Positions 1 to 64,000 of a stretch of 64,000 nucleotides of DNA are shown here, piece by piece; the first letter of the stretch is position 1, and every line of letters begins with the position of its first letter. Under the pieces are notes generated by a model. That model was given only the letters and a program-made list of their open reading frames with translations. It did no database searches and had not been told where the DNA came from. Source of the stretch: an uncultured Bdellovibrionales bacterium (GTDB lineage Bacteria; Bdellovibrionota_C; UBA2361; CAZKXU01); assembly GCA_964556665.1 (NCBI GenBank), contig CAZKXU010000001.1, positions 36,078-100,077 of the forward strand. Reading direction: 5' to 3'. The position numbers and the translations under genes are program-made.

Positions 1-1462
1 AGGATTACTTTTCATATCGCTATTCTGCTCGACTTTGCACGCCGATGAGGCTGTAAATACTTTAAAAGCTCTGGCATCTAAGGTTGAAGAGATAACCCTT
101 GATAACGGTATGCGCGTGCTAATATATCGACGAGGAGTAGCGCCGGTTTTTGCAGGTGTAGTTGTAGTACGGGTAGGAGGTTCGGATGAGGTAGTAGGTC
201 ATACCGGTATTGCACATATGCTGGAGCATATGGCCTTTAAAGGGACACCTCGTATTGGCACAAGGGACTATGCTAAGGAGAAGGATCTTCTGGCAGAGCT
301 AGAGAAATTGGCTGCACTATCAGATGGAGGTAGAAAGTTAGACTCGCAGGAGCAAGCACGCTGGGATGATATCAATCTCCAATTAAGCAAACTCTGGGTT
401 AATAACGATTTCATTAATCAGTTCCAGAGTCATGGAGCTTCAGGAATTAATGCCACAACTGATAGTGAGCAGACTAAATATTTCGTAAATCTCCCTAAAT
501 CGGCATTTGAATTTTGGTGTTATATGGAGTCAGAGCGGTTACTCCGTCCGGTGCTGAGGCAGTTCTATCAGGAAAGAGATGTGGTAATGGAGGAGCGGCG
601 TATGCGCTCCGAAGATAGCCCAGCCGGCAAGCTGTACGAACTACTTCTTAGCTCTATTTATACACGGCACTCATATCGAAATCCTGTCATAGGTTATGAC
701 AATGACATCCAACATCTCACAGCTACGATGGTGAATGAATTCCGTAAACGGTTTTATGTCCCTTCTAATATTGTATTGAGTGTAGTTGGAGATATAGATC
801 GAGAGCATGATCTTCCGTTAATCAAAAAATATTTTGAGCGTATACCGGCCGGAGAACATCCTTCACGTCCAAGCATAGATGAGCCGGAGCAGCGTGGTGA
901 AAGGCATATTAAACTGAAAGCTGACGCTTCACCGCTTCTGTATATAGCCTACCGCAAAGTGCAGTACCCTGATCCTGATGATATTGCAATCTCCGTTATG
1001 AGCCGTGTTTTTGCTGGCAGTGAGATCTCTGTGCTTTATAAGGAATTAGTAAAGAAAAGAAGAATTGCAGCTGATATTGGTATGGATGAAATCCCTGGTA
1101 TGGCTTATCCAAATGCACTTTTGTTCGCAGCCAGTCCTAAAGCACCTTACACTAACCACGACCTAAAGGTCGCTTTTGATAAAGTTTTACAGGATTTTAT
1201 AGATAAAGGTGCGAACGTCGAGGATGTTGAGATAGCAAAGCGCGCACTTAAAGTCTCATATTTAACTCAGCTTAATTCTAATATTCATTTAGCTAAGGAT
1301 TTAGCCAGTTTTGAGTCTCTATATGGTGACTGGCGTGTTGTTATTGATTGGTTTGAGAAGGTGTCAGCGGTTACTGTTGAAGATGTTAATAGGGTTGCCA
1401 AAAAATATCTCGTAAGTGATGCACGCACTATTGCGGAGTTGGAAAATAATGAGAGGGATTAA
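1..1462 (+). CDS. M16 family zinc peptidase (pitrilysin-like), catalytic subunit; 5' end runs off the window (ORF-track start 35 is internal)
   Basis: Inverted zinc motif HMLEH (GIAHMLEHMAFKGT). Frame stays open to base 2 with hydrophobic, signal-like residues. About 475 aa M16 architecture. Confidence 0.8.
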   Translation, partial: GLLFISLFCSTLHADEAVNTLKALASKVEEITLDNGMRVLIYRRGVAPVFAGVVVVRVGGSDEVVGHTGIAHMLEHMAFKGTPRIGTRDYAKEKDLLAELEKLAALSDGGRKLDSQEQARWDDINLQLSKLWVNNDFINQFQSHGASGINATTDSEQTKYFVNLPKSAFEFWCYMESERLLRPVLRQFYQERDVVMEERRMRSEDSPAGKLYELLLSSIYTRHSYRNPVIGYDNDIQHLTATMVNEFRKRFYVPSNIVLSVVGDIDREHDLPLIKKYFERIPAGEHPSRPSIDEPEQRGERHIKLKADASPLLYIAYRKVQYPDPDDIAISVMSRVFAGSEISVLYKELVKKRRIAADIGMDEIPGMAYPNALLFAASPKAPYTNHDLKVAFDKVLQDFIDKGANVEDVEIAKRALKVSYLTQLNSNIHLAKDLASFESLYGDWRVVIDWFEKVSAVTVEDVNRVAKKYLVSDARTIAELENNERD

Positions 1463-1475
1463 GTTACGTTTTGTT

Positions 1476-1551
1476 CACTGGGACCACGGGCTTCCAGCCT
1501 GCAAACGAATCAGGTGCAACTATGTTGCGGGCTGGAAGCCCGTGGTCCTAG
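1476..1551. repeat. Palindromic element family A, copy 1 (CACTGGGACCACGGGC...GCCCGTGGTCCTAG)
   Basis: 76-bp imperfect palindrome, intergenic between the two M16 genes. Related copies at 18718, 37011 and 58501, half copy at 4324. Confidence 0.75.
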
Positions 1552-2999
1552 TAGAAAACTTAGTTTACACTCTACTAGTAATTTTCTGTTTAATGACTGG
1601 CTGCAGCTCGGTCTTTATAGACTCACCACCCGCAGATCATGCACTAGATGATTTTACTCCTCCTCAACCGCAGCACTTTTCATTAAAGAATGGATTAGAG
1701 GTTTATTATCTTCATGATCAGGAGCTGCCATTAGTAAGAGCTGGGCTTTATATCAAGGGCGGTTCTCTTACAGAACCGGATGGATTACACGGCATAGCTG
1801 ATGCCATGGGAGAGCTGATGCGCTCCGGAGGAGCAGGAGCTAGATCTGCTGAAGAGCTTGATCATGAGTTAGAGAGACTTTCAGCTTCAGTCGGCAGCTC
1901 TGTGTCTGATGAGTTCAGTAAGGTCGGGTTTTTTACATTACGGGAAAATTTAGAGGAGGTCTTCTCTATTTTTGCAGATGTTGTGATTAATCCGCGCTTT
2001 GAAGAGAATCGACTTGAACTTTGGAAAGGACAGAAAATTGAAGGGATTCGCCGGCGCAAGGATGACCCTGACCAGGTTTCACAGATCGCATATAAACAGC
2101 TTCTTTACGGTGATACTGTTTATGGGCGCGTGGCGGAGAGTTCAGATATAAGAAAAATTACACGGCTCGACTTGCTAAGAGCACATAGGCGTTTAATTAA
2201 CCCAACCAATGCTACTCTAGTTGTAAGCGGTGCTATTACCCGCCCTGAGCTTGAGCAGCTGCTTAATAAGTATATGGCGCAATGGGAGGCAGGCAATAAG
2301 CAGGAGGTATCCTTACCGCCATTAAATTTTGAGCCAGTTCCGGGAATATATTTTATTGAACTACCCATTGCACAGGCGAATATCTTGATGGGGCACCAAA
2401 GTGTGCCACGTTTTACAGATGATTATATAGCAATCGATGGTTTTAGTAGCATTTTTGGTTCAGGCGGTCTTAAGGCTAGGTTGGCTAGCTCTGTACGTAC
2501 CGAGCATGGACTTGCTTACGGAGTTGAGGGTGGAGTTTTACCCGGGCCTGTTAAAGGACAGGCTTTAATTACTATTGGCACTAAGAATCAGAGCACTGCA
2601 CAGGCGATAACATTGAGTATAGATGTTTTAAATGAGATGCGTCAGAACCTAGTAACAGCTGTTGAGCTGGATGAGATGAAGCGCGGAATGGTAAACTCAT
2701 TTATTTTTCGATTTGATGAGAGTGATGAGATCTTGAGTCGAACCGCGATAATGAAAGTCTTGAATTATCCAGAGAACTTTGATGAGAACTACATAAAGGC
2801 GATCAAGGCACTCAGCGCGGAAGAAATAAGAACAGTTGCACAGAAACGATGGGATGTACAGAAAATGATTGTAGTTGTAGTAGGGGATAGAAAGGCATAT
2901 GATTCATTAAGCGCCTTAGTAGAAGGCTCGCAGGCACTTTTCCCGAATCATAGGATTATAAAAATGAACTTTGATGAGGTAGCAAAGGTAGATGAGTAA
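1542..2999 (+). CDS. M16 family peptidase, non-catalytic partner subunit, probable lipoprotein
   Basis: M16 fold lengths and motifs (e.g. GLAYGVEGG) but no HxxEH. Lipobox-like LMTGC. Follows the catalytic M16 as in paired M16 systems. Start uncertain: GTG at 1542 lies inside a palindromic repeat; the long ORF from 1416 is unlikely. Confidence 0.7.
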   Translation: MVLVENLVYTLLVIFCLMTGCSSVFIDSPPADHALDDFTPPQPQHFSLKNGLEVYYLHDQELPLVRAGLYIKGGSLTEPDGLHGIADAMGELMRSGGAGARSAEELDHELERLSASVGSSVSDEFSKVGFFTLRENLEEVFSIFADVVINPRFEENRLELWKGQKIEGIRRRKDDPDQVSQIAYKQLLYGDTVYGRVAESSDIRKITRLDLLRAHRRLINPTNATLVVSGAITRPELEQLLNKYMAQWEAGNKQEVSLPPLNFEPVPGIYFIELPIAQANILMGHQSVPRFTDDYIAIDGFSSIFGSGGLKARLASSVRTEHGLAYGVEGGVLPGPVKGQALITIGTKNQSTAQAITLSIDVLNEMRQNLVTAVELDEMKRGMVNSFIFRFDESDEILSRTAIMKVLNYPENFDENYIKAIKALSAEEIRTVAQKRWDVQKMIVVVVGDRKAYDSLSALVEGSQALFPNHRIIKMNFDEVAKVDE

Positions 3000-3714
3000 G
3001 ACAAAAATTGTAATACTGTTAAGCATGCTTACGGCCTGTGCTCCTAGCGCGGGGCCGGATAAGCAGTTTATGGGAATGTTAAAGGGTGGAGCAGTAGGAG
3101 CTGGTTCGGGCGCTGTCACCGGTGCCAAGCTTTCAGCAGGAACAGGTCCAGGAGTTATGGTAGGAGCCGGTATTGGTGCACTGGCAGGTGGGATTGAAGG
3201 ATTTATTCAGGATCAAACAGAGGATCAATTATTAGAGCTTGATGCTAGGACCAGGTATGAGCAGCAGGTTGCTTTTGCACAGGAGATATTAGCTGATCAG
3301 TATAGGCGTAGAGTAGATCTTCACCCTACCCGTGAGTTGTATCCGGCCGATCTATTTTTTGTCGGGGATAATGTCCAAGTCTCAGCACAGGGGAGGTTTC
3401 TTATACGTGAATTAGCAAAACTTAATTATCAGCGTCTGCCTTGGTCGCGCCTTGCCGTGATCTCATATGTAAGGGCAAATGAGAAGAAAGTAGCGCAGGA
3501 TGAGATAGGTGTAAGTAATGCAGCAGATGGATTTTCAGAATATCTAGCAGGAAGACGAGCACGTGAGTTTAGTGACCTGTTAGTCAGTGCTGGGATAGAA
3601 CCGCGCAGAATAGAGGCACGTGGGGTTATAATTGATGCTCCTATATTAATTGATCCGCTTGATGACCCAGCCCGTTATAATCAGGTTATAGAGCTATTGC
3701 CCTTAGATCGATAA
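2992..3714 (+). CDS. Lipoprotein with glycine-zipper segment and OmpA-like C-terminal region
   Basis: Lipobox LTACAP. GxxxG-rich stretch GAGSGAVTGAKLSAGTGPGVMVGAGIGALAGG. Overlaps the upstream stop by 8 bp. Confidence 0.45.
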   Translation: MSKTKIVILLSMLTACAPSAGPDKQFMGMLKGGAVGAGSGAVTGAKLSAGTGPGVMVGAGIGALAGGIEGFIQDQTEDQLLELDARTRYEQQVAFAQEILADQYRRRVDLHPTRELYPADLFFVGDNVQVSAQGRFLIRELAKLNYQRLPWSRLAVISYVRANEKKVAQDEIGVSNAADGFSEYLAGRRAREFSDLLVSAGIEPRRIEARGVIIDAPILIDPLDDPARYNQVIELLPLDR

Positions 3715-3764
3715 ATAATGGTTAAAGCATGAATCTTGAGTTTAATTGTATCATCTAATATTGT

Positions 3765-4097
3765 ATGGCTATGAAAAAAGATAAGAAAAAAGAAGCGCCT
3801 GCCGAAAAAGCAGAGCCCCTAACATTTGGTAAAATTGTCACAACTGCTGATTTGAAAACTTTTCTTCTTAATGTTCGTGATAAGATGACAGAGGAGATAG
3901 CGGCGCCAATTTATGCACTCAGCGCTCTCAACCATGTGATGAGTCTTACGAATATATATCAGCTCCTGGATAATGAGTGTAAAGAGATTGCGCGTGATAT
4001 CTGGCTCCGGCTCCGCCAAGCAGGACTTCAACTTCGAAATCCACCGATGCTCTTTGGTGATGATGAGACAATTAGCAGCGTTAATACCACAAGATAG
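3765..4097 (+). CDS. Hypothetical small protein (110 aa)
   Basis: Clean ORF with a Lys-rich N-terminus. No recognisable motif. Confidence 0.4.
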   Translation: MAMKKDKKKEAPAEKAEPLTFGKIVTTADLKTFLLNVRDKMTEEIAAPIYALSALNHVMSLTNIYQLLDNECKEIARDIWLRLRQAGLQLRNPPMLFGDDETISSVNTTR

Positions 4098-4105
4098 GAT
4101 TTATT

Positions 4106-4292
4106 CTAGTGCTTCGCCAAATAAGTTTTTTCACGTATAGCGCGCAGCGTTGCCCCAGATTGGCACGCCTCGGAAGGAGGAAATCCGCAGCAATACTGGA
4201 GTATTGCGAGGATTTTCCGACTGAGAAGCGTGACAAGGTGGGGCAACGATGTGATGCTAGACGTGAAAAAACTTATTTGGAGGAGCACTAGA
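4106..4292. repeat. MITE-like element C1 (187 bp, about 35-bp terminal inverted repeats CTAGTGCT.C.CCAAATAAGTTTTTTCACGTATAG, internal GCGTTGCCCC/GGGGCAACG hairpin)
   Basis: About 99% identical to the reverse complement of 33361-33546. Generates spurious 60-69 aa ORFs on both strands. Confidence 0.85.
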
Positions 4293-4323
4293 TCTACCCT
4301 GCAACGTAGTTGCATTTAATTTG

Positions 4324-4353
4324 TTTGCGGGCTGGAAGCCCGCGGTCCCAGGT
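4324..4353. repeat. Family A half-element (TTTGCGGGCTGGAAGCCCGCGGTCCCAG), abutting MITE C1
   Basis: Right arm only; matches the right arms of copies A1 and A5. Confidence 0.6.
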
Positions 4354-4363
4354 GTTTTAGGGA

Positions 4364-5878
4364 CTAAGCTTCCGCAATCCTTTTTTTAACCACATCTAAT
4401 GCCTCCTGTACGCCTATTCTGTCCTGCTTAGTAGTGTCACGATCTCGAATTGTAACGGTGTGGTCGGTTAGTGACTGGTGATCTACGGTTAAGCAATACG
4501 GTGTTCCGATCTCGTCATGTCTTGCATAACGTTTTCCGATAGATTGCTGCTCATCATAGCTCGCATTAATGCCAGCACTATAGAACTTGGCAACAATATC
4601 CCGTGCAACCTCAGGTAGGCCGTCTTTTTTTGTAAGCGGACAGACTGCGACTTTAAATGGAGCAAGACGTGGATGCAGTTTTAATATAACCCGAGTCTTG
4701 GATTCCCCCTCTGCATCTACTCCTGACTCCTCTGCATAAGCATCGATCAGGTACATAAGCACAGCTCGGCTCAAACCAGCAGCGGGCTCAATAACGTACG
4801 GTACATAACGCCAGCCTGGTTTGCCTGTCTGTGGATCGTTTTTACCCTGATCAAAATAGGTGAGTTTGGCGCCGGAATACTCCGCATGTTTAGTAAGATC
4901 ATAATTAGTGCGGGAAGCTATACCCTCAAGCTCGCCCCATCCCCACGGATAATCATACTCTACATCAACGCAGCGATCAGCATAATGAGCTAGTTCATCC
5001 TCTGTATGCTCACGTAGTCTAAAACGCTGTGGATAGTTAGCAAAACGCTGCCACCATTTTAACCTTAGATCGCACCAATACTTGTGCCATTCCAGCTGCG
5101 AGCCTGGCTCTACAAAATACTCCATCTCCATCTGCTCAAATTCGCAGGTTCTAAAGAAGAAATGCTCAGTAGTAATCTCGTTTCTAAAAGATTTACCGCA
5201 TTGTGCGATTCCAAAAGGAACCTTCATAGACATGGAGCTTTGAACATTTAGAAACTGTACGAACATCGCCTGTGCTGTCTCAGGTCTTAGGTACACTGCT
5301 GACTCCTTGATGGCTGCTTCCATACGTTCGCGCAGCTCTAACTTAGTTAGACTCTTTCCGTGCACCTCATCTACAATAGCCTGTATCGGATCGACTGGGC
5401 CAAGTGAGGTACGGAACATTAAATTAAATTTCCTTTCAGTGCCCAAGTCGCTTGATCCGCAAACAGGACAGACATAACCACATTCTCCAACCTTACCCTT
5501 AACTGTTTCACCTTTAGCTTTGCCGCCTTTGATCCAGGTAATATCGCTGCCGGCACTCATGTTGGTAGCTTTATCTGCTCTAAAACGCTCCTTGCAGTTA
5601 TGACAATCCACGAGCGGATCGGTAAATCCAGAGAGATGCCCGCTTGCCTCCCAAACCTTTGGATGCATAACAATCGAGGAGTCAAGACCTACCACATCCT
5701 CCCGTTCGTGCACCATCGTACGCCACCATTCCGCAGCGATATTCCGCTTTAACTCAACTCCAAGCGGACCGAAATCGTATGCGCTTTTTAGTCCGCCGTA
5801 GATCTCGGAGCTTTGAAAAACAAAGCCGCGTCTCTTACAGAGCGAGGTGATTTTATTCATTATTTCAGCTTCAGCCAT
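4364..5878 (-). CDS. glyQS: Glycine--tRNA ligase, single-chain alpha2 type
   Basis: N-terminal RRGFVFQSSEIYGG, class II aaRS motifs, about 500 aa. ATG at 5878 overlaps the upstream TGA stop (ATGGCTGA); GTG at 5887 is also possible. Confidence 0.9.
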   Translation of the reverse strand: MAEAEIMNKITSLCKRRGFVFQSSEIYGGLKSAYDFGPLGVELKRNIAAEWWRTMVHEREDVVGLDSSIVMHPKVWEASGHLSGFTDPLVDCHNCKERFRADKATNMSAGSDITWIKGGKAKGETVKGKVGECGYVCPVCGSSDLGTERKFNLMFRTSLGPVDPIQAIVDEVHGKSLTKLELRERMEAAIKESAVYLRPETAQAMFVQFLNVQSSMSMKVPFGIAQCGKSFRNEITTEHFFFRTCEFEQMEMEYFVEPGSQLEWHKYWCDLRLKWWQRFANYPQRFRLREHTEDELAHYADRCVDVEYDYPWGWGELEGIASRTNYDLTKHAEYSGAKLTYFDQGKNDPQTGKPGWRYVPYVIEPAAGLSRAVLMYLIDAYAEESGVDAEGESKTRVILKLHPRLAPFKVAVCPLTKKDGLPEVARDIVAKFYSAGINASYDEQQSIGKRYARHDEIGTPYCLTVDHQSLTDHTVTIRDRDTTKQDRIGVQEALDVVKKRIAEA

Positions 5879-6977
5879 GTGCAACACTCAGATCAGGTAA
5901 ACGATTAACTCTTTCATATAAGGTATCTCTTTCTTGCGGCTCTCTACCAGCCGCTCTTATAATGCGCTTAATATCCTCAATTGTTAACGCATTAGGGGAA
6001 TCGGAGCCAGCCATATGATAGATCTTCTCCTCGGTGACTGTACCGTCAATATCATTTGCACCAAAAAGCTGTGCTATCTGTGCTGTTTTGACCCCGAGCA
6101 TAATCCAGTAAGCCTTAATGTGAGGAATATTAGAGAGCATCAATCGGCTGACTGCTATGACTCGTAAATCATCCACACCGGTAGGTGCAGGCAGCCGCTC
6201 CATACGGTTATTTTCATTGTGAAAGGCGAGCGGAATAAAAACCTGAAACCCTCCGGTTTCGGCTTGCAGAGTACGCAGACGGATAAGATGATCGACGCGT
6301 TCTTCTACCGTTTCGATAGTTCCGTATAACATGGTGCAGTTGCTTTTAAGCCCCAGCTCATGTGCAGTTCGGTGAACTGCCAACCATTCATCAGCTGTAG
6401 CCTTTTCACGACAGAGCTTTTTTCTGGCTCGCTCTGCAAAAATTTCTGCGCCACCTCCAGGTACCGAACCAAGACCAGCTGCTATGAGGCGAGTTAATAC
6501 TTGCTTATAGGTCATGCCGTATTTTACAGCGAAATAATGTATTTCTACCGCTGTAAAAGCCTTAATGTGCAAAGCCGGATATTCAGTATGAATCATCCTA
6601 AGGAGATTCTCATAGTACTCAAACGGTAGATCCGGATTAAGTCCATTCACGATATGAATCTCAGTCATGCCAATTTTATACCGTTCAGCTATCCAACGTC
6701 TGGACTGCTCAAGGCTCATGGTATAGGCTTGCGGATCGCCGGTCTTGATCCTAGAAAATGAGCAGAATATACAGTCTGCTTCACATACATTTGTACTGTT
6801 AAGATGTAGATTCCAGTTATAGTAAGTTATATTGCCATGCAGTCTCTCGCGATGCCGATTGGCAATAGCCCCTACTGTTAAAAAATCGTGATGGGTAAAT
6901 AACGCAACCCCTTCTTCAAGAGAGAGAAATTCACCTGCAAGTACTTTCTCCTCGATACGCTTTAAGATTCGATCCAT
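5871..6977 (-). CDS. Radical SAM menaquinone (futalosine route) enzyme, MqnC or MqnE
   Basis: CEADCIFCSF provides the CxxxCxxC motif. C-terminal FGANDIDGT motif typical of the MqnC/MqnE family. 368 aa. Confidence 0.75.
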   Translation of the reverse strand: MDRILKRIEEKVLAGEFLSLEEGVALFTHHDFLTVGAIANRHRERLHGNITYYNWNLHLNSTNVCEADCIFCSFSRIKTGDPQAYTMSLEQSRRWIAERYKIGMTEIHIVNGLNPDLPFEYYENLLRMIHTEYPALHIKAFTAVEIHYFAVKYGMTYKQVLTRLIAAGLGSVPGGGAEIFAERARKKLCREKATADEWLAVHRTAHELGLKSNCTMLYGTIETVEERVDHLIRLRTLQAETGGFQVFIPLAFHNENNRMERLPAPTGVDDLRVIAVSRLMLSNIPHIKAYWIMLGVKTAQIAQLFGANDIDGTVTEEKIYHMAGSDSPNALTIEDIKRIIRAAGREPQERDTLYERVNRLPDLSVAHG

Positions 6978-6990
6978 ACATTTGTTAGAG

Positions 6991-7755
6991 CTATAAAGCA
7001 GCTCTTAATCCTACAATTTTTTTCTTGAGTTCCTCACTCTGGTCACCGAGCTCAACGGCTTTCTCAAATGCAATTAAAGAGTTTTTATAATCCTTTGAGA
7101 TTTCGTAAGCAGTTCCGAGAGTTATATATGTTTCAGCGTTAGCTTTAACCTGAAGTGCTCTTTTTGCACTACTGATCGCTTTGTCCGTTTTACCATTTGC
7201 TAGAAAAAGCGAGCTCAGATTGGAGAGCAGCTGACCATCTTTTGGATTTAGTTCAACTGCAACAAGCATTAATTGCTCCGCCTTATCTAGTTTATTTTGC
7301 AGAGTATAAACCGAACTTAGCCGTTGTGGTATTGTTGGGTAATGAGGATCAAGTTTTAAGGCCGCTTCATAATTCTTTGCAGCAGCATCTGTATTTTTTG
7401 AGGCGAAATATGCATCACCTAAGCGAGCATAGATCCCGGGGTCTTTAGTGTCCTGATTAGCATACTGCTCCAAGAGGGCGATAGCCTGCGGCTCCTTCTT
7501 ATTAGTGATGTATACTGTGGCCAAATTTATTACAGCGGTTAAGTTTTTTGGGTCAGCTGCCAGGGCACTACGAAAAAATGCCTCTGCCACAGGATAATTT
7601 TTTGAACGTACCGCCTGAACACCCTTTTCATTTAGTATCGCAGATTTATTCTCAACTTTAGTGTGTTGCCCAATCTTTGGTGTGCAAAATGCAGAATACG
7701 GGAAAAATAGTAAAGCGAAAAATAAGGGGAAAATCCTAATCATCTGTTGCCTCAA
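6991..7755 (-). CDS. Secreted tetratricopeptide-repeat protein
   Basis: Signal peptide (IRIFPLFFALLFFPYSAFC), then repeated A-x-x-Y/F-x-x-A/L TPR-like 34-mers. Confidence 0.65.
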   Translation of the reverse strand: MRQQMIRIFPLFFALLFFPYSAFCTPKIGQHTKVENKSAILNEKGVQAVRSKNYPVAEAFFRSALAADPKNLTAVINLATVYITNKKEPQAIALLEQYANQDTKDPGIYARLGDAYFASKNTDAAAKNYEAALKLDPHYPTIPQRLSSVYTLQNKLDKAEQLMLVAVELNPKDGQLLSNLSSLFLANGKTDKAISSAKRALQVKANAETYITLGTAYEISKDYKNSLIAFEKAVELGDQSEELKKKIVGLRAAL

Positions 7756-7812
7756 AAGCTGTAGATATATAGGTAAAATCTAGCTTTTAGCGGCATCAAA
7801 GTCAATTATTAG

Positions 7813-8610
7813 CTACTTACTCCCTACACTTACATAAAACGCGAGACCACCAATTAATGCTGAATATATAATTGGTATGAGCGCAGTGATTAACTGAAAA
7901 TGCTTCCAGTATGGCCGCCCAGCCAGGAGTTCCTCGGCTTGAGTGATTACACGTGCATTTAGACCAAGGATTAAAACGGTAAAAAGAAATATCCCAGGTA
8001 TTTGCTGAAGATATGCAAGAAATAGAATCTGAAGCGGGCCAATAATCAGAAGAAGATTAAAGGAGCGTATCGTAAATTTAAGTAACTTTGACTGCTGCTT
8101 AATCGCTGCAAAAGTCTTCGCTAATTCTGTAGCAACAACTAAGGTGGATATGCCTAATGCGATGACTATAGCCTGCCAGCTCCAATTATATATCAAAATT
8201 GTAAAAGCTAAAAAACTAATAACTGTGTAATATGTCAGCGCAGCAGTCATGTATAATTTAATTATGCGTTTACTAAGATAGTGTGACTTTAGAATTGTTA
8301 GAGCCAATAAGGGAATAATTAGAAGAAACATCTCTCTGTCAGCAATGTTTCTGAATGAGTGTAGGGAGAATAAAAAAAGCAGTAATATTAATATTGTGAT
8401 TACAACGATGAATGTAAATTTAGCGCCTTTTTGTCCAGGACGTATAATTTTTTTGCAGAGCTCACGTAGTAATTTCCAAAGAATAAGAATAATTAATAAA
8501 AGAGCATAAAGTTTAATATTAATTACGGAGCCAAGTGTAGGAAACGCAAAAATAACCGGAAAGAAGAGCGGCAATACTAAATTGAGGTGCTGAATCAGTT
8601 TGAAAGGCAT
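7813..8610 (-). CDS. Polytopic integral membrane protein, function unknown
   Basis: About 8 hydrophobic helices in an AT-rich coding region. Confidence 0.5.
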   Translation of the reverse strand: MPFKLIQHLNLVLPLFFPVIFAFPTLGSVINIKLYALLLIILILWKLLRELCKKIIRPGQKGAKFTFIVVITILILLLFLFSLHSFRNIADREMFLLIIPLLALTILKSHYLSKRIIKLYMTAALTYYTVISFLAFTILIYNWSWQAIVIALGISTLVVATELAKTFAAIKQQSKLLKFTIRSFNLLLIIGPLQILFLAYLQQIPGIFLFTVLILGLNARVITQAEELLAGRPYWKHFQLITALIPIIYSALIGGLAFYVSVGSK

Positions 8611-8636
8611 GTTATATAATTAAACTTATGCTAAAT

Positions 8637-8830
8637 GACAAAATAACGTACCGTTATTTTGTCTGTCGGCCTTTGACCATCCGTGGCCAAAGGCCTCCTC
8701 GAACGGCTTGAAACGGGTCCCCGAGCGCCCATTTCAAGCCGTTCTCCGAGCCTACGGCTCGTCCTGGCCATCCATGGCCAGGCTATAGCAAGTGACAGAA
8801 TAACGCTACGTTATTCTGTCACTTGCTATA
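8637..8830. repeat. Composite multi-hairpin element family B, copy 1 (about 195 bp, four consecutive perfect or near-perfect hairpins)
   Basis: GACAAAATAACGTACCGTTATTTTGTC; GGCCTTTG...CAAAGGCC; GAACGGCTTGAAA...TTTCAAGCCGTTC; CTATAGCAAGTGACAGAATAACGCTACGTTATTCTGTCACTTGCTATAG. Nearly identical at 63083-63277. Confidence 0.85.
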
Positions 8831-8887
8831 GTCTGCCCGTAGCCCGCAACATAGATCTTCTATGTTTTCCGTATTATTATCATATGT

Positions 8888-9316
8888 ATGTCACTTACAA
8901 TTAATAGATTGCTGACAATCCCCGACTCTGAGCTCAGCTTTACCTTCAGTCGTGCTTCTGGCGCAGGCGGGCAGAATGTAAATAAGGTTAATAGTCGTGC
9001 TACTCTTATTTGGAATGTTTTTAGTTCAAAGGCAGTTTCCTCTGAGCTGAAGGCCCGTTTTATCTCACTTTTTAGTAATCGGATTAACCAGGCAGGTGAA
9101 CTTCTTATCTCCTCTGACCGATTTCGCGAGCAGAGCAGAAACCGAGAGGATTGTATCTTACGACTTGAGAGTATGATACAAAAAGCGTTACATAAGCCTA
9201 AGTTGCGGCGCAAAACAAAGCCCAGTAATGCCTCACATGAACGGCGTATAACTGGCAAGAAGATCAGATCTAAGAAGAAAAATAACCGTGGAAGAATTAA
9301 ATTAGGACAGCTTTAA
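8888..9316 (+). CDS. arfB: Peptidyl-tRNA hydrolase ArfB (ribosome-rescue factor, release-factor-like)
   Basis: GGQ motif (SGAGGQNVNKVNS). About 140 aa with a basic C-terminal tail (KLRRKTKPSN...RSKKKNNRGR). Confidence 0.8.
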   Translation: MSLTINRLLTIPDSELSFTFSRASGAGGQNVNKVNSRATLIWNVFSSKAVSSELKARFISLFSNRINQAGELLISSDRFREQSRNREDCILRLESMIQKALHKPKLRRKTKPSNASHERRITGKKIRSKKKNNRGRIKLGQL

Positions 9317-9533
9317 TATGGAACACTTCAATCGAAAAGATGGGCCGTTTCAACTTTTTCAACGCAAGGTTGTTAATAAAAGTAATTACAACTTAGTTGA
9401 GTATATTAAAGTTATTCTTATCCTCTGTGTAGTGCGAATAGTTATGCTGATTTCTGGTGTGACTTTTATTGCTATTCCCTATCTAGATGGTGTATTACGA
9501 ATGCTCATATCAATGGTGATGTAGATAGTTAAA

Positions 9534-10238
9534 ATGCCCAAGGACGTAACATACAGCCGGATCGGATTTGAGGTGCAGGAGATGTTTGGCTCCATTGCAG
9601 CTGGGTATGATCGTGCCAATACGATTCTTAGCTTTGGTATACATCATCTTTGGCGTAAGGCGCTTATAGCTAGCCTTCCAAAGGGCCAAAAACTCGAGAT
9701 ATTAGATCTTTGCACGGGCACTGCAGATCTTATTCCACCTCTGGTCCCTCTAGCAAAAAGGTTGGTAGGAGCTGATTTCTCTCTGCCTATGTTAGTCCAA
9801 GCAGGGAAGAAGCTTAATCGGCTTGGTTTAAAAGCAGAATTAGTACAGGCAGACGCCCAAAATCTTCCATTCGCAGAGATGAGTTTCGATCTGATAACGG
9901 TGGCTTTCGGAGTGAGAAATTTTGAAAATTTAGAATTGGGATTAAAAGAGATGCTTCGCGTAATTAAGCCGGGCGCCACAATTAGAATATTAGAATTTGG
10001 CACACCTCCCGGCCTTTTTGGTTTAATCTACAAATTTTATTCCGATAAGTTGCTGCCACTTATAGGTGGATTAATAACAGGAAATCGTGCTGCTTATCGC
10101 TATCTGCAGAAGACCTCCTCTCATTTTCCGTATGCCGATCAGTTTGCTGCTAAGCTAAGCGAGGTTGGATATCAAGATGTAAGTTATAAGGCCTTAACCT
10201 TCGGTATTTGTTATCTTTATTCAGCTAGACGGATCTGA
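9534..10238 (+). CDS. ubiE: UbiE/MenG family demethylmenaquinone methyltransferase
   Basis: N-terminal FxxxAxxYDxxN (FGSIAAGYDRANTILS). SAM motif I ILDLCTGTADL. Confidence 0.75.
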   Translation: MPKDVTYSRIGFEVQEMFGSIAAGYDRANTILSFGIHHLWRKALIASLPKGQKLEILDLCTGTADLIPPLVPLAKRLVGADFSLPMLVQAGKKLNRLGLKAELVQADAQNLPFAEMSFDLITVAFGVRNFENLELGLKEMLRVIKPGATIRILEFGTPPGLFGLIYKFYSDKLLPLIGGLITGNRAAYRYLQKTSSHFPYADQFAAKLSEVGYQDVSYKALTFGICYLYSARRI

Positions 10239-10431
10239 ATCGTCTCTATTGATTAGGTCTAAGTGATATCCTAAAATATGTCCTTTAATAATGCTCAGTT
10301 GATGCTCTTTGCAGAATGTCGTTCTATCCTTGCCAGTAACGAATTCATTAATGACTTAAAAAATGGTAGAATAGTGGCCAGTTCTGATTCAACTGGAACC
10401 GTACTCATCCTTTATTTTTATTGAGAATTTT

Positions 10432-11082
10432 GTGCCATATACAAAAAAGTGGGTTATAGCTCTTACAGGTGCCAGTGGGATGCCGTATGCATTGCGGCTT
10501 ATTAAGAATCTTTTGAATGAGGAGATCGAACAGCATATAATAATCTCTGAAGCTGCTCATCAGGTATTGGCCGCAGAGCAGGGTATTAAAATATCTAGTG
10601 CCAAACTTAACAGTAAATCACTCCTAGGGGTGGAGAGTGATAAACTCCACTTTTATAACCCGCGTGACATAGGAGCGGCCCCTTCTTCGGGGTCGTTTTT
10701 ATTTGAGGGAATGGTAGTCGTGCCATGCAGCATGGGCACCTTGGGAGCGATTGCAACCGGAACACCGCGCAACCTTATTCATCGTGCCGCCGATGTGGCT
10801 CTCAAGGAGAATCGAAGGTTAATCCTTGTTCCTCGAGAAACTCCACTTTCGGCCATCCATCTTGAGAATATGCTTAAACTAAGCAGGATGCAGGTGCAGA
10901 TGGTTGCAGCGATGCCAGGCTTCTATGCTATGCCTGCTAATATAAATGATTTAGTTGACATGCTCGTTATGAAGATCATGGATTCAATGGGAATTCATAG
11001 AGAGCTGGTGCCGCGTTGGGGTGTGGAGAGTCCAGGCAGCGCCATTACTGAGACAAAAGTATTTGAGTTAAACCGTGGGTAA
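10432..11082 (+). CDS. ubiX: Flavin prenyltransferase UbiX (prenyl-FMN synthase)
   Basis: IALTGASG flavoprotein start, VVPCSMGTLG motif, about 210 aa. Confidence 0.85.
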   Translation: MPYTKKWVIALTGASGMPYALRLIKNLLNEEIEQHIIISEAAHQVLAAEQGIKISSAKLNSKSLLGVESDKLHFYNPRDIGAAPSSGSFLFEGMVVVPCSMGTLGAIATGTPRNLIHRAADVALKENRRLILVPRETPLSAIHLENMLKLSRMQVQMVAAMPGFYAMPANINDLVDMLVMKIMDSMGIHRELVPRWGVESPGSAITETKVFELNRG

Positions 11083-12097
11083 ATTAGCTCGTGTAGGAAT
11101 AACTGAAGGAAGGCTAGTACCAGTTGATGGATTGGCATGGGATCTCTCTGTGCAGAAGAGCGATAACTTTGTAGTAACAGCATTTGAACGGTTTGGTGTC
11201 TCAGAAACAGCAGCAGATATAATAGCATCCCGTCCATTAAGTGTAGAGCAGATCGAGTTTTTATTAGCAAAAGCCTCCTTCCCAATTTTGTTGAAATTAG
11301 TAGAGCTCCGAAAACAGAAGGTGGCGGGCATGAAGCCTACTCCCATCGTAGTTCTGCCGATTGGATCCTGGGTAGCTACATATGGGCTTAAGGCTTCGGT
11401 AAAGTTAGCAGTCGATTTTCTTTGCTCATTTGATAGTCCCTCTCTACAAGTAGTGTTAGAAGATCTGCAATCGATAGACTCAGCAATCCTTGAACTTGGA
11501 CTTTATGATGCCATTAGGGAGATACACGAAAGTAGAGCTGGTGTTGTCTTAGTAGGGCCTAGCGTTGAGGACATTCTTAAATGGATTGGTTGTATAGGTG
11601 TTAACCAAGATGAAGTATTTCACTTGGTTGAACTGGAAAGAGTGTTGTACTGTTTAAAGCAAGCTGGTGTTTCACGACTGCGCTATAGCTCTAATAAATA
11701 TTTACTAAAGCTGCTAAATGAAGTCGGTTTGTCAGCAAGTATATTGACCGATATAGGGGTTTATTCAACCCATACTAAGATGGCTGAGGAGCTGTATGCG
11801 TTAGGACAGCTCTCAGAGGATTGTCGTATCGATGTTTGGATGCCAGGTCTTATCGCACAAGATTTTAGCGCTGATTCTGCTACTGATCTGAAATTATTAC
11901 GTACTTTGGCTGTTGGGACTCTAGCATTGCCTCGTATTAGTTATCGACGTGCATCTAGCCGTTTTTTCTCTAGAGAGGGGCTAAGTTTCGCTAAATTCTG
12001 TGGCGCTAATGATTACGGATTTGGAGCAGTTGACGAATTAACCGAGCGTCGTTTAGGTGTGGCTCGCTTAGATCTACTTTCAAAGGTAATCGCATGA
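11075..12097 (+). CDS. MqnC/MqnE-fold paralogue lacking the radical SAM CxxxCxxC motif; function unknown
   Basis: C-terminal FCGANDYGFGAVDE parallels FGANDIDGT of the true MqnC/E at 5871-6977, and the middle region aligns by eye. No cluster-binding cysteines. Confidence 0.4.
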   Translation: MGKLARVGITEGRLVPVDGLAWDLSVQKSDNFVVTAFERFGVSETAADIIASRPLSVEQIEFLLAKASFPILLKLVELRKQKVAGMKPTPIVVLPIGSWVATYGLKASVKLAVDFLCSFDSPSLQVVLEDLQSIDSAILELGLYDAIREIHESRAGVVLVGPSVEDILKWIGCIGVNQDEVFHLVELERVLYCLKQAGVSRLRYSSNKYLLKLLNEVGLSASILTDIGVYSTHTKMAEELYALGQLSEDCRIDVWMPGLIAQDFSADSATDLKLLRTLAVGTLALPRISYRRASSRFFSREGLSFAKFCGANDYGFGAVDELTERRLGVARLDLLSKVIA

Positions 12098-13827
12098 GGA
12101 AGCTAAAGGTTGCCAATCTTAACTATATCGCCGCACTTCCTTTTAAAACTTTGGAGGGCATGCCTAACATTTGTTATGAGGAGAACTCTCCAACCGAGAA
12201 TGCACGTAAGTTGCATGAGGGTGAGGTGGACCTAGCACTAATATCAGTGGTTGAGTATGCAAATCATGGAGGATATGTAGGGCTTGATTTTGGGATTGCG
12301 GCAGTTGATAAATTAGATGCAGTGTCGCTCCTTTCCAACCATGAAATTAAAGACCTAACAACAATCTATCTCTATGAAGGCTCAAGTGCTTCGGCAGTAA
12401 TGTTAAAATTGTTGCTAGCAGAAAAGTATCTTACTACACCACGACTTGTGCGGGTAAACAGTAGGAATATTGTGGAATCACTAAAGCCTTACGAGGGCGT
12501 GCTGGTCATTCACGAAGTTGAACCTATTGTAAAAGAGAAATTTAAAGTTTGTGAGGATCTTGGGCGCATATGGTACGAGTTTACTGGCCTACCATTTGTC
12601 TATCTTGTCTGGGCAATGCGACCTGGCACACTCAGTATGGATCAGCACAGAAAACTCAATGATCTCTTTCATCGCTCTGTATGCGTTAGAGAGATTATCG
12701 CAGATGAGTTTGATAGCGAATTAGGACATGAAACTGGCGCAGCCTCTGCCTATGTTGGTCAAACAATCCATCACTACTTAGATGATACTCTACTGGGAGG
12801 ATTGGATGAGTTTTTTAAAAGATCGGCTAGTCTTAACCTACTGCCACAGACTCTCTATCGGAGTGCTACCTTTACACTTCTGAATCGCAAAGCATCGCCA
12901 AATGTGCAACATAAGCCGGTACAGTCATTATTTACAGAGGTGATAAAGGGTAGGCGTTTGAGTATTCGAGAAGCCGTGCGTATCGCTGAAGAGGCTACAA
13001 TGAGTGATTTGGCTTTGGCCACGCAGATGGTAACTCCAGCTCAGGTTAACAAGTCTCACTTCAATATGGTCTTGCCACTAAATGCAGCACAGTTACAGGA
13101 CGATCAACTGCTTTGGGAAAGACTTTTTCAAGCAGAAGTTAAAGGAGTTGATCATATTTTGATTAATCCTGGTGGTACGCTGCATGCTTCACTGTCTTGG
13201 TGGGAGGAGCGTCTTGCAACTATTAAGAAAAGATTTAATTTTTTGATTGAAGGATTTACCGTTAGTGAACTTTTGATGCTCTCTAAGTTGTCAAAAATGT
13301 CAGTTGGCACTCTAGCGGCTAAACTTAAACTTGCAGGGCTCGATCTGATATCTGGTACGGGTGGGGGGATGCTCTTTGATCGTATTGCTGCTAAGCACTG
13401 CAATTCGCAGATAAGCGCGGCTGAATGGATAGATACAATTCGATGGGTACATTCAGTAGGTGTCAAATCTAGCTGTTGCCTGACTATATCAAAGTTTGAA
13501 AGTTGGGAAGAGCGATTAATACATCTACAGAAACTCCGTAGTTTGCAGGATGAGAATCCTGGATTTAAATACTTTGGTGTGCAGATCTCAGAACAGTGGC
13601 CTGGACCTGTGGTCTCGGAAATAAAGTTAAGAACTCTGATGTTAGCCCGGCTCTTTTTAGATAATGTACCAACTTTTATAGAGTATGATTATACGCATGG
13701 TTTATTTGCTGCAACAGCGGGACTTTCCTTTGGGGCCAATCAGTTGCGAATCGACCCTACACTGCCAAATAGTAAGAGCATCTTTGCTGCTGTAGATGTA
13801 ATGCCTGGGTTGGAACTAGTTGGGTAG
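12094..13827 (+). CDS. MqnA-like (chorismate dehydratase, PBP-fold) domain fused to a second cysteine-less MqnC/MqnE-fold domain
   Basis: N-terminus KVANLNYIAALPF...DLALISVVEY resembles MqnA. C-terminal half (FKYFGVQI...SFGANQLRID) parallels the MqnC C-terminus. Overlaps the upstream stop by 4 bp. Confidence 0.45.
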   Translation: MRKLKVANLNYIAALPFKTLEGMPNICYEENSPTENARKLHEGEVDLALISVVEYANHGGYVGLDFGIAAVDKLDAVSLLSNHEIKDLTTIYLYEGSSASAVMLKLLLAEKYLTTPRLVRVNSRNIVESLKPYEGVLVIHEVEPIVKEKFKVCEDLGRIWYEFTGLPFVYLVWAMRPGTLSMDQHRKLNDLFHRSVCVREIIADEFDSELGHETGAASAYVGQTIHHYLDDTLLGGLDEFFKRSASLNLLPQTLYRSATFTLLNRKASPNVQHKPVQSLFTEVIKGRRLSIREAVRIAEEATMSDLALATQMVTPAQVNKSHFNMVLPLNAAQLQDDQLLWERLFQAEVKGVDHILINPGGTLHASLSWWEERLATIKKRFNFLIEGFTVSELLMLSKLSKMSVGTLAAKLKLAGLDLISGTGGGMLFDRIAAKHCNSQISAAEWIDTIRWVHSVGVKSSCCLTISKFESWEERLIHLQKLRSLQDENPGFKYFGVQISEQWPGPVVSEIKLRTLMLARLFLDNVPTFIEYDYTHGLFAATAGLSFGANQLRIDPTLPNSKSIFAAVDVMPGLELVG

Positions 13828-13833
13828 TTTCTG

Positions 13834-14706
13834 ATGAAAACGGTAATTCCGACTCTGCAGCTCTGGGGTAATGTAGTTAAGTTCTCACATACAATTTTTG
13901 CTTTACCATTTGCATTAGCGATGTTTGTAATTGTCGCTTCTCGTTATCCGGTTACTGTATTTCAACTTCTATGGATCTTGGCTGCGCTGGTTGCGGCACG
14001 TACAGCCGCAATGTCCTTTAACCGCCTCATTGATCGTAAGATTGATGAGCTAAATCCACGCACCAAAGACAGGGAGCTGCCTGCGGGGCGCATCGGAGTG
14101 CGAAGTGTTATGATATTGCTATTCTGCTCATCAATTCTATTTCTGTTTTCTTCGGGTGCCCTGGGTTTGCATTGTCTTATCTTGGCATTGCCAGTGTTAG
14201 CTGTCTTGTTTCTTTATTCCTGGTCAAAACGATTTACTTCTTATAGTCATCTGCTGCTTGGTCTTGCCTTAGCTCTCGCACCAGGAGGTGTTTGGTATGC
14301 GTTAACTGCTCAATTTTCGTATGAGCCTATAGTAATGATGTTAGCGGTGCTTTTCTGGGTAGCAGGCTTCGATGTGCTTTATGCGATACAGGATACTAAC
14401 TTTGACCGAGAGCATGGGCTGAACTCTATCCCAAGCCGTTTTGGGGTGAGCAAAGCACGCCTGTTAGCCTTTATATTTCATTGTATAGCAATCACACTGT
14501 TTAATATTCAGGGGGTATACACAGACCTAGGCTGGATATATTTTTTCGGATTAGCTCTTTTCTCCATTGTTTTACTTAGTCAGCATTGGATTATACAAAT
14601 GCGCGGTTTGGCAGAGATTAATCACCTATTTTTTAGCCGTAATGGCGCTGCTGCAGTTATCTATTTTGTAGCTGTACTTCTTGATGTCACACTACGTTCA
14701 GTTTAG
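13834..14706 (+). CDS. UbiA-family aromatic prenyltransferase (MqnP-like), 8-9 TM
   Basis: Polytopic membrane protein. NRLIDRKID and YAIQDTNFD motifs (first Asp-rich motif partly degenerate, N-R for N-D). Confidence 0.7.
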   Translation: MKTVIPTLQLWGNVVKFSHTIFALPFALAMFVIVASRYPVTVFQLLWILAALVAARTAAMSFNRLIDRKIDELNPRTKDRELPAGRIGVRSVMILLFCSSILFLFSSGALGLHCLILALPVLAVLFLYSWSKRFTSYSHLLLGLALALAPGGVWYALTAQFSYEPIVMMLAVLFWVAGFDVLYAIQDTNFDREHGLNSIPSRFGVSKARLLAFIFHCIAITLFNIQGVYTDLGWIYFFGLALFSIVLLSQHWIIQMRGLAEINHLFFSRNGAAAVIYFVAVLLDVTLRSV

Positions 14707-14935
14707 ATACTGAGCTCGAGGAAGCTCGATTCTGTGCCAAATTCTGGAGTATGCGCATTCCAGCCCCTGTAAACTCAGCAGGCACTAATAATCTATAACC
14801 TAAGGCGCATAAGCTGCCATCAAGGATCTCTACATGCTCAATTATGACAGGAATACCTGCATCTTCTAAGACTGCGCAATAATGGTTGGCTACTCTCTGT
14901 TCGGTAATCGTAGTCAGCACCAGAAACTTTTCCAT
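14687..14935 (-). CDS. Small DUF2007-like protein
   Basis: MEKFLVLTTITEQRVANHYCAVLEDAGIPVII pattern. Start taken at the internal Met of the longer ORF. Confidence 0.35.
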   Translation of the reverse strand: MEKFLVLTTITEQRVANHYCAVLEDAGIPVIIEHVEILDGSLCALGYRLLVPAEFTGAGMRILQNLAQNRASSSSVSKLNVV

Positions 14936-15156
14936 GCCTATCCTCCTATGAATTATGAGAAATATCAGTAATGCCAGCCTGGCTATCTCATGCTTCACAT
15001 GATAAATCCATGCTAGTGTGCCCTATCAGCACATTCATTCTTATATGGTTATTTAACCTCAACTATTCCTTATCGCCAGTGCAAAAATATGATCATTCTA
15101 CAAATAAATATTTTTTGGATAGATTAAAATTATTTTTTTAACGAGAATGCTTCTAT

Positions 15157-16212
15157 ATGCTTGATAGTGTTAGGAAAACTGCGCAGCAGTTTAATATTAC
15201 AGGAACCATATCATCTCTCGAAGAATTAAAACGAGGGCACATTCATTCGACCTTCGTAAGTAGCTGGACAGAAAATGGTAAGGTGCGCCGGTATATTCAT
15301 CAATGTATAAATCGTAACGTTTTCCCTGATCCTCCACAGGTAATGAGAAATATTGAAAAAGTTACTGCACATTTGAGAGGGAAAGTTGGTGCAAGTAAAG
15401 AGATCGAGATACTGGAGATTATTCAGACTAAGAAAGGAGAGAGTTACTTAATAGACGAACGGGGTGAATACTGGCGTACCTATAAGTATATCGAAAACAC
15501 CAAAGTTTTTGACAGCTGTACAGATCCTGCAGTTGCTTATGAGGCTGCGCGAGCCTTTAGTCTTTTTGTCTCTTTACTTACCGATTTATCAACATCTGAG
15601 CTGGCTGTAACCATCCCGGATTATCATCATGCAGTAAAGCGGTTAAATGTATTCAAGGCAGCCCTAAAAAACGATCAACTAAGTAGAGCCTCGGACATTA
15701 AAGAGGAGGTTCAGTTTATTAATGAGAGAGAGGGCCGTATCGGATCGATAGCTAATCACATCGAGGCGGGAAGGCTCCCTTTAAGAATTATGCATTATGA
15801 TACTAAGATCAATAATGTTCTTTTTGGCATGGATGTACGAGCTAAGGCGGTAGTTGATCTAGATCTGGTGATGCCGGGGTCTATTCTTTATGATTTTGGA
15901 GATCTGGTTAGGAGCGCGGTTAGTAAGAGTGCTGAGGATGAGGAGGATTTAAGTAAGGTAAAATTCGAGCGCAGCATTTACGATGCGCTCTATCGTGGCT
16001 ATAACGAAGCTGGAGCTGGTTATCTTACCGATTTTGAGCGGAGCCTATTCCCAGAGTCAGCCAGAGCTGTAGCTTTTACACTTGCAGTTAGATTTCTCAC
16101 CGATTACTTATGTGGCGATACATATTTTAAGACCTCCAAGCCTAAACACAACCTGCTTCGTGCACGTACGCAGCTTAAGCTGGTGGAGGAAATTGAACGG
16201 GAGCTGATGTAA
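15157..16212 (+). CDS. Aminoglycoside-phosphotransferase-fold (APH/choline-kinase-like) small-molecule kinase
   Basis: HYDTKINNVLF (HxDxxxxN catalytic loop) followed by DLDLV...DFGDL. Confidence 0.5.
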   Translation: MLDSVRKTAQQFNITGTISSLEELKRGHIHSTFVSSWTENGKVRRYIHQCINRNVFPDPPQVMRNIEKVTAHLRGKVGASKEIEILEIIQTKKGESYLIDERGEYWRTYKYIENTKVFDSCTDPAVAYEAARAFSLFVSLLTDLSTSELAVTIPDYHHAVKRLNVFKAALKNDQLSRASDIKEEVQFINEREGRIGSIANHIEAGRLPLRIMHYDTKINNVLFGMDVRAKAVVDLDLVMPGSILYDFGDLVRSAVSKSAEDEEDLSKVKFERSIYDALYRGYNEAGAGYLTDFERSLFPESARAVAFTLAVRFLTDYLCGDTYFKTSKPKHNLLRARTQLKLVEEIERELM

Positions 16213-17265
16213 TCAGGATTTTTTCTCCCTGAAAGCTCTTCTTGGAAGGTCACATATATAAAGTATTTGCATACTGGTAATAATCCATTCCATAAATTCA
16301 CTTAAAACATTGCGTGACGAACCCTCACAATTTATGCTTCGAGCATAGGTAATTGGACAGCCGGTAATATAGTCAATTTGATCGTCATCGGATTCTGCCC
16401 TTTCTAACGCTTCAGCGGTTGCTGCTAGAGCCTTTCTAAATCTTTCAGTTAGCTGCCAATAATATCTTCCCTTTGTTCTTACAACTTCAAACAATCCTGG
16501 ATAACATGTAGCTCCAAAGATCTGTGGTAACATCGATTCTGAAGTATATTTAAGAAAGAATTGAAAACTACTTGTGGCCATGCGCTTATGAAATTCAATT
16601 ATCTGAGAGAGAAGTTGTGTAAATTCCCATTGGGCTGGGCGTCTATGATATTGTTGTTTAAAGGAGGTTTCTATAGTTCCGGCAGATGCCAATATAGATC
16701 TCAAGCCAGTAATAAATCCTCTTCCTATATAGTCATAAATATCCGTAGCTTGTCTAGCAGCTTTAGCTTGCAGTAATTCTTTTAACCTAACAAAGCTGCC
16801 CTCTGACATTTTATATTTTGATTCAATTTTGATACTAGGATCTGTATGTGCATCTATCCAGAGTCGGAGAACAGATGCAAAGGCATCCCCCATCTGTTTT
16901 ACCATTTTGTCTAATCTCAAAGAATCATGACCATAAAGACTTGCAACAAAAGAGGATTTATCTGTAACAAAAAGCATCGTTTCTTTGTCGACATCACCTA
17001 ACGCAAGTGCTTTTGGAGAATTTAATCTGATACTCTGAAAAAGGCCCCAAGACTTTTCAATGGCTTCAACTCCTAATCTAAATAGTTCTATCCTTTGATC
17101 GGTAGGTCCTTCAAACGATTGAAAAGGATCTAGTCGAGGAAATACATGATTAGCTCTTCTCAAGATTTCATTTTGGTCTATGACTATAGGTGGAACTGCG
17201 GCAGAACCGCTATTACCAGGTGATACTACTGAAACTACCATAAGATCTAACTGATAATAATACAT
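16213..17265 (-). CDS. Hypothetical protein (350 aa)
   Basis: Long clean ORF, no recognisable motif. Confidence 0.5.
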   Translation of the reverse strand: MYYYQLDLMVVSVVSPGNSGSAAVPPIVIDQNEILRRANHVFPRLDPFQSFEGPTDQRIELFRLGVEAIEKSWGLFQSIRLNSPKALALGDVDKETMLFVTDKSSFVASLYGHDSLRLDKMVKQMGDAFASVLRLWIDAHTDPSIKIESKYKMSEGSFVRLKELLQAKAARQATDIYDYIGRGFITGLRSILASAGTIETSFKQQYHRRPAQWEFTQLLSQIIEFHKRMATSSFQFFLKYTSESMLPQIFGATCYPGLFEVVRTKGRYYWQLTERFRKALAATAEALERAESDDDQIDYITGCPITYARSINCEGSSRNVLSEFMEWIITSMQILYICDLPRRAFREKKS

Positions 17266-17408
17266 TTTGTTAGCTTAAACAATTCAAGGTATACATATGA
17301 ACTTCTAGTCTGATTGCTGCCAAGGAGGCTTTTACTTAGTTATCTTTGAACTCAAAAAAGTGGTAGATTCTATAGGTAGTTAATTACATTAAATTCCGCT
17401 TAAGCAGT

Positions 17409-18668
17409 ATGTTTGCAATCCCTAGACATGACGGTTTTAGAGAATGTGAAGCGCCAAGTAGAGAGCAGGGACCACGCGTCTCCATTAATACTGAAGCACT
17501 CTCTAGAAATTATAAGCTTCTTGAGAGAGTAGGTGGTAGTGCTGAAATCCTTGCAGTCGTAAAAGGGCGAGGATATGGTTACGGTGATCATCCGGAGGTA
17601 ATTGTTACACTTTATCAAGCTGGCTGTCGTCGTTTCTGGGTCGAGAGCTCTGAAGAGGCCGCGTTTGTTCTTAGATCAGTGTCCCGACTAGGAAATGATG
17701 TAGCGGTATATCTGCCTATTAATGAACTTGCAGGTCGTCTAGATAATGAGAGCATCGCTGCATTCCTACGGCCTGGAATAGTCCCGGTGCTATTCCATCA
17801 TGAGCATATAGTTAGATTTAACGCATACGGAAAGGAGATTGGCAGCAGGATCCCGGCTGCTATTAAATTTGATGTCGGATTGCGACGTCGCGGAATCATA
17901 GTAGATGATATATCGCAGGCAGGAGAGGTTCAGTTTGCAGAAGTACGGAATCACCTTGAATCCCTAGAGGTCCATTTTGTCTGTAGTCATTTTTCAGGTG
18001 CAACACGGCCAGAGTCTAAAGTGAACACCCCTCAGATCGAAAAAATGCAGTTTATATCCCGTGCTTTTCCACACTTTCGAACCTGCTTTGCAAATAGCTC
18101 AGGTATATTCATGTTGGCACAACGAGGACTTCAATCATTATCCCATATAAATAGGCCTGGTTATGCTCTCTGGGGAGGCAATCCGATTCGTCAATTCAAA
18201 GCGCCTGTCACAATAGGAAAGGAGACTTTTTCAGCAGAGAAAAATCCTATGGAGCCCGTATTCCAATTTCATGCACCGATAAGACTTGTTGCCGAGGTTC
18301 GGGATCTTGCACCAGGAGCGGAAGGGAGAAAAGTAACTGCCGCCCAGATCCCTATATCATCTCTTAGTATCGGGAATTTAAATATATTTGTAGCCAATAA
18401 AGGCTGCTTTGCGATTAATGGTCAGCTGGTAAGAGTACTTGCGCCAGGACCAGAAGAGGAGGAAGGGGGATTTATATATCTTGAGTTGCCGGAGTCATTG
18501 AAAACAACGGTCAGACCTGGAATGCAGGTAGAGCTTCTTGGGCCGCATATCACACTTGATTATTTAGCTGAAAAACTTTCTGATAATGAGCACAAAACAA
18601 CCGGCTACCATGTGCCATTTTATCTTGGGATGTCTCAGTATCCAACTAGCGATCCCACTGCATACTAA
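17409..18668 (+). CDS. Alanine racemase-family PLP-dependent enzyme (N-terminal TIM-barrel domain recognisable)
   Basis: AVVKGRGYGYGD resembles the Alr PLP-lysine region AVVKAnAYGHG. Confidence 0.45.
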   Translation: MFAIPRHDGFRECEAPSREQGPRVSINTEALSRNYKLLERVGGSAEILAVVKGRGYGYGDHPEVIVTLYQAGCRRFWVESSEEAAFVLRSVSRLGNDVAVYLPINELAGRLDNESIAAFLRPGIVPVLFHHEHIVRFNAYGKEIGSRIPAAIKFDVGLRRRGIIVDDISQAGEVQFAEVRNHLESLEVHFVCSHFSGATRPESKVNTPQIEKMQFISRAFPHFRTCFANSSGIFMLAQRGLQSLSHINRPGYALWGGNPIRQFKAPVTIGKETFSAEKNPMEPVFQFHAPIRLVAEVRDLAPGAEGRKVTAAQIPISSLSIGNLNIFVANKGCFAINGQLVRVLAPGPEEEEGGFIYLELPESLKTTVRPGMQVELLGPHITLDYLAEKLSDNEHKTTGYHVPFYLGMSQYPTSDPTAY

Positions 18669-18717
18669 GTTTGCAAGTAGTAGCTCCGGCATTTTGGGCA
18701 ATTCTAAAAACCTCCTT

Positions 18718-18809
18718 ACTGGGACCGCGGACATCCTGTCCGCTGTTGGGACAGCCTACAATTACGGCAAGTCTACTAATCTGCGGACAGGATGTTCGCG
18801 CTCCCAGTG
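18718..18809. repeat. Palindromic element family A, copy 3 (variant with GCGGACATCCTGTCCGC arms)
   Basis: TACTGGGACCGCGGAC...GTTCGCGCTCCCAGTG. Covers the 3' end of the pabB-like gene and creates three spurious ORFs. Confidence 0.7.
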
Positions 18810-20116
18810 CTTTTATACGCCTCCCAGATGCCGCGCGCCTTATGGAAGGTCTCTTCATACTCTGCTTCAGGCTCTGAATCGATTACCACTGCACCGCCTG
18901 TTTGAAATATAAAACTATCAGCTGAAAGGAGAGCTGTGCGAATAGCTACATTAAAATGTAGGTAATCTCCACCAAAAATGCCGATAGCCCCTGTATAAAC
19001 ACCTCTTCTTACTCCTTCAAGTTCAGTGATTATTTTCATTGCGGCGATCTTTGGACAACCTGTTACAGAGCCAGAGGGGAAAAGCGCCCTGACAATCTCT
19101 ACCAGGCCTACTTCACTAGGCAGTTTGGCTTCAATGTCAGCAAGGAGATGATGAAGATGAGGGAGCGTTTCTAGTCTAGGATAGCTTATAACTTTAACCG
19201 ATCCGGTTTTGGCAACGCGACCCAGATCGTTTCTAATAAGGTCAACTATCATAGCAAGCTCAGCCAGGTTCTTAGGACTTCGTAGTAGCTCGGCCGGATC
19301 TGAATCGAGAGCGGCGGTTCCTTTAATTGGAGAGGCGAGTATTGTAGCTCCTCTTTTCTCTATAAAAAGCTCAGGTGAAGCGCTTACGATTGAACTATGC
19401 TGTAACCTTATATAAGCGGCTCGTTGTGCCGGAGAGGATCTGCGTAGGTTTAGGTAAAAATCTTCCGGACGACTACATGCTGGAAGTTTAAATCTCTGGC
19501 TAAGATTCACCTGATATACATTCCCGTCTTTAATCTCATCTTTGATCTTATTTACAGCGTCTAGATAGCTCTGATGTGTAAAATTTGAAAATTGCTCAAG
19601 CTCCCGCTTCATCTGCGTAAAATTCAAAGTTGAAGGAGAGGCTGTAACAGAGCTGGTGGCGCTAGATGAGAGCAGTTCGATATTATTCTCCATTTTCCAA
19701 AGCGGAGTGAAATTACCTTGATAAGAGATGCACCACTTGATGCAGCAATCCGATGATTTATCTATTTCAAATATTGTTGAGTAGAGAAAGAATGAGAGAA
19801 GCGGGTGCTCCTCCTTAGCAGAAGCTAGCTTAGGAAGCTTCTCAATAAAATGGCTGAATTCGTATGAGATGAATCCGGCACTTAATGGCGGTGTAGATGT
19901 AGTACTGGTAATACTCTCTAATGTTCGTATGATAGACCAGGGATCGTTGCAGGCATATGAAATCTCGATCTTATGTACCGGATCAAGAAAAATAAAGCTG
20001 CGATCAGCTGTATCTATCTGAGCAAATCCCTCTCTCTGCCCGTATCGCAGTAGCATCGTTTCAAGAAGATGACTTCCGGCAGCGGCTATTATCCCTTTTC
20101 TGATATCTGTAATCAC
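18776..20116 (-). CDS. Chorismate-binding enzyme, aminodeoxychorismate/anthranilate synthase component I (PabB/TrpE-like)
   Basis: C-terminal GGAVVIDSEPEAEYEETFHKA and PIKGT motifs. The 3' end runs into palindromic repeat A3. Confidence 0.7.
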   Translation of the reverse strand: MITDIRKGIIAAAGSHLLETMLLRYGQREGFAQIDTADRSFIFLDPVHKIEISYACNDPWSIIRTLESITSTTSTPPLSAGFISYEFSHFIEKLPKLASAKEEHPLLSFFLYSTIFEIDKSSDCCIKWCISYQGNFTPLWKMENNIELLSSSATSSVTASPSTLNFTQMKRELEQFSNFTHQSYLDAVNKIKDEIKDGNVYQVNLSQRFKLPACSRPEDFYLNLRRSSPAQRAAYIRLQHSSIVSASPELFIEKRGATILASPIKGTAALDSDPAELLRSPKNLAELAMIVDLIRNDLGRVAKTGSVKVISYPRLETLPHLHHLLADIEAKLPSEVGLVEIVRALFPSGSVTGCPKIAAMKIITELEGVRRGVYTGAIGIFGGDYLHFNVAIRTALLSADSFIFQTGGAVVIDSEPEAEYEETFHKARGIWEAYKSTGSANILSAD

Positions 20117-20697
20117 AAGCAGTGCGCCAAAAAGTTGTGGATTATTCTATCTCCACTCTCTGTTAAAAATGATTCAGGATGAAACTGTACCCCCCAGATC
20201 GGTTTATGACGATGACGAAGAGCCATCACCTCGCCGTCAACAGTATCGCTTGCTAGGATCTGTAAGTCTTCCGGTATCTCGTCAATCGCTAATGAATGAT
20301 ACCGTGCTACTGTCAGCGGAGAAGGAAGGCCTGCGAAAATATCGGAAGCAGTATGATGTATCAGGCTGCATTTACCGTGTAGCGGTTTTTTTGCCCGCCG
20401 TAGTCTTGCTCCAAAATGTTCGCCGATCAGCTGATGCCCAAGGCAGACACCTAATATAGGCACCTGAATATCCGTTGATTGAAGCACATCCTTACAAATA
20501 CCAGAATCTTTCGGAGTGCCAGGACCAGGGGAGAAAATTATTGCTGCCGGTGCAATACTCCGTATCTCGTTAAGATGTAAGCTGTCATTCCTATGTACTA
20601 AAACCTGAGTTTCTAGAGCAACCAGCTGCTTAAACAGCTGTGCTAAGTTAAAGGTGAATGAGTCATAGTTATCGATAATTAGAAGGGAAGCACTCAT
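20113..20697 (-). CDS. Class I glutamine amidotransferase component II (PabA/TrpG-like)
   Basis: LGVCLGHQ nucleophile-Cys motif, C-terminal HPES. 4-bp overlap with the component I gene. Confidence 0.8.
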   Translation of the reverse strand: MSASLLIIDNYDSFTFNLAQLFKQLVALETQVLVHRNDSLHLNEIRSIAPAAIIFSPGPGTPKDSGICKDVLQSTDIQVPILGVCLGHQLIGEHFGARLRRAKKPLHGKCSLIHHTASDIFAGLPSPLTVARYHSLAIDEIPEDLQILASDTVDGEVMALRHRHKPIWGVQFHPESFLTESGDRIIHNFLAHCL

Positions 20698-20884
20698 TAG
20701 GGTCGTAGAGTAACATTATGGGTGGTGGTAATAAATATGAGTGAAATTGTCTTGTAAATACAGCCTCTTGCAGTCTTACATGACGGGGTTGTTTCAACTT
20801 GGATAGCAGTATACAATCCTCTCCTAAACTTTTTATTGTTTGCTGAACTGAGTCCAGTCTGAATCGATTCAGATCAGGAATCTT

Positions 20885-21946
20885 ATGTTTTCATTTCGAT
20901 TCAAGCATGTCTGCTTAGAGGCTTACGCCGTTAATCTTCCACCTAATGAACTATCTTCTGATACGATTGAAGATAGACTCGCCGCCGTTTATCAGAGGCT
21001 ATCTATCCCGCTTGGGACTCTGGAAAAACTAAGTGGTATTAAAACTAGATATTTTTGGCCGAATGGTACTCTTCCCAGCCAGCCCGCAACGGAGGTATCA
21101 AAGCTTGCGCTTGAGAAAATTGGATTCGATCGGAGTCATATCGGTGCTATAATTAACACCTCTGTTACTCGTGATTATTTTGAGCCAGCTACTGCCTGTA
21201 TAGTTCATGGGAACCTAGGGCTAGCGGAGACAACAGTTGCCTTTGATGTGACTAATGCTTGTATCGGATTCTCTAACGGAATCTTTCTGCTTGCCAATAT
21301 GATTGAGTCCGGCATGATCAAGGCCGGAATAATCGTATCTGCAGAGGTGTTGAACCGTTTTCTTGATTCAAGCCTTGAGTATGTGCAGCATAGTAAAGAC
21401 GTAAGTCGTGATAATCTCCTAAAACTTCTGCCTGCCTTTACATTAGGTAGCGGATCGGTCGCGTGGGTTTTGGCGCATGAAAGCATCGCCACACAGAGGC
21501 ATAGAATTGTTGGTGGCGTAGCGCGTTCAGCTACGCAGTTTAATGATCTTTGTAATGGGAACAATGACTACTGCGTCACGCAGCCAGGCGAGATTATGCC
21601 GGTAATGCTGACAGAGTCACAGAAGCTGATCTCTTCTGCATCCAAGCTTGGTGCAAGAGTGTGGCCAGAGGCGAGCCAGGTTTTAGGATGGAATAGTGAA
21701 GCGATTAATCACATCTTTTGCCACCAGGTTGGTAAGCAAGTCAATGAGGCTTTTTTTGCTGAGCAAGGGTTAGACTACAGCAAGGAGTATACAATTTATC
21801 GAAAGTACGGAAATTTAGTATCTGCAGCGTTACCAACGGCGGTTGCTTTAGGCATAGACGACAAGCCAGTGCGTAGCGGTGAAAAACTGTTATTAACAGC
21901 TTATGGTAGTGGTCTAAATACTGTCTTTACCGGTATTGAGTGGTAG
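20885..21946 (+). CDS. oleA: FabH-like thiolase, OleA-type (head-to-head Claisen condensing enzyme)
   Basis: KAS III fold (NACIGF active-site Cys region). First gene of a thiolase / hydrolase-ligase / dehydrogenase set. Confidence 0.6.
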   Translation: MFSFRFKHVCLEAYAVNLPPNELSSDTIEDRLAAVYQRLSIPLGTLEKLSGIKTRYFWPNGTLPSQPATEVSKLALEKIGFDRSHIGAIINTSVTRDYFEPATACIVHGNLGLAETTVAFDVTNACIGFSNGIFLLANMIESGMIKAGIIVSAEVLNRFLDSSLEYVQHSKDVSRDNLLKLLPAFTLGSGSVAWVLAHESIATQRHRIVGGVARSATQFNDLCNGNNDYCVTQPGEIMPVMLTESQKLISSASKLGARVWPEASQVLGWNSEAINHIFCHQVGKQVNEAFFAEQGLDYSKEYTIYRKYGNLVSAALPTAVALGIDDKPVRSGEKLLLTAYGSGLNTVFTGIEW

Positions 21947-24519
21947 CCTCTAAATCGATGTTCTCCACCTTTGCAATATCAAAACTTCTTCCCTTTAAGT
22001 CTAATTACCTGGAAGTAGCTGGGTATAAGATGCATTATCTTGATGAGGGCAGCGGTCCTATAGTTGTAGCTCTTCACGGCAATCCGACCTGGTGTTTTTA
22101 TTATAGAAATCTAATTACAGAGCTGCGCCAGCATTTTCGCATTATAGTTCCTGATTATATCGGCTGCGGACTCTCAGACCATCCTGAGGATAAACACTTC
22201 AGAGCAATTCATAGAATCGAGCAGCTGGATGAATTCCTTTCAAAATTAGGAATTAATAAGCTTTCATTAATAATGCACGATTGGGGCGGACCGATCGGGA
22301 CAGGCTGGGCAGTACGAAATATTTCTAAAGTTGAACGCCTAGTCTTCTTAAATACAACACTGACGGAAACAGATGCATTACCGCGCGTTATCAAAATGGC
22401 CGCCAAGGGTTGGATCGGGAGATACATCACAAAATATAGTATGCGTTTTCTTAAGCTTACTACGGATTTTGGGGTGGTGCACAAGCTTTCGAAAGAAATA
22501 AAGCAGGGATATTACTATCCGTATCGCAGTTCGAAACGTCGTACGGCTATATGTGATTTCGTTTCTGATATCCCATTTGACAGCAGCTATCCAAGCTACG
22601 GTGATCTTATGGATATGGCGGGTCGTCTAGCGGATCTTAGATCGGTTCCTGTGAAAATAATTTGGGGATTAAAAGATCCATGTTTTCATAGGGAGATGCT
22701 TAACAAAGTTGCAAAGCACTTTCCGCAAGCCGAGGTGGTTGAAATCCCAGAGGCATCGCATCTCGTATTAGAAGATGCACCGCAAATTGTCTGCCCAGCT
22801 GTTAAATCATTTTTACTTGATCCAGCACCCCGCAGCGGAACGGCAGTCTCAAACATGGCACCTTCTTATGAATTACAGCCTAATCGATTTTTTAAATCAT
22901 TCAGCGAACATGCACAAAAATCACCCTCTGCAGATGCAGCCATAGTACCTTGGTTTTTTGGAGAGATGGTAACTTATAACCATATTAGTTTTCGTGATTT
23001 ACAACTCTTAGTAAATAAGTATCAGCGCGGTTTGGCAGAGTTAGGTTTGCAGCGCGGGGACAAAGTCATAATGTTAGTGTCACCTGGAGTTGATTTTCTA
23101 GCACTAAGCTATGCTGTGATGGGTCGCGGAGCGATCCCTGTTTTTCTTGATCCTGGAATGGGGAAGGAGAATCTCTTAAACTCTATTGAACATGTAAAAC
23201 CTGCTGCTTTCATAGGATCTCCAAAGGCGCAGGTGCTGCGTTGGCTTAAAAGATCTTTGTTTGCTGGCATCAAGTTTCATCTTACGGCCAGCGAGTGGTT
23301 CTATACTGGCGGGCCGACTCTCTCCTATCTTAAAAAATTCTCATCATTCCCACCTGATCCGGTACAGGGGACAGGAGTGGCTCTGATTGCATTTACCTCA
23401 GGTGCGACCGGAGTGCCAAAAGGTGTGATATATACAGATGAAATGGTAGATGCACAGCTTCAGATCTTTAAAGATTCTTTTGGAATACAGCCTTTAAACA
23501 AAGATCTGCCACTATTGCCGATTTTTTCCTTATTTAACCTGGCATTGGGTGTGTGTAGTGTTTTCCCGCCTGTAGATCCATCAAAGCCACTAGAATTATC
23601 TCCATCCAAAATAGTTAAAATTATAAATGACCTTAATGTTGATTACTCATTTGGTTCACCTACGCTTTGGAGAAAAATAGGGGAGTACTGTTTGCGCAGC
23701 ACTGATAAGCTTCCTTCAATCCGTACTATATTAATGGCAGGTGCACCTGTGCCTCCAGAGACGGTAGTGTTAGTTAAAAACTATCTGCCTAACGGAGAGG
23801 TGTATACTCCTTATGGAGCTACGGAGGCTTTGCCGGTAACATTTGTTTCAGGTGAGGATATTTTAACACATCAAAGTGTGCCGGCGCTTACTGGGGAGTT
23901 AGGAACATTCGTTGGTCGAGCTGTTTCTGGCCTTGAGGTGAAAATTATCTCTGAATCTGATGAGAGATTAAGTGAAACTGTATCTCTGCCTCCTCTGCAG
24001 ATAGGGGAGATAGTTGTACGCGGGAAAAATGTTAGTTCAGAATATCTAGATCTGCCGAGATCAAATGAGCTTTCTAAAATACCTACCTCTTCAGGTCTAT
24101 GGCACCGCATGGGTGATATGGGCTATCTCGATAAGATCGGCAACCTGTATTTTTGCGGACGCAAGAGTCATATAGTGAAGTGGCAAGGAAAAGTATTTTA
24201 TAGTATTCCAGTCGAGCGTGTTTTTAATCAGCATCCCAAAGTTAGACGTTCTGCTTTAATTGCACTTGCTCGATCCTCTGGTATTGGAATTGCGATTGAA
24301 CCGTATCCGCAACACATGCCATCAAGCACAGATGAGCGTGATAAATTCATAGAGGAGCTTTTACAGTTAGGCGCAGCGAATCCTCTTACTGCCTCTTTAG
24401 CTAACATTTTCTTCTTTCCAAGTTTCCCGGTAGACAGTCGACATAACGCTAAAATCTTTAGGGATAAGCTGGGAGAGATGGCATCAAGGGAGGGATATGA
24501 ACATGAGCGCGCAGCATAA
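21940..24519 (+). CDS. oleBC: Fused alpha/beta-hydrolase (OleB-like) plus AMP-dependent synthetase/ligase (OleC-like, beta-lactone synthetase family)
   Basis: N-terminal HGNPTWCFYYR haloalkane-dehalogenase-like hydrolase motif. AMP-binding motif FTSGATGVPKGV further on. 859 aa. Confidence 0.65.
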   Translation: MVASKSMFSTFAISKLLPFKSNYLEVAGYKMHYLDEGSGPIVVALHGNPTWCFYYRNLITELRQHFRIIVPDYIGCGLSDHPEDKHFRAIHRIEQLDEFLSKLGINKLSLIMHDWGGPIGTGWAVRNISKVERLVFLNTTLTETDALPRVIKMAAKGWIGRYITKYSMRFLKLTTDFGVVHKLSKEIKQGYYYPYRSSKRRTAICDFVSDIPFDSSYPSYGDLMDMAGRLADLRSVPVKIIWGLKDPCFHREMLNKVAKHFPQAEVVEIPEASHLVLEDAPQIVCPAVKSFLLDPAPRSGTAVSNMAPSYELQPNRFFKSFSEHAQKSPSADAAIVPWFFGEMVTYNHISFRDLQLLVNKYQRGLAELGLQRGDKVIMLVSPGVDFLALSYAVMGRGAIPVFLDPGMGKENLLNSIEHVKPAAFIGSPKAQVLRWLKRSLFAGIKFHLTASEWFYTGGPTLSYLKKFSSFPPDPVQGTGVALIAFTSGATGVPKGVIYTDEMVDAQLQIFKDSFGIQPLNKDLPLLPIFSLFNLALGVCSVFPPVDPSKPLELSPSKIVKIINDLNVDYSFGSPTLWRKIGEYCLRSTDKLPSIRTILMAGAPVPPETVVLVKNYLPNGEVYTPYGATEALPVTFVSGEDILTHQSVPALTGELGTFVGRAVSGLEVKIISESDERLSETVSLPPLQIGEIVVRGKNVSSEYLDLPRSNELSKIPTSSGLWHRMGDMGYLDKIGNLYFCGRKSHIVKWQGKVFYSIPVERVFNQHPKVRRSALIALARSSGIGIAIEPYPQHMPSSTDERDKFIEELLQLGAANPLTASLANIFFFPSFPVDSRHNAKIFRDKLGEMASREGYEHERAA

Positions 24520-25528
24520 CCGTTTTATAGTTACAGGAGGCGGCGGATTTGTTGGTAAGGCCTTGGCCTTAAGATTGCGTTCCTTAGGTGCTGAAGTTAT
24601 CTCAGTGTCACGCGGTAATTATCCTGAGCTTACAGCTCTTGGTATTAAACATCAGCGTGTTGATCTGACCCAGGATTTTATGGGCCTCGTCCAGGTCTTT
24701 AAAGGAGCGGACGCTGTTTTTCATGTCGCTAGTAAGACTGATATGTGGGGGCCTTATGAGGATTTTTTTAAAAGTAATGTACTAGCAACTCAGAATATGA
24801 TCGAGGCCTGCAAACTCGCAGATGTGAATAAGCTTATCTATACCAGTAGTCCTAGTGTTGTTGCCGGCGGGGAGGATCTGAATGGTGTGAATGAATCTTA
24901 TCCATATCCAAAAGAACATTTGGCATATTACCCGATGACAAAGGCTCGTGCTGAGCAGGAGGTGTTGGCCGCTAATTCCAATGATTTATATACCATCGCA
25001 TTAAGGCCGCATCTGATATTTGGTCCAGGAGACAATCATCTAGTTCCTGAAATATTGGCACGTGCTAAAGCCGGCAAGCTGGTTCGTGTAGGTAGTCGTG
25101 AAATTATGACTGACCTTACTTTTATAGACGACTGTGTTGAAGCACATCTGCTAGCCTATAAAGCCCTGGATCGCGCCAGTGCACGAGGGCGCGCGTATTT
25201 TATAAGCCAAGGTGAGCCTGTATCTTTGTGGGGATGGATTAATAAAGTCTTAGAGCTCAATCAGCTTTCTCCGGTAACTAGAAGCATACCTCAATGGCTT
25301 GCTGAGACTCTCTCTGGTCCAAGCGAGTTGCTTGGAAAGATTGCAGGGAGTCGTCCATTACTTACAAAGTTTCTTGTATGTGAGATGTCAACAAATCATT
25401 ATTTTGATATATCTGCTGCTAAAAAAGAGCTTGGATATCAACCCTCTTGTAATATAGCAGAGGCGCTCCATCGAACCTTTGGCAAGAAAACGAGCGGTGC
25501 AGTTGTGCTAGAGCAAGCTGCTACTTAA
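24497..25528 (+). CDS. oleD: NAD(P)-dependent 3beta-HSD/epimerase family reductase (OleD-like)
   Basis: TGGGGFVGKAL Rossmann motif, YxxxK region. Overlaps the oleBC stop. Confidence 0.6.
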   Translation: MNMSAQHNRFIVTGGGGFVGKALALRLRSLGAEVISVSRGNYPELTALGIKHQRVDLTQDFMGLVQVFKGADAVFHVASKTDMWGPYEDFFKSNVLATQNMIEACKLADVNKLIYTSSPSVVAGGEDLNGVNESYPYPKEHLAYYPMTKARAEQEVLAANSNDLYTIALRPHLIFGPGDNHLVPEILARAKAGKLVRVGSREIMTDLTFIDDCVEAHLLAYKALDRASARGRAYFISQGEPVSLWGWINKVLELNQLSPVTRSIPQWLAETLSGPSELLGKIAGSRPLLTKFLVCEMSTNHYFDISAAKKELGYQPSCNIAEALHRTFGKKTSGAVVLEQAAT

Positions 25529-25604
25529 AAAACAGTGTGCATACTTATCATACGCGTGCAGTCTAATTGTTAAAGATCGTCATGCTCACCTGCACACTTT
25601 ATCT

Positions 25605-26642
25605 TTGCCAAATCTTGCCAATTATACTTTCTTAGATGAAGATAATATTATGACTGGTTCTACGCTTGCCGATATCAAAAAAATTCTAGGTATATTTCTG
25701 TTTCTCCTATCTCTTGGCCCAATTAATTTACTAGCTGATTCACCAGCCAAATCTATCTGGATTGCAATTCCAAAATTTGACTACTCCCAGCATCCTGAAG
25801 ACATTTACTTCCCAATCGCTATGTTCGATGGCTTAAAGTGGCATGCTCCTTGGCCACGTCCCTTTGATGAAAAGATTATTGAGGCTTCTGAGATGGATCT
25901 AAAAAATATTCCTGAAGCGTGGACTGGAAAATCTAAGCTTCCTGGAACTTGGAATCTTAGTTATGTTGATGGCTCGAAGCAGGTATCAATCATTACGAAA
26001 ATAAAAAAAACTAATTGTAGCTGCCAGGATGCTTACGGGATTCAGTTTAATAAGAGGAGTTCTAGCCGAGCATGTCTAGCTGTTACAGGAGAAGTAAGTG
26101 CTTATTGCGCACAAGAATTGAAAACAACAAGCTCAACCAAGGAATTTGATAATAGATTCCAAAGCTTGGTTGCGGCAGAGAGTACCTTCAAAAATAAGTT
26201 GTCAAAACTTGAATCAACTACAATAAACAAAGTCTTCTTAGTCGGTCCTGAAAGGAATTTTGCATTCGCCTCTTTTTTGAAAATGTTTGCTAAGAACCAG
26301 AGCGCACTTGATAGCTGTTACGAAGGCACCAATTGCAGTCCCCCATGTCTGGGTTTTGCTTATATGAGCGGCTGGTATTTAAATGGAAAGAAGATTCAGG
26401 CATTGAATGAGGATAGTGATGTTGTAGATTGTAGTAAGGACTCTGCGGGTTATAGCTATTCACCTGATCCATTAGGTATGCTTACTTTTGGTAAGCACTC
26501 CTACCTAATTGAACAGTCTAATGGATACGAGGCTCATGGGGTAAACATTTATGAGGTACTTGGAAATAAGATGGTCCAAGTCTTTTCTACGGATACAGAC
26601 CCAGAAACTGGTAAGCCTCTTTATGCATACTGTGGGTGTTAA
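25605..26642 (+). CDS. Secreted cysteine-rich protein, unknown function
   Basis: Signal peptide (ILGIFLFLLSLGPINLLA) and many Cys. True start probably the internal Met near 25650. Confidence 0.45.
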   Translation: MPNLANYTFLDEDNIMTGSTLADIKKILGIFLFLLSLGPINLLADSPAKSIWIAIPKFDYSQHPEDIYFPIAMFDGLKWHAPWPRPFDEKIIEASEMDLKNIPEAWTGKSKLPGTWNLSYVDGSKQVSIITKIKKTNCSCQDAYGIQFNKRSSSRACLAVTGEVSAYCAQELKTTSSTKEFDNRFQSLVAAESTFKNKLSKLESTTINKVFLVGPERNFAFASFLKMFAKNQSALDSCYEGTNCSPPCLGFAYMSGWYLNGKKIQALNEDSDVVDCSKDSAGYSYSPDPLGMLTFGKHSYLIEQSNGYEAHGVNIYEVLGNKMVQVFSTDTDPETGKPLYAYCGC

Positions 26643-26746
26643 CAATCATTCATTAGTGAGTCAGGAAGAATGGGTGCTAAGCACCATAGAAGTCAGGTAG
26701 GTTCGTAGCCAACCTTTGGCTAAACCTAATAACTGTGTATGAGGAA

Positions 26747-26935
26747 TTATGCTACTATGTTCAATCGGGTACCTACACCGGGTGCGGGTGTATTGTCTAA
26801 ACCTTCAATTAGCAGTTCTGCGATATCACCTTTTTGATCGAGCGCTTTTTTAAATACTGCAACTTCAGCTTTCTGGTTATACTCTTCTAGTTTTTTGGAA
26901 GAAATTGCCGATACGGACAAGATTTCGTCTGCCAT
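26747..26935 (-). CDS. YjfB-like small protein (putative motility protein family)
   Basis: SVSAISS...AEVAVFKKALDQKGDIAELLIEGL resembles the YjfB signature. Confidence 0.4.
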   Translation of the reverse strand: MADEILSVSAISSKKLEEYNQKAEVAVFKKALDQKGDIAELLIEGLDNTPAPGVGTRLNIVA

Positions 26936-27430
26936 TGAAAACTCCTTTTACAATTTGCACCACCACAAATTGGCAACGCCCGGGGATCCATTCCCTAGTA
27001 AAAGTATCGGAGTCGACGCTTAGTTGCATAAGGCGTATTTATAGTTCAAGGGCATTTATACGAGTATAATCGAGTGCGCTCAAATTTATAGGAAACCATA
27101 GTGATTTTAGTATGTTATACGCCAATGATAATAAACAGATCCATTTCAGTCGAATTTATGACTTATAGTATGGTGATTGGTAAAGAGAGACTCGCACCTT
27201 CAATACGAATAACTTGAAGATTGTATTTTAAAACGATACCATCCTCCGCTTGTATTACTATGTTCTATAAAAATTAGTTTGGGCAGTAATTATGAGTAGA
27301 AGGGTAGGTTATCGTTCCTCGGGAGATCCTCACCGGTCTGCCCTGGAACGGTAGCGGTCAGATTGAAGGTTTTATCTAGCCGCAAACCGTTTGGCGATCC
27401 ATTCATGTTGCTTCTTCTGAGGAGCTTCAA

Positions 27431-29011
27431 TTGAAGAAAAGAGGCGGTTCAGGTTCGAAAGAGGGAATCGAGGTCATAGACAGGCCTGATGGAAAAAAGG
27501 AGGTCAAGGTTAGGCAGGTCGATCTCGCTGCTGCTGAAAACAAAAAGGAAGCAGTGGCAGCGAATCGGAGTGCTTGCGAGGGGCTTTCAGGCCTTGCACT
27601 CAAGGGCAAGGTCGTTCTCTTGAGCTTCGTCGGAGAGAACGGTTCCCGAGTAGCGCCAAGCGACACTATGCGTGACTTCGCGATCGGGAAGCTGCGCGGA
27701 AACTGTGCAGGGCTCTTCAAGCCAAACCTGCAAAGGGGTGGCTGGGAGGCGCTCTCGAAGAAGCAGGAGACGCAGTTTGTCCCGTTCGAGGAGGGCGCTG
27801 CCCCTGTGCTGGAGGTATTCGAGGAGGTTCCCTCGGAACCAGAAGCCTACGTAAAGCGGCTCTACATCGGAAGTGCTGATGCTTCCGGTGTGCTGACCAT
27901 TAGCCTTGATCTTGCTCCTCATTCCGCACTGATAGCGGATCTGGAGCGCGAGGCTGCGGAGAAGCGTGAGAGGGTCGCTGGTAAGGTGGTGGTTCTCGAG
28001 GCGCGCGCTGGTGGTGAACTGAAGAGCGATCACTGGAAGGCAGTTTTGCGTGGATTTGGCGCTGTACTTAAGGCAAAGCTGGTTCTGCGCAAGAGCTCTC
28101 TCGGTGATGGAAACTACGTTGTGCTCTTCAGCACCGATGAACGCTGGAACTTGGATAGCCGCAAGATCCTTGCCGAGCTCTTGGCACCGGTCGAATCGGC
28201 GAATCCGCAAGAGACGTCAGCGGCGGCTGAGCCGGCGGCAGAGGAAGTGGTGGCTGAAGAAGCTCCCGTGGCCGAAGCTGCAGAGCCAGAGGTGGTAGCC
28301 ACGGATGACGGCGCGCAAGCGCCGCCAGATGTTGCTCCACCCATGGATGAAGTTCCTGCAGTTGTAGAGACATCTGCGGCCGAAGCCACTCCTGCGCCGA
28401 CGGTGAAGGAAGCAGACGACGGTGCGCAGGTTCCGCCAGATGCACCTGCACAAGTGGTTGAAGTTCCGGCAGTTGAGGAGGTGCCTGGTACACAGGTGCC
28501 AAATGCTGCTGAGCTTGTGGTGGCTGAAGAACCACCACTTGGGCTTGAGGAGCTTTTGCCTGATGCGTTGCCGGCTGAAGAAGTCGCGCTGCAGGCTCCT
28601 ACTATGCCCGATGCTGCTGTTACTGCTCCCGATGCCAGCGTGGCAGAAGCTGCAGTGACACCCCCGAGTGGAGATGGTGATGCGGTCCAGGCGGCCGATA
28701 TTCAAGCAGCTCCCGAGGCTCCACCGGCAGAGCCAGAAGTGGTGGGCACAGCAGTGCTAGTTGAAGCACCGGACGTGGTGGCGCAGGCTCCGGCGGTTGA
28801 ACTGCTAGAGGAGATGTCTCCTGAGACAGGAAGAGCTGCGTCACAGATCGAGGCATTGCCTGCGGATCCAGCCCCTAGTGACGGTGCTCCACCGGTAGCT
28901 TCACTTGCACCTGCTTCCAGATCGGTACCGCCACATAACGGGCTGAAATGGTGGCAGATCATTCCCAAGCTACGTCGCCGCATGGCAAAAAACCTTGGGT
29001 TGCGAGAGTGA
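27431..29011 (+). CDS. GC-rich Pro/Ala/Glu-rich repeat protein, unknown function; TTG start
   Basis: Long ORF in a visibly GC-rich island. Acidic PAPE-type low-complexity C-terminal half with an approximately 117-bp tandem repeat (DDGAQ.PPD...EVPAV). Confidence 0.55.
   Translation: MKKRGGSGSKEGIEVIDRPDGKKEVKVRQVDLAAAENKKEAVAANRSACEGLSGLALKGKVVLLSFVGENGSRVAPSDTMRDFAIGKLRGNCAGLFKPNLQRGGWEALSKKQETQFVPFEEGAAPVLEVFEEVPSEPEAYVKRLYIGSADASGVLTISLDLAPHSALIADLEREAAEKRERVAGKVVVLEARAGGELKSDHWKAVLRGFGAVLKAKLVLRKSSLGDGNYVVLFSTDERWNLDSRKILAELLAPVESANPQETSAAAEPAAEEVVAEEAPVAEAAEPEVVATDDGAQAPPDVAPPMDEVPAVVETSAAEATPAPTVKEADDGAQVPPDAPAQVVEVPAVEEVPGTQVPNAAELVVAEEPPLGLEELLPDALPAEEVALQAPTMPDAAVTAPDASVAEAAVTPPSGDGDAVQAADIQAAPEAPPAEPEVVGTAVLVEAPDVVAQAPAVELLEEMSPETGRAASQIEALPADPAPSDGAPPVASLAPASRSVPPHNGLKWWQIIPKLRRRMAKNLGLRE
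28303..28536 (+). repeat. Approximately 117-bp in-frame tandem repeat inside the GC-rich gene
   Basis: GATGACGGCGCGCAAGCGCCGCCAGAT... recurs as GACGACGGTGCGCAGGTTCCGCCAGAT... Protein level DDGAQAPPD / DDGAQVPPD. Confidence 0.6.
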
Positions 29012-29020
29012 AGTCAGTGC

Positions 29021-29070
29021 GTGCGGGGGTGTGTCTGAAGCAGCAGACACACCCCCGCGGCCCTTAGTGG
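29021..29070 (+). terminator. Strong GC hairpin after the GC-rich gene
   Basis: GCGGGGGTGTGTCTGAAGCAGCAGACACACCCCCGC; no clean U-tract. Confidence 0.45.
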
Positions 29071-29237
29071 TTTTTAAAAGGGTGACCGCGCCGTTTGTTT
29101 TTCGTTATAGATCTAAGACTAGCGAAGCTCGCACCTTAGGCAGATAGTTGTTTTTATTGCTTCATCAATAATGCGTTGGAATAATTAGTTATTTAAAAAA
29201 CTATGAGAAGGGGCGGCTAGATCAAGCCGCGGCATAA

Positions 29238-29281
29238 AAAAACGGTGTGCATATTTATCATATGCACACCGTCTCATCGCT
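29238..29281 (-). terminator. Intrinsic terminator for the pilin-like gene
   Basis: Minus strand reads CGGTGTGCATATGATAAATATGCACACCG followed by TTTTTTT. Confidence 0.7.
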
Positions 29282-29297
29282 AAGAGTAATTCTACAC

Positions 29298-29705
29298 TTA
29301 GATACTATCTCCGATGTTCTGGTCGTTAAAGAAGGTTGAAACGAGAGAACGAAGGATAAAAGCACCTACTGCAACAACTAACAAGCCAAGAGCGGCTTTA
29401 TACTGACCGAATGCAGAGGCAAAGATAGCTCCTATTCCAGCAGCAACCATTACTAACGCACCAAATGAACCTTCAAGATATGTGAAGATTCTATTAACAG
29501 CTAATGCAATACGCTGATCGTTGTAGTTTCCTACATCAATCTGAGCACTCGCACCATGTACAAGACCGGCGCTTAATAGGCCAATCCCGATTAAGAAAAG
29601 AGCAACCTGGGCCTGACTCTGAGAAGGAGCATAAAATGCTGCCCCTACTTTCTGTCCAAGGCCAAGATAACCCTTTTTAAAAGTAGCAAGAATTTTCTTG
29701 GACAT
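29298..29705 (-). CDS. Small membrane protein, possibly VirB2/TrbC pilin-like
   Basis: 135 aa. N-terminal Lys-rich leader, hydrophobic segments separated by a loop, Gly/Ala-rich. Followed by a perfect intrinsic terminator. Confidence 0.4.
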   Translation of the reverse strand: MSKKILATFKKGYLGLGQKVGAAFYAPSQSQAQVALFLIGIGLLSAGLVHGASAQIDVGNYNDQRIALAVNRIFTYLEGSFGALVMVAAGIGAIFASAFGQYKAALGLLVVAVGAFILRSLVSTFFNDQNIGDSI

Positions 29706-30120
29706 AAATTAACTCCGTTAAGTATTAATACTATATTTTCCCTTTACCGGCAGCAAACCTTAGTTTTTACCTCAAGCAGCTGCCCCATGTGTTTTCTAAT
29801 TATGTTATGTTGACAGATAATAAGATGTGACCTGTTTTTTTATTGATATGGTGCAGCGCGGCTATGAAAAAACTAGTGTATACAGATGGTTAGCAGGCTT
29901 AATCGGTATTTGATCATTAAGTGTGGGTATTCTCTTTGTCCCAGTCCTAGTCCTAGTCCGCGTGGACTGTGATGAGGGTAAGGATTCGGACAAAGACAAA
30001 GACGAGGACTGGGACAAGGAGATTACCCACACTTTTTCAGCAGTTACGGAGAAAGAGAATACCCACACCTAATGAGCAGTTACGCAGACTTGAGATAATT
30101 AGTAGTATGCTCTCAGCACA

Positions 30121-31038
30121 ATGAAATCACGCAGAAGAGCTACACTAATAGGCCTAATAGCAGTTTTCGTATGGGGGTTTGGCCTGCCTGTATCACGGTT
30201 TATTAACGAGCAGGTAGGATTTGTTTATGCAGTGTTCTCTATATTTGGTTTGTCAGGAGTGATAGGAATCACTCATCAATTATTTGTTGCAAAAACTCCA
30301 CCTCCTTTAGTCTTATTAAAAAATCCGGCGCTCTATTTCCGCTTAATGTTTTTTATCGGGCATGAGATATGTGTGCACCTTGCGATGTTTCTCTGCTCAA
30401 AACAGAACCTCGCATTTGTCATTCTCTTAAATTATCTTTGGCCAACCTGTGTACTGCTTTGTTCAATACTATTAGGAGAGTTAAAAATAACGAGATGGCT
30501 GATATTTATCTCAGGCTGCACAGTCGTGCTGCTTGGACTGACAAATGAGGTAGTTGGAATTGATTCCTTAACACTCAAGCTTTTTGAAAATAGACTAGAC
30601 TGCATTGCCTATCTTATAGTGATCTTAGGTGCGATCTCATGGGGAATGTTTTCTGCACTCTCAAGAAAGTATGAAGAGAGCGGTGGTGGTAGTGCGGTAA
30701 TGCCATATTTTCAGCTGATTGTAGCGTTATGCGCACTACTCTTTCTCTTTTTCCCAGAATTTCGCTTTGCATGGGATCTCACTCTTTCTGGATATGTGGC
30801 ACTATTCTGTATTTCACTAGGAGCGTTAGCTGCGTTTTACTCCTGGGATTATGGTATGCGAAAAGGGAATGTCGTGGTTCTAAGCCTATTTGCAGACTTT
30901 ATTCCCTGGCTATCCCTTTTCTCAGCGCACCTACTTGTATCTGTAAATATTGGGATTGATACTATTACCAGTGCGGTAGTCCTGGTAATAGGGGCAATGA
31001 TCACAAGGGCTGGGACGGCAGCTGGTAAATCGGCCTAA
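30121..31038 (+). CDS. Integral membrane protein (about 10 TM, DMT/EamA-like?)
   Basis: Hydrophobicity pattern only. Confidence 0.45.
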   Translation: MKSRRRATLIGLIAVFVWGFGLPVSRFINEQVGFVYAVFSIFGLSGVIGITHQLFVAKTPPPLVLLKNPALYFRLMFFIGHEICVHLAMFLCSKQNLAFVILLNYLWPTCVLLCSILLGELKITRWLIFISGCTVVLLGLTNEVVGIDSLTLKLFENRLDCIAYLIVILGAISWGMFSALSRKYEESGGGSAVMPYFQLIVALCALLFLFFPEFRFAWDLTLSGYVALFCISLGALAAFYSWDYGMRKGNVVVLSLFADFIPWLSLFSAHLLVSVNIGIDTITSAVVLVIGAMITRAGTAAGKSA

Positions 31039-31126
31039 TATTCTGAGGCATTTATACATACCTATTTTAACAAGTTAGTTAAATCCACAAGCAACAATTT
31101 TATCATTTTCTCGAATATATAGATAT

Positions 31127-31320
31127 ATAGTGAGTGACAGAATAACGTAGCGTTATTCTGTCACTCACTATAGCCAGGCCATGGGTGGCCAGGTCGGGCC
31201 GAAAGGCCCGGAGAACGGCTTGGAATGGGCTCTCGGGGATCCGTTCCAAGCCGTTCGAGGAGGGATTTAGCCATGGACGGCTAAATCCCGACAGCCAGAA
31301 TTCCGCTACGGAATTCTGGC
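31127..31320. repeat. Family B element, copy 2, opposite orientation and diverged terminal hairpin
   Basis: Starts with ATAGTGAGTGACAGAATAACGTAGCGTTATTCTGTCACTCACTATAG, ends with GCCAGAATTCCGCTACGGAATTCTGGC. The central GAACGGCTTGGAA...TTCCAAGCCGTTC hairpin is shared. Confidence 0.75.
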
Positions 31321-31356
31321 AATCATTATAGATCTTACTTTAGCTACTTTTCAGGA

Positions 31357-31767
31357 GTGTATATGAATAACAAAGGCTTTAGTTATGAAATTAGAGAGGG
31401 AGATATCCTGCAGTTCAGAGAGGATATTAATGTAATACCTGCGGGTGTATATCGGGTAGATGGGGTCGATGAACAGATGATATATTTTATGGCTGGGAAA
31501 AGCGCTGTATTTGGTGTGGAGAGAAGCTGTCAGGGAAAGATGGTGAAGCTCCCGCGAGAAAGCGGTAAAATAAAAATTACAGCGCTTAATTCCTTCTTAG
31601 AACGGTACTATAGAAATCTTAAGGCACGCAAAGGTAAAGCATGGTCAGTAACAGAGCTTGCATCTCTTCCCGTGACGATGTGTTTTATAGATCCATCTGT
31701 GGCAGCACTGTTTGAGGAGGAGTTATATAAGGAGGAGAAAGAGGGTCAGTGTGAAATAATGCACTAG
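31357..31767 (+). CDS. Hypothetical protein (136 aa)
   Basis: Clean ORF, no motif. Confidence 0.4.
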   Translation: MYMNNKGFSYEIREGDILQFREDINVIPAGVYRVDGVDEQMIYFMAGKSAVFGVERSCQGKMVKLPRESGKIKITALNSFLERYYRNLKARKGKAWSVTELASLPVTMCFIDPSVAALFEEELYKEEKEGQCEIMH

Positions 31768-31937
31768 CCACCCCTTCTCATAGTTTTTCAAATACCTATT
31801 TATTCCAACGCATTATCGATCAAGCAATAAAAACAACTATTCTCAAATAAAATGGAGCCGCCCTACTTTTCAACTATTTGGGAATTTGTCATCAATTAGA
31901 TTGCATACGAGTCAAAAATAATGTAGAATTTTGACAT

Positions 31938-33089
31938 ATGATCCAAAGGCTTATTAACCCATTGAAATCAAACAGCTTCTTCCTGTTTGGGGCACGTGGA
32001 ACAGGAAAAACATTCTTTTTAAAGAATTTTTTTAGTAAGGAGCAATATTTATTAATTGACCTTTTGAGCACCTCAAATCTAGCCCGATTTAGCGCGTACC
32101 CCGAGGAGTTGTCGAAGATAGTTAAGAGTCAAAAAGTAGAGTGGATCGTTATAGATGAAGTGCAAAAAATCCCTTCCTTACTCGATCTTGTTCATAAACA
32201 TATAGAAGAAGATCGACAAAAATTTGTATTAACTGGCTCAAGCGCCAGGAAATTAAAGCGTGGCGGAGCAAATCTTTTGGCAGGCAGAGCTTATGTAAAT
32301 TATATGTTTCCTTTAACTCATCGTGAGCTGGCTGAGAATTTTGATCTGCATACAGCTCTTGCATGGGGCAGCCTACCCAAGTCATATCTATTAGAGAATG
32401 ATCAAGAGAAGCGAGTATTCTTAAATTCGTATACAGACACATATCTTAAGGAGGAGATTCTGATTGAACAGATTGTGCGTAAACTTCCACCCTTTCAAAG
32501 GTTTCTTGAAATAGCCGCGCACACTGATACTGAAGAGATTAATTTAACAAACATAGCAGCAGATGTTTTAACTAGCCCTAAAAATATTCAGCGGTATTAT
32601 CAGATTTTAGAAGATACCCTTCTCGGATTTTTTCTTGAATCTTATCATACCTCTATTAGGAAACGTCAGAAACGTAGCAAAAAATTTTATTGGTTTGATG
32701 TCGGAATTATACGATCACTTACCGGTAGTATAGATAATAAATTACTTGTAAAAAGCTATGAATACGGCAAATTGTTCGAATCTTTCGTAATTAACGAGAT
32801 TAAAAGACTGCTAACCTATTCAGGCCGCAGATATGCTCTTTCATTTCTTAGAACAACAGATGGTCAGGAGATTGATCTTATAATAGAAAGAGCTGGCATG
32901 CCAACTTATCTAGTTGAAATTAAGTCAACTGATTTTGTACGTGAGGAACATGTTACCACCCTGAATAATTATCTGAAGGAGTTTAAAAATGCAAAAGCGA
33001 TCTGTTTGTCAAATGATTTAAGCAGTAAAAAAATTGGTGCAGTAGATTGCTTCGAGTGGAAGGAAGGAATTACTGAGATGGGGATTTAA
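31938..33089 (+). CDS. AAA ATPase with DUF4143-type C-terminal domain (COG1373-like)
   Basis: Walker A GARGTGKT, Walker B IVIDEVQ. Confidence 0.7.
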   Translation: MIQRLINPLKSNSFFLFGARGTGKTFFLKNFFSKEQYLLIDLLSTSNLARFSAYPEELSKIVKSQKVEWIVIDEVQKIPSLLDLVHKHIEEDRQKFVLTGSSARKLKRGGANLLAGRAYVNYMFPLTHRELAENFDLHTALAWGSLPKSYLLENDQEKRVFLNSYTDTYLKEEILIEQIVRKLPPFQRFLEIAAHTDTEEINLTNIAADVLTSPKNIQRYYQILEDTLLGFFLESYHTSIRKRQKRSKKFYWFDVGIIRSLTGSIDNKLLVKSYEYGKLFESFVINEIKRLLTYSGRRYALSFLRTTDGQEIDLIIERAGMPTYLVEIKSTDFVREEHVTTLNNYLKEFKNAKAICLSNDLSSKKIGAVDCFEWKEGITEMGI

Positions 33090-33360
33090 ATGGCTAATGG
33101 CTAGGAGATCGCTTATTGTTTTGTCTAATAAACCAAATCTCGGACATAAAAGTTAACAGTTAGTTGTGCTATAATTGAGTTGAAGGTGGCTTTGAAGAGA
33201 CGATAGAGGCAGTGAAAGATTAGGGGTGCAAAGTTAGATAGTATAAGTAAAGCACTGAGGACCGAAGGGATTTTAATACGTATTAGTGTTCTAGTATATA
33301 TAGGAACTAAGTTGCTGAGCATAAGCGCATAGTAGGAACTGTTGATTTTGGCTCTAAGCA

Positions 33361-33546
33361 CTAGTGCTCCTCCAAATAAGTTTTTTCACGTATAGCATCA
33401 CATCGTTGCCCCACCTTGTCACGCTTCTCAGTCGGAAAATCCTCGCAATACTCCAGTATTGCTGCGGATTTCCTCCTTCCGAGGCGTGCCAATCTGGGGC
33501 AACGCTGCGCGCTATACGTGAAAAAACTTATTTGGCGAAGCACTAG
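33361..33546. repeat. MITE-like element C2, inverted orientation relative to C1
   Basis: Reverse complement matches 4106-4292 with about 1 mismatch plus TIR tip variation. Confidence 0.85.
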
Positions 33547-33603
33547 TAGTAGGTTATAATTGGTGGCTTAGTGAACAGTTTGGTGATTACTCACTTAATA
33601 ATC

Positions 33604-36600
33604 CTATTTTATTCCATTTTTTTCGGTAAAATGATTAAGCCTTGCTAGAACATCATGAAAGTAGGTTGTATAACCTTTTTGAGTGCGCACAGCTAACTCT
33701 TTATCTAACATTGTAACAAGTATTGTTATATTATTAGCAGCTTCTGCAAGCTCACTAGTAGCTATTGCTGAGATGCCGTCTGCTAAAGGGGTTGAATCTA
33801 CAATTTTTGCTCTGCCATTTGCTGCTTGCATGGAGTTTAGAATGGCATTATCTGCAACTTCTCTTAACCAATCGGCTTGTGCGGTATCGATGCAAGATGC
33901 GGCGATCTCGACGGCAGATTTTCCATTACCAGATAAAAGCCAATTTTTGAGAGCCAATGCTAGTATTAATGGCTCAAAATAGGTCCCGTATTCTATATCA
34001 GAGTTATCCTTAAGTGTACCAAGCCATTCAGGTCGTAAGGTGTTGTCATGGTATTGTGCTATTTCGTTGCCTAAAATCTTAAGTAGTTGTTCCGTACTTT
34101 CAGCGCCGGGAGCACCTGGAGGCCAATACCATATATCGGGAGTATTATTGCCCATAATATGGCGCCAATCTGTGAATTTTGTAGCATATCTTTCTCTCAA
34201 GCTGTCCTTTGTACCGGGCTCTGCCCACTCTAGAACATCACGTTCACGTAAATCCACAACTTGTCGCAAGCACCTGTCCCCATTTAAATCTCCTAATTTC
34301 TTACCTCTAGTATTCGTAAAAAAAATTTCGTATGACTTAAACCCTTCAATTTGAGTCTCCGTTTTGCTACCGTTATGGTCAGAATAAACCCGGGTTGCTC
34401 TATTGCTTGAGGCATCTCTCTTACCATCCTCTGGGTTCAAAACGAACAGTCCGATAATACGTCCAATAGTTAAAGGGTCATTTGATACTCCTACATAGCC
34501 ATCCCCCTCTATTGCAGGTAGTACTCCACCATCCATATTCCTTCCTGCTCTAACCTGATCTCGCACAAACCAATACATTCCCTGTGCATCACGTAAATTA
34601 AAATTACCAGTTGGAGAATACACTCCTGATGCAAACGAAGTAGGCCTATCGTTATGAATGTACCATGGTGTTCCGTAAGGGCCTAACCATAAGCGAAAGC
34701 CACTACCTGCACGATCTTTCTCATAACCTGTCAGCCTGCCAAATTTTTCCTTTGCACATCTCTTTTTTTCAAATTCCTCAGTGCTTTTAGTTAGATCGCT
34801 TTTAATTTTAACTTCTAGCTCATTCTTTGCTTGGTCTGCTACGGATCTTATATTCTCATTGCTTGCAATCCTTGTAATAGACTCGTTAATAGACCTACCA
34901 ATCTTTCGAAGCTGCGCTAGCTGTGGGGGTATTGCTGGATCTTGCCTGCACAGTTCTGGAAATGTTGATAGGAGATCCAGAATTAAGCCAACCGCTGAGG
35001 CCCATTCTGTAGGGTTACACTTAAGATGCTTTTTCTGATCTTCTGATAATTTATAATGGTCACTATAACTAGCAGCAAATCCAAACATGTTCTCTACAGA
35101 AGTTCCATCGTCAAGGCAATCTGAAAAACGGTACGTTCTTGGCCCCTTGTAAAAGGCAGGAGTAGCTGCAGTTGAATTTGCATATTCGTTCAGTTCGATG
35201 ATCAAGCCTGCAGCCGCAAGGAGGTCCATCTCTCTAGTAGGGATTATATCTGCAGCATTCCCTGCCTTACGGAACGACTCTCGAATAATCAATCCTGTAA
35301 CAGTAACCTGAAATCTATTTAACATTCCGTGAGCATTGGTAACGTCCGCTTCCTCCTGATATTTACGTCCAAACCTTACATCTTGCTGCACCTTCTCTAT
35401 CATTTCCTGAGTGATCTGAGCTGCCTTAAGAATTGACTGAATTCCTGCTTCTATCTGTTTTAACTGTTCTTCTAGCCTATCAAATCGCTGATGCATCTCG
35501 GTGCGCATTTCAGATAGCAGCATGTTAATGTTATCTAAAGCAGAGAGGATTATTAAGTTAGTGTTTTGCTGACCCGCGTCTTTGTTTAATAGAGATAAAC
35601 CTAAATCTAGTAACTGCAAAGCTCCACCTAGCGTGGCAAAAGAAAGTATGTCCTTCGCAGTTTTAATGCCATCGATTAAAGTATAAGCACCTGAAACAAT
35701 CTTCCCAACTTTAAGGGCTTGATCGGCCAGGGAACTGCTCTTAAAGATATGCTTGGCAGCAAAATAAGCAATAGTAGTTGCCCCCTCAATCTCTCGAACA
35801 GTATCAGCGAGTTCTTCACGTTTAGCTTTTTCAAGTGCTTCGTCTCTTTTATTTTGTTTTAGCATTGCGAGTAATTCTGCCATTGTTTCTTTCTGACTCT
35901 GCAGCCGACTATTAAGTATTTTTAGAATATTCTCTTGTGCTTGCAATGCGGGGATGGAACCATCAAGCGCTCCTTTTGTTTGGTCTTCAACCTCTTTTTC
36001 TGCTTGAGTTGGTGTTCTGTCCGTAGGTATATTTAGCGCTTTACAAACATCGGCATCATTCAGAAGTGTATTACAAACTTCGTTCTCACCTACTTTTGAA
36101 GCAACTATGGCTAAGGATGTTGTAGCTAGTGCTGCAAGACGTTTGTCATATACTTCTTGGATCTGTTTGTCTGCATATTGATCACTAAGATAGACCGCTA
36201 GACCTTGGGTTAATAGACCTAGAACCTGAACAGGTGGTACTCTTGACAGGCCTAATAGCGTGCCAGAAGTAGTTAAGCTTCCTGTTGCAAGATTAAGCGC
36301 TCTTTGAGCCTCTAATTCTAATGCTTCGTCTCTCGCTGAATCAGGTGTATGTAGTGCTTTACATACAAAATCTAAATCTTTATTCTCAAACCTAGACTTG
36401 GGATCACAAACATACTCTTTTAATTCTTTTGCAAGGGCTTTACGTTCTTCTGGGTTGCTAGGAAGTTCTTGCGTACGTGCGTACACATAAATAAGTTTTT
36501 GGAGTGCGTTAGAGCTTAAACGCGGATCATTGCGTGTAGTCCATTCACGGTAAGCACTATCTACCTTTTCTCTTGCTGATAATATTACATTTAGCTGACC

Positions 36601-36765
36601 ACTGCCTGGTATTGCACCACCGTCTTCTGATGGGAGTAGCGGATTTAAAATAGTAGACGATATGGGTGTAATAGGATCCTTTGGAGTGTGCGGAATACAC
36701 AGCGCTGTTAGCAAGCAGAATGAAGCTCGTGCGTTACCTCTTGATGTAATGTTAAAGATTGCCAT
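33604..36765 (-). CDS. Large (1053 aa) coiled-coil-rich protein of unknown function; candidate secreted effector
   Basis: Long ORF, no enzymatic motifs seen. Sits between MITE copy C2 and the T4SS block. Confidence 0.55.
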   Translation of the reverse strand: MAIFNITSRGNARASFCLLTALCIPHTPKDPITPISSTILNPLLPSEDGGAIPGSGQLNVILSAREKVDSAYREWTTRNDPRLSSNALQKLIYVYARTQELPSNPEERKALAKELKEYVCDPKSRFENKDLDFVCKALHTPDSARDEALELEAQRALNLATGSLTTSGTLLGLSRVPPVQVLGLLTQGLAVYLSDQYADKQIQEVYDKRLAALATTSLAIVASKVGENEVCNTLLNDADVCKALNIPTDRTPTQAEKEVEDQTKGALDGSIPALQAQENILKILNSRLQSQKETMAELLAMLKQNKRDEALEKAKREELADTVREIEGATTIAYFAAKHIFKSSSLADQALKVGKIVSGAYTLIDGIKTAKDILSFATLGGALQLLDLGLSLLNKDAGQQNTNLIILSALDNINMLLSEMRTEMHQRFDRLEEQLKQIEAGIQSILKAAQITQEMIEKVQQDVRFGRKYQEEADVTNAHGMLNRFQVTVTGLIIRESFRKAGNAADIIPTREMDLLAAAGLIIELNEYANSTAATPAFYKGPRTYRFSDCLDDGTSVENMFGFAASYSDHYKLSEDQKKHLKCNPTEWASAVGLILDLLSTFPELCRQDPAIPPQLAQLRKIGRSINESITRIASNENIRSVADQAKNELEVKIKSDLTKSTEEFEKKRCAKEKFGRLTGYEKDRAGSGFRLWLGPYGTPWYIHNDRPTSFASGVYSPTGNFNLRDAQGMYWFVRDQVRAGRNMDGGVLPAIEGDGYVGVSNDPLTIGRIIGLFVLNPEDGKRDASSNRATRVYSDHNGSKTETQIEGFKSYEIFFTNTRGKKLGDLNGDRCLRQVVDLRERDVLEWAEPGTKDSLRERYATKFTDWRHIMGNNTPDIWYWPPGAPGAESTEQLLKILGNEIAQYHDNTLRPEWLGTLKDNSDIEYGTYFEPLILALALKNWLLSGNGKSAVEIAASCIDTAQADWLREVADNAILNSMQAANGRAKIVDSTPLADGISAIATSELAEAANNITILVTMLDKELAVRTQKGYTTYFHDVLARLNHFTEKNGIK

Positions 36766-37010
36766 AAATATATAAGACTAATAAAAATACTGAATTACAA
36801 ACTATTCTTTAGGAGGTGTAACATCCTCTTTCGATCGTTCATTTAGCTTACCTGAAGCAACAAATCTTACACTATTATAATCTTCTGATCCAATGGTTTC
36901 ACACGCCAATTGCGTTTCTAGCTGTTGTTGTAACCCCGTTAAATTTTTACCGACTAAATATATACTAGCTATCTTCGGGTAGTCACTATCTAAGAGTGGA
37001 TGGTACTAAG

Positions 37011-37119
37011 TCACTGGGACAGTTGCTGAATGCAACCTTGCGATGCTGGGACCGGGTATCTTGCCCGCAAACAAATTAGCTGCCTCTACGCTGCAGGCAA
37101 GATGACCGCTGCCCCAGGG
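37011..37119. repeat. Palindromic element family A, diverged copy 4
   Basis: CACTGGGACA...GCTGGGACCGGGTATCTTGCCCGC...GCAGGCAAGATGACCGCTGCCCCAGGGG, followed by TTTTTATT. Intergenic between the large protein gene and the M23 gene. Confidence 0.55.
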
Positions 37120-37145
37120 GCTTTTTATTGAATATACGATTAACT

Positions 37146-37658
37146 CTAGCCCTCAGCTTGCAAGGCTAATCCAGGAATAAACCGTTCCGGATCTTGAACC
37201 TCACCGTTTAGACGGATCTCGAAATGAAGGTGCGGCCCGGTTGAAATTCCAGTGCTGCCTACGGTGGCAATAATCTGTCCGGATTTAATCCGTTGTCCGG
37301 GCTTGATCTTGAATTTTTCAAGATGACCATAGTGTGAGGTCATACCGTTGGTATGCTTAATAGTGATAAAATTTCCGTATCCTTCGTAGGGATCGGCAAA
37401 GATAACTATTCCGCCTTGAATTGCTCGTACAGGTGTACCCGCAGGCGCAGCTAGATCAATGCCGTGATGATGGCGGGAAACTTTGAAAATCGGATGTTTT
37501 CGCTTGCCGTAGCCGCTCGAAACTCTTGGGCTCATTAATGGATAGACGAAGGCAGTTGACCCTCCAGTAAGGCCAAGTGGAAAAGCTAAGGCGAAGTTAC
37601 TTTCCAGCAACAGCACCAGAGCGAATAAGCTTAAAAGCATCATCCTCAGCTTGTGCAT
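37146..37658 (-). CDS. M23 (LytM) family peptidoglycan endopeptidase, secreted
   Basis: HHGIDLAAPAGTPV and HLHFEIR metal-binding motifs. Signal peptide. Confidence 0.8.
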   Translation of the reverse strand: MHKLRMMLLSLFALVLLLESNFALAFPLGLTGGSTAFVYPLMSPRVSSGYGKRKHPIFKVSRHHHGIDLAAPAGTPVRAIQGGIVIFADPYEGYGNFITIKHTNGMTSHYGHLEKFKIKPGQRIKSGQIIATVGSTGISTGPHLHFEIRLNGEVQDPERFIPGLALQAEG

Positions 37659-38643
37659 TGTATCCCTTAATTCTTAAGGCACCGGACGGACTGCTTTGTC
37701 CGTCTGTACCGAAAGCCACTACATCACTCGATACCCATGCTCGAGCACCTGTAGGTGCTAGCACTCGATACCACTCTCCCTGACGGGTTTCTATTGCCAG
37801 GCGAGTCCCCTTTGTCACAGCCATTAGTGGGGAGTTGTCTTTGCCTGGACCTGTACGAAGCTGTGCTTTGTCTACAATAATAGTAGCTATTGGCATCTCC
37901 TCTACCGGTTGGGCAACAGGCTGCTGTTTACGCTGCTGTGCCGGAGGATGCCGATTTACATTCACTGCTGCTACTGCTCCTAGCTTAGTCAAATTACTAC
38001 GATTGCGTGCTTCAAACTGTGAGGAGAGACGTTCTACTTCAGTTTCTGCCACCATAAGTCGATTACGAGTGTCATTTAACTCCCGACTGAGGCGCTGGAT
38101 CTTGGTCTTAGCCTCCTTCAATTCGCCATCTAAGATCTCCTTGCCTGACTTGAAGCTCTGAAGCTCCTTGGAGCTAGTACTTAGTGTTGTTAATGCACCT
38201 TTATGAGCAAGCTTAATCGCCTGCAGCTCATTCTTAAGACTACTGATTTCCTTCTCCTGTGATAGGGACTTAGCCTCCAGTCCTTCGAAATCAACTGTTG
38301 TAGCTTTAGAAATCTCATCAGCTGTTAGCACCTCACTTCTTGAATTCTCCTTCTTTGCGTTCTTTGACGGAGCTAGAGCAGCCATTTTTGAACTATCATC
38401 TCCTGAAATCTCATCACTTGCTATCTCGCTCTGCTCGGCCTTAATCTTTTTTAACAGTTCCTGCTCAGCAGCCATCAATTTATCTGATGTAGCATCGAGT
38501 GCATTGTCGGCTGCATTGGGATCGAGAGAAGAGAGCTTGTCTTTTATTCGCTCGATCTCACTATCAGTATCAAGTGCAAATGCAGGTGTGCTAACTGCTA
38601 TTGCAGTCACTATCAGAATTAAAAACGTACATCTTACAGCCAT
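37597..38643 (-). CDS. Secreted coiled-coil protein with C-terminal SH3b-like domain
   Basis: Signal peptide and long heptad region. C-terminal GEWYRVLAPTGARAWVSSDVV is SH3b-like. Overlaps the M23 gene by 62 bp in another frame. Confidence 0.5.
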   Translation of the reverse strand: MAVRCTFLILIVTAIAVSTPAFALDTDSEIERIKDKLSSLDPNAADNALDATSDKLMAAEQELLKKIKAEQSEIASDEISGDDSSKMAALAPSKNAKKENSRSEVLTADEISKATTVDFEGLEAKSLSQEKEISSLKNELQAIKLAHKGALTTLSTSSKELQSFKSGKEILDGELKEAKTKIQRLSRELNDTRNRLMVAETEVERLSSQFEARNRSNLTKLGAVAAVNVNRHPPAQQRKQQPVAQPVEEMPIATIIVDKAQLRTGPGKDNSPLMAVTKGTRLAIETRQGEWYRVLAPTGARAWVSSDVVAFGTDGQSSPSGALRIKGYNAQAEDDAFKLIRSGAVAGK

Positions 38644-38661
38644 AATAACTCCAAAAATATG

Positions 38662-39195
38662 CTAGGCGCTAAGTTTTTGAGGTGTCTGAGCATCAAGTTT
38701 CGCCTTCTTTTCACGCTCTTCACGCTCTGTTAATATTATCTCACGTACCTGATGAGGTGCTGAAATTCCCTCCATCGTTATCTCAATCCCAGCGACTGCT
38801 GCTGTTGCAACATCCACAGTGCCGACATTAAGAAGCCGTTGAACTAAAGATTGATCGGTCTCAACACTTCTTATGTCTTCAAATCTAATTCGGGTAATAG
38901 ACTGACGCATGCTCAATATTCCAACCCTAGCTTCGATGCCACGCGCATCTATGATATAACGCACGTCATATATCTTCAGAAGAAGATCGCATAATATGTA
39001 GAGCGGAGCTAACGTAAAGAGTGGAAGTGTTAGAAAAACTCTAGTCTGGCCTATGTCAAAAAGCTTTCCAGTTATAATGCTGTTAGGATAGTAGTGTGAA
39101 AGCAAGATGCAAGCGACACTACTAACAGCTAGGGCTATCAATCTCCCAAATTGAGAACGCCATGCTCGCGGAATTGTTACTTTGCCCTGTATCAT
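38662..39195 (-). CDS. Membrane protein with bacterial PH (bPH_2 / YdbS-T-like) domain
   Basis: Two N-terminal TM helices, then a PH-like domain. Confidence 0.5.
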   Translation of the reverse strand: MIQGKVTIPRAWRSQFGRLIALAVSSVACILLSHYYPNSIITGKLFDIGQTRVFLTLPLFTLAPLYILCDLLLKIYDVRYIIDARGIEARVGILSMRQSITRIRFEDIRSVETDQSLVQRLLNVGTVDVATAAVAGIEITMEGISAPHQVREIILTEREEREKKAKLDAQTPQKLSA

Positions 39196-39212
39196 AAAAT
39201 TCGATCTACTAA

Positions 39213-39560
39213 TTAATCCATTCCCAATATCTGCTCTATGTCATCAAGCTTTGAAGAGCCCTGCTGCTTAGGTTTTTGTTGAGGCAATTGCGAAGCTGCC
39301 TGCTTCGCCTTTAACCGCTTTATTTCGTCAGCAGTGCTTGCAACATCAAGATCCGCTTCCTCCCGGTCTAGATTTTGGAATAGGGATCCGCGTGGTGTAC
39401 TGACATTTTTGAATCTAGAATGAGTATCTCGTAGCTCAATCTTTGCTCCGGAGAAGCGTACTACTGTAAAAATGAGTGCGATTAAAATTAGAGTAACGAG
39501 ATTACGTCTCTCTGAAAAAGGAGCAATTACGTTACGTGCATTTATAAGACTCATAGGCAC
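39213..39560 (-). CDS. Small bitopic membrane protein, T4SS-associated by position
   Basis: One TM helix (LVTLILIALIFTVV). Sits in an operon with the VirB4-like gene. Confidence 0.35.
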   Translation of the reverse strand: MPMSLINARNVIAPFSERRNLVTLILIALIFTVVRFSGAKIELRDTHSRFKNVSTPRGSLFQNLDREEADLDVASTADEIKRLKAKQAASQLPQQKPKQQGSSKLDDIEQILGMD

Positions 39561-39571
39561 CTCATAAAAAT

Positions 39572-39856
39572 CTACTTCTGTTTCTTTTGCCAGCGACCCT
39601 GTCGGATTTCAACTACAGCTTCATGTGCCGGCCGGTAGTAATTTCCCTCAGGATCTAGGCCTGCTGGCACTTTTACTACATCAACTATCGGTTCTTGCCA
39701 AAGGTACGGTTGAGTCCCTTCCTTTCTCACCTCACGCACGACCGGAAGTGGAGCTGGGGCTGGAGGAGGAGGAGGCTGCTTCATACACCCAGACAAGATA
39801 GGCACAAGAACTAAACAATACTTTATTAATTTAATCATAATCTTTCCTCCGTACAA
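39572..39856 (-). CDS. Small proline-rich lipoprotein
   Basis: Lipobox ILSGC followed by PPPPPAPAP. Confidence 0.4.
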   Translation of the reverse strand: MYGGKIMIKLIKYCLVLVPILSGCMKQPPPPPAPAPLPVVREVRKEGTQPYLWQEPIVDVVKVPAGLDPEGNYYRPAHEAVVEIRQGRWQKKQK

Positions 39857-39859
39857 AAT

Positions 39860-42619
39860 CTAATTTTTATGTGATCCATTTACTGCCCCTACTGTTTGCG
39901 AAACTATGTTCGAGCTGCTCGATCCATGCTCTACACTTTCATTAGCAGCCTGTTCAGTGCGTCGTCTAGCCTCATTTTCTGTAGCGAAAGCCTGGGCGCC
40001 ATTTGGAGCAATTGCAACTACACGCTCGTATGCTTTCCAAAAATCACCGCCCATCTCCTGCTGCACATTCGCAAAGAGCTGGTTATCATCTCCGTTATTT
40101 GTGCTTGCCCAGTAGAACGCGGGTTCAAGCGGTAAAACTAATGCTGCTTCGCCTATATCGGAGATCATATAGAACTGTGACTCAACTCCTTTGACTGTTC
40201 GAAGTTTTGTAATTACATCAGCTTGTTGTTGATTTAGGTTAAAAGCCTGCTGAGTAAAGTGAAACTTACTAGGATCCTGTCGTAAGAAGATCTTGTGAGC
40301 ACTATTCTGTACTATCGCCTGACCTCCTGCGCCAACATAGAAATCCTCTCCTGACTGGGAGGCTGCAATGACAATACCTTTACGTTTACGGTAAAGTCTA
40401 AAAGCTGATTCAATAACATTCGCGGAGGTTTTACCAATAAGATCATGAGCCTCATCAAAAACAAGAACTTTCCGACAATCCAACTCCTTTGGATCGTTCA
40501 TCACATTATCTGCCCAGAGCATTGCAATTTTCAGAAATACGGTCTGTAAGGATGGATTACGGCTAAGTGCTTTTAGATCAAATACAATAAAGCGCTCTGT
40601 GAGCTTTAATGCGCCTGGACGATCAAAAAAGCGCGCATATATACCGTTTCCGTAGTAGTCGCTCATTAGCTGCGCGATCTCCTGGCGGCGCTTAGCTGAG
40701 TCTTCATTTTCATCTACCCGCTTTGGTGCGCGCATTACTGCTACCACATCGCTCAAGATCATTTCACGCTTCATCGGACCGTTACGATACAGTCTATGTG
40801 CTTCGATTAGGGAGGATATTACCTCAGTGCGTTGTAGCCGGTTTAACTTGGTTGTTGGATCTGCAGCCATGTCCAGAATAATGTCTGAACACATATCAAT
40901 TAGATCTTTATAATCCTCATCCGTGTTGTCAGGTTTTGTCTCACCCAGGCGAGCAAGGAAATTCATGGCAGGAGCCTTGGAAGGTGATGCTTCGTATATC
41001 CGTCCTCCAAATAATTTGGCAAGCTTTTCAAAGCCGCAAGGCTGGTTAACCATGCCTTTGTCGAAAACAAAGGTAATAGGCTGACGCTCAGCTTTCTGTC
41101 CATCACTCTGTGTAGAAAAATGTCCTCGGTTCAAGGCGATAAGCATATAGCAAAGAAGATAACTCTTACCGGCGCCTGATACTCCGCTAATTAGCACGTT
41201 AGGAGCAACGTTGGAATCGTACAGATCGAATCCCACTAATTCACGGTTCCATAGCTGTGGCAAAAGAAAAAGGGAGCCGCTGCTGCCGCGCCAATTACCC
41301 CAGAAAGGAAACATTCTTACAGCGCGCGAGGATTGCATAGTTGTTGTCCAACCTGCGCCATCTAGCTTTGGGTCGTAACAGCCTGGTAACGAATTGACCA
41401 TGACACCCATATCAGCAATTTCATGAATCATTCCGCGCGCACCGTTTAGCTGAGGAAACCCAGCAACTGCCTCAGCAGATGCACGTACCGCTTCATCCTC
41501 ATTTTGACAGATTAGTGTTTGATGAACTCCAACCCGTACTATTTGGGCTGCGTTTCTATATAACTCGTCTTTTGCGGCCCTAACAGAGGATATCTGAGTA
41601 TCGATTTTTTGATTCAACCTACCAAGTGCTGAAATTCTTCTAAAGCCGAGAGCAGTATCAAGTGCTTCAAGTTGCTTGACCTGCTTCTGTGTTTCATCAC
41701 GTGAATAGGTAACACTAATAATATGCTCGTACGGAGTGCTTTGAACTGGACAAAGCATTAAAGGAAAGCATTGTTTTGGTGGCTTTACCATCGATACAGA
41801 GCGATAGACTTTGCCGTCTTTTTTAAGAAATCCGGGAGCTGTATGAATTGCAGATGTATCTGAGATCTGATTAGCCAGAAGATCGTCCGCATCATAGCGT
41901 GGTACAGGTATGCTGCTTGTACGACCACGCTTGAATTTTCCTGATTTTATACTACGGCGGTTGAGTAGCGGGTAGAGAACATCAATCAGGTCTTGTCCGT
42001 CAACACGACGTGGGCGAAATCCAAGTTCGCGAAGTTTTTGAATGTGCCCCTCTATCTCTCCTCTGAATTTACCGGCATAGACAGAATACTCAGCTTTGCG
42101 ATCTTTACTTGAATCACCAAACTTGCCTAAAAAGAGAATTTTTATTGTGCGTTTAAGATCTTCAATTATTCCTCGCTTGACCCAAGGAGGATCAAAGCGA
42201 AAGGACATAAAGAGACGCATACGACGTGGGCGACGATGTAGATTTCTATGTCGCGCATCATTCCGTAGCATACGGATCCAGCGGCGCGCCATCCAGCCGG
42301 CAGGACCACTCTTTGGATATGTTGTCCAGGAGTCATATAGCAGACCTTCAATATCAAATGTATTAACCCAGTTCACCTGCACGCTAATATGAGGATTAAT
42401 AGCGTCTAATAACTCCTGTATGTCTTTACAGATTTCAAACGCGCGGGAATCGGAGGTGGCGGTAAGGAGAAGTGGCTGCAGTTCCCAAATTGACCAGATA
42501 GAGGCATCGGCATGTAAAAATACCTTCATTTCCTCGTCATATTTGGCATACGGGAGTAGCTCATTAAATAAAGCCTCATCCTCGTAAAGCCTTGCTCTGG
42601 TGATTCGTGAAATACTCAT
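39860..42619 (-). CDS. Type IV secretion ATPase, VirB4/TrbE/DotO(IcmB) family
   Basis: N-terminal ELLPYAKYDE...WELQ motif, Walker A GVSGAGKSY, Walker B VLVFDEAHDL, 919 aa. Confidence 0.85.
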   Translation of the reverse strand: MSISRITRARLYEDEALFNELLPYAKYDEEMKVFLHADASIWSIWELQPLLLTATSDSRAFEICKDIQELLDAINPHISVQVNWVNTFDIEGLLYDSWTTYPKSGPAGWMARRWIRMLRNDARHRNLHRRPRRMRLFMSFRFDPPWVKRGIIEDLKRTIKILFLGKFGDSSKDRKAEYSVYAGKFRGEIEGHIQKLRELGFRPRRVDGQDLIDVLYPLLNRRSIKSGKFKRGRTSSIPVPRYDADDLLANQISDTSAIHTAPGFLKKDGKVYRSVSMVKPPKQCFPLMLCPVQSTPYEHIISVTYSRDETQKQVKQLEALDTALGFRRISALGRLNQKIDTQISSVRAAKDELYRNAAQIVRVGVHQTLICQNEDEAVRASAEAVAGFPQLNGARGMIHEIADMGVMVNSLPGCYDPKLDGAGWTTTMQSSRAVRMFPFWGNWRGSSGSLFLLPQLWNRELVGFDLYDSNVAPNVLISGVSGAGKSYLLCYMLIALNRGHFSTQSDGQKAERQPITFVFDKGMVNQPCGFEKLAKLFGGRIYEASPSKAPAMNFLARLGETKPDNTDEDYKDLIDMCSDIILDMAADPTTKLNRLQRTEVISSLIEAHRLYRNGPMKREMILSDVVAVMRAPKRVDENEDSAKRRQEIAQLMSDYYGNGIYARFFDRPGALKLTERFIVFDLKALSRNPSLQTVFLKIAMLWADNVMNDPKELDCRKVLVFDEAHDLIGKTSANVIESAFRLYRKRKGIVIAASQSGEDFYVGAGGQAIVQNSAHKIFLRQDPSKFHFTQQAFNLNQQQADVITKLRTVKGVESQFYMISDIGEAALVLPLEPAFYWASTNNGDDNQLFANVQQEMGGDFWKAYERVVAIAPNGAQAFATENEARRRTEQAANESVEHGSSSSNIVSQTVGAVNGSHKN

Positions 42620-42627
42620 ACTAAACC

Positions 42628-43086
42628 TTAATAAGTTCTAGCCTTAGTTCCTGGCACCAAAATTCTGACAAGATGACGCTTATGATCAACCTGCACATCG
42701 ACATTTGCACGTCTTGAAATGCGCTTAGCTAAATCATCTAAGCTGCCGATGGCATCCATTGTTAGTCTTCTGTCAGCAAGTTCATATGCTACAAAACTTG
42801 AATAACGTGCGCTTGATGCGAGAATTGATGCCACCTCTTCAAGCGAGGAGTTCTCTACGCTGAGATGCAGCTCTGGCATCACAACCGGAGCCGCAGCGCG
42901 TTTAGTCTCACGTGCTGGTTTGGTATACGGCATATACTCAATTTTTACCCTACCATACACAGGCTCTGGTGGTAGCTGTTCTGTAGCTACACGATATTGG
43001 GGTATAGGCTCTGGCTCTGGCTTGGAAAAAGATGCACAACCACAGAGGCATAAACCTAATATTATGGCAGAAATCCGTGCTATCAC
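42628..43086 (-). CDS. Lipoprotein (T4SS outer-membrane/periplasmic component?)
   Basis: Lipobox LCLCGC. Overlaps the upstream gene by 4 bp. Confidence 0.45.
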   Translation of the reverse strand: MIARISAIILGLCLCGCASFSKPEPEPIPQYRVATEQLPPEPVYGRVKIEYMPYTKPARETKRAAAPVVMPELHLSVENSSLEEVASILASSARYSSFVAYELADRRLTMDAIGSLDDLAKRISRRANVDVQVDHKRHLVRILVPGTKARTY

Positions 43087-43535
43087 TGTCTTCTCCTAAC
43101 ATCATCTTCGTAAACATAAGGAAGATTTGAACCTGCACTAGCGCCAGGACCTTGCAGCTGTTTCTCAAGCTCGAATGAATCCTGTACTGCCCAACGCTCT
43201 TTTAAAACTTTAATGTAGTAATAGTGATCGGGCACTAAATCTCCGTGACTATTGACATGATCGGGTACCCACATAATTCGAACAACCGCGGGCTGCATAA
43301 CAGGGTTCGCTGGTTCCGGCTCCTGAGCGCGCCTATAGGTTGATAACTTCTCAAGTGAGGCTCGCGCTGAATCCATCTTGTCAGCCTCATTTAGTAGTGC
43401 TCGATCTGTTCTTTCACCTAGAAGTGCTTCCGGCTTTGGGGCTTCATAGAACGGATTAAGCACATTACCTGCTGAGGCGCATCCACTAAGTACTACTGCT
43501 GCTGTCCATGTAAATATTATACTACGAATCTTCAT
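43083..43535 (-). CDS. Lipoprotein (T4SS-associated)
   Basis: MKIRSIIFTWTAAVVLSGC lipobox. Start taken at the internal Met of the 43613 ORF. Confidence 0.45.
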   Translation of the reverse strand: MKIRSIIFTWTAAVVLSGCASAGNVLNPFYEAPKPEALLGERTDRALLNEADKMDSARASLEKLSTYRRAQEPEPANPVMQPAVVRIMWVPDHVNSHGDLVPDHYYYIKVLKERWAVQDSFELEKQLQGPGASAGSNLPYVYEDDVRRRQ

Positions 43536-43557
43536 AATTACCTCCAAAATTTCTATC

Positions 43558-44892
43558 CTAATCAAGCGCGCTATAAATACTCTCGTCAGTCTGCATCGAT
43601 TCAAATAAGCCATCTATTGTTAAAGGTTTTGCAAAAACCGCAGTGGCTTCCCGGCCTGAAAGAACCTGAACATGTGGTACTAACTCGCTAACACGTTGCT
43701 TGACGATCTCGCTCCACTCACGAGACGCTCCGGACAATCCTTTGCCTGCAGCAAATGCGAGAGAGTCGCCGGTAACGGCTTGTCCTACGCCTCCATACGG
43801 ACTAACATATGTTGTGGCCTGCGCATCTGAAGCCGCCTTACCAATGCCATCAAGTGCACCGGCAAATCCAGCTGCACCGATTGCTTTGCCGATCGGATCT
43901 ATAAGAAGGCCTTGCATGCCACGAATTCCATCTTCACCTACAACCCAGCCATCAACTTTAAATACACGTCGACTGCCATCTGGGTATCTAATGTTAAGGT
44001 CTGTAAGTCGAAATAATGCGCGTGAATCACTAAGAGAACCTTGCGCTGCCGCAATTAGCCTTGCTTCACCAAGTGGCAGTACTGATCCATCCGGACCTTG
44101 AATATCGCCACTTAGTTTAAATACAACTGGGTAGGGTGTGCCATCTGTAGGAGCATTGACTCCTGCTAATAACTTAATTCGAACTGAATCTCCCGTCCCG
44201 ATATATGCTATTTTGCGCGGAGCAGCTGGTGGAGGTGGAGCCACGCCAGGCTCTTCATTTCCAAACGATTCAAGCTCTCCAGTATCGTTCATTGCCATAT
44301 CGTAACTAGTGCCGCCCATGCCTGGCATACCCCCAGCATCTACATCCATTGGATTTGGATATCCTGCAGCAGATCCTGTCGCGCCTCCAGCTCCATAAGC
44401 ACCCTGCGCTCCGCTGTTGAATCTGCCGTGGGCAGTTGCTGCAGATCCTCCGTACGCAGCCCCTGCTGCACCAGCGGCTCCAGGCGCACCCGCCGCTCCG
44501 GCTGCACCCGCTATTCCAGCAATTCCATTACCACCAGAGCTACCCTCATCGGAAATACGCTCCAATACCTTTTTAAAGATCTCTGCCGTTTTCTTTTCAT
44601 ACTCGGTTTGAGCTTTATTTTGGTTCTCAACTGATTTGCTTAAGTCTGTCAGTACATTTTTAGTACCTTCTAACTCATTGCGAAATCTCTCGATGAGATC
44701 ACCATACGCCTCATTATTATTCTTATTCGTGAGACGCTCTGTTGGCTGAGCTCTGGCATCGAGACGACGGTTCCGGCTAGTAGGCCCAGAAAAAATCGTC
44801 CATGCTAAGAGAAGGAGGCCAACTAAGAGGATAAACCTCGTCTTGGCGTCATTCTTGATGAGAAGTTGTAAGTCCTTTAGTTTTTGTTTCAT
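43558..44892 (-). CDS. VirB10/TrbI/DotG(IcmE)-like T4SS core protein
   Basis: N-terminal TM anchor, Gly/Ala-rich low-complexity linker, C-terminal beta domain. Position after the VirB9-like gene. Confidence 0.5.
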   Translation of the reverse strand: MKQKLKDLQLLIKNDAKTRFILLVGLLLLAWTIFSGPTSRNRRLDARAQPTERLTNKNNNEAYGDLIERFRNELEGTKNVLTDLSKSVENQNKAQTEYEKKTAEIFKKVLERISDEGSSGGNGIAGIAGAAGAAGAPGAAGAAGAAYGGSAATAHGRFNSGAQGAYGAGGATGSAAGYPNPMDVDAGGMPGMGGTSYDMAMNDTGELESFGNEEPGVAPPPPAAPRKIAYIGTGDSVRIKLLAGVNAPTDGTPYPVVFKLSGDIQGPDGSVLPLGEARLIAAAQGSLSDSRALFRLTDLNIRYPDGSRRVFKVDGWVVGEDGIRGMQGLLIDPIGKAIGAAGFAGALDGIGKAASDAQATTYVSPYGGVGQAVTGDSLAFAAGKGLSGASREWSEIVKQRVSELVPHVQVLSGREATAVFAKPLTIDGLFESMQTDESIYSALD

Positions 44893-44900
44893 ATGCTACC

Positions 44901-45701
44901 CTACCTTGCTGATTTAGGTTTGGTTACAATGTAAATTTTAGTCTGATGCTTTCCTGCTATCTGATGCTCAATATTGAGAGGCTTAGCAGCTAATTCCCAA
45001 TTTTGCATAGATATTGCTCTGGTACCATCAAGACGAAAAGTTGCCGGATTAATGCGCTGTACGACATCTAGGCGATTCTCCGCATCGATAATATAACCCC
45101 AAAGATTTGGTCCAATTATTAGTTTGTCAATTTTGGCTGAGAGTGTCCCGTCATCAAGCACCACCTCGCCGCGATATTTTTCGCTGATCTGATATCCTGG
45201 CACTGCTCCCTTACCGAACTCAGTTACTAAGACCATCTCGCGCATTAGGCCGCTAATCGCAGTAGGCGGGGCATATTCATAGTTTTTTTCCTTATATGCT
45301 GGATCCATCTCCTCTTTGGATAAAATCATAGATCCACGCTCATCCAAAATTCTTACTAAATTATCCCTTGGACTCTCATCGTTGGAGCGTTGTGCACGAA
45401 TCGAGTAAGAGCGACCATCTTCAAGCCGTACAATGATTGCTTCACCCTGGTCGCTGAGAGACTCTCTTGCAAAGATAATTAGATCTGAATCTTTCTTATC
45501 TAGAGAGATGGCGGAGTCTTTTCTTTTGAAGCCTCCCGAGATCTTCCCTGGGAACTCTAGCTGAGTTGGCTCTCCAGGAGTTACTCGTATAGTGACCTCC
45601 TGATTGTCGTACTGTACGTCACGAGCCAAAGCTGTGTTCGCAAGCATCAATAGACCTGAGATTACGAAGCTAAATTTTACAAATACATCTTTCCTGTTCA
45701 T
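44901..45701 (-). CDS. VirB9/DotH(IcmK)-like secreted T4SS core protein
   Basis: Signal peptide, beta-rich. Position between the VirB8-like and VirB10-like genes. Confidence 0.45.
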   Translation of the reverse strand: MNRKDVFVKFSFVISGLLMLANTALARDVQYDNQEVTIRVTPGEPTQLEFPGKISGGFKRKDSAISLDKKDSDLIIFARESLSDQGEAIIVRLEDGRSYSIRAQRSNDESPRDNLVRILDERGSMILSKEEMDPAYKEKNYEYAPPTAISGLMREMVLVTEFGKGAVPGYQISEKYRGEVVLDDGTLSAKIDKLIIGPNLWGYIIDAENRLDVVQRINPATFRLDGTRAISMQNWELAAKPLNIEHQIAGKHQTKIYIVTKPKSAR

Positions 45702-45709
45702 AAATGCCC

Positions 45710-46426
45710 CTATAAATTTCTACGTTCCATAGCCGCCTCTTTAGCGCTCTTTTCTAATTCGTTTTTAATCTCTCCCTTCTTAACATCTTTAACGCCAACA
45801 TCAGTTATTACGATTCCATATTGATTAAGGCCATTACGAGGAATCGTTGTCATAGTTATTGTGTATGTAGTTAACAAGACGGGAAGCTCTTTGCCTGCGA
45901 TTATCTTTTGACGCTCGCCGGTCATGCTTACCGTAACTTTATTGTCCTCCCGTTTAATCTGATTGAGCGTTGGATCAACCCAGAAGAGTTGTGTTCGATT
46001 AGTCCCTTCAATAGCTGAAAGTTCAGCATCGAGGATTTTAATATTAAATTCGGAAAGTAATGGCTCCACCAGCATTTTACGAGCTTCAGTAAATTGACGC
46101 TTAGCGTTATAAGGCTGATAGGTAGCGACAAAATTAATATAATCTGTCGCCATATCCATAAATTCAGTGTCCGGGATTTCACGAGCTGCATAAATCCCAG
46201 GCAGCGGTTTTTGCGGAACGTTTATTTCTACCTTTCTTGTCCACCAGGTGATGAGTGCAAAGATTAAGGCGATACATGTAGCAGGAATTTGAAGCAGTGC
46301 GATAGCTCGCCAGAACAAAGCCTGATCTTTATACGACTCCCAGATACGGATGGTATCTCCTGCAGATCTGCCATCCATAATCTCTGTCTGTTTGATAGTA
46401 TTTGCTACTGCTACTTTCATAAGCAA
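45710..46426 (-). CDS. VirB8/DotI(IcmL)-like bitopic T4SS protein
   Basis: Cytoplasmic N-terminus, single TM (LLQIPATCIALIFALITWW), periplasmic domain of about 170 aa. Confidence 0.4.
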   Translation of the reverse strand: MLMKVAVANTIKQTEIMDGRSAGDTIRIWESYKDQALFWRAIALLQIPATCIALIFALITWWTRKVEINVPQKPLPGIYAAREIPDTEFMDMATDYINFVATYQPYNAKRQFTEARKMLVEPLLSEFNIKILDAELSAIEGTNRTQLFWVDPTLNQIKREDNKVTVSMTGERQKIIAGKELPVLLTTYTITMTTIPRNGLNQYGIVITDVGVKDVKKGEIKNELEKSAKEAAMERRNL

Positions 46427-46436
46427 TTACTCATTA

Positions 46437-46823
46437 TTACGCTTGCTCAACTTCTTTAAAAATTTCATCAAGATTAAGTTGAACGTATTCTCTTGATCTC
46501 TTCATCTCTTTAATCGGTGCTCCGCTCCACAACGGCTGTAAATTTGCCGGTGAAGGAATGTTGGGTGGATTAATCCCTACAAGTACTAAACAAAAATTCA
46601 TCAGCCCGCGCTCCTCGTCTGGAAATCGACTTCGCAGTGTTGCCAGTATCGCAGTCGTGCTAATCCATATAAGTAGTAGTGCTGGCATAGCGGTCGATGT
46701 CTTCTTAAAAAAGAGTTCACTTGAGATCATGAACATGGAGAATCCTGCGGCCCATTCCCCCAACTTGGCGCCAAGCATAGTCCATGATTCATTTAGTCCC
46801 TGTATGACCTCTCCGTTATCCAT
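46437..46823 (-). CDS. Small membrane protein (IcmM/DotJ-like position)
   Basis: Two hydrophobic helices, 128 aa. Confidence 0.35.
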   Translation of the reverse strand: MDNGEVIQGLNESWTMLGAKLGEWAAGFSMFMISSELFFKKTSTAMPALLLIWISTTAILATLRSRFPDEERGLMNFCLVLVGINPPNIPSPANLQPLWSGAPIKEMKRSREYVQLNLDEIFKEVEQA

Positions 46824-46834
46824 TCATCCCTCCC

Positions 46835-47251
46835 TTATTTCTCAATCTCCTCTTTAGTGCTGGAGTCACTCTCAGAAGACTGCTTACTTCTAGTCAGCCT
46901 CTGATCTGCTTCTGTCTCATTTAATAGACGGCTATCTGCCTGAAATCTTACGCCGCTCTCACTTAAGCGTGGCTGCGGATCAAGCAGTCGCTCTAGTTCG
47001 TCGACCCGACTTAATACTGTGTTTCTCCATATACCTGCGTCTAACATCGCATCCGGATCGGCCAGCTCTCTAGCACGATCAAACTCTCTTAACGCCTCTA
47101 CAAGATGAGCCCGTGATCTGAGATAATGTCCTTTAGCTGATGCCAGCCTCTCCCCTTTAGCGTTCTCAATGCCAACACGGCGCTCTGCAGAGGCTTCCAG
47201 TAATGGTGCCAGTGCAATCGTTGCCACCAGTAAGTATGCGAATTTCTTCAT
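46835..47251 (-). CDS. Secreted periplasmic protein, first gene of the minus-strand T4SS operon
   Basis: Signal peptide MKKFAYLLVATIALAPLLEASA. Confidence 0.4.
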   Translation of the reverse strand: MKKFAYLLVATIALAPLLEASAERRVGIENAKGERLASAKGHYLRSRAHLVEALREFDRARELADPDAMLDAGIWRNTVLSRVDELERLLDPQPRLSESGVRFQADSRLLNETEADQRLTRSKQSSESDSSTKEEIEK

Positions 47252-47474
47252 AGATTACACCTATTCAATAGATATATTGCCTTCACAATAGAGCAGTCGC
47301 TCAAATTGTCAATTAACGTTATGTAAACTATAGACCTTTTTGTGATGTGATTTTTTAATAAATTTGGAGTAACCTTCTGTGGAAACTCAACATAATATAT
47401 TATGAATTTATGAGGTTGTTTTAACGCCTTAGTAAGATATTCAGTCCTTTTTACTACGGCCAAGGGTTATATTT

Positions 47475-49508
47475 GTGGGATCTCAGAGTAGTGAAGCATC
47501 ATTAAAGGAGCAGAAAGCTCTCAGTAGGCTTAAGCGCCGATATACCGGAAGTATAATTAAATTACTATTTGTCGGAGTAGTAGGCTTTATCGCTCTTGGA
47601 CTTGCTCTATCTACTATTAAGGAAGAAGAGGGAGCAGAGGGGTATCATCTCAAAGCAGATTGGTACTCTGAGTATAATGAAACACAGCGCGGATTTCAGG
47701 ATTGGTTGGAACAGCATGGAACTGTTGTTGAGTACAAGGTATTTAACACCCTCTCAGGAACGATCCTTGATACTGCGTTACTCCTAATACCTAAAAACAC
47801 CAACCGTAATCGTCTATCATTCTTTGGTAAGATTTACCTAGGAACCCATTTTGCAGCATTGCGGGTTACATTTGTCTTGTTGGCATCACTTCGTATCTGG
47901 ATCGTGCTTGCCATGGCTGGTGCAATCTGGGGGATCTGGGGGATTAAGCTACATCTTGGAAAGGATGTCCTAGGTATGACCGGCAATGGGAGGCTGTTTT
48001 ACTCCGGTATCAGGGCTGATCTTAAAAAAGTAGCAGCCAGCGGTGCGCCTGATATTCATATCACAGGACTTGCCTGTCCGCAGATGACTTCAGAGAAGGT
48101 TACAAGCGAATCCGAGTTGGTTGATTTTTTGAGGAAGCACGGAGCTCTGAATCAGACAAACTTTGCATTGGCTTCAATTATCTTAAATTCAGCTTCAATG
48201 CCTGCGCATGTAGCACCATTTGGGGAGGAGGCTCTTTTTGAAAAAAGTTTTAGTGGTGTAACGATAGTAGATAATGCACTCACCATATTAAAACATGCCT
48301 TTTCTTTGCAGGCCGAGTACATTAAAGGTGTAGCTCCGACGATTTCTGAATTAAAAGAATTAGAGAGTGTGCAGCGAATTGATCATGCTCAGTATGCAGC
48401 TCTTCTTAAAGCGGGCCTTAATCGTGTCCTTACAGCAGAAGCCAAAAAGCTCTTAGCAACAATTGACCCGGTTGTGCTTGCAACAGTAATCCTTGCATTT
48501 GAATCAGGGAAAACTATGGCTTTTCAGAATGAGGGTGGTCGCTGGCTTAGAAAATCTACATTTATTGAGCTTTGTGCTAGGTCGGTGCTGCATTCACTCC
48601 CTAGTTACGGAGATGAGTATGATTTCGATCGCAGAACATTAATAAGACGTACTCTTGTATACTCTTCGCGATCAAGCGTATTTGGTCCGGTACGGTTTGC
48701 ACTGGATCTTAGTGCAGAATGTAGAGCACTTAGACAATGGACAGAGCTGCTATTAGCAGTGCCTCATTCACTTCGCTCGGTAATAGATGACGTCGAGTTA
48801 TACGGTGTAATGTGTAAGGTTGAAGCTGCTTGGAGCCAACGGCTTTTTGCAGAGCTTGCCAGCTCCCCTCCCGAGATCTTGCAAGATGCATTTGCAGTTT
48901 CACAGAGCGGGGCTTTTTACTTTGGCATCAAGCCTATAATTAAGGAGCTGCGTGCCTCGGTAGAAGGGCGAGATTTGCGCCGTATTGAAGAGCTTGCTGC
49001 TAGAGTATCGCAAAAGCAGAGAATTTTTGAGATGTCAGCCGATCTGCAAAACGATAAGGATGAGCGCCAAGCTATACCTGCTTATCAGCGCATCATGGCA
49101 CCATTAGGACTTAAAGAGATTGAGTCACTGGCGGTAGAGCATGGGGTAACCGCAGTTGATATGAAAGATTGGCTAGCCCTACGGATAGCTCTAAATTCAT
49201 TTGGCTGGTTAGGTAGACGGGTTGGTGATTATACAATTTCCGATCCATCAGTAATTCACCTTGTTTTTAAGACTGAGAAGGCTTTGCCTGGGACAAATGA
49301 GCTAGGACTGCTGGGCCGCTCAGCCATGGTGTCGCTGCGCGGTTCTAAGCTTGAGACACGCTGGGGAAAGAATTGGAGTTCCCGATTTAATATAGCTCTA
49401 CGTACTAATATGGCGCGCAATAAAGAGGAGATGGCGCAGTTACTGCGTGGCATTGAGCCAAAGGAACGGGACGAAGAGGAGAATACTGGAGTGGTAGTAG
49501 GAGCTTAA
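47475..49508 (+). CDS. Inner-membrane protein upstream of the coupling protein (DotM/IcmP/TrbA-like position)
   Basis: N-terminal TM helices, large cytoplasmic domain. Position only. Confidence 0.4.
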   Translation: MGSQSSEASLKEQKALSRLKRRYTGSIIKLLFVGVVGFIALGLALSTIKEEEGAEGYHLKADWYSEYNETQRGFQDWLEQHGTVVEYKVFNTLSGTILDTALLLIPKNTNRNRLSFFGKIYLGTHFAALRVTFVLLASLRIWIVLAMAGAIWGIWGIKLHLGKDVLGMTGNGRLFYSGIRADLKKVAASGAPDIHITGLACPQMTSEKVTSESELVDFLRKHGALNQTNFALASIILNSASMPAHVAPFGEEALFEKSFSGVTIVDNALTILKHAFSLQAEYIKGVAPTISELKELESVQRIDHAQYAALLKAGLNRVLTAEAKKLLATIDPVVLATVILAFESGKTMAFQNEGGRWLRKSTFIELCARSVLHSLPSYGDEYDFDRRTLIRRTLVYSSRSSVFGPVRFALDLSAECRALRQWTELLLAVPHSLRSVIDDVELYGVMCKVEAAWSQRLFAELASSPPEILQDAFAVSQSGAFYFGIKPIIKELRASVEGRDLRRIEELAARVSQKQRIFEMSADLQNDKDERQAIPAYQRIMAPLGLKEIESLAVEHGVTAVDMKDWLALRIALNSFGWLGRRVGDYTISDPSVIHLVFKTEKALPGTNELGLLGRSAMVSLRGSKLETRWGKNWSSRFNIALRTNMARNKEEMAQLLRGIEPKERDEEENTGVVVGA

Positions 49509-49523
49509 TAGTAAGATTGTATT

Positions 49524-51650
49524 ATGGCACGAAACTATAGACGTTCAAATTTTAATGATCTGCGTGAAGAAGAAAGGTCGCGTGCCTTGCGTACTGGAGG
49601 TTTGGCTGCACTAGGTGGTCTGAGTCTAGCAGCAACCCCATTCTTTTCTGGATTAGATCCTAACCTGCTATTCGCCCTAGGTGCATTACCCAGTGTTGCC
49701 ATAGCCAATACTGCAAAGACATTAGCTCGCCAGTATTGGTATGAAAAAGAGAGAAAGGCGGAGTCAGTGAGACGGGATGGGCGGGAAGTATTAGGTATGC
49801 CTCCGCAGCGTAATTGCTTTGAGGATGCTCTTAAAGATGCAAGATCTCGTGGCAAGAAAGTAATTGATAAGTATCTAGTTGGCTTTGAACTTGATAGCGG
49901 AGCACCGCTATGGATTGATGAAGATGAGATCTGTACGCATGGCTGTGTCTTTGCAAAGACAGGAGTAGGTAAGACGCTTTGGCTTGAATCGCTGATTTTT
50001 CAGCAGATGGCACGCGGAAGAGCTAGCGGCTGTACCTTTATTGATGCTAAGCGTGATTCTACAACACTTGCGCATATTATACAGATGGCACTTATCACCG
50101 GTCGAATTGAGGATCTAATAGTTATTGATCCGTTTGACAGCTTGCACTGTTATAATTTTGTTATGACCCATCAAAGGGCAGATGTGAAGGCACGGAAAGT
50201 CCTACGCGCTGGACTCCCTCCAACTTCAGATCAGAGTACTACCAAACATTATGATCGTATGGCAGCCGACTCTATCTATCGTATGGTGCGTGCTATGGAG
50301 AGTTTTGGGCTCTCCTGGTCGATTCGCGATATAGCAGTTTCCTTATCGGCGTTTAATATAGCCTACCCGCACCTGCGTTCGATGCTTCACAAAATTGGAG
50401 CACGCCAAGCAATGGTTGAGCTTGGCCATCTCGCGGCGAGTTATCGTAGTCCCAAAGGAATGCTTGATACGGCAAGAATTACAGATAATTTACGTGGTAT
50501 AGCCTCTGAGCTTCACTCGATCGCAGGTAGTGAGTCCGGCAAAATCTTTTGCACTCGTTATACTGATTTAGTTCTAACTGATGCGATTTTACGCGGAAAG
50601 ATCATCTATTTTATGCTACCGCGCTTAGAAGAGGCAGAAAGTGCGGCACGCATGGTGAAGGTCTTTAGAGAGGATCTAGAAGTCTCAATCGGAGAGATAA
50701 CTTCCTCTCGAATCCATAATTTGGAGGACCCGCATCTTGTAATTATAGATGAGGGATCTTCTACTTTTGGTCCAACCTGGGCAAATCTCTTTGAGCTTGC
50801 ACGAAAAGGGCGGTTCGCACTCCTGTTTGGCGCGCAGTCAACTGGTGGATTAACCGATAGTGCAACAGGATTGAGTGAGGCCTTCTATGAACGTGTGATG
50901 GCGAATGTAAATCTCAAGGTCTTGATGCGAGTCGGAGATAATCGCACGGCGATGGAGATGACAGAGTGGATTGGAAAGGTAACAACGACAAAGAAGACCG
51001 TTGGTGCAGGAGTCTCAGTTGGAAGAATGACGAGTGATATGCGCGGCGCTTTTGACCTTGAGGCTCGTCGTATGGGCAATGAGTCACAGAATGTTAGTTT
51101 TTCTGAAGATGAAGAGGATCTGGTAAGTGCTGAAGAATTAAAGCATGAGATGAGTGCTGAGAAGGGGCTTGCTTGGTTTGATCTTGGAAATGGCAAGATA
51201 GTTAAGGGCAGATCTTTTTGGTTTAATGCAGAGCTCCCAGAGACTTGGGAAGGCAGAGAGTTTATACAGAAGTTGGAGCGGTTTGAGAACGATGAGATCG
51301 GGCTAGCTGACCTAGTAGATGAGAGAATTTTAAGAAGGGAGGAGGAGGAAACCTCCTTTGAGCTAGGTGCCCGGCCGGAGGGTGGAGGTGATTTTTCAGG
51401 AAAGCCGGTAGCGGCTTTAGCAAAGGAGAAAGACAATTCGTCTGCTGCTAAGGAGGAGGCTCCAGAGGAGGCTGGTCCATTTCGTTTGGGTATTATGCCT
51501 GGCCCAAGACGCGGTCGGGGGGTTGTAACGGCAATAAATCAAGTGGAGGAAAAAAAGATAGAGCAAAAAGTAGAGCCGGTTAAGAAGGAGGGAGGAGGGC
51601 TTAAGTTGTCGGAAAATAAAGAGAAATCAGGAGTACTGAAAAGATTATAA
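49524..51650 (+). CDS. Type IV coupling protein, VirD4/TraG/DotL(IcmO) family
   Basis: N-terminal TM helices, Walker A GCVFAKTGVGKT, FIDAKRD, Walker B HLVIIDEGSS, FGAQSTGGL. Acidic, low-complexity C-terminal tail. Confidence 0.8.
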   Translation: MARNYRRSNFNDLREEERSRALRTGGLAALGGLSLAATPFFSGLDPNLLFALGALPSVAIANTAKTLARQYWYEKERKAESVRRDGREVLGMPPQRNCFEDALKDARSRGKKVIDKYLVGFELDSGAPLWIDEDEICTHGCVFAKTGVGKTLWLESLIFQQMARGRASGCTFIDAKRDSTTLAHIIQMALITGRIEDLIVIDPFDSLHCYNFVMTHQRADVKARKVLRAGLPPTSDQSTTKHYDRMAADSIYRMVRAMESFGLSWSIRDIAVSLSAFNIAYPHLRSMLHKIGARQAMVELGHLAASYRSPKGMLDTARITDNLRGIASELHSIAGSESGKIFCTRYTDLVLTDAILRGKIIYFMLPRLEEAESAARMVKVFREDLEVSIGEITSSRIHNLEDPHLVIIDEGSSTFGPTWANLFELARKGRFALLFGAQSTGGLTDSATGLSEAFYERVMANVNLKVLMRVGDNRTAMEMTEWIGKVTTTKKTVGAGVSVGRMTSDMRGAFDLEARRMGNESQNVSFSEDEEDLVSAEELKHEMSAEKGLAWFDLGNGKIVKGRSFWFNAELPETWEGREFIQKLERFENDEIGLADLVDERILRREEEETSFELGARPEGGGDFSGKPVAALAKEKDNSSAAKEEAPEEAGPFRLGIMPGPRRGRGVVTAINQVEEKKIEQKVEPVKKEGGGLKLSENKEKSGVLKRL

Positions 51651-51788
51651 CAAAGCTTTGTATGATAGAACAAATTTAGGTTAGTAAACTTTTTGAATTT
51701 TAGCTAATTTTGTAATAGGATTGGCAGGCAAGGCAAGAACGTAACATATTGAATAGATCTCTTACGCTCCTCTGCTATCCTATCGAAG

Positions 51789-52316
51789 TTGGTTTTTATA
51801 AGAGTAGGTTATATGAGTGAAGGACTAAATTTTACAATCAATAAATCATTTGGACGTTTAAGACTAGTTCCGGATACGGTTGGTCTTAAGATGAGCTACG
51901 TGCCCATAGTCAACGGCGAGGCAGCTTCTGAGGGAGAAGGTGCTCTAGACTTAGAGATTCCACTTGAAGCAGTAGGTGGGCTTTGGGCTACTACCCGTGC
52001 TTTTCTATATGGAGTTGAGTCTCTTGATGAGAATGTGATTTTACGTGGACCAGAAGGGGACATCTTAATAAAACTTTATAGGGATAAGCCGCGTGGACAG
52101 ACCGGCAAACTGACAGGTGAGGAGGTTTGTTGGCTTCGTATCGTAACCGGACGAAGTGAGGAGGAGAGGCGTCGTATTAAGCTTGGGCCACGTGATCTTC
52201 TTTGTATTGAGCTTGCTTGTAATTCTGTCTTAGTTTTATCAAGCAATGCGCAGGCGATGGGATCGAAAAATGTAGCTGCTCATACTGGTGCTGCTCCCAG
52301 GGTCGCAGCCGGCTAA
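51789..52316 (+). CDS. Hypothetical protein (175 aa)
   Basis: ORF convergent with LanM, 4-bp overlap. Confidence 0.4.
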   Translation: MVFIRVGYMSEGLNFTINKSFGRLRLVPDTVGLKMSYVPIVNGEAASEGEGALDLEIPLEAVGGLWATTRAFLYGVESLDENVILRGPEGDILIKLYRDKPRGQTGKLTGEEVCWLRIVTGRSEEERRRIKLGPRDLLCIELACNSVLVLSSNAQAMGSKNVAAHTGAAPRVAAG

Positions 52317-55300
52317 GTGACTGACGTATCTCTAATACTGCCTAATGTTAAAAATGGGATGAACTTATCAGGATCTACAATTCTAAGTAGTTGATAGCCT
52401 ACTCCTGATAATCCTTGAAATAATCCTGGATTGATAATATCCGCAGATGTAAATGGCTTGCATTGCCATATTACCTGTTTTTTGCGTAATTGATAAAGCC
52501 AAGCTAACCTTCTCTTAGCTTTAGCTCGTAAGTCGCTCCCAGCCTGTAGCAGTAATTCCAAACAACCTAAATTGCCACAACATGGGCAATCATTGTCCTC
52601 GGCTTGTAATTCAAGTGTTAACTTGAGTGATCTATTAATATCTGGCTGTAGTGCAGCCTGTAGTTCTGGAAATAATTTACAGATCGCTACTCTTGATATT
52701 CCGATACCACACGCACCATGACACCATTTACATGAGATCTCAGCTCTGTCTCGGGATGAGGTTCTCTCATCTCTTAAATCTGCCCAATGTCCATTTACTG
52801 GATCGATGAGAGAGTTTTCATATTCTATACCTTCAAGTGCAGCTTTACGATATCTCTCATCAGCTGTGAATTTAAATGCACGTAATAGGGCAAGAGAAAT
52901 CCCTGCTGCACCATGAGAAAAGCCAGTAAGCGGATTTTTAACTATAGATTTCCAAGCACGTCCATGATGCTCAGAGGTAACTCTGTTAGCAACTAGATGA
53001 TCTGCTAACATTTGTATTCTAAGTAGCAACTCATTCGTATGTGTATCGTCATAGAGAGCAGAGAGAGCATGTAGTGCACCAGCGCTCCCAGTTAGCACAT
53101 CTAACATATTATCACGCTCAATAAGTGAGTGTGTAATAGCTGTAGTAATCTGTATAGCGCGATCCGTGAGAGTAGGCATTTTTAAGTAGTTGCCCGCTAT
53201 ATGTAGTGCATAAGCCGCAGATGATATTCCAGCGCCAAGTCCGAGTCCTGGCTCAAATAGGCTAATTCTACTAGGAACGCCTGATATCCATTCGGAGCCT
53301 TTAAGTACTTTTAAGGATAGATCATACCATCTCTGATCCTGAGTAGCTTCAAAGAGTGCGCTAAAAAAAAGCAGGATGCCGCTTGAGCCTGCATATAAAC
53401 AGCTAGAAGGCGGTCTATATCCAATGCGTTTGTAATCAACAATATTTGAGGTAGGAACAAGCCAGGTCAATCCACCATCATCGCCATGACAGGCCTCTTG
53501 CAGCACCAACTCTCCGATATGAACCGCTTCATTTATTAACTCACTATCATTACATTCACTTTCACCCCAATCCACGCTCTTGACTATTGTTGATGAAGTA
53601 TACTCTCCTAATGATACTGCGAGTCTTTTTCTCTCCTTTTGAAGCTTTGTGATAGATGCTGCCTGTAGGCGCTCTTTTGCACAATCCAAGGCAGATTTTT
53701 CTAAATAGCCTGCGGCTACTTTATCGATATTGTATTGTAGATCTTTGCTACCAAATTTAGCACTAAAATAAGGAACATCTCCTTCTAGGATGCAGTTTAA
53801 TTCATCATCTAAGAGGGCTAAGCTTTTCGGATCCCCTTTTCCATCAAGAAATGGAATTATTAATCTATCACCTGCAATACTCCAATCTATTCCGCTCATA
53901 AGATGATTAGGCATCGCTAGAATCGCAGATACTTGCTCGTAAAACATAGTTGGCCGCAGAACAAACCGTCCATCAATAGATGCTGCTCGAGTAGGAAGTT
54001 CGCAGAGTAACTTGTTACGTTGAGAGAGAATAACTTTGTAATACTCCTCAAATCCCTGCAATATATCTTTGGCATATAACAGTGAATTGCTTGCCTCTCC
54101 TTCTAGTCGTGGCAACGAGTTATCTACTTTAAAACTCATGTGGTCATATTGATATGTAGGCTTATTGTTATGCGAATAGTCCCATGAAAGAACACGATAA
54201 GGAGTCTGCTGAATTCCAGTGCCTCCTAGCGCAGAAAGATCAAATATCCCAACACCCTCTACTTCCCCTGTAACTCTAGGAACAAAACCGGTAGATTCGA
54301 CTCCCTGACTTAGCTCTAATAATGCCTGTTTAACAGCACTTGGCAAACTTGAAGCTTCAAACAACCTTGAGCTGTGTGGATGCAGGATAGTTTCTGCGTC
54401 AATAATAATAGGCGCAGCTCTATTACAAATCAGATTTTCTACATGACAATCATTGCCGCCCAAAAGAAAGACAAGTGCACATAAGCCTCCAATCTTTTGG
54501 TATGCCTCCTTAATTTCAGCTTCATTTTGACAGGGAGAATTATTTATATATTCAAACCAGGAGTGTGTGTGAGAGTCTCTATATTTTGGTGACTGAAACG
54601 GTAGATTAGGCGATGCTTCAGTAATTGTCTCTAAAATCTGTCTTAGAAGTTCATCAGTCTCTGCACTGCGCGGTTTGTATACTATTTTGTTGCCTGTAGA
54701 TGATTCGATTATACAGCTACTTCTTCCTCGGTTGTGTTTATCGCCTGCTCCTATATGTAGGCTCTTAATCACAAGAGGTAGATCTTGATAGAGAGATAAT
54801 TGCTGTAATAACTCCAAGTCCTTAATTGTTCTGTCAATTAGCTCAATCACAGAGTCTTCAAAATTCAGAAGTACTGATGAGATTACTCTAGCTAGGACAG
54901 GATACTGTTTCCAGAGAGGACGATACTGTTGTGAAGAGAGCCATCCTAAAAACTCTGGATAGCTACTTTTACGAATACCAGCGATAGACCCAAGATGACG
55001 CTGACGGAAGACTGTGTACTCGGAATAGAGGCAAGGAGTGATTAAGCTAATAATCTTTTGTGTTATAACGGCATCTAATTGATTATATACATCTTCAACA
55101 AAAATAACTTTATTCTGTTTATTTATTCTTCTTCGTATATTCTCTATCCTAAAGTCAACTATAGGTTTGAGAGGATTAAGATCAATAACAGATAGTAGAG
55201 TAGGAGTATCTAGCTGCAATGGTTTGAAGAGAGCTTCTTCGATACGCACTGCAATAGTATTAGCAGTTGGTATGGATTCGTTATGTGATACCTCTCTAAC

Positions 55301-55543
55301 TGCTAGCCAAGAATCCAAGAGATCTCGCTCTGGAAGCCAGTTCCAGCGCTCTTCAAGAAGAGTCCCTGTGTTGTCGTTGAAGATCTTTTTCCATGCACCT
55401 ATCCGTGCATTCTTTGCTGCATTAGTTAAAGTGGAGTGTAGTGGTTTGCATCTCGAATTTATTAATTCCGATATGGTAAGAGAGTTGTGGGCCAGTAGCG
55501 AGCAAAACTCAGTAACGCTTATATTCTTATAATCTATCTCCAT
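52313..55543 (-). CDS. lanM: Class II lanthipeptide synthetase LanM (ProcM-like, Cys-Cys-Cys zinc site)
   Basis: Dehydratase-domain motifs GNDCHVENLI and IIIDAETI. LanC-like motifs SHGAAGISLALL, KWCHGACGIG and CPCCGNLG. 1076 aa. Confidence 0.85.
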   Translation of the reverse strand: MEIDYKNISVTEFCSLLAHNSLTISELINSRCKPLHSTLTNAAKNARIGAWKKIFNDNTGTLLEERWNWLPERDLLDSWLAVREVSHNESIPTANTIAVRIEEALFKPLQLDTPTLLSVIDLNPLKPIVDFRIENIRRRINKQNKVIFVEDVYNQLDAVITQKIISLITPCLYSEYTVFRQRHLGSIAGIRKSSYPEFLGWLSSQQYRPLWKQYPVLARVISSVLLNFEDSVIELIDRTIKDLELLQQLSLYQDLPLVIKSLHIGAGDKHNRGRSSCIIESSTGNKIVYKPRSAETDELLRQILETITEASPNLPFQSPKYRDSHTHSWFEYINNSPCQNEAEIKEAYQKIGGLCALVFLLGGNDCHVENLICNRAAPIIIDAETILHPHSSRLFEASSLPSAVKQALLELSQGVESTGFVPRVTGEVEGVGIFDLSALGGTGIQQTPYRVLSWDYSHNNKPTYQYDHMSFKVDNSLPRLEGEASNSLLYAKDILQGFEEYYKVILSQRNKLLCELPTRAASIDGRFVLRPTMFYEQVSAILAMPNHLMSGIDWSIAGDRLIIPFLDGKGDPKSLALLDDELNCILEGDVPYFSAKFGSKDLQYNIDKVAAGYLEKSALDCAKERLQAASITKLQKERKRLAVSLGEYTSSTIVKSVDWGESECNDSELINEAVHIGELVLQEACHGDDGGLTWLVPTSNIVDYKRIGYRPPSSCLYAGSSGILLFFSALFEATQDQRWYDLSLKVLKGSEWISGVPSRISLFEPGLGLGAGISSAAYALHIAGNYLKMPTLTDRAIQITTAITHSLIERDNMLDVLTGSAGALHALSALYDDTHTNELLLRIQMLADHLVANRVTSEHHGRAWKSIVKNPLTGFSHGAAGISLALLRAFKFTADERYRKAALEGIEYENSLIDPVNGHWADLRDERTSSRDRAEISCKWCHGACGIGISRVAICKLFPELQAALQPDINRSLKLTLELQAEDNDCPCCGNLGCLELLLQAGSDLRAKAKRRLAWLYQLRKKQVIWQCKPFTSADIINPGLFQGLSGVGYQLLRIVDPDKFIPFLTLGSIRDTSVT

Positions 55544-55759
55544 TTAGTGCCAACCGTATCACAGTTCAACTCTTGGATTAAGTATTATCGTATATATTGA
55601 AACTATTGATGGCTCCATTTCTGAATTCTTTGATGATGTCATTAATGACGCTAGATGAGTAGTTTCGAGTCATTTACGCGTATTCTCTATTGAAGGAGGT
55701 TTTCGAGCATGATACTGGTTAGACGCCTCAAGGTGCCGAGGTAGTCTTTAATATTTATT

Positions 55760-56395
55760 TTGGAGATACATATGTTAACAACTGAACAAGGTAAGAGTAG
55801 TAATATTGGAATACTTGAAGAGGTAGGTTCTGCAGGGACGAGTGTAGCTGTAGCGCCTACTACAGAGAATATAGATTTTGCGCTCGCACTATGTGGTGAG
55901 CAGCTTGTAAGAAGAGCGATATTAGACCCCGAATACAGAGCAAAGCTCATGCAGGATCCAAATGGAACTCTACAGGCACTCTATCATGATCTTACAGGAA
56001 CTGATCTGCACCTGGCGCACTTAGAGCGACTTACTGTTTACAGTGAAACACCTGGCAAGGAGACATTAGTTATTTATCCTGACTCTATACCAGATCCTAA
56101 TGACAGGACTGATATACCTGCGATTACATACCTAGCCTCGATTGATCCTCGATTCGTAGAGTTATTAGAATCCGACCCAAAGGAGGCTATTCGACTAGCC
56201 GCACGACATGAGTTTGAGCCTGGAGTGCAGTTTGAAGTTTATATGGCAAGAGCCGGTGAGCGAGCCTTAGTAATACCGCTAGCAATGCCTGCTGTCTCGA
56301 ATGATCTAAATCTTCTGAGATTGTCACAGGATACTTCGCACCAAACCTGCACTTCATGCTGTAGTGCTTGTGGAACTTGTACAAATTGTCGATAA
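55760..56395 (+). CDS. lanA: Lanthipeptide precursor with tandem nitrile-hydratase-type leader (NHLP) and Cys/Thr-rich core
   Basis: Two NHLP-like repeats (RRAILDPEYRAKLMQDPNGTL...LVIYPDSIP and IDPRFVELLESDPKEAIRLA...ALVIPLAMP), then the core QTCTSCCSACGTCTNCR. Divergent from LanM. Likely start at Met 55772. Confidence 0.7.
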   Translation: MEIHMLTTEQGKSSNIGILEEVGSAGTSVAVAPTTENIDFALALCGEQLVRRAILDPEYRAKLMQDPNGTLQALYHDLTGTDLHLAHLERLTVYSETPGKETLVIYPDSIPDPNDRTDIPAITYLASIDPRFVELLESDPKEAIRLAARHEFEPGVQFEVYMARAGERALVIPLAMPAVSNDLNLLRLSQDTSHQTCTSCCSACGTCTNCR

Positions 56396-56400
56396 GTTTC

Positions 56401-56432
56401 ATCCTAAATCCGGCAGTTGCCGGATTTAGTTC
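56401..56432 (+). terminator. Hairpin after the lanthipeptide precursor
   Basis: CTAAATCCGGCAGTTGCCGGATTTAG, 12-bp perfect stem, weak U-tract. Confidence 0.45.
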
Positions 56433-56434
56433 AC

Positions 56435-56588
56435 CTAGAAAAAGCAGTTCTAACCCTTTTTTAGGCCGAAAAATGCCCGAAAACAGTTCGACAGCAGGCT
56501 CACCCTTCGGGTGAATTCGCAAACTTGATAAAGCTGTGTGTTTTCGGGCATTTTTCGCCTTTTCTTAGTTCGAACTGCTCCTTCTAGG
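56435..56588. repeat. Palindromic element E (about 150 bp; arms CCTAGAAAAAGCAGTTC...AGGCCGAAAAATGCCCGAAAACA / TGTTTTCGGGCATTTTTCGCCT...GAACTGCTCCTTCTAGG with asymmetric central loop)
   Basis: About 22-bp near-perfect inner stem plus an outer stem. Contains the inner hairpin CACCCTTCGGGTG. Confidence 0.65.
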
Positions 56589-56646
56589 TTCATAGATATG
56601 TTAATCCTTGCTAAAGTAGTAGTACTTAGAAACGTATATACTACGT

Positions 56647-58473
56647 TCAGTTGTGTCTAATTCTTTTAGCTACAGCGAGCGGCATCCTGCCTACTTTAGC
56701 AAGCTCTTCAAGCGGAGCATTCATAATATTCTTTAGACTTCCATAGTGACGTAACAATCTTCTAATCCGCTCAGGCCCAAGCCCAGAAACCTTATCGAGT
56801 TCAGAGGCAAACACTCTCTTAGCGCGGCTGGATCGGTGAAATGTAATTACAAAACGGTGTGCTTCATCCCTAATTCGTTTCATCAGCTGTGTGGCTGGAC
56901 TATCCTCTGCCAGTGTAATCGGATTAGGATCGCCCTCAGTGAATACTCTCTCTGATTTGTATTTAAGATCAAGTTGAGTGCCTTCTTCTAATCGCATCTT
57001 AGCAAGAGCAATAATCTCAATGGACTGCTTAGCCTCCTCGCGCGCTTGCAGAGCAGCGTTTAGCTGTCCAAGTCCGCCATCGATGATTAATAGATCAGGA
57101 AGGTCGTTGTTCAAAGCACCGGAAGCTAGCCGGCGTGAAACAGTTTCATAGATAGAGGCAAAATCATCCGGCTTACCTTGAGCAGTTATCTTGTATTTTC
57201 GGTACTGCTCTTTTAGGGGCTCCCCATCGAAAAAGGCTACGATTGCTGCGACTATGTCTGTGCCTTGTAAGTTTGATATATCGAGGCACTCAATCTTTCT
57301 TGGAATCTGCTTAAGTCGTAATTTGATGGCCAGCTCTTTTATCACCGCATCATATCTATCCCTGGCCTCAAATTTAAATGCAAAAGCCTGCTTAGCATTA
57401 AGCTCGGCTAATTTTAGAAGCCGAAGCTTTGTTCCGCGCTGCGGTACAGTGAACTCAAGCGCAGAATTACGGCGCTCCTCAAGCATTGCTTGAACAAATT
57501 CTAAGTTATTGGGTAGACAGGGCAGGACAATCTCTTTTGGTATCCTTTTTTGTTCATTATAGAACTGTAAGAGTATGGTTTCTATTACATCTTCGTCAGG
57601 CAGAGGGAGATCTGTAAATGAATAACTTTGATGCTCTGCAACTCTTCCCTGACGGACCATCATTATCGATATTGAGACAGTTGCTCCCTCGCGAAACAGA
57701 GCGATAGCATCCCGGCTTTCAGCATGATGTGGGATAAGATCGCGTTCTGCCGCCACATTTTTCAAAACATCGATGCGGTCACGAAGTAGCGCAGCGTCTT
57801 CAAATCTAAGCTCGTTAGAGGCCCGCTCCATGCGGTTTTCTAGCTCTGTTATTAAAGTCTTACTCCTGCCCTCGAGTATCGCTTTCGCCTCCTTGATATA
57901 TTCGAGATACTGCTCTCGGTCGACCGGCAAGCAGCATGGCCCGCAGCACCTTTTAATCTGATACTCAAGGCACGGACGCTGTCGATTATGAAAAATTGTA
58001 TTATTACATGTTCTAAGCGGAACAACTCTATTAATTAGAGAAAGCAGCTCTCTAATCTCGACACCGGATGCGTATGGGCCGTAATAAATAGCACCATCCT
58101 CTGAAACTTTACGTACTAACTCCAATCGAGGCCATAGCGCACTTTCATCTATACGAACGCTTAGATAACTTTTATCATCCTTAAGCCTAATATTATAGCG
58201 CGGTTTAAATTTAGTAATTAAATCCCGTTCAAGGATAAAGGCCTGGCGTTCTGTGGTGGTAATAGTACTTTCGAGGGAAGCAACACGTTTTAATAAGAAC
58301 TCAAGCTGTAGACGACCATCACCTTTATTAAAATATGTTTTGACACGAGCACGTAAATTTTTAGCTTTTCCCACATATATTACCTCACCGTTACTATCTT
58401 TCATGATATAGACACCGGGCGAGGTGGGAAGTCGAGCAGCGGACTGTTTTAATTTAGTAAAGTTGTATGTCAT
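56647..58473 (-). CDS. uvrC: Excinuclease ABC subunit C
   Basis: GIY-YIG N-terminus (PTSPGVYIMKDSNGEVIYVGKAKNLRARV), C-terminal HhH region, 608 aa. Confidence 0.9.
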   Translation of the reverse strand: MTYNFTKLKQSAARLPTSPGVYIMKDSNGEVIYVGKAKNLRARVKTYFNKGDGRLQLEFLLKRVASLESTITTTERQAFILERDLITKFKPRYNIRLKDDKSYLSVRIDESALWPRLELVRKVSEDGAIYYGPYASGVEIRELLSLINRVVPLRTCNNTIFHNRQRPCLEYQIKRCCGPCCLPVDREQYLEYIKEAKAILEGRSKTLITELENRMERASNELRFEDAALLRDRIDVLKNVAAERDLIPHHAESRDAIALFREGATVSISIMMVRQGRVAEHQSYSFTDLPLPDEDVIETILLQFYNEQKRIPKEIVLPCLPNNLEFVQAMLEERRNSALEFTVPQRGTKLRLLKLAELNAKQAFAFKFEARDRYDAVIKELAIKLRLKQIPRKIECLDISNLQGTDIVAAIVAFFDGEPLKEQYRKYKITAQGKPDDFASIYETVSRRLASGALNNDLPDLLIIDGGLGQLNAALQAREEAKQSIEIIALAKMRLEEGTQLDLKYKSERVFTEGDPNPITLAEDSPATQLMKRIRDEAHRFVITFHRSSRAKRVFASELDKVSGLGPERIRRLLRHYGSLKNIMNAPLEELAKVGRMPLAVAKRIRHN

Positions 58474-58500
58474 TTGGTCCGGGTAAAATTAACTCATAAT

Positions 58501-58579
58501 TCACTGGGACCGCGGGCATCCTTGCCCGCTTGCCCGTCAAAACTGATTCGTTTGCGGGCTGGAAGCCCGCGGTCCCAGT
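58501..58579. repeat. Palindromic element family A, copy 5 (most symmetrical)
   Basis: CACTGGGACCGCGGGCATCCTTGCCCGC...GCGGGCTGGAAGCCCGCGGTCCCAGTG. Fills the uvrB-uvrC intergenic space. Confidence 0.8.
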
Positions 58580-58586
58580 GTCCAAC

Positions 58587-60602
58587 TTAAACTTTTAATA
58601 ACTCCATCTGTATCTCATTAATTGCATCACGCAGACTTGCTGCACGTTCGAACTCTTTTTTAGATGCCGCATCAAACATCTCTGCTTTGAGCTTCTCTAG
58701 GAGAGCTAATTGACCATTTCTATCTTTTGGTATTTCCGTGGCTAGATTTAGTGCTGAGAGTTTCTGAGCAGTAAGATCAATATCAAATTCACCTAATAGA
58801 GAGGATTTCATCTCACTCTTAACAGAGTGAGGAGTAATGTTATTTTTTGCATTAAACTCCGATTGAATATTTCGTCTGCGCTCGGTCTCTTTTATAGCCT
58901 GCCTAATTGAATCCGTCATCTTGTCTGCGTATAGAATTGCCCTGCCTTTAATATTTCTTGCAGCACGACCCATAATTTGAATTAATGAACGTGTGGAGCG
59001 TAAAAACCCCTCCTTGTCTGCATCCAGTATCGCTACCAAGCTTACTTCAACTAGATCAATACCTTCACGAAGCAGATTGATGCCGATAAGAACATCAAAG
59101 TCCCCTCTGCGCAGGCCGCGCAGTATTTCAACCCTTTCAATGGTTTCGATATCAGAGTGCAGATATTTTGAGCGCACTCCGATCTCACGCAGATATGCGG
59201 ATAGATCCTCAGCCATTCTCTTGGTTAAAGTTAAGGCCAGTACCCGTTCTCCTGCCTGCACTGTTTTGCGGATTTCATCTAACAGATCGTCAACCTGATT
59301 TGTTGCCGGCCGCACATGGATTTCAGGATCAATTAACCCAGTTGGCCTGTTAATCTGCTCTGCAATATAAGGCTTACTCTTCTCAAGTTCAAATTCCCCA
59401 GGAGTTGCAGAGACAAATATTACCTGGCCTGTTCTCTCCCAGAACTCCTCAATATTAAGAGGTCGGTTATCGAGTGCTGAGGGCAATCTAAACCCGAAAT
59501 CAACTAAGGTCTGTTTACGAGAACGATCACCCCTATACATGCCGCCAAGCTGAGGTACAGTAACATGGCTTTCGTCGATGACTAGTATGAGATCCTTTGG
59601 AAAATAGTCGAGCAGGGTGGCTGGAGGAGCACCTGCCTCTCGACCTGCTAGGTGACGGCTGTAATTTTCAATGCCTGAACAAAATCCGATCTCCTGCATC
59701 AGCTCAAGATCATATAGTGTACGGTTCTGTAGCCTTTCCGCCTCCAATATCTTCCCTTTACCGCGCAGCTCAGAGACTCTTTCCTTGAGCTCTGCTCGGA
59801 TGCTTTTAATTGCGCGCTCAACTGCGGGACGGCCGGTAACGAAGTGGCTGGTTGGATAGATTGCACATGTCTCAAGCTTTCTCAGCACGGTGCCGCTAAT
59901 AGAGTCGATCTCCTTTATCTCCTCAATTTCATCACCAAAGAATAAAATCCTAATTCCCTTGGCATCTTCATCAGCAGGAAATATATCGATAGTCTCGCCG
60001 CGCACTCTAAAAGTTCCGCGGGTAAATTCAAAATCGGTGCGTTTATACTGCATATGTACTAATTTCTTGATCACCTCTTCACGCGGCAGTTGCTCGCCGA
60101 CTTCCGCAAAGAACATCATCTTAAAGTATTCATCCGGTGCTCCTAAGCCATAAATACAGCTTACGCTTGCTACAATTATAGTATCGCGCGCCTCTAGAAG
60201 AGCCTTTGTAGCACTGTGACGCATCTTATCGATCTCTTCATTTATAGCTGAATCCTTTTCGATATAGGTGTCGGTTGATGGGATATAAGCTTCGGGCTGA
60301 TAATAGTCGTAGTAGCTAACAAAATATTTTACACGGTTTTCCGGGAAAAACTCCTTAAACTCACCATAAAGTTGCGCTGCTAAAGTTTTGTTAGGGGCGA
60401 TGACCAGAGCAGGGCGATTCGCATGCGCTAATAGATTAGCGACTGAGAAAGTCTTTCCCGATCCAGTTACGCCTAATAAAGTTTGAAACTTTATTCCGTC
60501 TGCTATGTTCTTTTGCAGAGCTGCAATTGCCTGCGGCTGATCGCCGCGTGGCTCAAATGACGATCTTAGTACAAATGGTATGTTTTGTATGGATGGAGGC
60601 AT
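58587..60602 (-). CDS. uvrB: Excinuclease ABC subunit B
   Basis: [11 protein letters not shown] Walker A, helicase motifs, C-terminal UVR domain, 671 aa. Confidence 0.95.
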
Positions 60603-60712
60603 GTGGCAGTATCATATCACAATTAATGAATTGGAAGGAGAACCATAACTATAGTAATTCGTGAGCTACATTTTAAGGACTTCACCTAAGGGCGCGTCAT
60701 TATGTGCACGAG

Positions 60713-61159
60713 TTATGCTTTCTTCGTTTTTATAATTGCATCGACACTATACTTGCCGGCCCCTGTAATAAGTAAGCTAAACAACATGAAAAAATAGTAG
60801 AATGGGACCTCAAAGCCGTTGTCGCCACAGCTAAAGCCGTGCTTAAGGTGTACGGTTTGTATCGCCACTATCATTACTACCATTAAAGGGATGGTGATAA
60901 TGCGCGTGCCAAGTCCTAAAAATAACAGAACAAAACCGATATTCTCTGTAGCAGTTGCCATAACTGCATTTATAAATGGAAATGGTATGCCCATGCTTTC
61001 AAACCAGCTAACTATACTGGAGAAATTAGTGATTTTCTTTATAGCTGGATCAAAAAATCCATAGGCTAGGATCAGCCTAAATATTAGTGGCGGAAGGTTT
61101 GTGCATCGATCTAGTACCAATTCATACTGAGAAAATTTTTTTTTTACTAGTTCCATCAT
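60713..61159 (-). CDS. DoxX family membrane protein
   Basis: RLILAYGFFDPAIKKI DoxX-like start and hydrophobic helices. Last gene of the MNIO operon. Confidence 0.6.
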   Translation of the reverse strand: MMELVKKKFSQYELVLDRCTNLPPLIFRLILAYGFFDPAIKKITNFSSIVSWFESMGIPFPFINAVMATATENIGFVLLFLGLGTRIITIPLMVVMIVAIQTVHLKHGFSCGDNGFEVPFYYFFMLFSLLITGAGKYSVDAIIKTKKA

Positions 61160-61163
61160 AATA

Positions 61164-61913
61164 CTATTCCTCGGTGTTAAGAAGTAATCCAGAATTTAAA
61201 GCAGCATTAATAAAATTCTCTCCTTCTGTGGCGGATATTAAGGCAGCATTCCTTAAGATCTCCTGCAGATCCACTACCTGATCTCTAATGTAGTCGCATA
61301 ATTTTATAAGGGCTGGAGAGATCTCTACAAAGTTAACTTTTAGTAAGGTCCTGTGTCTATATGCAATTAAGTGGTAATTCCCCTTATGTAAAGGGAGCTC
61401 CTGAAACTTAATCCGATGTACTGGGTACTGTAGCCGTATATGTCGATGTTCTGGGTTAAGCAGCACCCCCTTTTTCCCTGCAGAGTGTGCTTTTTTTACT
61501 GCCATATCAGAGAGATCAGGCATCATGAAAACTTCTATCTCTACCCATTCAAATAATAAAAGATCGGCAAGCGCTAAGCAGTTCATTAACTCCGGTAGCT
61601 TGTTATCAACACAATATTGCATAAACTCCTCTGGCATGCGCCATAATTGTGGAGAGGATGAGCGATGCTGTCGCATGAAGCGGCTGACCAGAAAATACCA
61701 ATCAGTAGGTTTTAGTACTGCGTTAGTGATCGGATAAGCTCGTTTAAGCGTATCTTCAATTCCATTCCAGATGAGGTCTCGATATATTCTACCACGCTCC
61801 GGCTTTACGCTAGGAATATAAGTCTCTCTTCCTGTTCTACTCCAGCTCGCTAAGGCTGATTGATAAACATGTGTCTTAGGGCTAAGCAGCATTTTGATGC
61901 TCCCATGAGGCAT
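61164..61913 (-). CDS. DUF2063-family partner protein (HvfC/MbnC/BufC-like)
   Basis: Overlaps the DUF692 gene by 32 bp. Size and position are typical of MNIO partner proteins. Confidence 0.5.
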   Translation of the reverse strand: MPHGSIKMLLSPKTHVYQSALASWSRTGRETYIPSVKPERGRIYRDLIWNGIEDTLKRAYPITNAVLKPTDWYFLVSRFMRQHRSSSPQLWRMPEEFMQYCVDNKLPELMNCLALADLLLFEWVEIEVFMMPDLSDMAVKKAHSAGKKGVLLNPEHRHIRLQYPVHRIKFQELPLHKGNYHLIAYRHRTLLKVNFVEISPALIKLCDYIRDQVVDLQEILRNAALISATEGENFINAALNSGLLLNTEE

Positions 61914-62727
61914 TCATGATGCTCTCTAGTTGCATCATCTCCGCCGCCAATTCTGAATATTGCGGAAAGTTAAAATCTCTCTCGAGTAGTACCGGTACTG
62001 GCTGCAGTTTCTTGGTGGCATACGAGAAAAGCTTAAAAACATCTGCAATAATAGGCTTCCCATGGGTGTCTATGATCAGATCCTCAGCTCTTTTTTCATG
62101 TCCAGCCATATGAATGTATGAAACTCGTTGGAGCGGCAAGCTATCTATAAATTTATAAGGGTCATACTTATGATTGAATGAATTAACATATACGTTATTT
62201 ACATCTAATAGGAGGTTGCAATCTGCCTCATTAAGAATGGAGGTAAGAAATCTGACTTCATCCATTTCCGGTGCAACTTCGGTATAATAAGAGATGTTTT
62301 CGATCGCAATGCGCATCTCTAGAAAATCCTGTACCTCTCTAATTCTACGGACTAGATGCTTTACTGCATCTTGGCGGAAAGGGATTGGCAGCAGATCGTA
62401 CAGGTGAGCGTTTTCACATTTGCAGTAACTTAGATGCTCAGAATAGATCGAAATATTAAACTGTTTGAGGAAGGTCTTTATTTTAGAAAGAAAATCCCAG
62501 TCCAAAGACTCAGGGCTTCCTAGTGAAAGTGAGAGTCCATGACAGGTAAGTGTGTAACGCTCAGAGATCGAGTGTAAAGTTTTACTCCAGAAACCACCTA
62601 TATCCATCCAGTTTTCTGGAGCAAGCTCTACAAATTTGGGCTTGTAACCTAGATCGCTTAGTAATGCCTCTGCTAAGTCACGTCTAAATCCAAGCCCAAC
62701 TCCTGAAGGGATCCTGGCTATGGGCAT
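61882..62727 (-). CDS. DUF692 multinuclear non-haem iron oxidase (MNIO; MbnB/HvfB/BufB-like)
   Basis: Signatures GLGFRRD, SEHLSY, LLDVNNVYVN, IHMAGH, IDTHG. 281 aa. Confidence 0.8.
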   Translation of the reverse strand: MPIARIPSGVGLGFRRDLAEALLSDLGYKPKFVELAPENWMDIGGFWSKTLHSISERYTLTCHGLSLSLGSPESLDWDFLSKIKTFLKQFNISIYSEHLSYCKCENAHLYDLLPIPFRQDAVKHLVRRIREVQDFLEMRIAIENISYYTEVAPEMDEVRFLTSILNEADCNLLLDVNNVYVNSFNHKYDPYKFIDSLPLQRVSYIHMAGHEKRAEDLIIDTHGKPIIADVFKLFSYATKKLQPVPVLLERDFNFPQYSELAAEMMQLESIMNASWEHQNAA

Positions 62728-62730
62728 CTG

Positions 62731-63024
62731 TTACTCTCCACACTTACCTTCACCGCATTTTGCCTCAGCGCCCTTATCCTCTTTTTTCCCTTCACCGCAC
62801 TTTCCTTCACCACACTTGCCCTCTCCGCACTTTCCCTCGCCTGACTTATCAGCTTCATTTGAGATCGCATCGGAGTTGGCGCCATTTAGAGCTAGAATTG
62901 ATGATCGCACCTGCAATCCAGATCCAAGGAAAGAAAAGCCCGATTCGGCCTGTATGCTATTCACGCCAATCAAGGCACCGGCTACAACAGAGAATTTTGC
63001 AACGTTTACAAGAGTCTTTTTCAT
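62731..63024 (-). CDS. Secreted RiPP precursor with six EGKCG repeats (HvfA-like)
   Basis: Sec signal peptide, then GEGKCGEGKCGEGKCGEGK...AKCGEGKCGE. Stop lies 4 bp before the MNIO start. Confidence 0.65.
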   Translation of the reverse strand: MKKTLVNVAKFSVVAGALIGVNSIQAESGFSFLGSGLQVRSSILALNGANSDAISNEADKSGEGKCGEGKCGEGKCGEGKKEDKGAEAKCGEGKCGE

Positions 63025-63082
63025 ATAGTGCGTTCCTTTAAAATATTAATTATTAAATTTATCCAGACGTATTATACTAATT

Positions 63083-63277
63083 GACAAAATAACGTACCGT
63101 TATTTTGTCTGTCGGCCTTTGACCATCCGTGGCCAAAGGCCTCCTCGAACGGCTTGAAACGGGTCCCCGAGCGCCCATTTCAAGCCGTTCTCCGAGCCTA
63201 CGGCTCGTCCTGGCCATGCATGGCCAGGCTATAGCAAGTGACAGAATAACGCTACGGTATTCTGTCACTTGCTATAG
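63083..63277. repeat. Family B element, copy 3
   Basis: Near-identical to 8637-8830. Produces the spurious MAKGLLERLETGPRAP ORF, which also appears at 8683. Confidence 0.85.
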
Positions 63278-63405
63278 TGCTACTGAGAGTGCGGGCAAGA
63301 CCACGCTTCGCGTGGACTTATTGAAGCTTGCGTTGCAAGCATTTATCTTACGCTGCCTGGTAGCAGTCCACTGCCCAGGCGCGCCCCGCTGTCCCAGTAA
63401 CTCGA

Positions 63406-64000
63406 CTATCCAGCTAGCTCAAGCTTATGTTTATCTTTAAAAGTCTGCAAGATCATAGCCATAGCGGCATCAACCTCTGTATTTTCTAAGGTTCTATCAG
63501 GGCTTTGAAATGTGAGGCGATAGCTTACGCGCCTGAACTCCTCCCCTTCTTTTTTAAAATCATCGACGATTGCAACGGAAATTAGTGCGGTATTCTTCAG
63601 CTCGAGGGCGTAATGAATTGCCTCTGAAGCTAACCGTTTCATCGGGAATTTAATTGTAATATCACGCCATGCTGCAGGAAATAGTGATGGTGTATGGTAT
63701 GAGCGCTCAGATGCCACTCGTGCAAGGGTCGCTACATCGAACTGGGCATAAATAAGATCAAGTTTTGTATCCAAGCGCTCTCTAATCAATGGATGGAGTA
63801 GCCCAAAGTGGCCCAATATTTGACGTCCTGATTTAAAAGCCAACTGACTGCCTGGGTGAAGAAGCGGCTCTTTAGATTCAACCACTGTAGCTTGAAGGCC
63901 GATTGCAGTTAGCAGTCCCTGCACTACCCCCTTAAAAAGCATTAAACGATCGGCAAGAGACTCACCTTTGCGCCATTCATTCTCAAACCACCGTCCAGCG
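63406..64000 (-). CDS. pheT: Phenylalanine--tRNA ligase beta subunit, C-terminal part (gene continues past window end)
   Basis: C-terminal FDX-ACB-like domain (RRVSYRLTFQSPDRTLENTEVD). The 63942 Met is internal. Confidence 0.6.
   Translation of the reverse strand, partial: AGRWFENEWRKGESLADRLMLFKGVVQGLLTAIGLQATVVESKEPLLHPGSQLAFKSGRQILGHFGLLHPLIRERLDTKLDLIYAQFDVATLARVASERSYHTPSLFPAAWRDITIKFPMKRLASEAIHYALELKNTALISVAIVDDFKKEGEEFRRVSYRLTFQSPDRTLENTEVDAAMAMILQTFKDKHKLELAG

Follow-up and report, generated by a model that had tools for sequence, protein, structure and literature searches.

A 186-nt sequence that occurs twice, as the inverted copies C1 and C2, in a 64-kb stretch of DNA (the whole stretch analysed, hereafter the window) is best read as an ordinary, previously unnamed miniature transposable element (MITE), here called element C. 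The two copies probably belong to a young family of non-autonomous DNA transposons that has several copies in the genome of an uncultured bacterium. Bacterial MITEs are typically shorter than 500 bp (PMC10969869); element C lies well within this limit, lacks a transposase gene, carries terminal inverted repeats (TIRs) and is dispersed at unrelated loci, with a copy number that was determined indirectly. The features of the element are listed in Table 1.

Table 1. Positions in the window of element C, its repeats and frames, and the adjoining repeat
Feature	Position	Strand	Remarks
C1, copy of the 186-nt element	4106..4291	+	element-plus orientation; folds as one 78-pair hairpin
C2, reverse complement of C1	33361..33546	-	185/186 identical; sole difference 33392 against 4260
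Left TIR of C1	4106..4141	+	CTAGTGCTTCGCCAAATAAGTTTTTTCACGTATAGC
Right TIR of C1	4256..4291	+	GCTAGACGTGAAAAAACTTATTTGGAGGAGCACTAG
Right TIR of C2, element orientation	33361..33396	-	
Left TIR of C2, element orientation	33511..33546	-	
Terminal CTAG	4106..4109	.	candidate duplicated target (CTAG or inner TA) or TIR tip; also at 4288-4291, 33361-33364 and 33543-33546
Spurious 60-codon ORF (GTG...TAG) across the element	4109..4291	+	handle for finding other copies
Mirror ORF of the element	4106-4315	-	
Family A palindromic repeat copy, 5'-truncated	4293..4353	.	directly abuts C1; unrelated to element C

The initial annotation had described the regions at 4106 and 33361 as near-identical reverse complements, and 185 of the 186 positions do match; the length of 187 bp given there for C1 is corrected to 186 nt for both copies. 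The one internal mismatch reported earlier was recovered at element position 155 (G at 4260, T at 33392, where the + strand reads A). The accompanying small changes at the TIR tips do not separate the copies, which show zero differences there; they are two positions at which the left TIR of an element fails to match its right TIR (CTAGTGCTTCGCC vs CTAGTGCTCCTCC), common to C1 and C2. Similarity breaks off precisely at the outer CTAG of either end and the flanks are unrelated; the copies are therefore not parts of a more extended duplication. The rest of the 64-kb window contains no other copy, whether intact or degenerate. That a segmental duplication or an assembly error created C1 and C2 is an a priori possibility in a metagenome-assembled genome and has nothing else in its favour, and its probability is negligible. 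The flanks are unrelated immediately outside the element, independent ENA assemblies (L002 and L003) show the same flank–element junction, a third copy lies in another context (L008) and about ten further copies lie on other contigs, and the artefact was rejected on these four grounds. The earlier caveat that only two copies might exist, within duplicated flanks, is likewise answered by the additional copies and the unrelated flanks.

Copies beyond the window were counted by proxy, using annotated ORF translations and not genomic DNA. Each strand of the element has a 60-codon frame without stops; these spurious ORFs had been annotated by gene callers, which made other copies countable. The genome-wide count proposed in the initial annotation thus gave approximately 12–14 copies, more than two, on at least seven contigs of one NCBI assembly. 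The database proteins translated from element copies (P0121–P0127 and P0129–P0132) include the plus-strand translations P0121, P0123 (two contigs), P0124, P0122, P0125 (two contigs), P0126 (which is C2) and P0127, and the minus-strand translations P0129, P0130 and P0131. They were found on contigs of 135681, 76881, 61992, 61618, 33816, 23515, 7419 and 4130 nt, and six of the proxy ORFs have differing flank-derived N-termini. Because the host GlyRS occurs on a single contig, the proxy copies most likely come from one assembly.

The copies, about a dozen at unrelated loci, are 97–100% identical. A third copy was available as DNA at 2771-2956 of the independent ENA contig L008; it is identical to C1 at 186 of 186 positions and has unrelated flanks. 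A truncated NAD_binding_9 ORF, matched by Pfam at E = 1.4e-20 over profile positions 34-154 (of 155), ends at this copy, which is an insertion within the remnant of that gene; P0131 and P0132 are NAD_binding_9 fusions with the element frame as their tail. Three independent metagenome contigs of the same species (L002, L003 and L008) end inside or at the element, as expected of a dispersed repeat. A diverged relative, P0128, from a JGI metagenome, is intergenic and shares 65% peptide identity with no indel over 50 codons, which may point to an older family.

The element encodes no transposase, as had been stated before, and only the 60-codon frames cross its palindrome. Transposase domains (Pfam) were absent from the window ORFs of at least 100 aa, and the 60-codon frames had no homologues besides other element copies. 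Within the 64-kb window no autonomous insertion sequence with the same TIRs was found, and a scan of genome contigs gave only a chance match among the matches listed. Plasmid and phage collections and Rfam gave no match to the element, which is likened below to known MITEs by description and not through a sequence library, and a literature search found no published description of such elements in the host's phylum, probably Bdellovibrionota.

The TIRs extend over 31 nt with two mismatches, or over 36–37 nt at 92–95% complementarity, in agreement with the approximately 35 bp noted previously, and they are identical across the three DNA copies (C1, C2 and L008). When up to three mismatches were allowed, the 31-nt TIR occurred four times in the window versus none in all 100 shuffles. 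The whole element is predicted to fold into one long imperfect hairpin of 78 pairs (RNA MFE -115 kcal/mol, z = -16.65), with pairing that spans the entire 186 nt and uses 78 of the 93 possible pairs. The internal hairpin of the initial annotation, GCGTTGCCCC/GGGGCAACG, is a real pairing and merely one segment of this structure.

Each of the three DNA copies has CTAG at both of its ends, immediately outside which the sequences diverge. Every proxy ORF that enters from the flank has Leu at the point of the CTAG, encoded by CTA in the three DNA copies. When the flanks were checked for a target-site duplication, CTAG...CTAG fitted a duplication of TA or of CTAG and equally a TIR tip; CTAG is palindromic at both ends, so that such a duplication is inseparable from an extension of the TIRs. 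Counting the terminal CTAG or TA as duplicated target would leave an element of 178–182 bp. No consistent direct repeat was found outside the CTAG, where the three DNA copies have the trinucleotides ATT/ATC, CTA/TGC and CTT/CTT. Empty sites were not recovered, as the same-species ENA contigs end in the element, and the closest relatives have a GlyRS only 73–76% identical and a gene order that differs at the C1 junction. Mobility is consequently inferred from dispersal and was not seen directly.

The non-autonomous transposon would owe its mobility to a DDE transposase that acts in trans and whose gene lies in another part of the genome. This enzyme would bind the TIRs and integrate the element at 5'-CTAG-3', duplicating either TA, in the style of IS630/Tc1-mariner, or CTAG, in the style of IS5. 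Surviving copies would mostly represent landings of low harm, such as gaps between convergent genes (C1 and C2) and a decaying gene (L008). Transcription running through the element, a near-palindrome over its whole length, would give a double-stranded RNA hairpin of approximately 78 bp. In the way demonstrated for Correia and ERIC elements, this hairpin could affect the upstream mRNA, in its stability or in how its 3' end is formed, an effect that would be a by-product and not the reason for the existence of the element. As cited in PMC2170065, Tenzen and Ohtsubo (1991) reported that IS630 prefers TA within CTAG and that the TA is duplicated, and duplication of TA by ISY100 was shown in vitro (PMC2170065). 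In all three DNA copies, the TA inside CTAG flanks GTGCTT...GAGCAC. If the element is defined as GTGCTT...GAGCAC, its TA-in-CTAG flanks would correspond to the preferred target of IS630, to which MITEs of IS630/Tc1-mariner origin (for example, pneumococcal RUP and cyanobacterial Nezha) are related; no IS630-family transposase or full-length insertion sequence with element C TIRs was found. The Correia element is also flanked by TA. If CTAG is the duplication, the tips of element C read 5'-TG...CA-3', as is typical of many DDE transposon ends. MITEPsy1 of Pseudomonas syringae, an IS5-like element of 100 nt with 18-nt TIRs, inserts at and duplicates CTAG or YTAA (PMC3189936); its CTAG target would be compatible with element C, whereas its TIR sequence, as printed in PMC3189936, is unrelated to element C. 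Elements of the IS481 type also insert at CTAG, with NCTAGN as their target; assignment to this type was discarded, as the 6-bp NCTAGN duplication is absent: the flanking bases are T/A in C1, A/T in C2 and T/C in L008 (element orientation).

The extent of the pairing also suits a palindromic repeat of the REP/BIME, PATE or foldback kind that depends on its hairpin and not on a DDE transposase and TIRs. The spread or maintenance of such a repeat would depend on an enzyme recognising single-stranded DNA hairpins (RAYT or a Y1 transposase of the IS200/IS605 type) or on gene conversion between its arms within one molecule. Besides pairing over its full length, element C offers two observations of this kind. 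P0122 reads L-D-L...E-E-V where the others read L-V-L...E-E-H, which at the peptide level fits CTAGAC...GTCTAG, that is, apparently matched tip changes from TG...CA to AC...GT. Minimal back-translation of P0128, under optimistic assumptions, keeps 42–44 of 49 assessable pairs versus approximately 36 expected under random substitutions. The matched tips of P0122 and the whole-length pairing are not predicted by a DDE mechanism and would fit hairpin-dependent constraints better. The presence of other palindromic families with compensated stems in the genome also speaks for such a repeat. However, this covariation was seen only at the peptide level, the repeats of element C are perfect up to the tips, and the same tetranucleotide bounds both sides, whereas IS200/IS605-type and REP elements have no TIRs and have asymmetric ends. 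A hairpin-dependent repeat is therefore considered unlikely.

REPs are 20–40 nt long, have asymmetric ends and are linked to RAYT genes. The 186 nt of element C far exceed the size of a REP unit, its ends are symmetrical and the window ORFs contain no Y1_Tnp-type or RAYT domain; assignment to REP/BIME was accordingly rejected. REP/BIME and the Rickettsia palindromic elements (RPEs) resemble element C in their palindromic, dispersed and non-coding nature. RPEs can sit in frame inside genes, and element C invites the same comparison, as it has one frame without stops on either strand. Whereas RPE insertions are read through, the frame of element C ends in the terminal TAG, so that a host ORF is truncated and not internally extended, as in P0131/P0132. 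Only approximately 0.8% of column-shuffled palindromes of the same composition are stop-free on both strands. A mobile module constrained by its hairpin, in which the arms co-evolve and the stop-free frame on both strands is possibly also kept up, was judged rather improbable. If it were correct, a gene that received the element, whichever way round, would gain a defined tail of 60 residues, as in P0131/P0132, and mobilisation by recognition of single strands or hairpins, or selection at the RNA or peptide level, would be implied.

The element might instead act as a functional structured RNA module, either a 3'-UTR hairpin that serves as a terminator, stabiliser or RNase III site, or a small RNA gene of its own, the alternative already raised in the initial annotation. 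C1 follows the stop codon of a 110-aa ORF by 8 nt and is 72 nt away from that of glyQS; C2 follows the stop of a 1053-aa ORF by 57 nt, with the end of a DUF4143 ATPase gene at a distance of 271 nt. Both copies are thus placed between converging genes, as reported for glyQS and the 1053-aa gene, and both follow a gene closely in the same relative orientation. The fold of the element-plus strand is more stable than that of the minus strand (-115 vs -100 kcal/mol, with 4 vs 1 G-U pairs), and Correia and ERIC elements act in this manner (PMC10969869). Nevertheless, two cases of the same orientation have a 50% probability by chance, 4 vs 1 G-U pairs are too few to count as evidence, and the orientation relative to adjacent genes varies, the L008 copy being opposite to the gene reading into it. 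Rfam gave no match at the gathering score over the whole window, and at E ≤10 for 4050-4400 only noise (E ≥0.46) outside or at the edge of the element; a known structured RNA family was rejected on the lack of a matching covariance model. No promoter-like site was detected inside the element and no T-run after it, and an identity of 97–100% indicates a recent burst, not long-term purifying selection. A functional RNA is thus quite unlikely, and the proposal of a small structured RNA gene found no support.

C1 directly abuts a family A palindromic repeat (59 nt, 83% identical to 1478-1536). The suggestion that C1 had inserted into and split this repeat was not borne out: the missing first ~16 nt of the A copy are absent beyond C1. 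At least three other families of short palindromic repeats occur in the same genome.

As two 186-bp inverted repeats, 99.5% identical and 29,069 bp apart, C1 and C2 could in principle serve as a substrate of homologous recombination for a 29-kb inversion; nothing indicates that it has occurred or is used. In a comparison with a distant relative (L009/L010), gene order is kept on the side of C1 that faces the interval and ends at the C1 junction, as would follow from a real inversion, programmed or recurrent. However, the genes located after glyQS in the relative (crcB, proC, GH3 and OTCase) are missing from the other junction and from the window as a whole, so an inversion between C1 and C2 does not explain the break in synteny. 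Within the interval lie housekeeping genes (glyQS, the futalosine pathway of menaquinone, and folate/pABA-type genes), an invertase is absent, a 186-bp repeat is a weak substrate for RecA, and the ENA contigs stop inside the element and are uninformative. An actual inversion is accordingly very improbable.

Among known elements, MITEs that form end-to-end hairpins are comparable, namely, Neisseria Correia, enterobacterial ERIC/RU-1 and YPAL/RU-2 (RU-2, 168 bp) and Coxiella QMITE2. They share the size range, TIRs of 20–35 bp, the lack of a transposase, dispersed, mostly intergenic copies and a transcript with a very stable predicted stem-loop. QMITE2, at ~190 bp, has a deltaG of -113 (PMC10969869), compared with the -115 predicted here. 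No sequence similarity to these MITEs emerged from the searches of the plasmid and phage collections and Rfam, their host phylum differs, and Correia and ERIC reach a much higher copy number than about a dozen.

Only two points are slightly out of the ordinary: the hairpin runs the full length of the element, with tips that are possibly compensated, and one frame is free of stops on either strand. The finding opens no new question. The element has generated a dozen spurious 'hypothetical protein' annotations of 60–195 aa in public databases and is fused to at least one gene remnant. It also breaks short-read assemblies of the organism, as three independent contigs end in or at it. Recognition as a MITE removes these false genes, flags possible sites of rearrangement and adds a MITE family to a little-studied lineage, probably Bdellovibrionota.

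Element C is present in the window as two inverted copies, C1 and C2, whose positions are listed in the table. The near identity claimed for them in the initial annotation was borne out: they are 186-nt reverse complements (99%) with a single difference at element position 155, which is G in C1 (window 4260) and T in C2 (33392; A on the + strand). The coordinates first proposed held within one base, but the 187 nt assigned to C1 was incorrect, and the supposed changes at the tips of the terminal inverted repeats (TIRs) distinguish the left from the right TIR within a single element (TTCG vs TCCT) and are common to both copies. Similarity ends sharply at the outer CTAG on either side, so C1 and C2 do not represent a segmental duplication. 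Four occurrences of the 31-nt terminal sequence (at most two mismatches) were counted in the window, one per end of each copy, vs none in 100 shuffles. Searches of the window with blastn-short and nhmmer revealed no copies, intact or degenerate, other than C1 and C2, and BLAST of the element against plasmid and phage collections yielded no match.

Element C starts with CTAGTG and ends with CACTAG, and its TIRs are 36-37 nt long (92-95%); a transposase-bearing element that shared them would be bounded by CTAGTGCT[TC]C[GT]CCAAATAAGTTTTTTCACGT. Folding produced one imperfect hairpin of 78 pairs from the whole element, with pairing that continued beyond the TIRs. The minimum free energy of the RNA was -115 kcal/mol (z = -16.65) for the element-plus strand, defined as that of C1, and -100 kcal/mol (z = -16.2) for the element-minus strand. 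The internal hairpin GCGTTGCCCC/GGGGCAACG noted at first is indeed paired, but as one segment of this full-length stem. Four G-U pairs on the plus strand vs one on the minus strand are too few for an argument of constraint at the RNA level. No Rfam family was detected at gathering score in the entire window, matches around C1 at E ≤ 10 were noise only, and the tRNA/tmRNA scan identified no such genes. Neither a promoter-like site within element C nor a terminator-like T-run 3' of it was found.

Read from its tip (CTA GTG ... CAC TAG), element C contains no stop over 60 codons on either strand, and gene callers therefore annotate it. The plus-strand peptide search yielded seven distinct sequences in two clusters; P0126 is the translation of C2, and P0124 (92 aa) represents a third copy on the 135,681-bp contig carrying the window, beyond the window itself. 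Three more versions, on the minus strand and each bearing a different N-terminal flank, emerged from an exhaustive HMMER search. Counted through ORF translations, approximately 12-14 copies with 97-100% peptide identity exist, at least eight of them with demonstrably different flanks, more than the two copies first noted. All are most likely located in one assembly, because the glycyl-tRNA synthetase (GlyRS) encoded beside C1 is 100% identical to one NCBI protein only, on the 135,681-bp contig. A diverged relative from a JGI metagenome (3300059473), P0128, is intergenic on a 22,987-nt contig and is 65% identical over 46 residues (HMMER), with no indel over 50 codons in a hand alignment, which indicates that the family predates, and is more widespread than, the recent burst here. 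Scans with the 20-nt TIR core gave, among the matches listed for genome contigs, a single match in coding DNA attributable to chance (L001), and four of the same kind in coding DNA of metagenomes (L004-L007); viral scans gave no matches or a 20-mer shared by chance with a phage gene (L011, L012). Translations of this non-coding repeat from either strand account for at least 11 'hypothetical proteins' of 60-195 aa in NCBI/ENA (P0121-P0127 and P0129-P0132).

A further copy was recovered as DNA through P0132, the ENA twin of P0131, which is located on contig L008 (ERZ3430527, 2,959 nt). Positions 2771-2956 of L008 are identical to C1 at 186 of 186 nt and bounded by CTAG on both sides, with unrelated flanks. 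A 135-residue FAD-NAD(P)-binding fragment (NAD_binding_9, E = 1.4e-20, profile positions 34-154 of 155) reads into the element, which places this copy inside a gene remnant; its orientation to the gene is opposite to that of C1 and C2. L008 ends 3 nt past the element, and two same-species contigs with the 110-aa gene that adjoins C1, L002 and L003, stop inside C1 after 53 and 13 nt, a pattern that dispersed repeats usually cause in short-read assemblies. L008 (NODE_19311) also carries a chromate transporter and an AbiEii-type nucleotidyltransferase. Its k-mer coverage is 14.7 vs 2.9 for L002 (NODE_56009) in the same sample, and this higher coverage may reflect a multicopy replicon or a more abundant strain.

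Features of the window and contigs with translated copies of element C
Feature	Location	Strand or orientation	Description
Element copy C1	window 4106-4291	+	186 nt
Element copy C2	window 33361-33546	-	186 nt
P0121, P0122, P0123 (two contigs), P0125 (two contigs), P0127	contigs of 23,515, 4,130, 76,881, 61,992, 61,618 nt		plus-strand ORF
P0129	23,515-nt contig		minus-strand ORF
P0130	33,816-nt contig		minus-strand ORF
P0131	7,419-nt contig		minus-strand ORF
Repeat family A	~1476-1553, ~18718-18809, ~37045-37118, ~58502-58580; truncated 4293-4353		palindromic, ~75-95 nt
Repeat family B	8626-8838, 63072-63284, 31126-31338	third copy inverted	~205-nt unit, several hairpins
Repeat family D	29144-29220, 31764-31840	inverted pair	77 nt, 92% identical
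M23 peptidase + SH3 protein	37146-38643		
TraC_F_IV + TraG P-loop	39860-42619		
TraN-like	42628-43086		
TrbI	43558-44892		
TraG-D_C coupling protein	49524-51650		

Both window copies lie in gaps between convergent genes, in agreement with their reported placement 3' of converging genes. C1 is situated between the stop of the 110-aa ORF (4097, +) and that of the class-II glycyl-tRNA synthetase gene (4364, -), and C2 between a DUF4143/AAA_14 ATPase gene (end 33089, +) and a 1053-aa ORF without Pfam domains (end 33604, -). At both sites the element-plus strand runs in the same direction as the nearest upstream gene, which with n = 2 is a coin toss. A promoter-like site at 33532-33560 (+; TTGGCG, 17 nt, TATAAT; 10/12 matches) takes its -35 box from the C2 end and its -10 box from the flank, and faces the 1053-aa gene in antisense direction, at its 3' end; the -10 box is absent at the corresponding position of C1. 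No transposase, integrase or invertase domain was found in any non-overlapping window ORF of at least 100 aa. Within the 29-kb C1-C2 interval are genes of housekeeping type (glyQS, futalosine-type menaquinone, UbiA/UbiX/UbiE-like, chorismate-binding and GATase genes), and its G+C is unremarkable; a composite transposon was rejected on both grounds.

As two 186-bp inverted repeats, C1 and C2 are a possible substrate for RecA. GlyRS is 72-76% identical to proteins of MAGs labelled Bdellovibrionales, Oligoflexia or Deltaproteobacteria, by which the uncultured host probably belongs to Bdellovibrionota. The distant relative represented by L009/L010 (GlyRS 73%) agrees in gene order on C1's inner side (radical-SAM CofH_C, TPR, ..., UbiE, UbiX, UbiA). 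After glyQS, the relative has crcB, proC and GH3, whereas in the window this place is taken by C1 and the 110-aa, Gly-zipper and M16 genes. These genes of the relative are not at the C2 junction and are absent from the window; the synteny break is thus not explained by a C1-C2 inversion, and the comparison is uninformative about such an inversion. Aligning window 4097-4364 with L009 9515-9889 and L010 3040-3414, the UbiA-to-glyQS order is kept and breaks exactly at the glyQS 3' end, where the window carries a truncated family A element and C1. From this A copy (59 nt, 83% to 1478-1536), the opening ~16 nt of the consensus for the family, CACTGGGACCGCGGGCT, are missing. The sequence left of C1, ACCACAAGATAGGATTTATT, is unrelated to the missing piece, and the suggestion that C1 had split an A element was therefore not supported; where the A copy meets C1 it is truncated, not cut cleanly in two.

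Other repeats are distributed along the window. Family A has conserved tips (CACTGGGACCRCGG ... CCGCGGTCCCAGTG) and inner stems that vary by copy yet remain self-complementary (GGGCTTCCAGCC, GGACATCCTGTCC, GGGCATCCTTGCCC, GGGTATCTTGCCC), and looks REP-like with compensated stems. Two family B copies are 98% identical and the inverted third is ~80%, with compensatory stem differences such as GACAAAATAACG/CGTTATTTTGTC vs GCCAGAATTCCG/CGGAATTCTGGC; this family could be another miniature transposable element with inverted repeats (MITE) or a structured RNA. Family D has its own short TIR (ATAGTTGTTTTTA/TAAAAAACTAT) and an end near CTAG, and further inverted repeats form a local cluster of their own at 29898-30083. 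Families B, C and D all occur in the 29-33.5 kb stretch, which resembles a hotspot for repeats. C2 lies ~3.6 kb left of a conjugation/type IV secretion-like gene block (37146-51650), with only the 1053-aa ORF (33604-36765) between them; the block may represent either an integrated conjugative element or an apparatus of Bdellovibrio type. At 52313-56395, a class II lanthipeptide synthetase (DUF4135 + LANC_like, 1076 aa) adjoins an ORF with weak nitrile-hydratase-leader and Frankia_peptide similarity, and 61164-62727 encodes a RiPP-modification enzyme (MbnB/TglH/ChrH) together with its DUF2063 partner.

Loci free of the element would read GGATTTATT-CTAG-ATCTACCC or CTCTAAGCA-CTAG-TAGTAGGTT. IS630 is described, in the part of PMC2170065 that cites Tenzen & Ohtsubo 1991, as preferring the TA within 5'-CTAG-3' and duplicating TA; the TA duplication was demonstrated biochemically for ISY100 (PMC2170065), and the IS5-like MITEPsy1 duplicates CTAG (PMC3189936). 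By analogy, the terminal CTAG of element C is suggestive of an IS630- or IS5-like target. If TA were duplicated as in IS630, the element proper would be GTGCTT...GAGCAC (182 bp); if CTAG were duplicated as in MITEPsy1, it would be TGCTT...GAGCA (178 bp) with TG...CA tips. Tips of this type are common to DDE transposons. Duplication and TIR tip look alike in the three copies because CTAG is itself palindromic. A 3-bp duplication outside CTAG was rejected (C1 ATT/ATC, C2 CTA/TGC), though L008 has AAG/AAG in contig orientation (CTT/CTT in element orientation). An IS481-type 6-bp NCTAGN duplication did not agree with the C1, C2 and L008 flanks and was likewise rejected, as was target choice through CTAG scarcity (200 CTAG in the window vs 219-241 expected).

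It is rather unlikely that element C is hairpin-dependent, or constrained as RNA or peptide, instead of a plain DDE MITE, although several observations fit such an element. Pairing spans the full length and not the TIRs alone. P0122 reads L-D-L...E-E-V vs L-V-L...E-E-H in all others, and its DNA could be CTAGAC...GTCTAG in place of CTAGTG...CACTAG, i.e. two adjacent base pairs flipped in both arms, as judged at the peptide level from one copy. With minimal nucleotide changes from the C1 peptide to P0128, 42-44 of 49 assessable stem pairs are kept vs ~36 under random substitution, with 2-3 apparent double changes, a weak calculation that assumes unchanged silent sites and picks favourable codons. 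Among column-shuffled palindromes of the same composition, frame 1 is open on both strands in 0.8% and any frame pair in 2.3%; however, the frame of P0128 closes at 51 codons, and the open frame is thus not strictly conserved. Such open frames have precedent in the ORFs and gene fusions that Delihas described in enterobacterial RU/ERIC elements (PMC2759123).

Element C is probably a MITE. Prokaryotic MITEs are defined as elements below 500 bp with TIRs and stable stem-loop transcripts (PMC10969869), and Coxiella QMITE2 (~190 bp, deltaG -113; PMC10969869) closely resembles element C in size and folding energy. Element C fits this structural description: it is small, has TIRs and no coding capacity of its own, and occurs in ~12 near-identical copies at unrelated loci, mostly intergenic and once in a decaying gene; the transposase-less TIR element described in the initial annotation is confirmed in these respects. 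As a MITE, it would depend for mobilisation in trans on a DDE transposase from another locus, with insertion at CTAG; we infer this enzyme, the target duplication and ongoing activity. The family is previously unnamed, and the genome is rich in short palindromic repeats. Recognition of element C as a MITE would explain the assembly breaks and remove ~12 spurious protein annotations.

Follow-up and report, generated by a model that had tools for sequence, protein, structure and literature searches.

What kind of sequence is the dispersed non-coding repeat of ~205 bases that recurs in a 64,000-nt stretch of DNA (the window)? The first-pass annotation took it for either a MITE containing nested palindromes or a structured non-coding RNA. 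Our analysis supports features of both, and the evidence cannot separate them. The best explanation, to which we assign a probability of roughly 0.4, is a mobile, MITE-like multi-hairpin element whose RNA is similar to TwoAYGGAY RNAs and possibly bound by a CsrA/Rsm-type protein.

Copies, boundaries and gene context

The window contains three copies at the places first annotated, but the repeat unit is 207 nt rather than ~195 bp, as it reaches ~11 nt past hairpin H1. Copies A (8626–8832) and C (63072–63278), with the minus strand as proposed RNA-sense strand, form a 207-nt direct repeat of 98% identity with unrelated flanks. Copy B (31125–31331, plus strand as RNA-sense strand) is inverted and belongs to a diverged subfamily with 84% identity to A over 185 nt. 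Searching the window with nhmmer returned these copies (E-values 4e-77, 5e-77 and 1e-70) and no fourth one; a covariance model likewise recovered just A, B and C. An invariant 22-mer occurs three times, against zero occurrences expected from shuffles. TA or TATA abuts all six ends, and H1, the hairpin at one end, is an inverted copy of H6 at the other. Since its ends are inverted-repeat-like hairpins abutting TA/TATA, the element is MITE-like. The pseudo-symmetry extends inward (H2 resembles H5), and alignment of the element to its own reverse complement scores 106 (shuffles: −42 ± 16). The element contains no conserved ORF, and a 1-nt indel makes the frames differ between copies. Neither a target-site duplication nor an empty site could be demonstrated, and no copies were found in the public collections searched, which hold no close relative of the host. 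A low-coverage metagenome contig from the same organism terminates 69 nt short of copy C; assemblies break off in this way at multi-copy repeats. The window also contains a second, classical MITE family.

Re-examination of all three copies bore out the annotated gene context. Copy A occupies the gap between arfB (8888–9316, plus strand) and a divergently transcribed membrane-protein gene (7813–8610, minus strand), and the 3' end of its RNA strand is 15 nt upstream of the membrane-protein ATG (8610). Copy B follows an EamA transporter gene (stop 31038), and a hypothetical gene begins 31 nt downstream of the copy (ATG 31363). Copy C follows pheT (stop codon 63406), and 47 nt downstream of the copy comes the start codon (ATG 63024) of a Cys-rich RiPP precursor with GEGKCG repeats. 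Copies B and C are on the same strand as EamA and pheT. A co-oriented start codon follows 15–47 nt beyond the end of the G·U-favored strand in 3/3 copies. Because the region around copy A is divergent, its orientation is uninformative, and the remaining two copies would agree by chance with a probability of 1/4. No conserved promoter or terminator was found in or around the three copies; copy A is preceded, at a distance of 42 nt, by a sigma-70-like site on the appropriate strand. The window contains no transposase gene and no csrA gene, and we found no element with matching ends.

Six hairpins and their conservation

Each copy forms six local hairpins (stems of 12, 11, 13–17, 6, 8 and 23 bp), where the first-pass annotation had counted four. 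The folding energies correspond to z-scores of −14 to −17 (0/200 shuffles were equally stable), and folding with DNA parameters is equally good (z = −17). In copy A (minus strand) the 5'-terminal hairpin of the RNA, H6' (8783–8831), is a 23-bp perfect palindrome (CTATAGCAAGTGACAGAATAACG-nnn-...) with the loop UAG. H5' (8763–8782) reads CCUGGCC-AUGGAU-GGCCAGG, with a loop that fits AYGGAY and CANGGANG. H4' (8747–8761) has a stem of 6 bp and the loop GUA (GAAA in copy B). The central H3' (8701–8744) has 17 bp on the minus strand, one of them U·G, and the conserved CUCGGGGA inside its apical loop. It is separated from H2' by an invariant single-stranded linker (8696–8700), which with its flanking bases reads GAGGAGG on the RNA strand (Shine–Dalgarno-like and containing GGA) and CCUCCUC on the other. 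H2' (8668–8695; GGCCUUUGGCC-ACGGAU-GGUCAAAGGCC) presents an AYGGAY loop and has one G·U pair. The 3'-terminal H1' (8637–8663) has a 12-bp stem related in sequence to the core of H6', and the 11-nt tail that follows (8626–8636) is homologous to the outer arm of H6'.

Copy C (minus strand) contains the same hairpins: H6' (63229–63277), in which one A-to-C change has disrupted a pair, H5' (63209–63228) with a loop mutated to AUGCAU and thus without GGA, H4' (63193–63207), H3' (63147–63190), H2' (63114–63141) with the AYGGAY loop ACGGAU, and H1' (63083–63109). Each of the two core differences between A and C is damaging: one disrupts a stem pair, the other removes a GGA. In copy B (plus strand), the palindrome H6' (31126–31172) has 22 bp and differs from A by two compensatory changes; H5' (31174–31193) has one A·A mismatch in the stem and the loop AUGGGU, one base off AYGGAY; H4' (31195–31210; CGGGCC-GAAA-GGCCCG) has a GNRA-type loop and, compared with A, one compensatory change and an insertion of 1 nt. 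H3' (31213–31256) has one compensatory change and one change from G-C to G·U, H2' (31262–31289; GGGAUUUAGCC-AUGGAC-GGCUAAAUCCC) three compensatory stem changes, and H1' (31294–31320; GCCAGAAUUCCG-CUA-CGGAAUUCUGGC) four.

The first-pass annotation would have taken the absence of compensatory changes and of transcription as the mark of a plain selfish repeat, but compensatory changes are present. The three copies count in effect as two independent sequences. Comparison of 77 stem pairs between A and B revealed 26 differing paired columns; both sides changed in 11 pairs, and pairing is retained in 11/11. Two changes convert G-C to G·U, and B contains only two non-standard pairs. In 200,000 simulations, 26 random stem substitutions broke a mean of 19.2 pairs and never fewer than 6. 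All three non-Watson–Crick pairs on the proposed RNA strand are G·U (A·C: 0), and these sites are in the internal hairpins H2' and H3'. The RNA-sense strand is more stable by 10–12 kcal/mol in both subfamilies and contains six GGA motifs in A and five in C, versus zero on the other strand of either copy. Four GGA motifs in loops or linkers are kept in all copies; the GGA-bearing linkers are invariant while the stems drift. The folded single-stranded form is most likely RNA, from the minus strand of A and C and the plus strand of B. The informative strand is therefore probably the complement of the one written out in the first-pass annotation, which recognized the hairpins but not the AYGGAY/GGA loop motif. 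Compensatory change and G·T tolerance can also originate at the DNA level, by way of single-stranded transposition intermediates or palindrome self-correction.

In copy A, AYGGAY loops cap two RNA-strand hairpins, H5' and H2', and both face the same strand, which is not given by a simple inverted-repeat origin. Alongside the three compensatory stem changes of H2' between A and B, its loop underwent two changes, both Y-to-Y, so that AYGGAY is retained; the GGA of the H5' loop is gone in two of the three copies. Control DNA (2.8 Mb of strand) contained 11 AYGGAY-loop hairpins, only 3 of them with stems of at least 7 bp. The Rfam/Infernal scan suggested earlier did produce a match to TwoAYGGAY (RF01731) on the RNA strand, spanning the whole element in A (29.4 bits, E = 0.007) and scoring 22.8 bits in B, but both scores are below the gathering cut-off of 43 bits. 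Infernal E-values are unreliable on such palindrome-rich sequence, and miRNA hairpin models also "hit" the same region; an equally palindromic control repeat gave no such TwoAYGGAY match. The AYGGAY/CANGGANG loops of H5' and H2', together with the GGA in the H3' apical loop and in the two invariant linkers, make up a signature that TwoAYGGAY RNAs and CsrA/Rsm-binding RNAs also show.

Mobile element, regulatory RNA or both

The element resembles a MITE in the sharp boundaries of the copies and their near-identity in unrelated surroundings, in terminal hairpins that look like inverted repeats, in the TA/TATA at its ends and in the lack of a conserved ORF. It resembles a structured RNA in the 11 compensatory pairs, in mismatches that on one strand are all G·U, in the AYGGAY loops and in a TwoAYGGAY match that stays below threshold. 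From these we infer mobility, transcription, protein binding and homology to TwoAYGGAY as opposed to convergence. The element would transpose by use of its hairpin-forming inverted-repeat ends, and insertion in a transcribed intergenic region would lead to co-transcription with the downstream gene. The GGA-loop hairpins may then bind a CsrA/Rsm-type or analogous RNA-binding protein, which would either place the adjacent mRNA under control of this protein or titrate it.

Nearly as likely as this TwoAYGGAY-like mobile element is a purely selfish, non-autonomous DNA transposon without RNA function. Its palindromes would matter at the DNA level only, either by binding the transposase or by forming hairpins while an intermediate is single-stranded; alternatively, intrastrand templated repair would keep the arms complementary, with the AYGGAY loops and GGA bias incidental. 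The 98% identity of a well-delimited 207-nt unit across unrelated contexts, the inverted H1/H6 and self-complementary alignment, TA/TATA at six of six ends, the missing ORF, the equally good DNA folding and the contig that stops short of copy C all agree with this explanation, as do the A-versus-C differences, which harm features as neutral decay predicts, and the presence of another MITE family. However, selfish spread does not predict the restriction of purine–pyrimidine mismatches to G·T on one strand (3 vs 0), the shared orientation of the two AYGGAY loops, H2' loop substitutions at degenerate Y positions alone, or invariant GGA linkers alongside drifting stems; nor does the window offer a transposase, and no element with matching ends was found.

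The remaining explanations are less probable. Mobilization as single-stranded DNA, as a REP/BIME-like or IS200/IS605-derived palindrome-associated element, is unlikely. An HUH Y1 transposase (RAYT or TnpA) would recognize one strand of H6 and H1, two similar hairpins close to the ends, consistent with the 10–11-nt tails beyond them, with GTAG/CTAC in their loops and with strand-specific G·T tolerance. However, GTAG precedes the hairpin in REPs instead of lying within its loop, the G·U sites avoid the terminal hairpins, the inverted-repeat-like ends with TA flanks are unlike IS200/IS605, and the window contains no Y1 transposase gene. We consider it equally doubtful that the copies form a non-mobile family, multiplied by duplication, of regulatory RNAs (stationary genes or 5' leaders) that act in cis on downstream genes, possibly through RBS occlusion or anti-SD/SD interplay of the GAGGAGG/CCUCCUC linker. 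The invariance of this SD-like linker, the proximity of all copies to co-oriented start codons and the sigma-70-like site near copy A point in this direction, but the three downstream genes are functionally unrelated, copy A is uninformative as to orientation, a conserved promoter was not found, and 98% identity across 54 kb with sharp boundaries favors recent transposition. Least probable are clusters of transcription terminators or mRNA 3'-end stabilizers, a known function of REP elements. The EamA and pheT stop codons do precede copies B and C on the same strand, but none of the hairpins has a U-run after it, and scoring for terminator-like sites returned none inside any copy. Copy A is not a terminator because its flanking genes are divergent and leave nothing to terminate, and the earlier argument that the structure exceeds a terminator's need is sound, all the more with six hairpins.

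Comparison with known systems

Like REP/BIME/REPIN elements, which are mobilized by RAYT transposases, this element is an extragenic mosaic of short palindromic units with conserved linkers between them, and its hairpins are conserved as structure. Unlike REP arrays, which alternate copies of one REP, it is a fixed 207-nt composite of six different sequences with defined ends, without GTAG 5' of the hairpins and without a RAYT gene in the window. The Correia/NEMIS elements of Neisseria (about 100–155 bp, 26-bp TIRs, TA duplication) are transcribed into mRNAs and processed. Our element is similar in size, non-coding, intergenic and dispersed beside start codons, with inverted-repeat ends, TA at both ends and near-identical members within subfamilies. 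Correia-type MITEs form a single long hairpin from two TIRs, whereas this element consists of six independent local palindromes, each with its own compensatory changes. With the Csr/Rsm sponge sRNAs (CsrB/C, RsmX/Y/Z) it shares one strand that displays GGA in hairpin loops (CANGGANG) and linkers, but it has no Rfam match to these families, no dedicated promoter box or Rho-independent terminator, and occurs as copies beside unrelated genes instead of a stand-alone gene.

The TwoAYGGAY motif (Rfam RF01731; Weinberg et al. 2010, PMC2864571) canonically consists of two adjacent hairpins that rise from a common basal stem. In our element the AYGGAY hairpins are set apart by two other hairpins, the basal-stem architecture is absent, and the ends fold locally, with H1 covarying with itself and not with H6. 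It also differs by the absence of upstream GMTBT repeat arrays and downstream REP arrays, and by a host that is not a recognizable Pseudomonadota or Bacillota genome; extended TwoAYGGAY forms are known in Pseudomonadota (bioRxiv 10.64898/2026.09.22.753630). Copy A nevertheless has two GC-rich hairpins with AYGGAY terminal loops on one strand, and its H5' sequence CCUGGCCAUGGAUGGCCAGG is close to the model consensus gccCggaCAuGGAUGuccGggc. TwoAYGGAY elements are, like this one, multi-copy, intergenic and equipped with extra hairpins, with mobile-element-like expansion (bioRxiv 10.64898/2026.09.22.753630). AYGGAY loops have been put forward as CsrA sites (PMC4333381), and CsrA/Rsm binding is the proposed role both of TwoAYGGAY RNAs and of the element described here.

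Copies, ends and host of the element

A direct-repeat search paired positions 8626-8832 (copy A, minus strand) with 63072-63278 (copy C, minus strand) as a 207-nt unit of 98% identity set between unrelated flanks. Copy B (31125-31331, plus strand) lies on the opposite strand and is 84% identical to copy A over 185 nt; A and C form one subfamily and B another. A profile HMM built from the three copies recovered them with E-values of 4e-77, 5e-77 and 1e-70 and found no fourth copy within the 64 kb, and with a covariance model of the element core we found none beyond A, B and C. An invariant 22-mer occurs three times, and not once across 100 shuffles. The places given for three copies in the first-pass annotation were borne out. 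The unit limits drawn there proved too short, as about 11 nt more belong to the element outside its first hairpin, and the four hairpins counted per copy gave way to six local hairpins in each.

Read in the orientation of that annotation, the parts follow in the order H1 (12 bp), H2 (11 bp), the linker CCTCCTC, H3 (13-17 bp), H4 (6 bp), H5 (8 bp) and H6 (23 bp); H1' to H6' denote the same hairpins on the complementary strand, which we propose as the RNA strand. H1 is a sequence relative of the H6 core, with the 11 nt outside H1 matching the outer arm of H6, and the core GGCCAYGGATGGYC is common to H2 and H5. Because of these likenesses, the element can be aligned along its whole length with its reverse complement, scoring 106 where shuffles score -42 ± 16. 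About 17-18 of 22 positions agree between the left end TTATRCTAAWTGACAAAATAACG and the reverse-complemented right end CTATAGCAAGTGACAGAATAACG. H1 and H6 have loop triplets of opposite polarity, so that the ends behave like terminal inverted repeats; the loops of H2 and H5, six bases long, instead read in the same direction. TA or TATA adjoins all six element ends, which fits a TA duplication equally as a TATA belonging to the element. Coding potential was rejected: no reading frame is conserved, since the H4 loops of the two subfamilies differ by a 1-nt indel that puts all frames out of register.

Outside the window, the exact 22-mer CTCCTCGAACGGCTTGRAACGG gave no match in representative-genome, JGI metagenome and viral contigs, nor did the H1/H6 pattern in metagenome and viral contigs. 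The single match of a gapped H3 pattern in viral contigs was dismissed as chance, as it lies inside a coding region and extends to no further similarity. A blastn search of plasmids and phages returned nothing. A six-frame pseudo-peptide of the element, meant to catch ORFs miscalled through other copies, matched nothing in the protein collection at E ≤ 1. The proteins of the window are singletons in 90%-identity clusters, and about 15 billion proteins include none from a close relative of the host; the best relatives of UvrB are 55-62% identical and scattered over many phyla, and the best relative of UbiE is 57% identical. Judging from these sequences, the host appears to be a poorly sampled, deep-branching lineage. 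Two short contigs of this organism, at about 2x coverage, come from the ENA metagenome assembly ERZ3430527. The contig that covers copy B matches the window without a difference; its companion has 3 mismatches in 1882 nt and stops 69 nt short of copy C. A contig end at this place would fit a multi-copy A/C subfamily, a weak indication at about 2x coverage.

Compensatory change and the informative strand

The first-pass annotation had proposed covariation between copies as a check on its two options, a MITE with nested palindromes or a structured non-coding RNA. On an alignment of the three copies we counted 77 pairs. Between copies A and B, 26 paired columns differ, and compensatory base changes are indeed present: 11 pairs changed on both sides, six by transition-type and five by transversion-type substitutions, and pairing was kept in all 11. 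Two further differences switch G-C and G.U, and copy B contains only two non-standard pairs, one of them a terminal gap. When 26 random substitutions were placed at paired columns in 200,000 simulated runs, a mean of 19.2 pairs broke and never fewer than 6. The density of substitutions is alike in stems (26/154) and at unpaired positions (8/42). The sequence of the element drifts while its base pairing is held.

The four compensatory changes in H1 all fall within this hairpin. A possible long-range stem between H6' and H1' would pair at 12 of 12 positions in copy A and at 9 of 12 in copy B, because the changes internal to H1 destroy part of the potential pairing with H6. Therefore, it is the local hairpins and not an outer basal stem that are conserved, and since H1 covaries internally we rejected an H6'-H1' basal stem of the kind found in the TwoAYGGAY RNA motif (Rfam RF01731). 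RNA folding of the copies gave -119 to -136 kcal/mol (z = -14 to -17), with none of 200 shuffles as stable; folding with DNA parameters was equally good (z = -17). The pattern of compensatory change could also come from single-stranded DNA intermediates or from templated repair in palindromes, and does not in itself prove an RNA.

Several independent features favor the complement of the strand first read, that is, minus for A and C and plus for B. At the three non-Watson-Crick stem positions this strand carries G.U in every case where the other strand would have A.C, and in both subfamilies its fold is the more stable by 10-12 kcal/mol. GGA occurs six times on the proposed strand of copy A and five times on that of copy C, against none on the opposite strand of either. 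On the same strand of copy A, the loops of H5' and H2' read AUGGAU and ACGGAU.

On the proposed strand, a co-oriented start codon follows 15-47 nt after the end of each copy. As copy A sits between divergent genes, only B and C are informative on orientation, and their agreement has a chance probability of 1/4. The gene that follows copy A (7813-8610) begins only 15 nt from the element and is without a visible Shine-Dalgarno sequence. Near copy A there is a single sigma-70-like site (TTGTAA-16-AATAAT, 8873-8900, minus strand); it overlaps the first arfB codons, antisense to them, and faces gene 7813-8610 across the element. Copy C is located in the upstream region of a RiPP-like operon (61164-63024, minus strand). 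This operon encodes a 97-residue precursor with a signal peptide and (GEGKC)n repeats (62731-63024, minus strand), an enzyme of the MbnB/TglH/ChrH family (61882-62727, minus strand) and a DUF2063/HvfC protein (61164-61913, minus strand), an arrangement like that of bufferin-type copper-binding peptide loci. The window also encodes a class II lanthipeptide synthetase LanM of 1076 residues (52313-55543, minus strand; DUF4135 and LANC_like).

Likeness to TwoAYGGAY and CsrA-binding RNAs

Two hairpins with AYGGAY loops define the TwoAYGGAY family (Weinberg et al. 2010, PMC2864571; bioRxiv 10.64898/2026.09.22.753630), and the element carries two such hairpins on one strand. The H5' and H2' loops read AUGGAU and ACGGAU in copy A (minus strand), AUGGGU, one base off, and AUGGAC in copy B (plus strand), and AUGCAU, one base off, and ACGGAU in copy C (minus strand), so that the GGA of the H5' loop is lost in B and C. 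H5' (CCUGGCCAUGGAUGGCCAGG) is a close match to the consensus of the RF01731 model. H2' keeps AYGGAY in both subfamilies despite three compensatory changes in its stem, and the only two changes in its loop are transitions at the degenerate Y positions. In 1.4 Mb of unrelated bacterial DNA (2.8 Mb of strand), we counted 11 hairpins with an AYGGAY loop, only 3 of them with stems of at least 7 bp.

At the Rfam gathering threshold (43 bits for RF01731) the element has no match. In E-value mode (271-nt region), RF01731 aligned with the entire element on the minus strand of copy A (29.4 bits, E 0.007) and with H2' on the plus strand of copy B (22.8 bits), both scores below the cut-off of 43 and both on the strands that the G.U analysis had singled out. 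A control repeat from the window, just as palindromic, gave no TwoAYGGAY match. Matches to miRNA families in the same mode were dismissed as artefacts of long perfect hairpins.

Further hairpins occur in the window. A short family TTGCGGGCUGGAAGCCCGCGGUCCCAG, with a GC-rich 7-bp stem and GGA in the loop, occurs at 1525-1562, 4325-4362 and 58552-58589; two copies lie at gene 3' ends, after a proS-like gene (4364-5887) and after uvrB, and the copy at 1525-1562 lies inside a longer hairpin (1468-1560) that also draws miRNA-model matches. Two unique perfect hairpins (29023-29058, 15 bp and GC-rich; 29242-29272, 13 bp) lie downstream of ORF 27431-29011; this ORF has no match in Pfam, and direct repeats of families D5 and D8 lie inside it.

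Conserved GGA motifs in unpaired context number four in all copies, with up to two more. The four lie in the H3' apical loop, at the H4'/H3' junction, in the invariant GAGGAGG linker and in the H2' loop. The AYGGAY loops of the element also fit the CsrA/RsmE consensus CANGGANG. Such loops have been proposed as CsrA-binding sites (Gardner and Eldai, PMC4333381), and a 2026 preprint repeats Csr/Rsm binding by TwoAYGGAY loops as an untested idea (bioRxiv 10.64898/2026.09.22.753630). A tblastn search with three CsrA/RsmE sequences found no csrA in the 64-kb window. Together, the strand-specific features and loop motifs resemble those of TwoAYGGAY and CsrA-binding RNAs.

Mobility and comparison with known systems

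Our preferred description of the element is a MITE-like dispersed repeat in which six hairpins are actively maintained. The unit is short and non-coding, its three dispersed copies share sharp boundaries and lie in unrelated contexts, and its ends carry terminal inverted repeats. We estimate a probability of roughly 0.8 that it is or was mobile. The window contains no transposase, and no Y1 transposase domain was found among the 50 window ORFs scanned. Another repeat family (about 190 bp; 4106-4291 and 33361-33546), presumably the 'Family A' of the first-pass annotation, has the form of a classical MITE and consists of a long imperfect palindrome whose ends are CTAGTGCT...AGCACTAG; the central part is apparently in opposite orientation in its two copies, and the family has no TwoAYGGAY match. 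A conjugative type IV secretion cluster (39860-47251, minus strand) comprises a TraC-like ATPase, a TrbI-like protein and several unannotated small genes; since it lies among housekeeping genes (uvrB, uvrC, pheT and menaquinone/futalosine genes), it is possibly an integrated conjugative element.

What the hairpins are for divides the readings. The specific reading as a putative protein-binding RNA, to which the G.U signature, the GGA distribution and the retained H2' loop point, is tentative, and we place it a little under even odds. The element may also be purely selfish DNA with incidental loops, consistent with the equally good folding as DNA and with palindrome repair as a source of paired changes; we consider this explanation nearly as likely. 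Rather unlikely is a further proposal, that a mobile element with predicted ready-made CsrA/Rsm-type binding hairpins would recruit unrelated genes to a post-transcriptional regulon by inserting upstream of them, or would act as a dispersed protein sponge. Insertions would then lie just upstream of the start codons of a membrane protein, a hypothetical protein and the RiPP precursor, in a host that branches deeply and falls beyond the range known for TwoAYGGAY. If this proposal is true, TwoAYGGAY-like RNAs would amount to 'regulatory MITEs' of broad phylogenetic range, with selection on their hairpins acting at the RNA level.

REP/BIME repeats are copies of one imperfect palindrome of 20-40 nt, preceded by GTAG, in genomes with a RAYT gene. 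In contrast, the six hairpins of this element differ in sequence, and GTAG occurs in loops and not 5' of the stems. Csr/Rsm sponge sRNAs resemble the element in that several GGA motifs lie in their loops and single-stranded linkers, but are independent genes with their own promoter and intrinsic terminator; no conserved promoter-like or terminator-like site was found in or at the element.

TwoAYGGAY RNAs, known since 2010 without a demonstrated function, are among the closest comparisons. Their hairpins follow in sequence from a common basal stem, whereas here H4' and H3' separate H5' from H2' and the ends fold locally as H6' and H1', so that the canonical arrangement of adjacent hairpins is absent. 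The extended TwoAYGGAY RNAs of Pseudomonadota have three extra hairpins, an elongated basal stem, a 3' pseudoknot and, in the 200 nt upstream, an array of GMTBT(T) 5-6-mers, and in Pseudomonas these structurally extended RNAs show a mobile-element-like expansion with a median of 11-23 copies and a maximum of 202 (bioRxiv 10.64898/2026.09.22.753630). No such array lies upstream of our copies (each has 0-1 motif, where the background of the window is 1.8 ± 1.3), and 147 kb of Pseudomonas and Clostridia loci yielded no bona fide TwoAYGGAY example for comparison. Given the sub-threshold score, the non-canonical layout and these other limits, we call the element TwoAYGGAY-like and do not file it under RF01731. 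Should the link prove false, the element joins the lineage-specific MITEs and warns that paired changes in palindromic repeats, taken alone, are no proof of RNA function. The element does combine clear MITE-like ends, unusually clean compensatory evolution between its two subfamilies, a strand signature pointing to single-strand function, and AYGGAY loops, here with another order of hairpins and in a host of a very different kind. A real link would widen the range of the motif and make the element a compact, testable transposable element that carries protein-binding RNA modules to new genes.

Follow-up and report, generated by a model that had tools for sequence, protein, structure and literature searches.

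Many bacteria, pathogens among them, make menaquinone by the futalosine pathway, which is a drug target and whose enzyme set is regarded as known. Fusions of MqnA to MqnC (PF02621 + PF04055 + PF19288, about 600 residues) are found in Myxococcota and 'Deltaproteobacteria', where they are annotated as cyclic dehypoxanthinyl futalosine synthase. Intact fusions of PF02621 to a radical-SAM domain score as MqnC (443–453 bits with TIGR03699; cut-off 428). They occupy the operon slot in which we find ProtB, one of the two proteins described here (UbiE-UbiX-X-MqnE-fusion), where X is the name that we have coined for a family of cluster-less paralogues of MqnE and MqnC whose genes follow ubiX in mqn operons. 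In MqnA itself, Asn17 and Ser86 (ScMqnA numbering) are 'absolutely conserved' and position the enolpyruvyl carboxylate, and the S86A variant is nearly inactive (PMC9672406). The amide of the IGD glycine binds the same carboxylate.

The window, by which we mean the whole 64-kb stretch of DNA that was analysed, encodes two adjacent proteins, ProtA and ProtB, that resemble these enzymes (Table 1). The MqnA–MqnC fusion is ordinary, widespread and intact; the dead version is the unusual part. In one clade, a bifunctional MqnA–MqnC appears to have turned into a conserved protein that is devoid of catalytic motifs.

Table 1 Position and assignment of the features discussed in the text.
Feature	Position	Strand	Description
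Aminofutalosine synthase MqnE (genuine)	5871-6977	-	With CEADCIFC; TIGR03700 506 bits, cut-off 434
UbiE/MenG/MqnG-type methyltransferase	9534-10238	+	Opens the gene row; PF01209 E 3.5e-52; TIGR01934 220 bits, above cut-off; conserved synteny
UbiX/MqnM-type flavin prenyltransferase	10432-11082	+	TIGR00421 196 bits, cut-off 109
ProtA	11075-12097	+	340 residues; GTG start; N-terminus MGKLAR conserved in homologues
ProtB	12094-13827	+	577 residues
ProtB N-terminal domain (about residues 1-265)	12094-12888	+	MqnA-type Venus-flytrap fold; PF02621 E 4e-29
ProtB C-terminal domain (about residues 266-577)	12889-13827	+	MqnC-derived barrel; [4Fe-4S] loop deleted, SAM-site motifs lost
UbiA-family (MqnP-like) polyprenyltransferase	13834-14706	+	Directly 3' of ProtB; TIGR01475 267 bits, cut-off 181

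The gene row and its conservation

The original prediction had placed two open reading frames between ubiE/ubiX and ubiA in a futalosine-pathway gene row. The coordinates of both frames are exact and the flanking genes are supported by profile scores. The assignment of the row holds only in part: MqnE is encoded nearby, but on the other strand, and the row itself consists of late-pathway genes (MqnG/MqnM/MqnP-like). The UbiA-family gene scores about 230 bits with the MqnP models, which is below their cut-offs. MqnE lies 4 kb upstream of ProtA and ProtB and is the sole intact radical-SAM enzyme of the pathway in the window; it is 74% identical to its orthologue in locus L004 and 67–69% identical to MqnE from lineages with an intact fusion. 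No tRNA or Rfam element was detected in the 64-kb window. Successive frames share nucleotides, 8 nt at the ubiX stop and the start of ProtA and 4 nt (ATGA) at the ProtA stop and the start of ProtB, which suggests translational coupling. A role in a ribose-1-phosphate-type bypass was weighed for a conserved APH-fold kinase encoded downstream and was rejected; the kinase is a close homologue of N-acetylhexosamine 1-kinase (E 6e-70) and is therefore probably unrelated.

Both proteins are widely conserved. There are at least 37 full-length homologues of ProtB (33–42% identity) and more than 60 of ProtA, all from independent assemblies, with open frames and the same deletion of the Cys motif. ProtA is encoded immediately upstream of ProtB in nine of ten genome loci from Bdellovibrionota/Oligoflexia MAGs. 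In most of these loci the pair is preceded by UbiE and/or UbiX and followed by UbiA, which comes after ProtB in seven. UbiX directly precedes ProtA or X in every examined locus that holds this part of the row, with the exception of L005, L012 and L013, in which none was seen. Another MqnA turned up neither in the window nor, in 13 related loci, at distances of up to 10 kb from the pair, a span that covers a small part of each genome, and no gene for MqnD, MqnB/MTAN or UbiD/MqnL was found in the window or the loci examined. A search with the MqnC domain of an intact fusion gave no match from ProtB-bearing MAGs among the best 120 of about 8000, and the accessible part of the per-genome Mqn table of PMC13386864 holds no rows tied to this lineage.

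ProtB and the intact MqnA–MqnC fusion

ProtB was compared as a family of 37 relatives with a set of 39 intact fusions. Its N-terminal domain had been described as MqnA-like with a periplasmic-binding fold, and residues 6–244 do match PF02621 (102 bits; cut-off 26). The PDB sequence matches to this domain are chorismate dehydratases only, with no MqnD chain even at E values up to 1. The target-normalized Foldseek TM-score is 0.80–0.82 to MqnA (ScMqnA structures) and 0.69 to MqnD (PDB entry 2czl), and within PF02621 the domain is not closer to MqnD than to MqnA. The WA.RP and PFVF.VWA.R motifs are retained, as is part of the carboxylate-binding Ser loop. The Asn17 position, however, is Asn in none of the 37 ProtB relatives and in 30 of 31 intact fusions, and position 86 carries Ser in 12 of the 37, compared with Ser or Thr in 37 of 38 intact fusions; for the latter column, HMMER and MAFFT give concordant alignments. 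ProtB from the window has Ala at both positions, and bulkier residues replace the IGD glycine (Gly151 position) and Ala187. The enolpyruvyl-binding and catalytic positions of MqnA are lost in this domain. Two points correct the original prediction here: a fusion of MqnA to MqnC is in itself ordinary, and the MqnA-like domain of ProtB is degenerate as well.

The C-terminal domain aligns with the window MqnE (30% identity, E 1e-23 with BLASTP). For residues 340–551 or thereabouts, the matches to the MqnC, MqnE and CofH models begin only at about model position 78, past the cluster loop. The scores are 117.5 bits with TIGR03699 (MqnC; cut-off 428.1; model positions 78–297 only) and 108.5 bits with TIGR03700 (MqnE; cut-off 434.6). 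The AlphaFold2 model of ProtB (pLDDT of 86.8) has MqnE (PDB entries 6xig and 6xi9) as the top Foldseek matches to this domain, identifying an MqnE-type barrel with a CofH_C C-terminal region. Neither ProtA nor ProtB contains CxxxCxxC, as had been proposed, nor does either contain the relaxed pattern C-x2-6-C-x1-3-C. The motif is present in all 39 intact fusions and in none of the 37 ProtB relatives, so its loss is not a sequencing error that conceals it, a possibility that the original prediction had raised. Only two columns of the ProtB family are Cys in at least 40% of sequences (65% and 73%), with none in ProtA or in the tier-2 X proteins, and none of these three families has three conserved Cys columns.

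The remainder of the radical-SAM site has largely gone as well. The motifs GG.QILLQGG, PGGGAE, STxTMM and GAND-GS-EENVVSAAG are invariant in intact MqnC domains, and from general radical-SAM knowledge we take them to contact SAM or substrate. Compared with the 39 intact fusions, the ProtB family has lost QGG, GGGAE, TMM and GAND-GS-EENVVSAAG, leaving only a GGG stretch and G-A-N, and most columns of the radical-SAM half that are at least 90% conserved are lost in the 37 relatives. The conservation that persists lies mostly in helices that are also kept by real MqnC (the R..H..K.R.LQD..GF helix and LR...R..DN). The GGG loop and several barrel Arg and His residues are kept; most of the predicted barrel strands are followed by loops that are not. 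ProtB thus cannot bind a Cys-ligated [4Fe-4S] cluster, and most of its putative SAM-contacting motifs are gone.

Both ProtA and ProtB are nevertheless under purifying selection, with their folds kept. Most pairs were saturated for dN/dS, leaving L005 versus L012 and, roughly, L003 versus L012 as usable; the values of 0.03 for ProtB and 0.08 for ProtA come from one close pair (L005 versus L012) with few substitutions. Both proteins diverge faster than the products of the neighbouring genes. When pairs are matched for MqnE identity (about 75%), the identity is 59% between intact fusions and about 39% between ProtB orthologues; measured in this way, the constraint on ProtB is weaker than that on an enzyme. 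Between the window and L004, the N-terminal domain is 43% identical and the C-terminal domain 36%.

ProtA and the X family

ProtA is a remote, cysteine-motif-less paralogue of the MqnE/MqnC radical-SAM barrel. Alone, it has no match in Pfam, NCBIfam or the PDB sequences, and gives none with the TIGR03699 (MqnC) and TIGR03700 (MqnE) models; a six-sequence ProtA profile likewise has no meaningful match in the PDB. Pairwise BLAST of ProtA against ProtB or MqnE is not significant (E 0.2–1.5), so profile methods are needed. By hhalign, the ProtA family aligns with the ProtB family over its C-terminal domain (97.3%, E 2.6e-11, 258 columns), with MqnE (98.3%, E 1.4e-14), with MqnC (98.1%, E 8e-14) and with the tier-2 X proteins (100%, E 9e-48). 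The AlphaFold2 model (pLDDT of 90.5) has MqnE (6xig and 6xi9) as its top Foldseek matches. The shared GAND region on which the proposed paralogy had rested is present, with KFCGANDYGFGAVDE in ProtA, SFGANQLRID in ProtB and FGANDIDGT in MqnE; profile searches that could have returned an unrelated TIM-barrel family returned MqnC, MqnE and MqnA instead. ProtA keeps GANDxGxG and none of the other invariant motifs of intact MqnC domains. Across 51 ProtA sequences, the only polar residues conserved in at least 90% are Lys74 and Ser299, and there is no conserved Cys column. A conserved N-terminus, MGxLARxGIxxG, is specific to the lineage.

ProtA belongs to the X family by its homology to the tier-2 X proteins, its place between ubiX and the gene for the PF02621–barrel fusion, and the lack of a Cys motif. 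The tier-2 X proteins have conserved motifs of their own (D129, W131, EGGxDL and GANDLGFAAVD), and X adjoins intact MqnE and MqnA–MqnC in the relatives. The Cys motif is missing throughout the approximately 150 X-family members, with the sole exception of a ProtA homologue (P0049) in which CVPYCQWC occupies the β1-loop position. There is no Pfam or NCBIfam model for the family and no description in the literature searched. X is a previously undescribed family in the mqn operons of Bdellovibrionota-like and Myxococcota-like lineages. The Streptomyces protein SCO4493, whose gene has ubiX and mqnE as its neighbours on either side and which is mentioned in a nucleoid proteomic survey, was considered as a candidate X homologue.

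Possible roles and comparison with known systems

The original prediction had offered pseudo-enzyme scaffolds or a remodelled early pathway, and this hedged pairing matches the direction of the evidence. We give about an even chance to ProtA and ProtB serving the menaquinone machinery without catalysis, as pseudoenzyme subunits or as ligand binders. ProtB would be the positional descendant of a bifunctional MqnA–MqnC (chorismate dehydratase and radical-SAM cyclase) with both catalytic sites lost. ProtA would be a diverged member of the older X family, whose gene in related bacteria has ubiX on one side and intact mqnE and mqnA–mqnC on the other. The two may act as prozyme- or scaffold-type subunits, or bind benzoate- or naphthoate-type intermediates, and would assemble with, or pass ligand to, the active MqnE, UbiX and the UbiA-type prenyltransferase. 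Genes elsewhere in the genome would then account for the MqnA and MqnC reactions, or these would no longer be canonical. Against this reading, MqnE is intact and strongly conserved and so requires a source of 3-enolpyruvyl-benzoate. The modelling is of single chains, which cannot show complexes. The GGG loop, the barrel Arg and His residues and the Ser-loop remnant of ProtB could equally serve a new catalytic site.

It is possible, if unlikely, that ProtA/X, perhaps with ProtB, carries out a pathway step without radical chemistry in a pocket inherited from MqnC/MqnE. The likeliest step would be that of MqnD, from cyclic DHFL to 1,4-dihydroxy-6-naphthoate, with the MqnB or MqnL step as alternatives. 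A paralogue of the preceding enzyme would already be able to bind the product of that enzyme, and MqnD is missing from some futalosine-pathway genomes, for which a non-orthologous replacement, MqnZ, is predicted (PMC4746308). The constancy of X or ProtA in the operon beside MqnE and MqnA–MqnC, the Asp, Trp and Gly motifs of tier-2 X and the absence of the MqnD, MqnB/MTAN and UbiD/MqnL genes point the same way, although this absence is weak evidence because mqn genes are often scattered. However, ProtA has almost no invariant polar residues, and in ProtB conservation is lowest in the loops that follow most of the predicted barrel strands. The X slot of locus L018 holds only a 186-residue protein, which matches the C-terminal region of the MqnE model only, has no match to the ProtA profile and, at this length, is too small for a barrel enzyme. 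With the upstream MqnC domain dead, there may also be no cyclic DHFL to process in the lineage of the window.

Less probable is a ProtB that still supplies MqnE through a functional chorismate dehydratase in its N-terminal domain, and in which only the barrel is dead, as a structural appendage. MqnE requires the product, and the fold, WA.RP and part of the Ser loop are kept. Ser or Thr occupies position 86 in 17 of the 37 relatives; moreover, the MqnA mechanism is substrate-assisted, with wild-type kcat for N17A of the S. coelicolor enzyme (PMC9672406). Yet the family shows no selection on Ser86, which is, in the window, replaced by the residue that nearly inactivates ScMqnA; the changes at the IGD glycine and Ala187 and a divergence as fast as that of the dead C-terminal domain also argue against activity.

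A non-canonical radical-SAM or Fe–S enzyme, with cluster ligands elsewhere or shared between ProtA and ProtB, is very improbable: P0049 would favour it, and non-canonical cluster sites reportedly occur in other families (Dph1–Dph2), but P0049 is one of about 150, conserved Cys columns are too few, and most of the SAM-contacting motifs have gone too. Pseudogene decay, or a Cys motif masked by an error of assembly or sequencing, would suit the faster evolution of both proteins but can practically be dismissed: the family-wide conservation in independent assemblies has already refuted it, and the low dN/dS, the overlapping gene starts and the confidently predicted folds also speak against it.

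Two apparently catalytically dead, well conserved copies in a menaquinone operon raise the question of how these uncultured Bdellovibrio-like bacteria make quinone. If the pseudoenzyme or scaffold reading is correct, they would add to quinone biosynthesis a layer that resembles, in concept, the accessory proteins of ubiquinone synthesis; if not, the lineage would have rewired early steps. A decidedly doubtful reading is that this Bdellovibrionota/Oligoflexia clade, without any working MqnA or MqnC, still makes a naphthoquinone, or that X proteins are obligatory non-catalytic activators of MqnE/MqnC. In the former case the steps from chorismate to naphthoate would fall to ProtA and ProtB, perhaps with MqnE, and would do without a canonical radical-SAM cyclase; in the latter, no 'prozyme' partner of a radical SAM enzyme would have been described before X.

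Among known systems, the MqnA–MqnC fusions share with ProtB the domain order, both folds and the operon place after UbiE-UbiX-X(-MqnE), and the nearest of them also share an HGGY motif. Unlike them, ProtB lacks CxxxCxxC, most SAM-site motifs, Asn17 and a conserved Ser86, and it is only 24–28% identical to the intact fusions, which are 48–59% identical to each other. Like MqnE (6xi9 and 6xig) and MqnC (TIGR03699), ProtA and the C-terminal domain of ProtB have a CofH_C-type C-terminal region with G-A-N, whereas the cluster loop is absent, and with the family models ProtB scores far below the cut-offs and ProtA gives no match. ProtB resembles MqnA (PDB entries 7ahr, 2i6e and 6o9a) in its Venus-flytrap fold, in PFVF.VWA.R and, partly, in the Ser-rich carboxylate loop, and differs in that the Asn17, Ser86, Gly151 (IGD) and Ala187 positions are not conserved. 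Dead-paralogue 'prozymes' are known for trypanosomatid AdoMetDC and deoxyhypusine synthase. By analogy only, and leaving aside heterodimer formation and activation, ProtA and ProtB may be likened to these as dead paralogues kept under selection beside an active relative of the same pathway.

The gene row and its two barrel paralogues

ProtA, a paralogue of the MqnE/MqnC-type barrel without a cysteine motif, and ProtB, an MqnA-like domain fused to a barrel of the same type, are encoded in the closely packed, co-directional row UbiE-UbiX-ProtA-ProtB-UbiA. The ubiX stop lies in an 8-nt overlap with the ProtA frame, and the ProtA stop in a 4-nt overlap with the ProtB frame. The coordinates and motifs quoted in the original prediction are exact in the window sequence.

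Genes of the menaquinone row and other features of the window
Feature	Coordinates	Strand	Details
Aminofutalosine synthase MqnE, genuine	5871-6977	-	CEADCIFC; TIGR03700 506 bits (cut-off 434)
TPR protein and multi-pass membrane protein	6991-8610	-	Signal-peptide-like N-terminus (TPR); 265 aa, no family match (membrane protein); adjoining ubiE
UbiE/MqnG-type methyltransferase	9534-10238	+	
UbiX/MqnM-type flavin prenyltransferase	10432-11082	+	
ProtA	11075-12097	+	340 aa
ProtB	12094-13827	+	577 aa
UbiA/MqnP-like prenyltransferase	13834-14706	+	
APH-fold kinase	15157-16212	+	Close N-acetylhexosamine 1-kinase homologue (PDB 4wh1/4ocj, E 6e-70)
Chorismate-binding enzyme (PF00425) and overlapping class-I glutamine amidotransferase	18776-20697	-	PabAB or TrpEG type
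KAS III-like, α/β-hydrolase–AMP-binding enzyme fusion and 3β-HSD/epimerase trio	20885-25528	+	Fusion of 859 aa
TraC, TrbI and TraG-D_C-like genes	39860-51650		Conjugation / type IV secretion type
LanM-type class II lanthipeptide synthetase (DUF4135 + LANC_like)	52313-55543	-	Candidate RiPP locus
DUF2063 and MbnB/TglH/ChrH pair	61164-62727	-	Separate candidate RiPP locus

Searches with ProtA against Pfam, NCBIfam and the PDB sequences gave no match, and pairwise BLAST nothing significant. Its homology to the MqnE/MqnC barrel is nevertheless settled by the significance of the profile comparisons: the ProtA family aligns with MqnE (98.3%, E 1.4e-14), with MqnC (98.1%, E 8e-14) and with the ProtB family (97.3%, E 2.6e-11, over 258 columns spanning the entire barrel). 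The AF2 model of ProtA (pLDDT 90.5) has MqnE as its top match, followed by HydE, BioB, PylB, HydG and ThiH. ProtA is thus a full-length paralogue of the MqnE/MqnC barrel, and the C-terminal G-A-N-D region by which it had been linked to these enzymes was correctly recognized.

In ProtB, residues 6-244 match PF02621 (E 4e-29), and the only solved relatives of this domain found by sequence are chorismate dehydratases (MqnA), with none from MqnD. Residues ~340-551 match the MqnC, MqnE and CofH models from model position ~78 onward only, which is past the cluster-binding loop; the score on the MqnC model (117.5 bits) is far under the cut-off of 428. This half is 30% identical to the window's own MqnE across 220 residues (BLASTP E 1e-23). 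The AF2 model (pLDDT 86.8, pTM 0.89) has its best structural matches in MqnE (6xig, 6xi9) and MqnA (7an9 and others), with target-normalized TM-scores of 0.80-0.82 for MqnA and a weaker 0.69 for MqnD.

Losses in both halves of ProtB

As had been predicted, neither ProtA nor ProtB contains CxxxCxxC; a relaxed version of it is absent too. When 37 ProtB relatives are aligned with 39 intact fusions (PF02621 plus radical-SAM MqnA–MqnC proteins), the motif is present in 39/39 of the latter, whereas its loop is deleted in 37/37 of the former. Because the deletion is shared by all of the ProtB relatives, the missing motif cannot be put down to an error in a single sequence, one of the explanations that the original prediction had named as its possible undoing. 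Only two columns of the ProtB alignment have at least 40% Cys, and none does in the ProtA family (51 sequences) or its wider relatives (37 sequences). ProtB is thereby ruled out as a Cys-ligated radical SAM enzyme.

Measured against columns at least 90% conserved in the intact fusions, the radical-SAM half of ProtB lacks DRNINYTNVCxxxCxFCAF, GG.QILLQGG, the Glu of PGGGAE, STxTMM, TAF..W..FQ, SW.T.G and the tail D.GS.M.EENVVS.AG. It keeps RL..AGL, W..H..G..S, R..H..K.R.LQD..GF, LR...R..DN and G-A-N. In the AF2 model the retained residues lie mainly in helices α5 and α6, outside the loops that follow most of the predicted barrel strands.

Judged from its sequence, the MqnA half is also degenerate. 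A structural study of Streptomyces coelicolor MqnA found Asn17 and Ser86 to be absolutely conserved, with the S86A, N17D and N17S mutants nearly inactive and N17A active (PMC9672406). The Asn17 position is Asn in 30/31 intact fusions versus 0/37 ProtB relatives. At the Ser86 position, a column that is the same in two independent alignments, Ser/Thr occurs in 37/38 intact fusions and Ser in 12/37 ProtB relatives. ProtB of the window has Ala at both positions. Two more residues are replaced: the IGD glycine, which binds the carboxylate of the enolpyruvyl group through its amide, and Ala187 in the pocket. The determinants on which canonical MqnA catalysis depends are missing from ProtB.

Origin of ProtB and the wider family of ProtA

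Among the matches listed, intact fusions of ~600 aa are frequent in Myxococcota and other 'Deltaproteobacteria', where they carry the annotation cyclic dehypoxanthinyl futalosine synthase. Two of them score 443 and 453, above the equivalog cut-off of 428 for MqnC. In four related contigs (L011, L015, L016 and L017) intact fusions stand in the operon UbiE-UbiX-X-(MqnE)-[MqnA–MqnC fusion], where X is the cluster-less family that includes ProtA; in a Myxococcota-like MAG (L018; GCA_016182965.1) the operon goes on with a deaminase-type amidohydrolase and UbiA. ProtA is directly upstream of ProtB in nine of the ten ProtB-bearing genome loci (Bdellovibrionota/Oligoflexia MAGs), most of which have UbiE and/or UbiX ahead of the pair and UbiA behind. 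A GlyRS-MqnE-TPR-membrane-protein block is common to the window and the related locus L004. Since the operon order of the dead and intact lineages matches, ProtB occupies the slot of the intact fusion, and we read it as the positional orthologue of that protein.

Several neighbouring genes were also compared. Near ubiE, the dead-fusion lineage has both a TPR and a membrane-protein gene in L004 and L012, and the latter in L009; the intact-fusion lineage has both in L017 and a TPR gene in L011 and L015. The APH-fold kinase gene lies 3' of ProtB, mostly behind UbiA, in five of the ten related genome loci as well as in L012 and the window, whereas the intact-fusion loci lack it. The gene probably serves in sugar recycling, and its linkage here is lineage-specific. 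The PF00425/amidotransferase pair, 4 kb from the menaquinone row, is not conserved in position in L012, and the KAS III-like trio keeps its order in L012 and L013. Large homologous TraG-D_C proteins are encoded one or two genes upstream of the mqn operon in L011, L015 and L016.

A ProtA profile search of 1.84 billion representatives returned 181 relatives, and among the best 150 of these the Cys motif is absent in all but one. The exception, P0049 (L014:1011-2096), has CVPYCQWC at residues 93-100, exactly at the radical-SAM β1-loop position, and adjoins a ProtB homologue without a cysteine motif (L014:2174-3943); its motif may be a relic or have arisen by chance. A second tier of 350-390 aa proteins with GGSD and GAND motifs belongs to the same family (hhalign E 9e-48), and its similarity to MqnE (E 7e-21) slightly exceeds that to MqnC (E 1e-17). 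The operons with intact enzymes have these proteins as their X genes; X thus predates the death of ProtB and coexists with MqnE and MqnC that work. The X slot of L018, between ubiX and mqnE, holds a 186-aa protein (L018:8197-8757) that matches MqnE model positions 259-341 only (E 3e-6), in the C-terminal part, and looks like a stand-alone CofH_C-like fragment.

For one close pair of loci (L005 versus L012), dN/dS is ~0.03 for ProtB (dN 0.002, dS 0.053) and ~0.08 for ProtA (dN 0.006, dS 0.072). Where MqnE is 74-75% identical, ProtB is ~39% and ProtA 38% identical (window versus L004), compared with 59% for the intact fusions (L017 versus L015). The low dN/dS and these lower identities at equal MqnE identity indicate that selection keeps ProtA and ProtB under weaker constraint than the surrounding enzymes. 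ProtB of the window is only 27-28% identical to the intact fusions, with 67-69% between the corresponding MqnE proteins.

Possible roles and comparison with known systems

We favour, with about evenly balanced confidence, a non-catalytic role for ProtA and ProtB, because conservation falls on residues of the fold and not on those of a new active site, invariant polar residues are nearly absent from ProtA, and X can measure as little as 186 aa. The dead paralogue would likely associate with its active relatives; alternatively, a benzoate/naphthoate-type intermediate would likely be bound for the prenyltransferase encoded directly downstream.

The main rival is that X or ProtA is the enzyme for a step with an unseen gene, above all MqnD. 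Genes for MqnC, MqnD, UbiD and MTAN were not found in the 64-kb window or, in the related loci, at up to 10 kb from the pair, and non-orthologous replacement of MqnD has been predicted elsewhere (PMC4746308); given the scarcity of invariant polar residues, we regard this as unlikely. The intact, conserved MqnE must have some supply of 3-enolpyruvyl-benzoate, and a third possibility is that the N-domain of ProtB still dehydrates chorismate, which the changes at its Ser86, IGD-glycine and Ala187 positions make quite improbable.

No paper describing the dead fusion or the X family was found in the literature searched, and neither has a Pfam or NCBIfam entry. The MqnA–MqnC fusion as such is ordinary. 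Compared with the X proteins that stand beside intact enzymes, ProtA has lost the GGSD motif and has a strongly conserved N-terminus, MGxLARxGIxxG.

Follow-up and report, generated by a model that had tools for sequence, protein, structure and literature searches.

A predicted olefin-biosynthesis cluster, oleA-oleBC-oleD, with fused OleB and OleC domains in an uncultured Bdellovibrionota-like bacterium

The ORF map of the window, the whole 64-kb stretch of DNA analyzed here, has three co-directional ORFs on the + strand at 20885-25528: 20885-21946 (353 aa), 21940-24519 (859 aa from a GTG) and 24497-25528 (343 aa from the first ATG). They correspond to oleA (20885-21946), encoding an OleA-type thiolase of 353 aa; oleBC, encoding a hydrolase and a ligase in a single chain; and oleD (24503-25528), encoding an extended-SDR/3-beta-HSD-family NAD(P)H-dependent reductase of 341 aa (343 aa if the start is 24497). 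The only database copy of the oleBC product (P0001, 100% identical) has 853 aa, and therefore the oleBC start is assigned to ATG 21958 instead of the overlapping GTG 21940; no clear Shine-Dalgarno was found at either start. Counted from this ATG, the gene comprises the OleB domain, a predicted beta-lactone decarboxylase (aa 1-292, 21958-22833), an inter-domain linker (aa 293-305, 22834-22872) and the OleC domain, a predicted ATP-dependent beta-lactone synthetase (aa 306-853 plus the stop, 22873-24519). The initial annotation described three overlapping genes, which holds for oleBC and oleD but not for oleA and oleBC, since ATG 21958 sits 11 nt past the oleA stop (21944-21946). The start of oleD overlaps the oleBC end (stop 24517-24519) by 17-23 nt, whichever ATG is used, and is preceded by a strong Shine-Dalgarno, AAGGGAGGG, which leaves a spacer of 2 nt to ATG 24497 and of 8 nt to ATG 24503 and so makes the second ATG (341 aa) the likelier start. 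The motifs quoted initially, HGNPTW, TSGATGVPKG and TGGGGFVGKAL, are all present in the translations.

Judging by the names of UvrB and OleBC homologues and by the labels of related loci, the DNA comes from an uncultured Bdellovibrionota/Oligoflexia-like organism of 43% GC and not from an actinobacterium. Upstream of oleA, a divergent intergenic region of 187 bp (20698-20884) separates it from pabA on the minus strand and is presumed to hold the ole promoter; this placement comes from the gene layout, because a sigma-70 scan gave no site there. The neighbors of the cluster in the window include pabAB and an unrelated secreted Cys-rich ORF. The downstream ORF 25605-26642 had no match in Pfam or NCBIfam and no counterpart in 80 related loci, independently fetched, that served as the comparison set. 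Across the whole window, the Rfam scan returned nothing at gathering thresholds and no tRNA genes were found. Recent horizontal import of ole on the nearby conjugative element is not supported: at 0.43-0.45, the GC of the cluster matches the window mean, and the pabAB-ole arrangement is also present in two related MAG loci (L007 and L008), which suggests a resident cluster and not a recent import.

The thiolase has the Pfam domains ACP_syn_III and ACP_syn_III_C. It scored 343.5 bits with the OleA-type NCBIfam model NF006720/PRK09258, above the cutoff of 285, and 95.9 bits with TIGR00747 fabH, well below the cutoff of 292; FabH models as a group gave 96-110 bits against cutoffs of 249-292. As controls, the crystallized OleA of Xanthomonas campestris obtained 475 bits on NF006720, while E. 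coli FabH obtained 110 bits on NF006720 and 503 on TIGR00747, so NF006720 separates OleA from FabH. A PDB search matched X. campestris OleA entries with 203 bits (3ROW) versus 77 for the top FabH, and the identity is 35% to X. campestris OleA over the full length and 26% to FabH over a partial length. In the alignment, E100, C126, H280 and N310 correspond to E117, C143, H285 and N315 of the X. campestris enzyme, the first being the OleA-specific Glu (Glu117) whose position is occupied by Phe in FabH, and all four are invariant in 62 syntenic homologues. The window protein also has an 11-residue insertion (aa 233-243) relative to X. campestris OleA. These comparisons support an OleA-type rather than FabH-type thiolase, and the FabH group considered in the initial annotation is not where its scores place it.

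The hallmarks of OleA are the non-decarboxylative condensation of two long-chain acyl-CoAs and the hydrolysis of p-nitrophenyl esters (PMC7064751), and an active OleA has been described for Halobacteriovorax marinus, a member of the Oligoflexia (PMC7064751, PMC7158056). A published search pattern for OleA, EPxx[AS]x(14,18)DxxNACL (Surger et al. 2020, PMC7158056), fails on the window thiolase, which reads EPATA-x16-DVTNACI, with the final Leu-to-Ile as the sole mismatch. The strict NACL pattern was matched by just 16 of the 62 syntenic OleAs, and at the fused loci 45 of 49 OleAs have I, M or V at that position or no match to the pattern. The pattern is therefore too narrow, and the mismatch is no evidence against the membership of the window OleA.

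The OleC domain contains the AMP-binding domain (residues 321-703) and passes the cutoff of PRK09274 (511 bits, cutoff 478). The two "olefin beta-lactone synthetase" models aligned over their full length but below their equivalog cutoffs (NF045785, 389 bits against 850; NF045786, 369 bits against 900), and these named OleC models (OlefBLtnSynShew and OlefBLtnSynXan) are lineage-specific, being built around Shewanella and Xanthomonas. Judging from such sub-cutoff scores on lineage-specific models, the window OleC is a distant member. The best generic fatty-acyl-CoA ligase model gave only 159 bits, which does not place the ligase among the fatty acyl-CoA synthetases, a grouping also raised in the initial annotation. 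The domain is assigned to the ANL superfamily of adenylate-forming enzymes, whose core motifs are present as the P-loop TSGATGVPKG (T480-G489), YGATE (619-623), GDMG (719-722), R735 and K832, and they are invariant in 60 homologues. An AF2 model of OleBC (mean pLDDT 87.9, pTM 0.87) consists of two well-folded modules, with the OleB domain confident, joined by the disordered linker 293-305, which is the sole internal segment with pLDDT below 50 and is non-conserved in a 44-sequence alignment. Foldseek matched this model to the ANL fold with a TM-score of up to 0.86 normalized to the target; the PDB had no OleC, OleD or fused OleBC structure for comparison.

The oleD product matches 3Beta_HSD (E 2.3e-47) and also Epimerase in Pfam. 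The best NCBIfam models were those for "2-alkyl-3-oxoalkanoate reductase" (OleD), with 333 bits for NF042423 and 305 bits for NF042422, followed by HpnA with 124; both OleD scores lie below the equivalog cutoff of 580 of models that are lineage-specific and built around Shewanella and Xanthomonas. Neither the Rossmann motif TGGGGFVG (11-18) nor the Ser/Tyr/Lys triad, formed by S115 and Y143-x3-K147, varies among 69 homologues. The protein is predicted to reduce 2-alkyl-3-ketoalkanoate to 2-alkyl-3-hydroxyalkanoate.

The OleABCD enzyme set and order proposed initially agree with these searches, in which the Ole profile exceeds the housekeeping profile two- to three-fold in bits for each protein. 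Homologues are publicly annotated as "3-oxoacyl-ACP synthase III", "fatty acid CoA ligase family protein" and "alpha/beta fold hydrolase", and Pfam alone fails to tell Ole from housekeeping enzymes, as would fit a chance adjacency of housekeeping lipid genes, that is, a FabH that initiates fatty-acid synthesis, an esterase joined in one chain with a FadD-type acyl-CoA synthetase, and an SDR of the sugar or sterol type. This explanation is extremely improbable: the FabH models stay under their cutoffs where the OleA-type model passes, in agreement with the control; E100 replaces the Phe of FabH; generic ligases reach at most 159 bits versus 369-511 for OleC-type models; and strict three-gene synteny across phyla is unexpected for unrelated housekeeping genes.

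The OleB domain, an alpha/beta hydrolase, matches Abhydrolase_1 at residues 40-281 (E 4.7e-25), which together with the AMP-binding domain in the same ORF confirms the OleB-OleC fusion noted initially. The top match in the PDB was DhmeA (8ooh/8ckp, 125 bits), of haloalkane dehalogenase subfamily III (HLD-III), a subfamily that also contains X. campestris OleB. The pentad N42, D108, W109, D240 and H268 aligns with N63, D129, W130, D258 and H286 of DhmeA, and it is invariant in 60 fused homologues except for one Asp-to-Val change (59/60 intact). Haloalkane dehalogenase models match the domain below their cutoffs, and NCBIfam has no OleB-specific profile. The HLD-III enzymes DhmeA (8OOH/8CKP), DmbC and DrbA share the same N-D-W-D-H pentad; however, these are stand-alone, weak dehalogenases of unknown natural substrate, whereas the window domain forms an in-frame fusion with OleC inside the ole operon, with oleA on one side and oleD on the other. 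The assignment as OleB is thus a prediction from HLD-III similarity, the fusion and the gene context.

Almost every one of the 80 related loci has the genes in the order oleA-oleBC-oleD, and the domain E-values for the three proteins, from 1e-14 to 1e-153, are far beyond chance. Across 60-69 homologues of 35-60% identity, every catalytic residue of the four activities is unchanged apart from the one Asp-to-Val case, which indicates purifying selection on catalysis. A cluster that is intact in sequence yet silent or decaying, with no product under any condition, is very improbable. The genome is a MAG, and a sigma-70 promoter and terminator scan of 20000-27500 gave sites that were fewer or no more than in shuffles, with no promoter or terminator consensus at the operon ends; however, that scan was limited to sigma-70 consensus sites. 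The ORF map and translations have no frameshifts or internal stops in the ole genes, the catalytic residues are all kept, and public records list full-length genes for proteins 100% identical to the ole products.

The reference system, studied both biochemically and structurally, is X. campestris OleABCD (OleA, PDB 3ROW/3S21/4KU5), which has the same four activities in the same A-B-C-D order as the window and an OleB that is likewise HLD-III-like; its OleA is the only structurally characterized Ole enzyme, to which the identity of the window thiolase is modest. Xanthomonas makes OleB and OleC as two polypeptides, in contrast to the single chain of the window, and its ole region has two extra genes, PF13784 and PF03692 (PMC7064751), whereas the window cluster has no conserved extras. 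No conserved accessory gene was found beside the ole cluster in the 80 loci; the other "conserved" ORF families around ole proved to be either antisense shadows of ole ORFs or neighbors of local occurrence, and were discarded. Beller et al. in 2010 reportedly described a three-gene ole cluster in Micrococcus luteus, Mlut_13230-13250. The oleA-oleBC-oleD architecture of M. luteus and other Micrococcales and of Mobilicoccus is identical to that of the window (PMC7064751, PMC7158056), but the Micrococcales hosts are high-GC Actinobacteria, unlike the Bdellovibrionota-like host of 43% GC. Granulosicoccus antarcticus (Gammaproteobacteria) also has an oleBC fusion outside Actinobacteria, in a lineage different from that of the window.

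The OleA-, OleC- and OleD-type enzymes and their chemistry up to the beta-lactone are shared with the lipstatin (LstABCD) and nocardiolactone (Nlt) clusters, which have no OleB and end at the lactone; in the window, by contrast, OleB is present and fused. The pathway could likewise end at a beta-lactone, or at a beta-hydroxy or beta-keto acid, as a natural product or surfactant (as for lipstatin and the nocardiolactone oleACD), with the hydrolase domain acting as a hydrolase or dehalogenase. OleA, OleC and OleD are common to the olefin and beta-lactone pathways (PMC7064751), and no sequence feature tested sets the OleB decarboxylase apart from other HLD-III enzymes, the pentad being subfamily-wide. 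Against such an end product, the known beta-lactone clusters are without an oleB homologue (PMC7064751), while here OleB is covalently fused to OleC with its pentad intact and kept in 59 of 60 homologues. Furthermore, the 80 loci have no conserved tailoring gene (P450, glycosyltransferase, NRPS/formyltransferase) beside the cluster, and the window neighbors are pabAB and the unrelated secreted Cys-rich ORF. A beta-lactone or acid end product is therefore considered unlikely. OleB is the mark that distinguishes olefin from beta-lactone clusters (PMC7064751, PMC7158056), and in the window all four predicted activities, OleB included, are encoded together, as in the olefin clusters defined in PMC7064751.

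Here it is proposed that 20885-25528 is very probably a functional oleA-oleBC-oleD operon for olefin biosynthesis, with a product that can be predicted by homology to the systems of X. campestris, Shewanella and Micrococcus, from which every pathway step is taken (for the steps, see PMC7064751 and PMC7158056). [quoted passage not shown] Using ATP, the OleC domain would adenylate the carboxylate and then form the cis-beta-lactone by ring closure onto the 3-hydroxyl. In the OleB domain, tethered through the flexible linker of about 13 residues, the Asp nucleophile would then attack the lactone, with release of CO2, to leave a long-chain internal cis-alkene expected to partition into the membrane. 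The fusion presumably passes the reactive, heat-labile lactone straight from OleC to OleB, and the chain length and unsaturation of the product would be set by the acyl-CoA pool of the host. There is nothing new in the pathway itself; novelty, of a mild sort, lies only in how widespread the fused OleB-OleC is outside Actinobacteria.

The initial annotation linked the fusion to actinobacterial clusters, where it is indeed known but to which it is not peculiar: of 78 related loci with non-actinobacterial labels, 63 encode B and C in a single ORF and the other 15 have them as separate but adjacent genes. These loci are labeled Bdellovibrionota, Planctomycetota (Pirellulales) or Chlamydiota. The oleBC fusion was reported in a 2020 paper only for Actinobacteria plus Granulosicoccus, and that paper did not mention the window clade, with those same labels (Bdellovibrionota, Planctomycetota/Pirellulales, Chlamydiota), as fused. 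Fused OleBC thus has a far wider distribution outside Actinobacteria than the literature says, and it is the majority state among the loci recovered. Programmed read-through or selenocysteine at the in-frame oleB-oleC stop of the 15 distant loci was considered and rejected, since all three stop codons are used. An ATG lies within a few codons of the oleB stop in most of the 15 and further downstream in the rest; the mixed stop codons and the following ATG indicate that oleB and oleC are ordinary adjacent genes there. In a crude OleC-domain tree, in which no named actinobacterial sequence was included, fused proteins appear in at least four separate places, so the window fusion may have arisen independently. 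It is a reasonable possibility, with chances a little short of even, that the window belongs to a large undescribed clade of fused OleBC across genomes labeled as Bdellovibrionota, Planctomycetota (Pirellulales) and Chlamydiota, in which the fusion, maybe independent of the actinobacterial one, came about when neighboring oleB and oleC genes in the same frame lost the stop codon that separated them, and later spread between phyla. Such a clade would have been missed by the published surveys because the OleA pattern demands NACL and the clade has NACI.

The presence of the ole cluster predicts long-chain olefins in the membrane of this uncultured Bdellovibrionota-like bacterium. The fused OleBC as the majority state among the related loci recovered from several non-actinobacterial phyla contradicts the published picture of Actinobacteria and one gammaproteobacterium, and an OleA motif that misses most of the clade bears on surveys of hydrocarbon biosynthesis and on the reading of environmental long-chain alkenes as biomarkers. 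A naturally tethered OleB-OleC is also relevant to the choice of enzymes for biofuel or beta-lactone engineering. If the undescribed fused clade is real, abundant uncultured lineages of freshwater, among them predators and host-associated bacteria, would commonly have long-chain olefins as membrane lipids.

The three plus-strand genes at 20885-25528 were confirmed as co-directional by the ORF map, which includes oleA (20885-21946, 353 aa), oleBC (21940-24519, 859 aa if read from GTG) and oleD (24497-25528, 343 aa), and all the motifs cited in the initial annotation were found in the translated proteins. Their description as overlapping genes holds for oleBC and oleD, the 3' end of oleBC being overlapped from either candidate oleD start, of which the second ATG (24503) has a strong Shine-Dalgarno sequence, AAGGGAGGG, 8 nt 5' of it. 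However, it does not hold for oleA and oleBC, because the single public copy of the oleBC product (P0001, 100% identical) has 853 aa, which places the start at ATG 21958, 11 nt past the oleA stop, and not at the overlapping GTG. At 0.43-0.45, the GC content of the cluster is that of the window as a whole. The ole genes are preceded by divergent minus-strand homologs of pabB (18776-20116) and pabA (20113-20697). Directly 3' of oleD, an ORF unrelated to the ole genes (25605-26642) encodes a Cys-rich protein, 345 aa when translated from the TTG start, whose N-terminal segment is hydrophobic; neither Pfam nor NCBIfam gave a match, none of 80 related loci has a counterpart beside the ole genes, and the ORF is probably outside the ole pathway.

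Pfam assigned ACP_syn_III and ACP_syn_III_C to the oleA product, Abhydrolase_1 (residues 40-281) and AMP-binding (321-703) to the oleBC product, and 3Beta_HSD/Epimerase to the oleD product; NCBIfam was more discriminating. The FabH-like thiolase is of the OleA type, with 343.5 bits on NF006720/PRK09258 (cutoff 285) versus 95.9 on TIGR00747 fabH (cutoff 292), its best non-Ole model. That NF006720 really represents the OleA family follows from two controls, X. campestris OleA (rebuilt from a PDB alignment), which scored 475 bits, and E. coli FabH (from NC_000913.3), which scored 110 bits there and 503 on TIGR00747. Against all PDB chains, the thiolase gave 203 bits for X. campestris OleA entries and 77 for the best FabH, with 35% identity to the former over the full length and 26% to FabH over a partial length. 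Similarly, the profiles place the ligase domain with OleC rather than with fatty acyl-CoA synthetases: it obtained 511 bits on PRK09274 (cutoff 478) and 389 and 369 bits, both full length, on the olefin beta-lactone synthetase models NF045785 and NF045786, versus 159 for a generic acyl-CoA ligase. The 3beta-HSD-family reductase, proposed as OleD, matched the 2-alkyl-3-oxoalkanoate reductase models NF042423 (333 bits) and NF042422 (305 bits), versus 124 for HpnA. The named equivalog cutoffs were missed for OleC (850/900) and OleD (580), which we read as probable phylogenetic distance and not another function, since the models, to judge by their names (OlefBLtnSynShew, OlefBLtnSynXan, oxyalk_red_Shew), are probably centered on Shewanella and Xanthomonas. 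Profile scores and gene order thus agree with the OleABCD enzyme set in that order, with a B-C fusion.

The catalytic residues are also in place. OleA E100, C126, H280 and N310 are aligned to Glu117, Cys143, His285 and Asn315 of the X. campestris enzyme, and E. coli FabH has Phe at the position of the OleA-specific base Glu. The nearest solved structure to the OleB domain is DhmeA, the first of haloalkane dehalogenase subfamily III (HLD-III), to which X. campestris OleB has been assigned (PMC10503415), and all five residues of the HLD-III pentad are present (N42, D108, W109, D240, H268; 853-aa numbering). The OleC domain has the ANL motifs (P-loop TSGATGVPKG at 480-489, YGATE, GDMG, R735 and the C-terminal K832), and OleD has TGGGGFVG, S115 and Y143-x3-K147. 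With one Asp-to-Val exception, these residues are invariant in 60-69 homologs from the best 80 of 287 loci, and this invariance despite an overall identity of just 35-60% is a signature of selection on catalysis.

By homology with the established ole pathway (PMC7064751, PMC7158056), all four steps and the olefin product can be predicted. OleA would join two acyl-CoAs into a beta-keto acid by non-decarboxylative Claisen condensation, OleD would reduce it to a beta-hydroxy acid, OleC would close the beta-lactone ring at the expense of ATP, and OleB would decarboxylate the lactone to a cis-alkene, with chain lengths presumably set by the host acyl-CoA pool. The presence of OleB sets olefin clusters apart from oleACD beta-lactone natural-product clusters (PMC7064751); unlike the latter, the cluster described here has OleB, attached to OleC, and this covalent joining would fit a direct hand-over of the labile lactone. 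An AlphaFold2 model of OleBC (mean pLDDT 87.9, pTM 0.87), built on a 44-sequence alignment, has two well-folded modules and a sole disordered internal segment, residues 293-305, which we take as the probable OleB-OleC linker. Foldseek against the PDB assigned the C-terminal module to the ANL fold and found no solved fused OleBC protein.

Elsewhere in the window, a futalosine-route menaquinone cluster (5871-14706) encodes an MqnC-like radical SAM enzyme, a UbiE methyltransferase, a UbiX-type flavoprotein, a UbiA prenyltransferase and a 577-aa protein carrying a VitK2_biosynth domain at its N terminus. The ORF at 27431-29011 encodes an acidic, Pro/Glu/Ala/Val-rich low-complexity protein without family match, having a local GC of up to 0.60 (window 0.43) and many opposite-strand shadow ORFs. 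Genes for conjugative transfer (type IV secretion) at about 37000-51700 include those for a TraC-like ATPase (39860-42619), a TrbI-like protein (43558-44892) and a TraG/TraD coupling-protein-like protein (49524-51650), with several ORFs without family match interspersed; no tRNA gene marking an integration site was found in the 64,000-nt window. Within 52313-56395, the minus strand encodes a 1076-aa class II lanthipeptide synthetase LanM (DUF4135 and LANC_like), faced by a divergent ORF (55760-56395) with a Cys/Ser/Thr-rich C-terminal tail, ...SQDTSHQTCTSCCSACGTCTNCR; the weak nitrile-hydratase-alpha/'Frankia peptide' leader similarity of this ORF makes it a probable NHLP-type lanthipeptide precursor. 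An MbnB/TglH/ChrH-family RiPP precursor-modifying enzyme (61882-62727, E 1e-99), which adjoins small ORFs, suggests a second RiPP locus.

Full-length relatives of the fused OleBC, at 52-60% identity, number in the hundreds, the named ones being Bdellovibrionota, Oligoflexia or 'Deltaproteobacteria' MAGs, and UvrB from the window reaches at most 72-73% identity to any match, in Oligoflexia/Bdellovibrionota MAGs. These matches indicate that the host is an uncultured, fairly isolated Bdellovibrionota-like lineage of 43% GC, and not an actinobacterium. Scanning one genome per species gave 287 stretches encoding a relative, of which the best 80 loci were fetched. In nearly every fetched locus with enough flank, oleA lies directly 5' of oleB/C and oleD directly 3', and no further gene family is conserved with them in the 80 loci. 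In a handful, oleA is inverted and 3' of oleD (L034, L040, L042, L052, L061 and L047, the last partial); these loci closely resemble those of Pirellulales, with which the NCBI titles of their MAGs ('Bordetella parapertussis', Burkholderiaceae, beta proteobacterium, Opitutae) seem at odds. No oleD is adjacent in three loci whose downstream flank is long enough, L011 and L045 (oleA-oleBC) and L064 (oleA, oleB, oleC); the next genes are a trypsin-PDZ protease and mutL in L011 and a glycosyltransferase in L045, and oleD is presumably encoded elsewhere in all three genomes.

OleB and OleC share one ORF in 63 of 78 related loci (from the best 80 of 287), in genomes labeled Bdellovibrionota, Planctomycetota/Pirellulales, Chlamydiae and others, although some MAG labels, e.g., 'Bordetella parapertussis' and 'Kuenenia', look unreliable. 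The other 15 loci, which are more distant (35-41% identity; Desulfobulbales and one Bacteriovoracaceae MAG), have separate genes (within L062-L079; e.g., L062 6841-6843, L065 6844-6846). In all 15, oleC is in the same frame as oleB, a sample biased to in-frame cases because the tblastn ranking of loci used a fused protein as query, and in most the oleC ATG is within a few codons of the oleB stop (TGA, TAA or TAG). A single stop-codon loss would thus fuse the two genes in these loci, and the arrangement looks like a one-mutation route to fusion rather than recoding. Among the 150 best matches from 50%-identity representatives, 15 are full-length fusions and the remainder mostly stand-alone OleC; the fusions occupy at least four places in a crude neighbor-joining tree of OleC domains without support values, which suggests repeated fusion or fission. 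A 2020 survey of ole distribution searched for OleA with the pattern EPxx[AS]x(14,18)DxxNACL (PMC7158056), which matches just 16 of 62 OleAs from syntenic loci; of 49 fused loci, 45 either have Ile, Met or Val at the final pattern position or do not match the pattern, and this narrowness may be the reason the clade went unnoticed. Both the observation and the interpretation of the initial annotation stand: the cluster is intact and an ordinary representative, in a new host lineage, of a pathway already known, as is its fused layout of three genes. It adds a modest comparative point on the distribution of the fusion.
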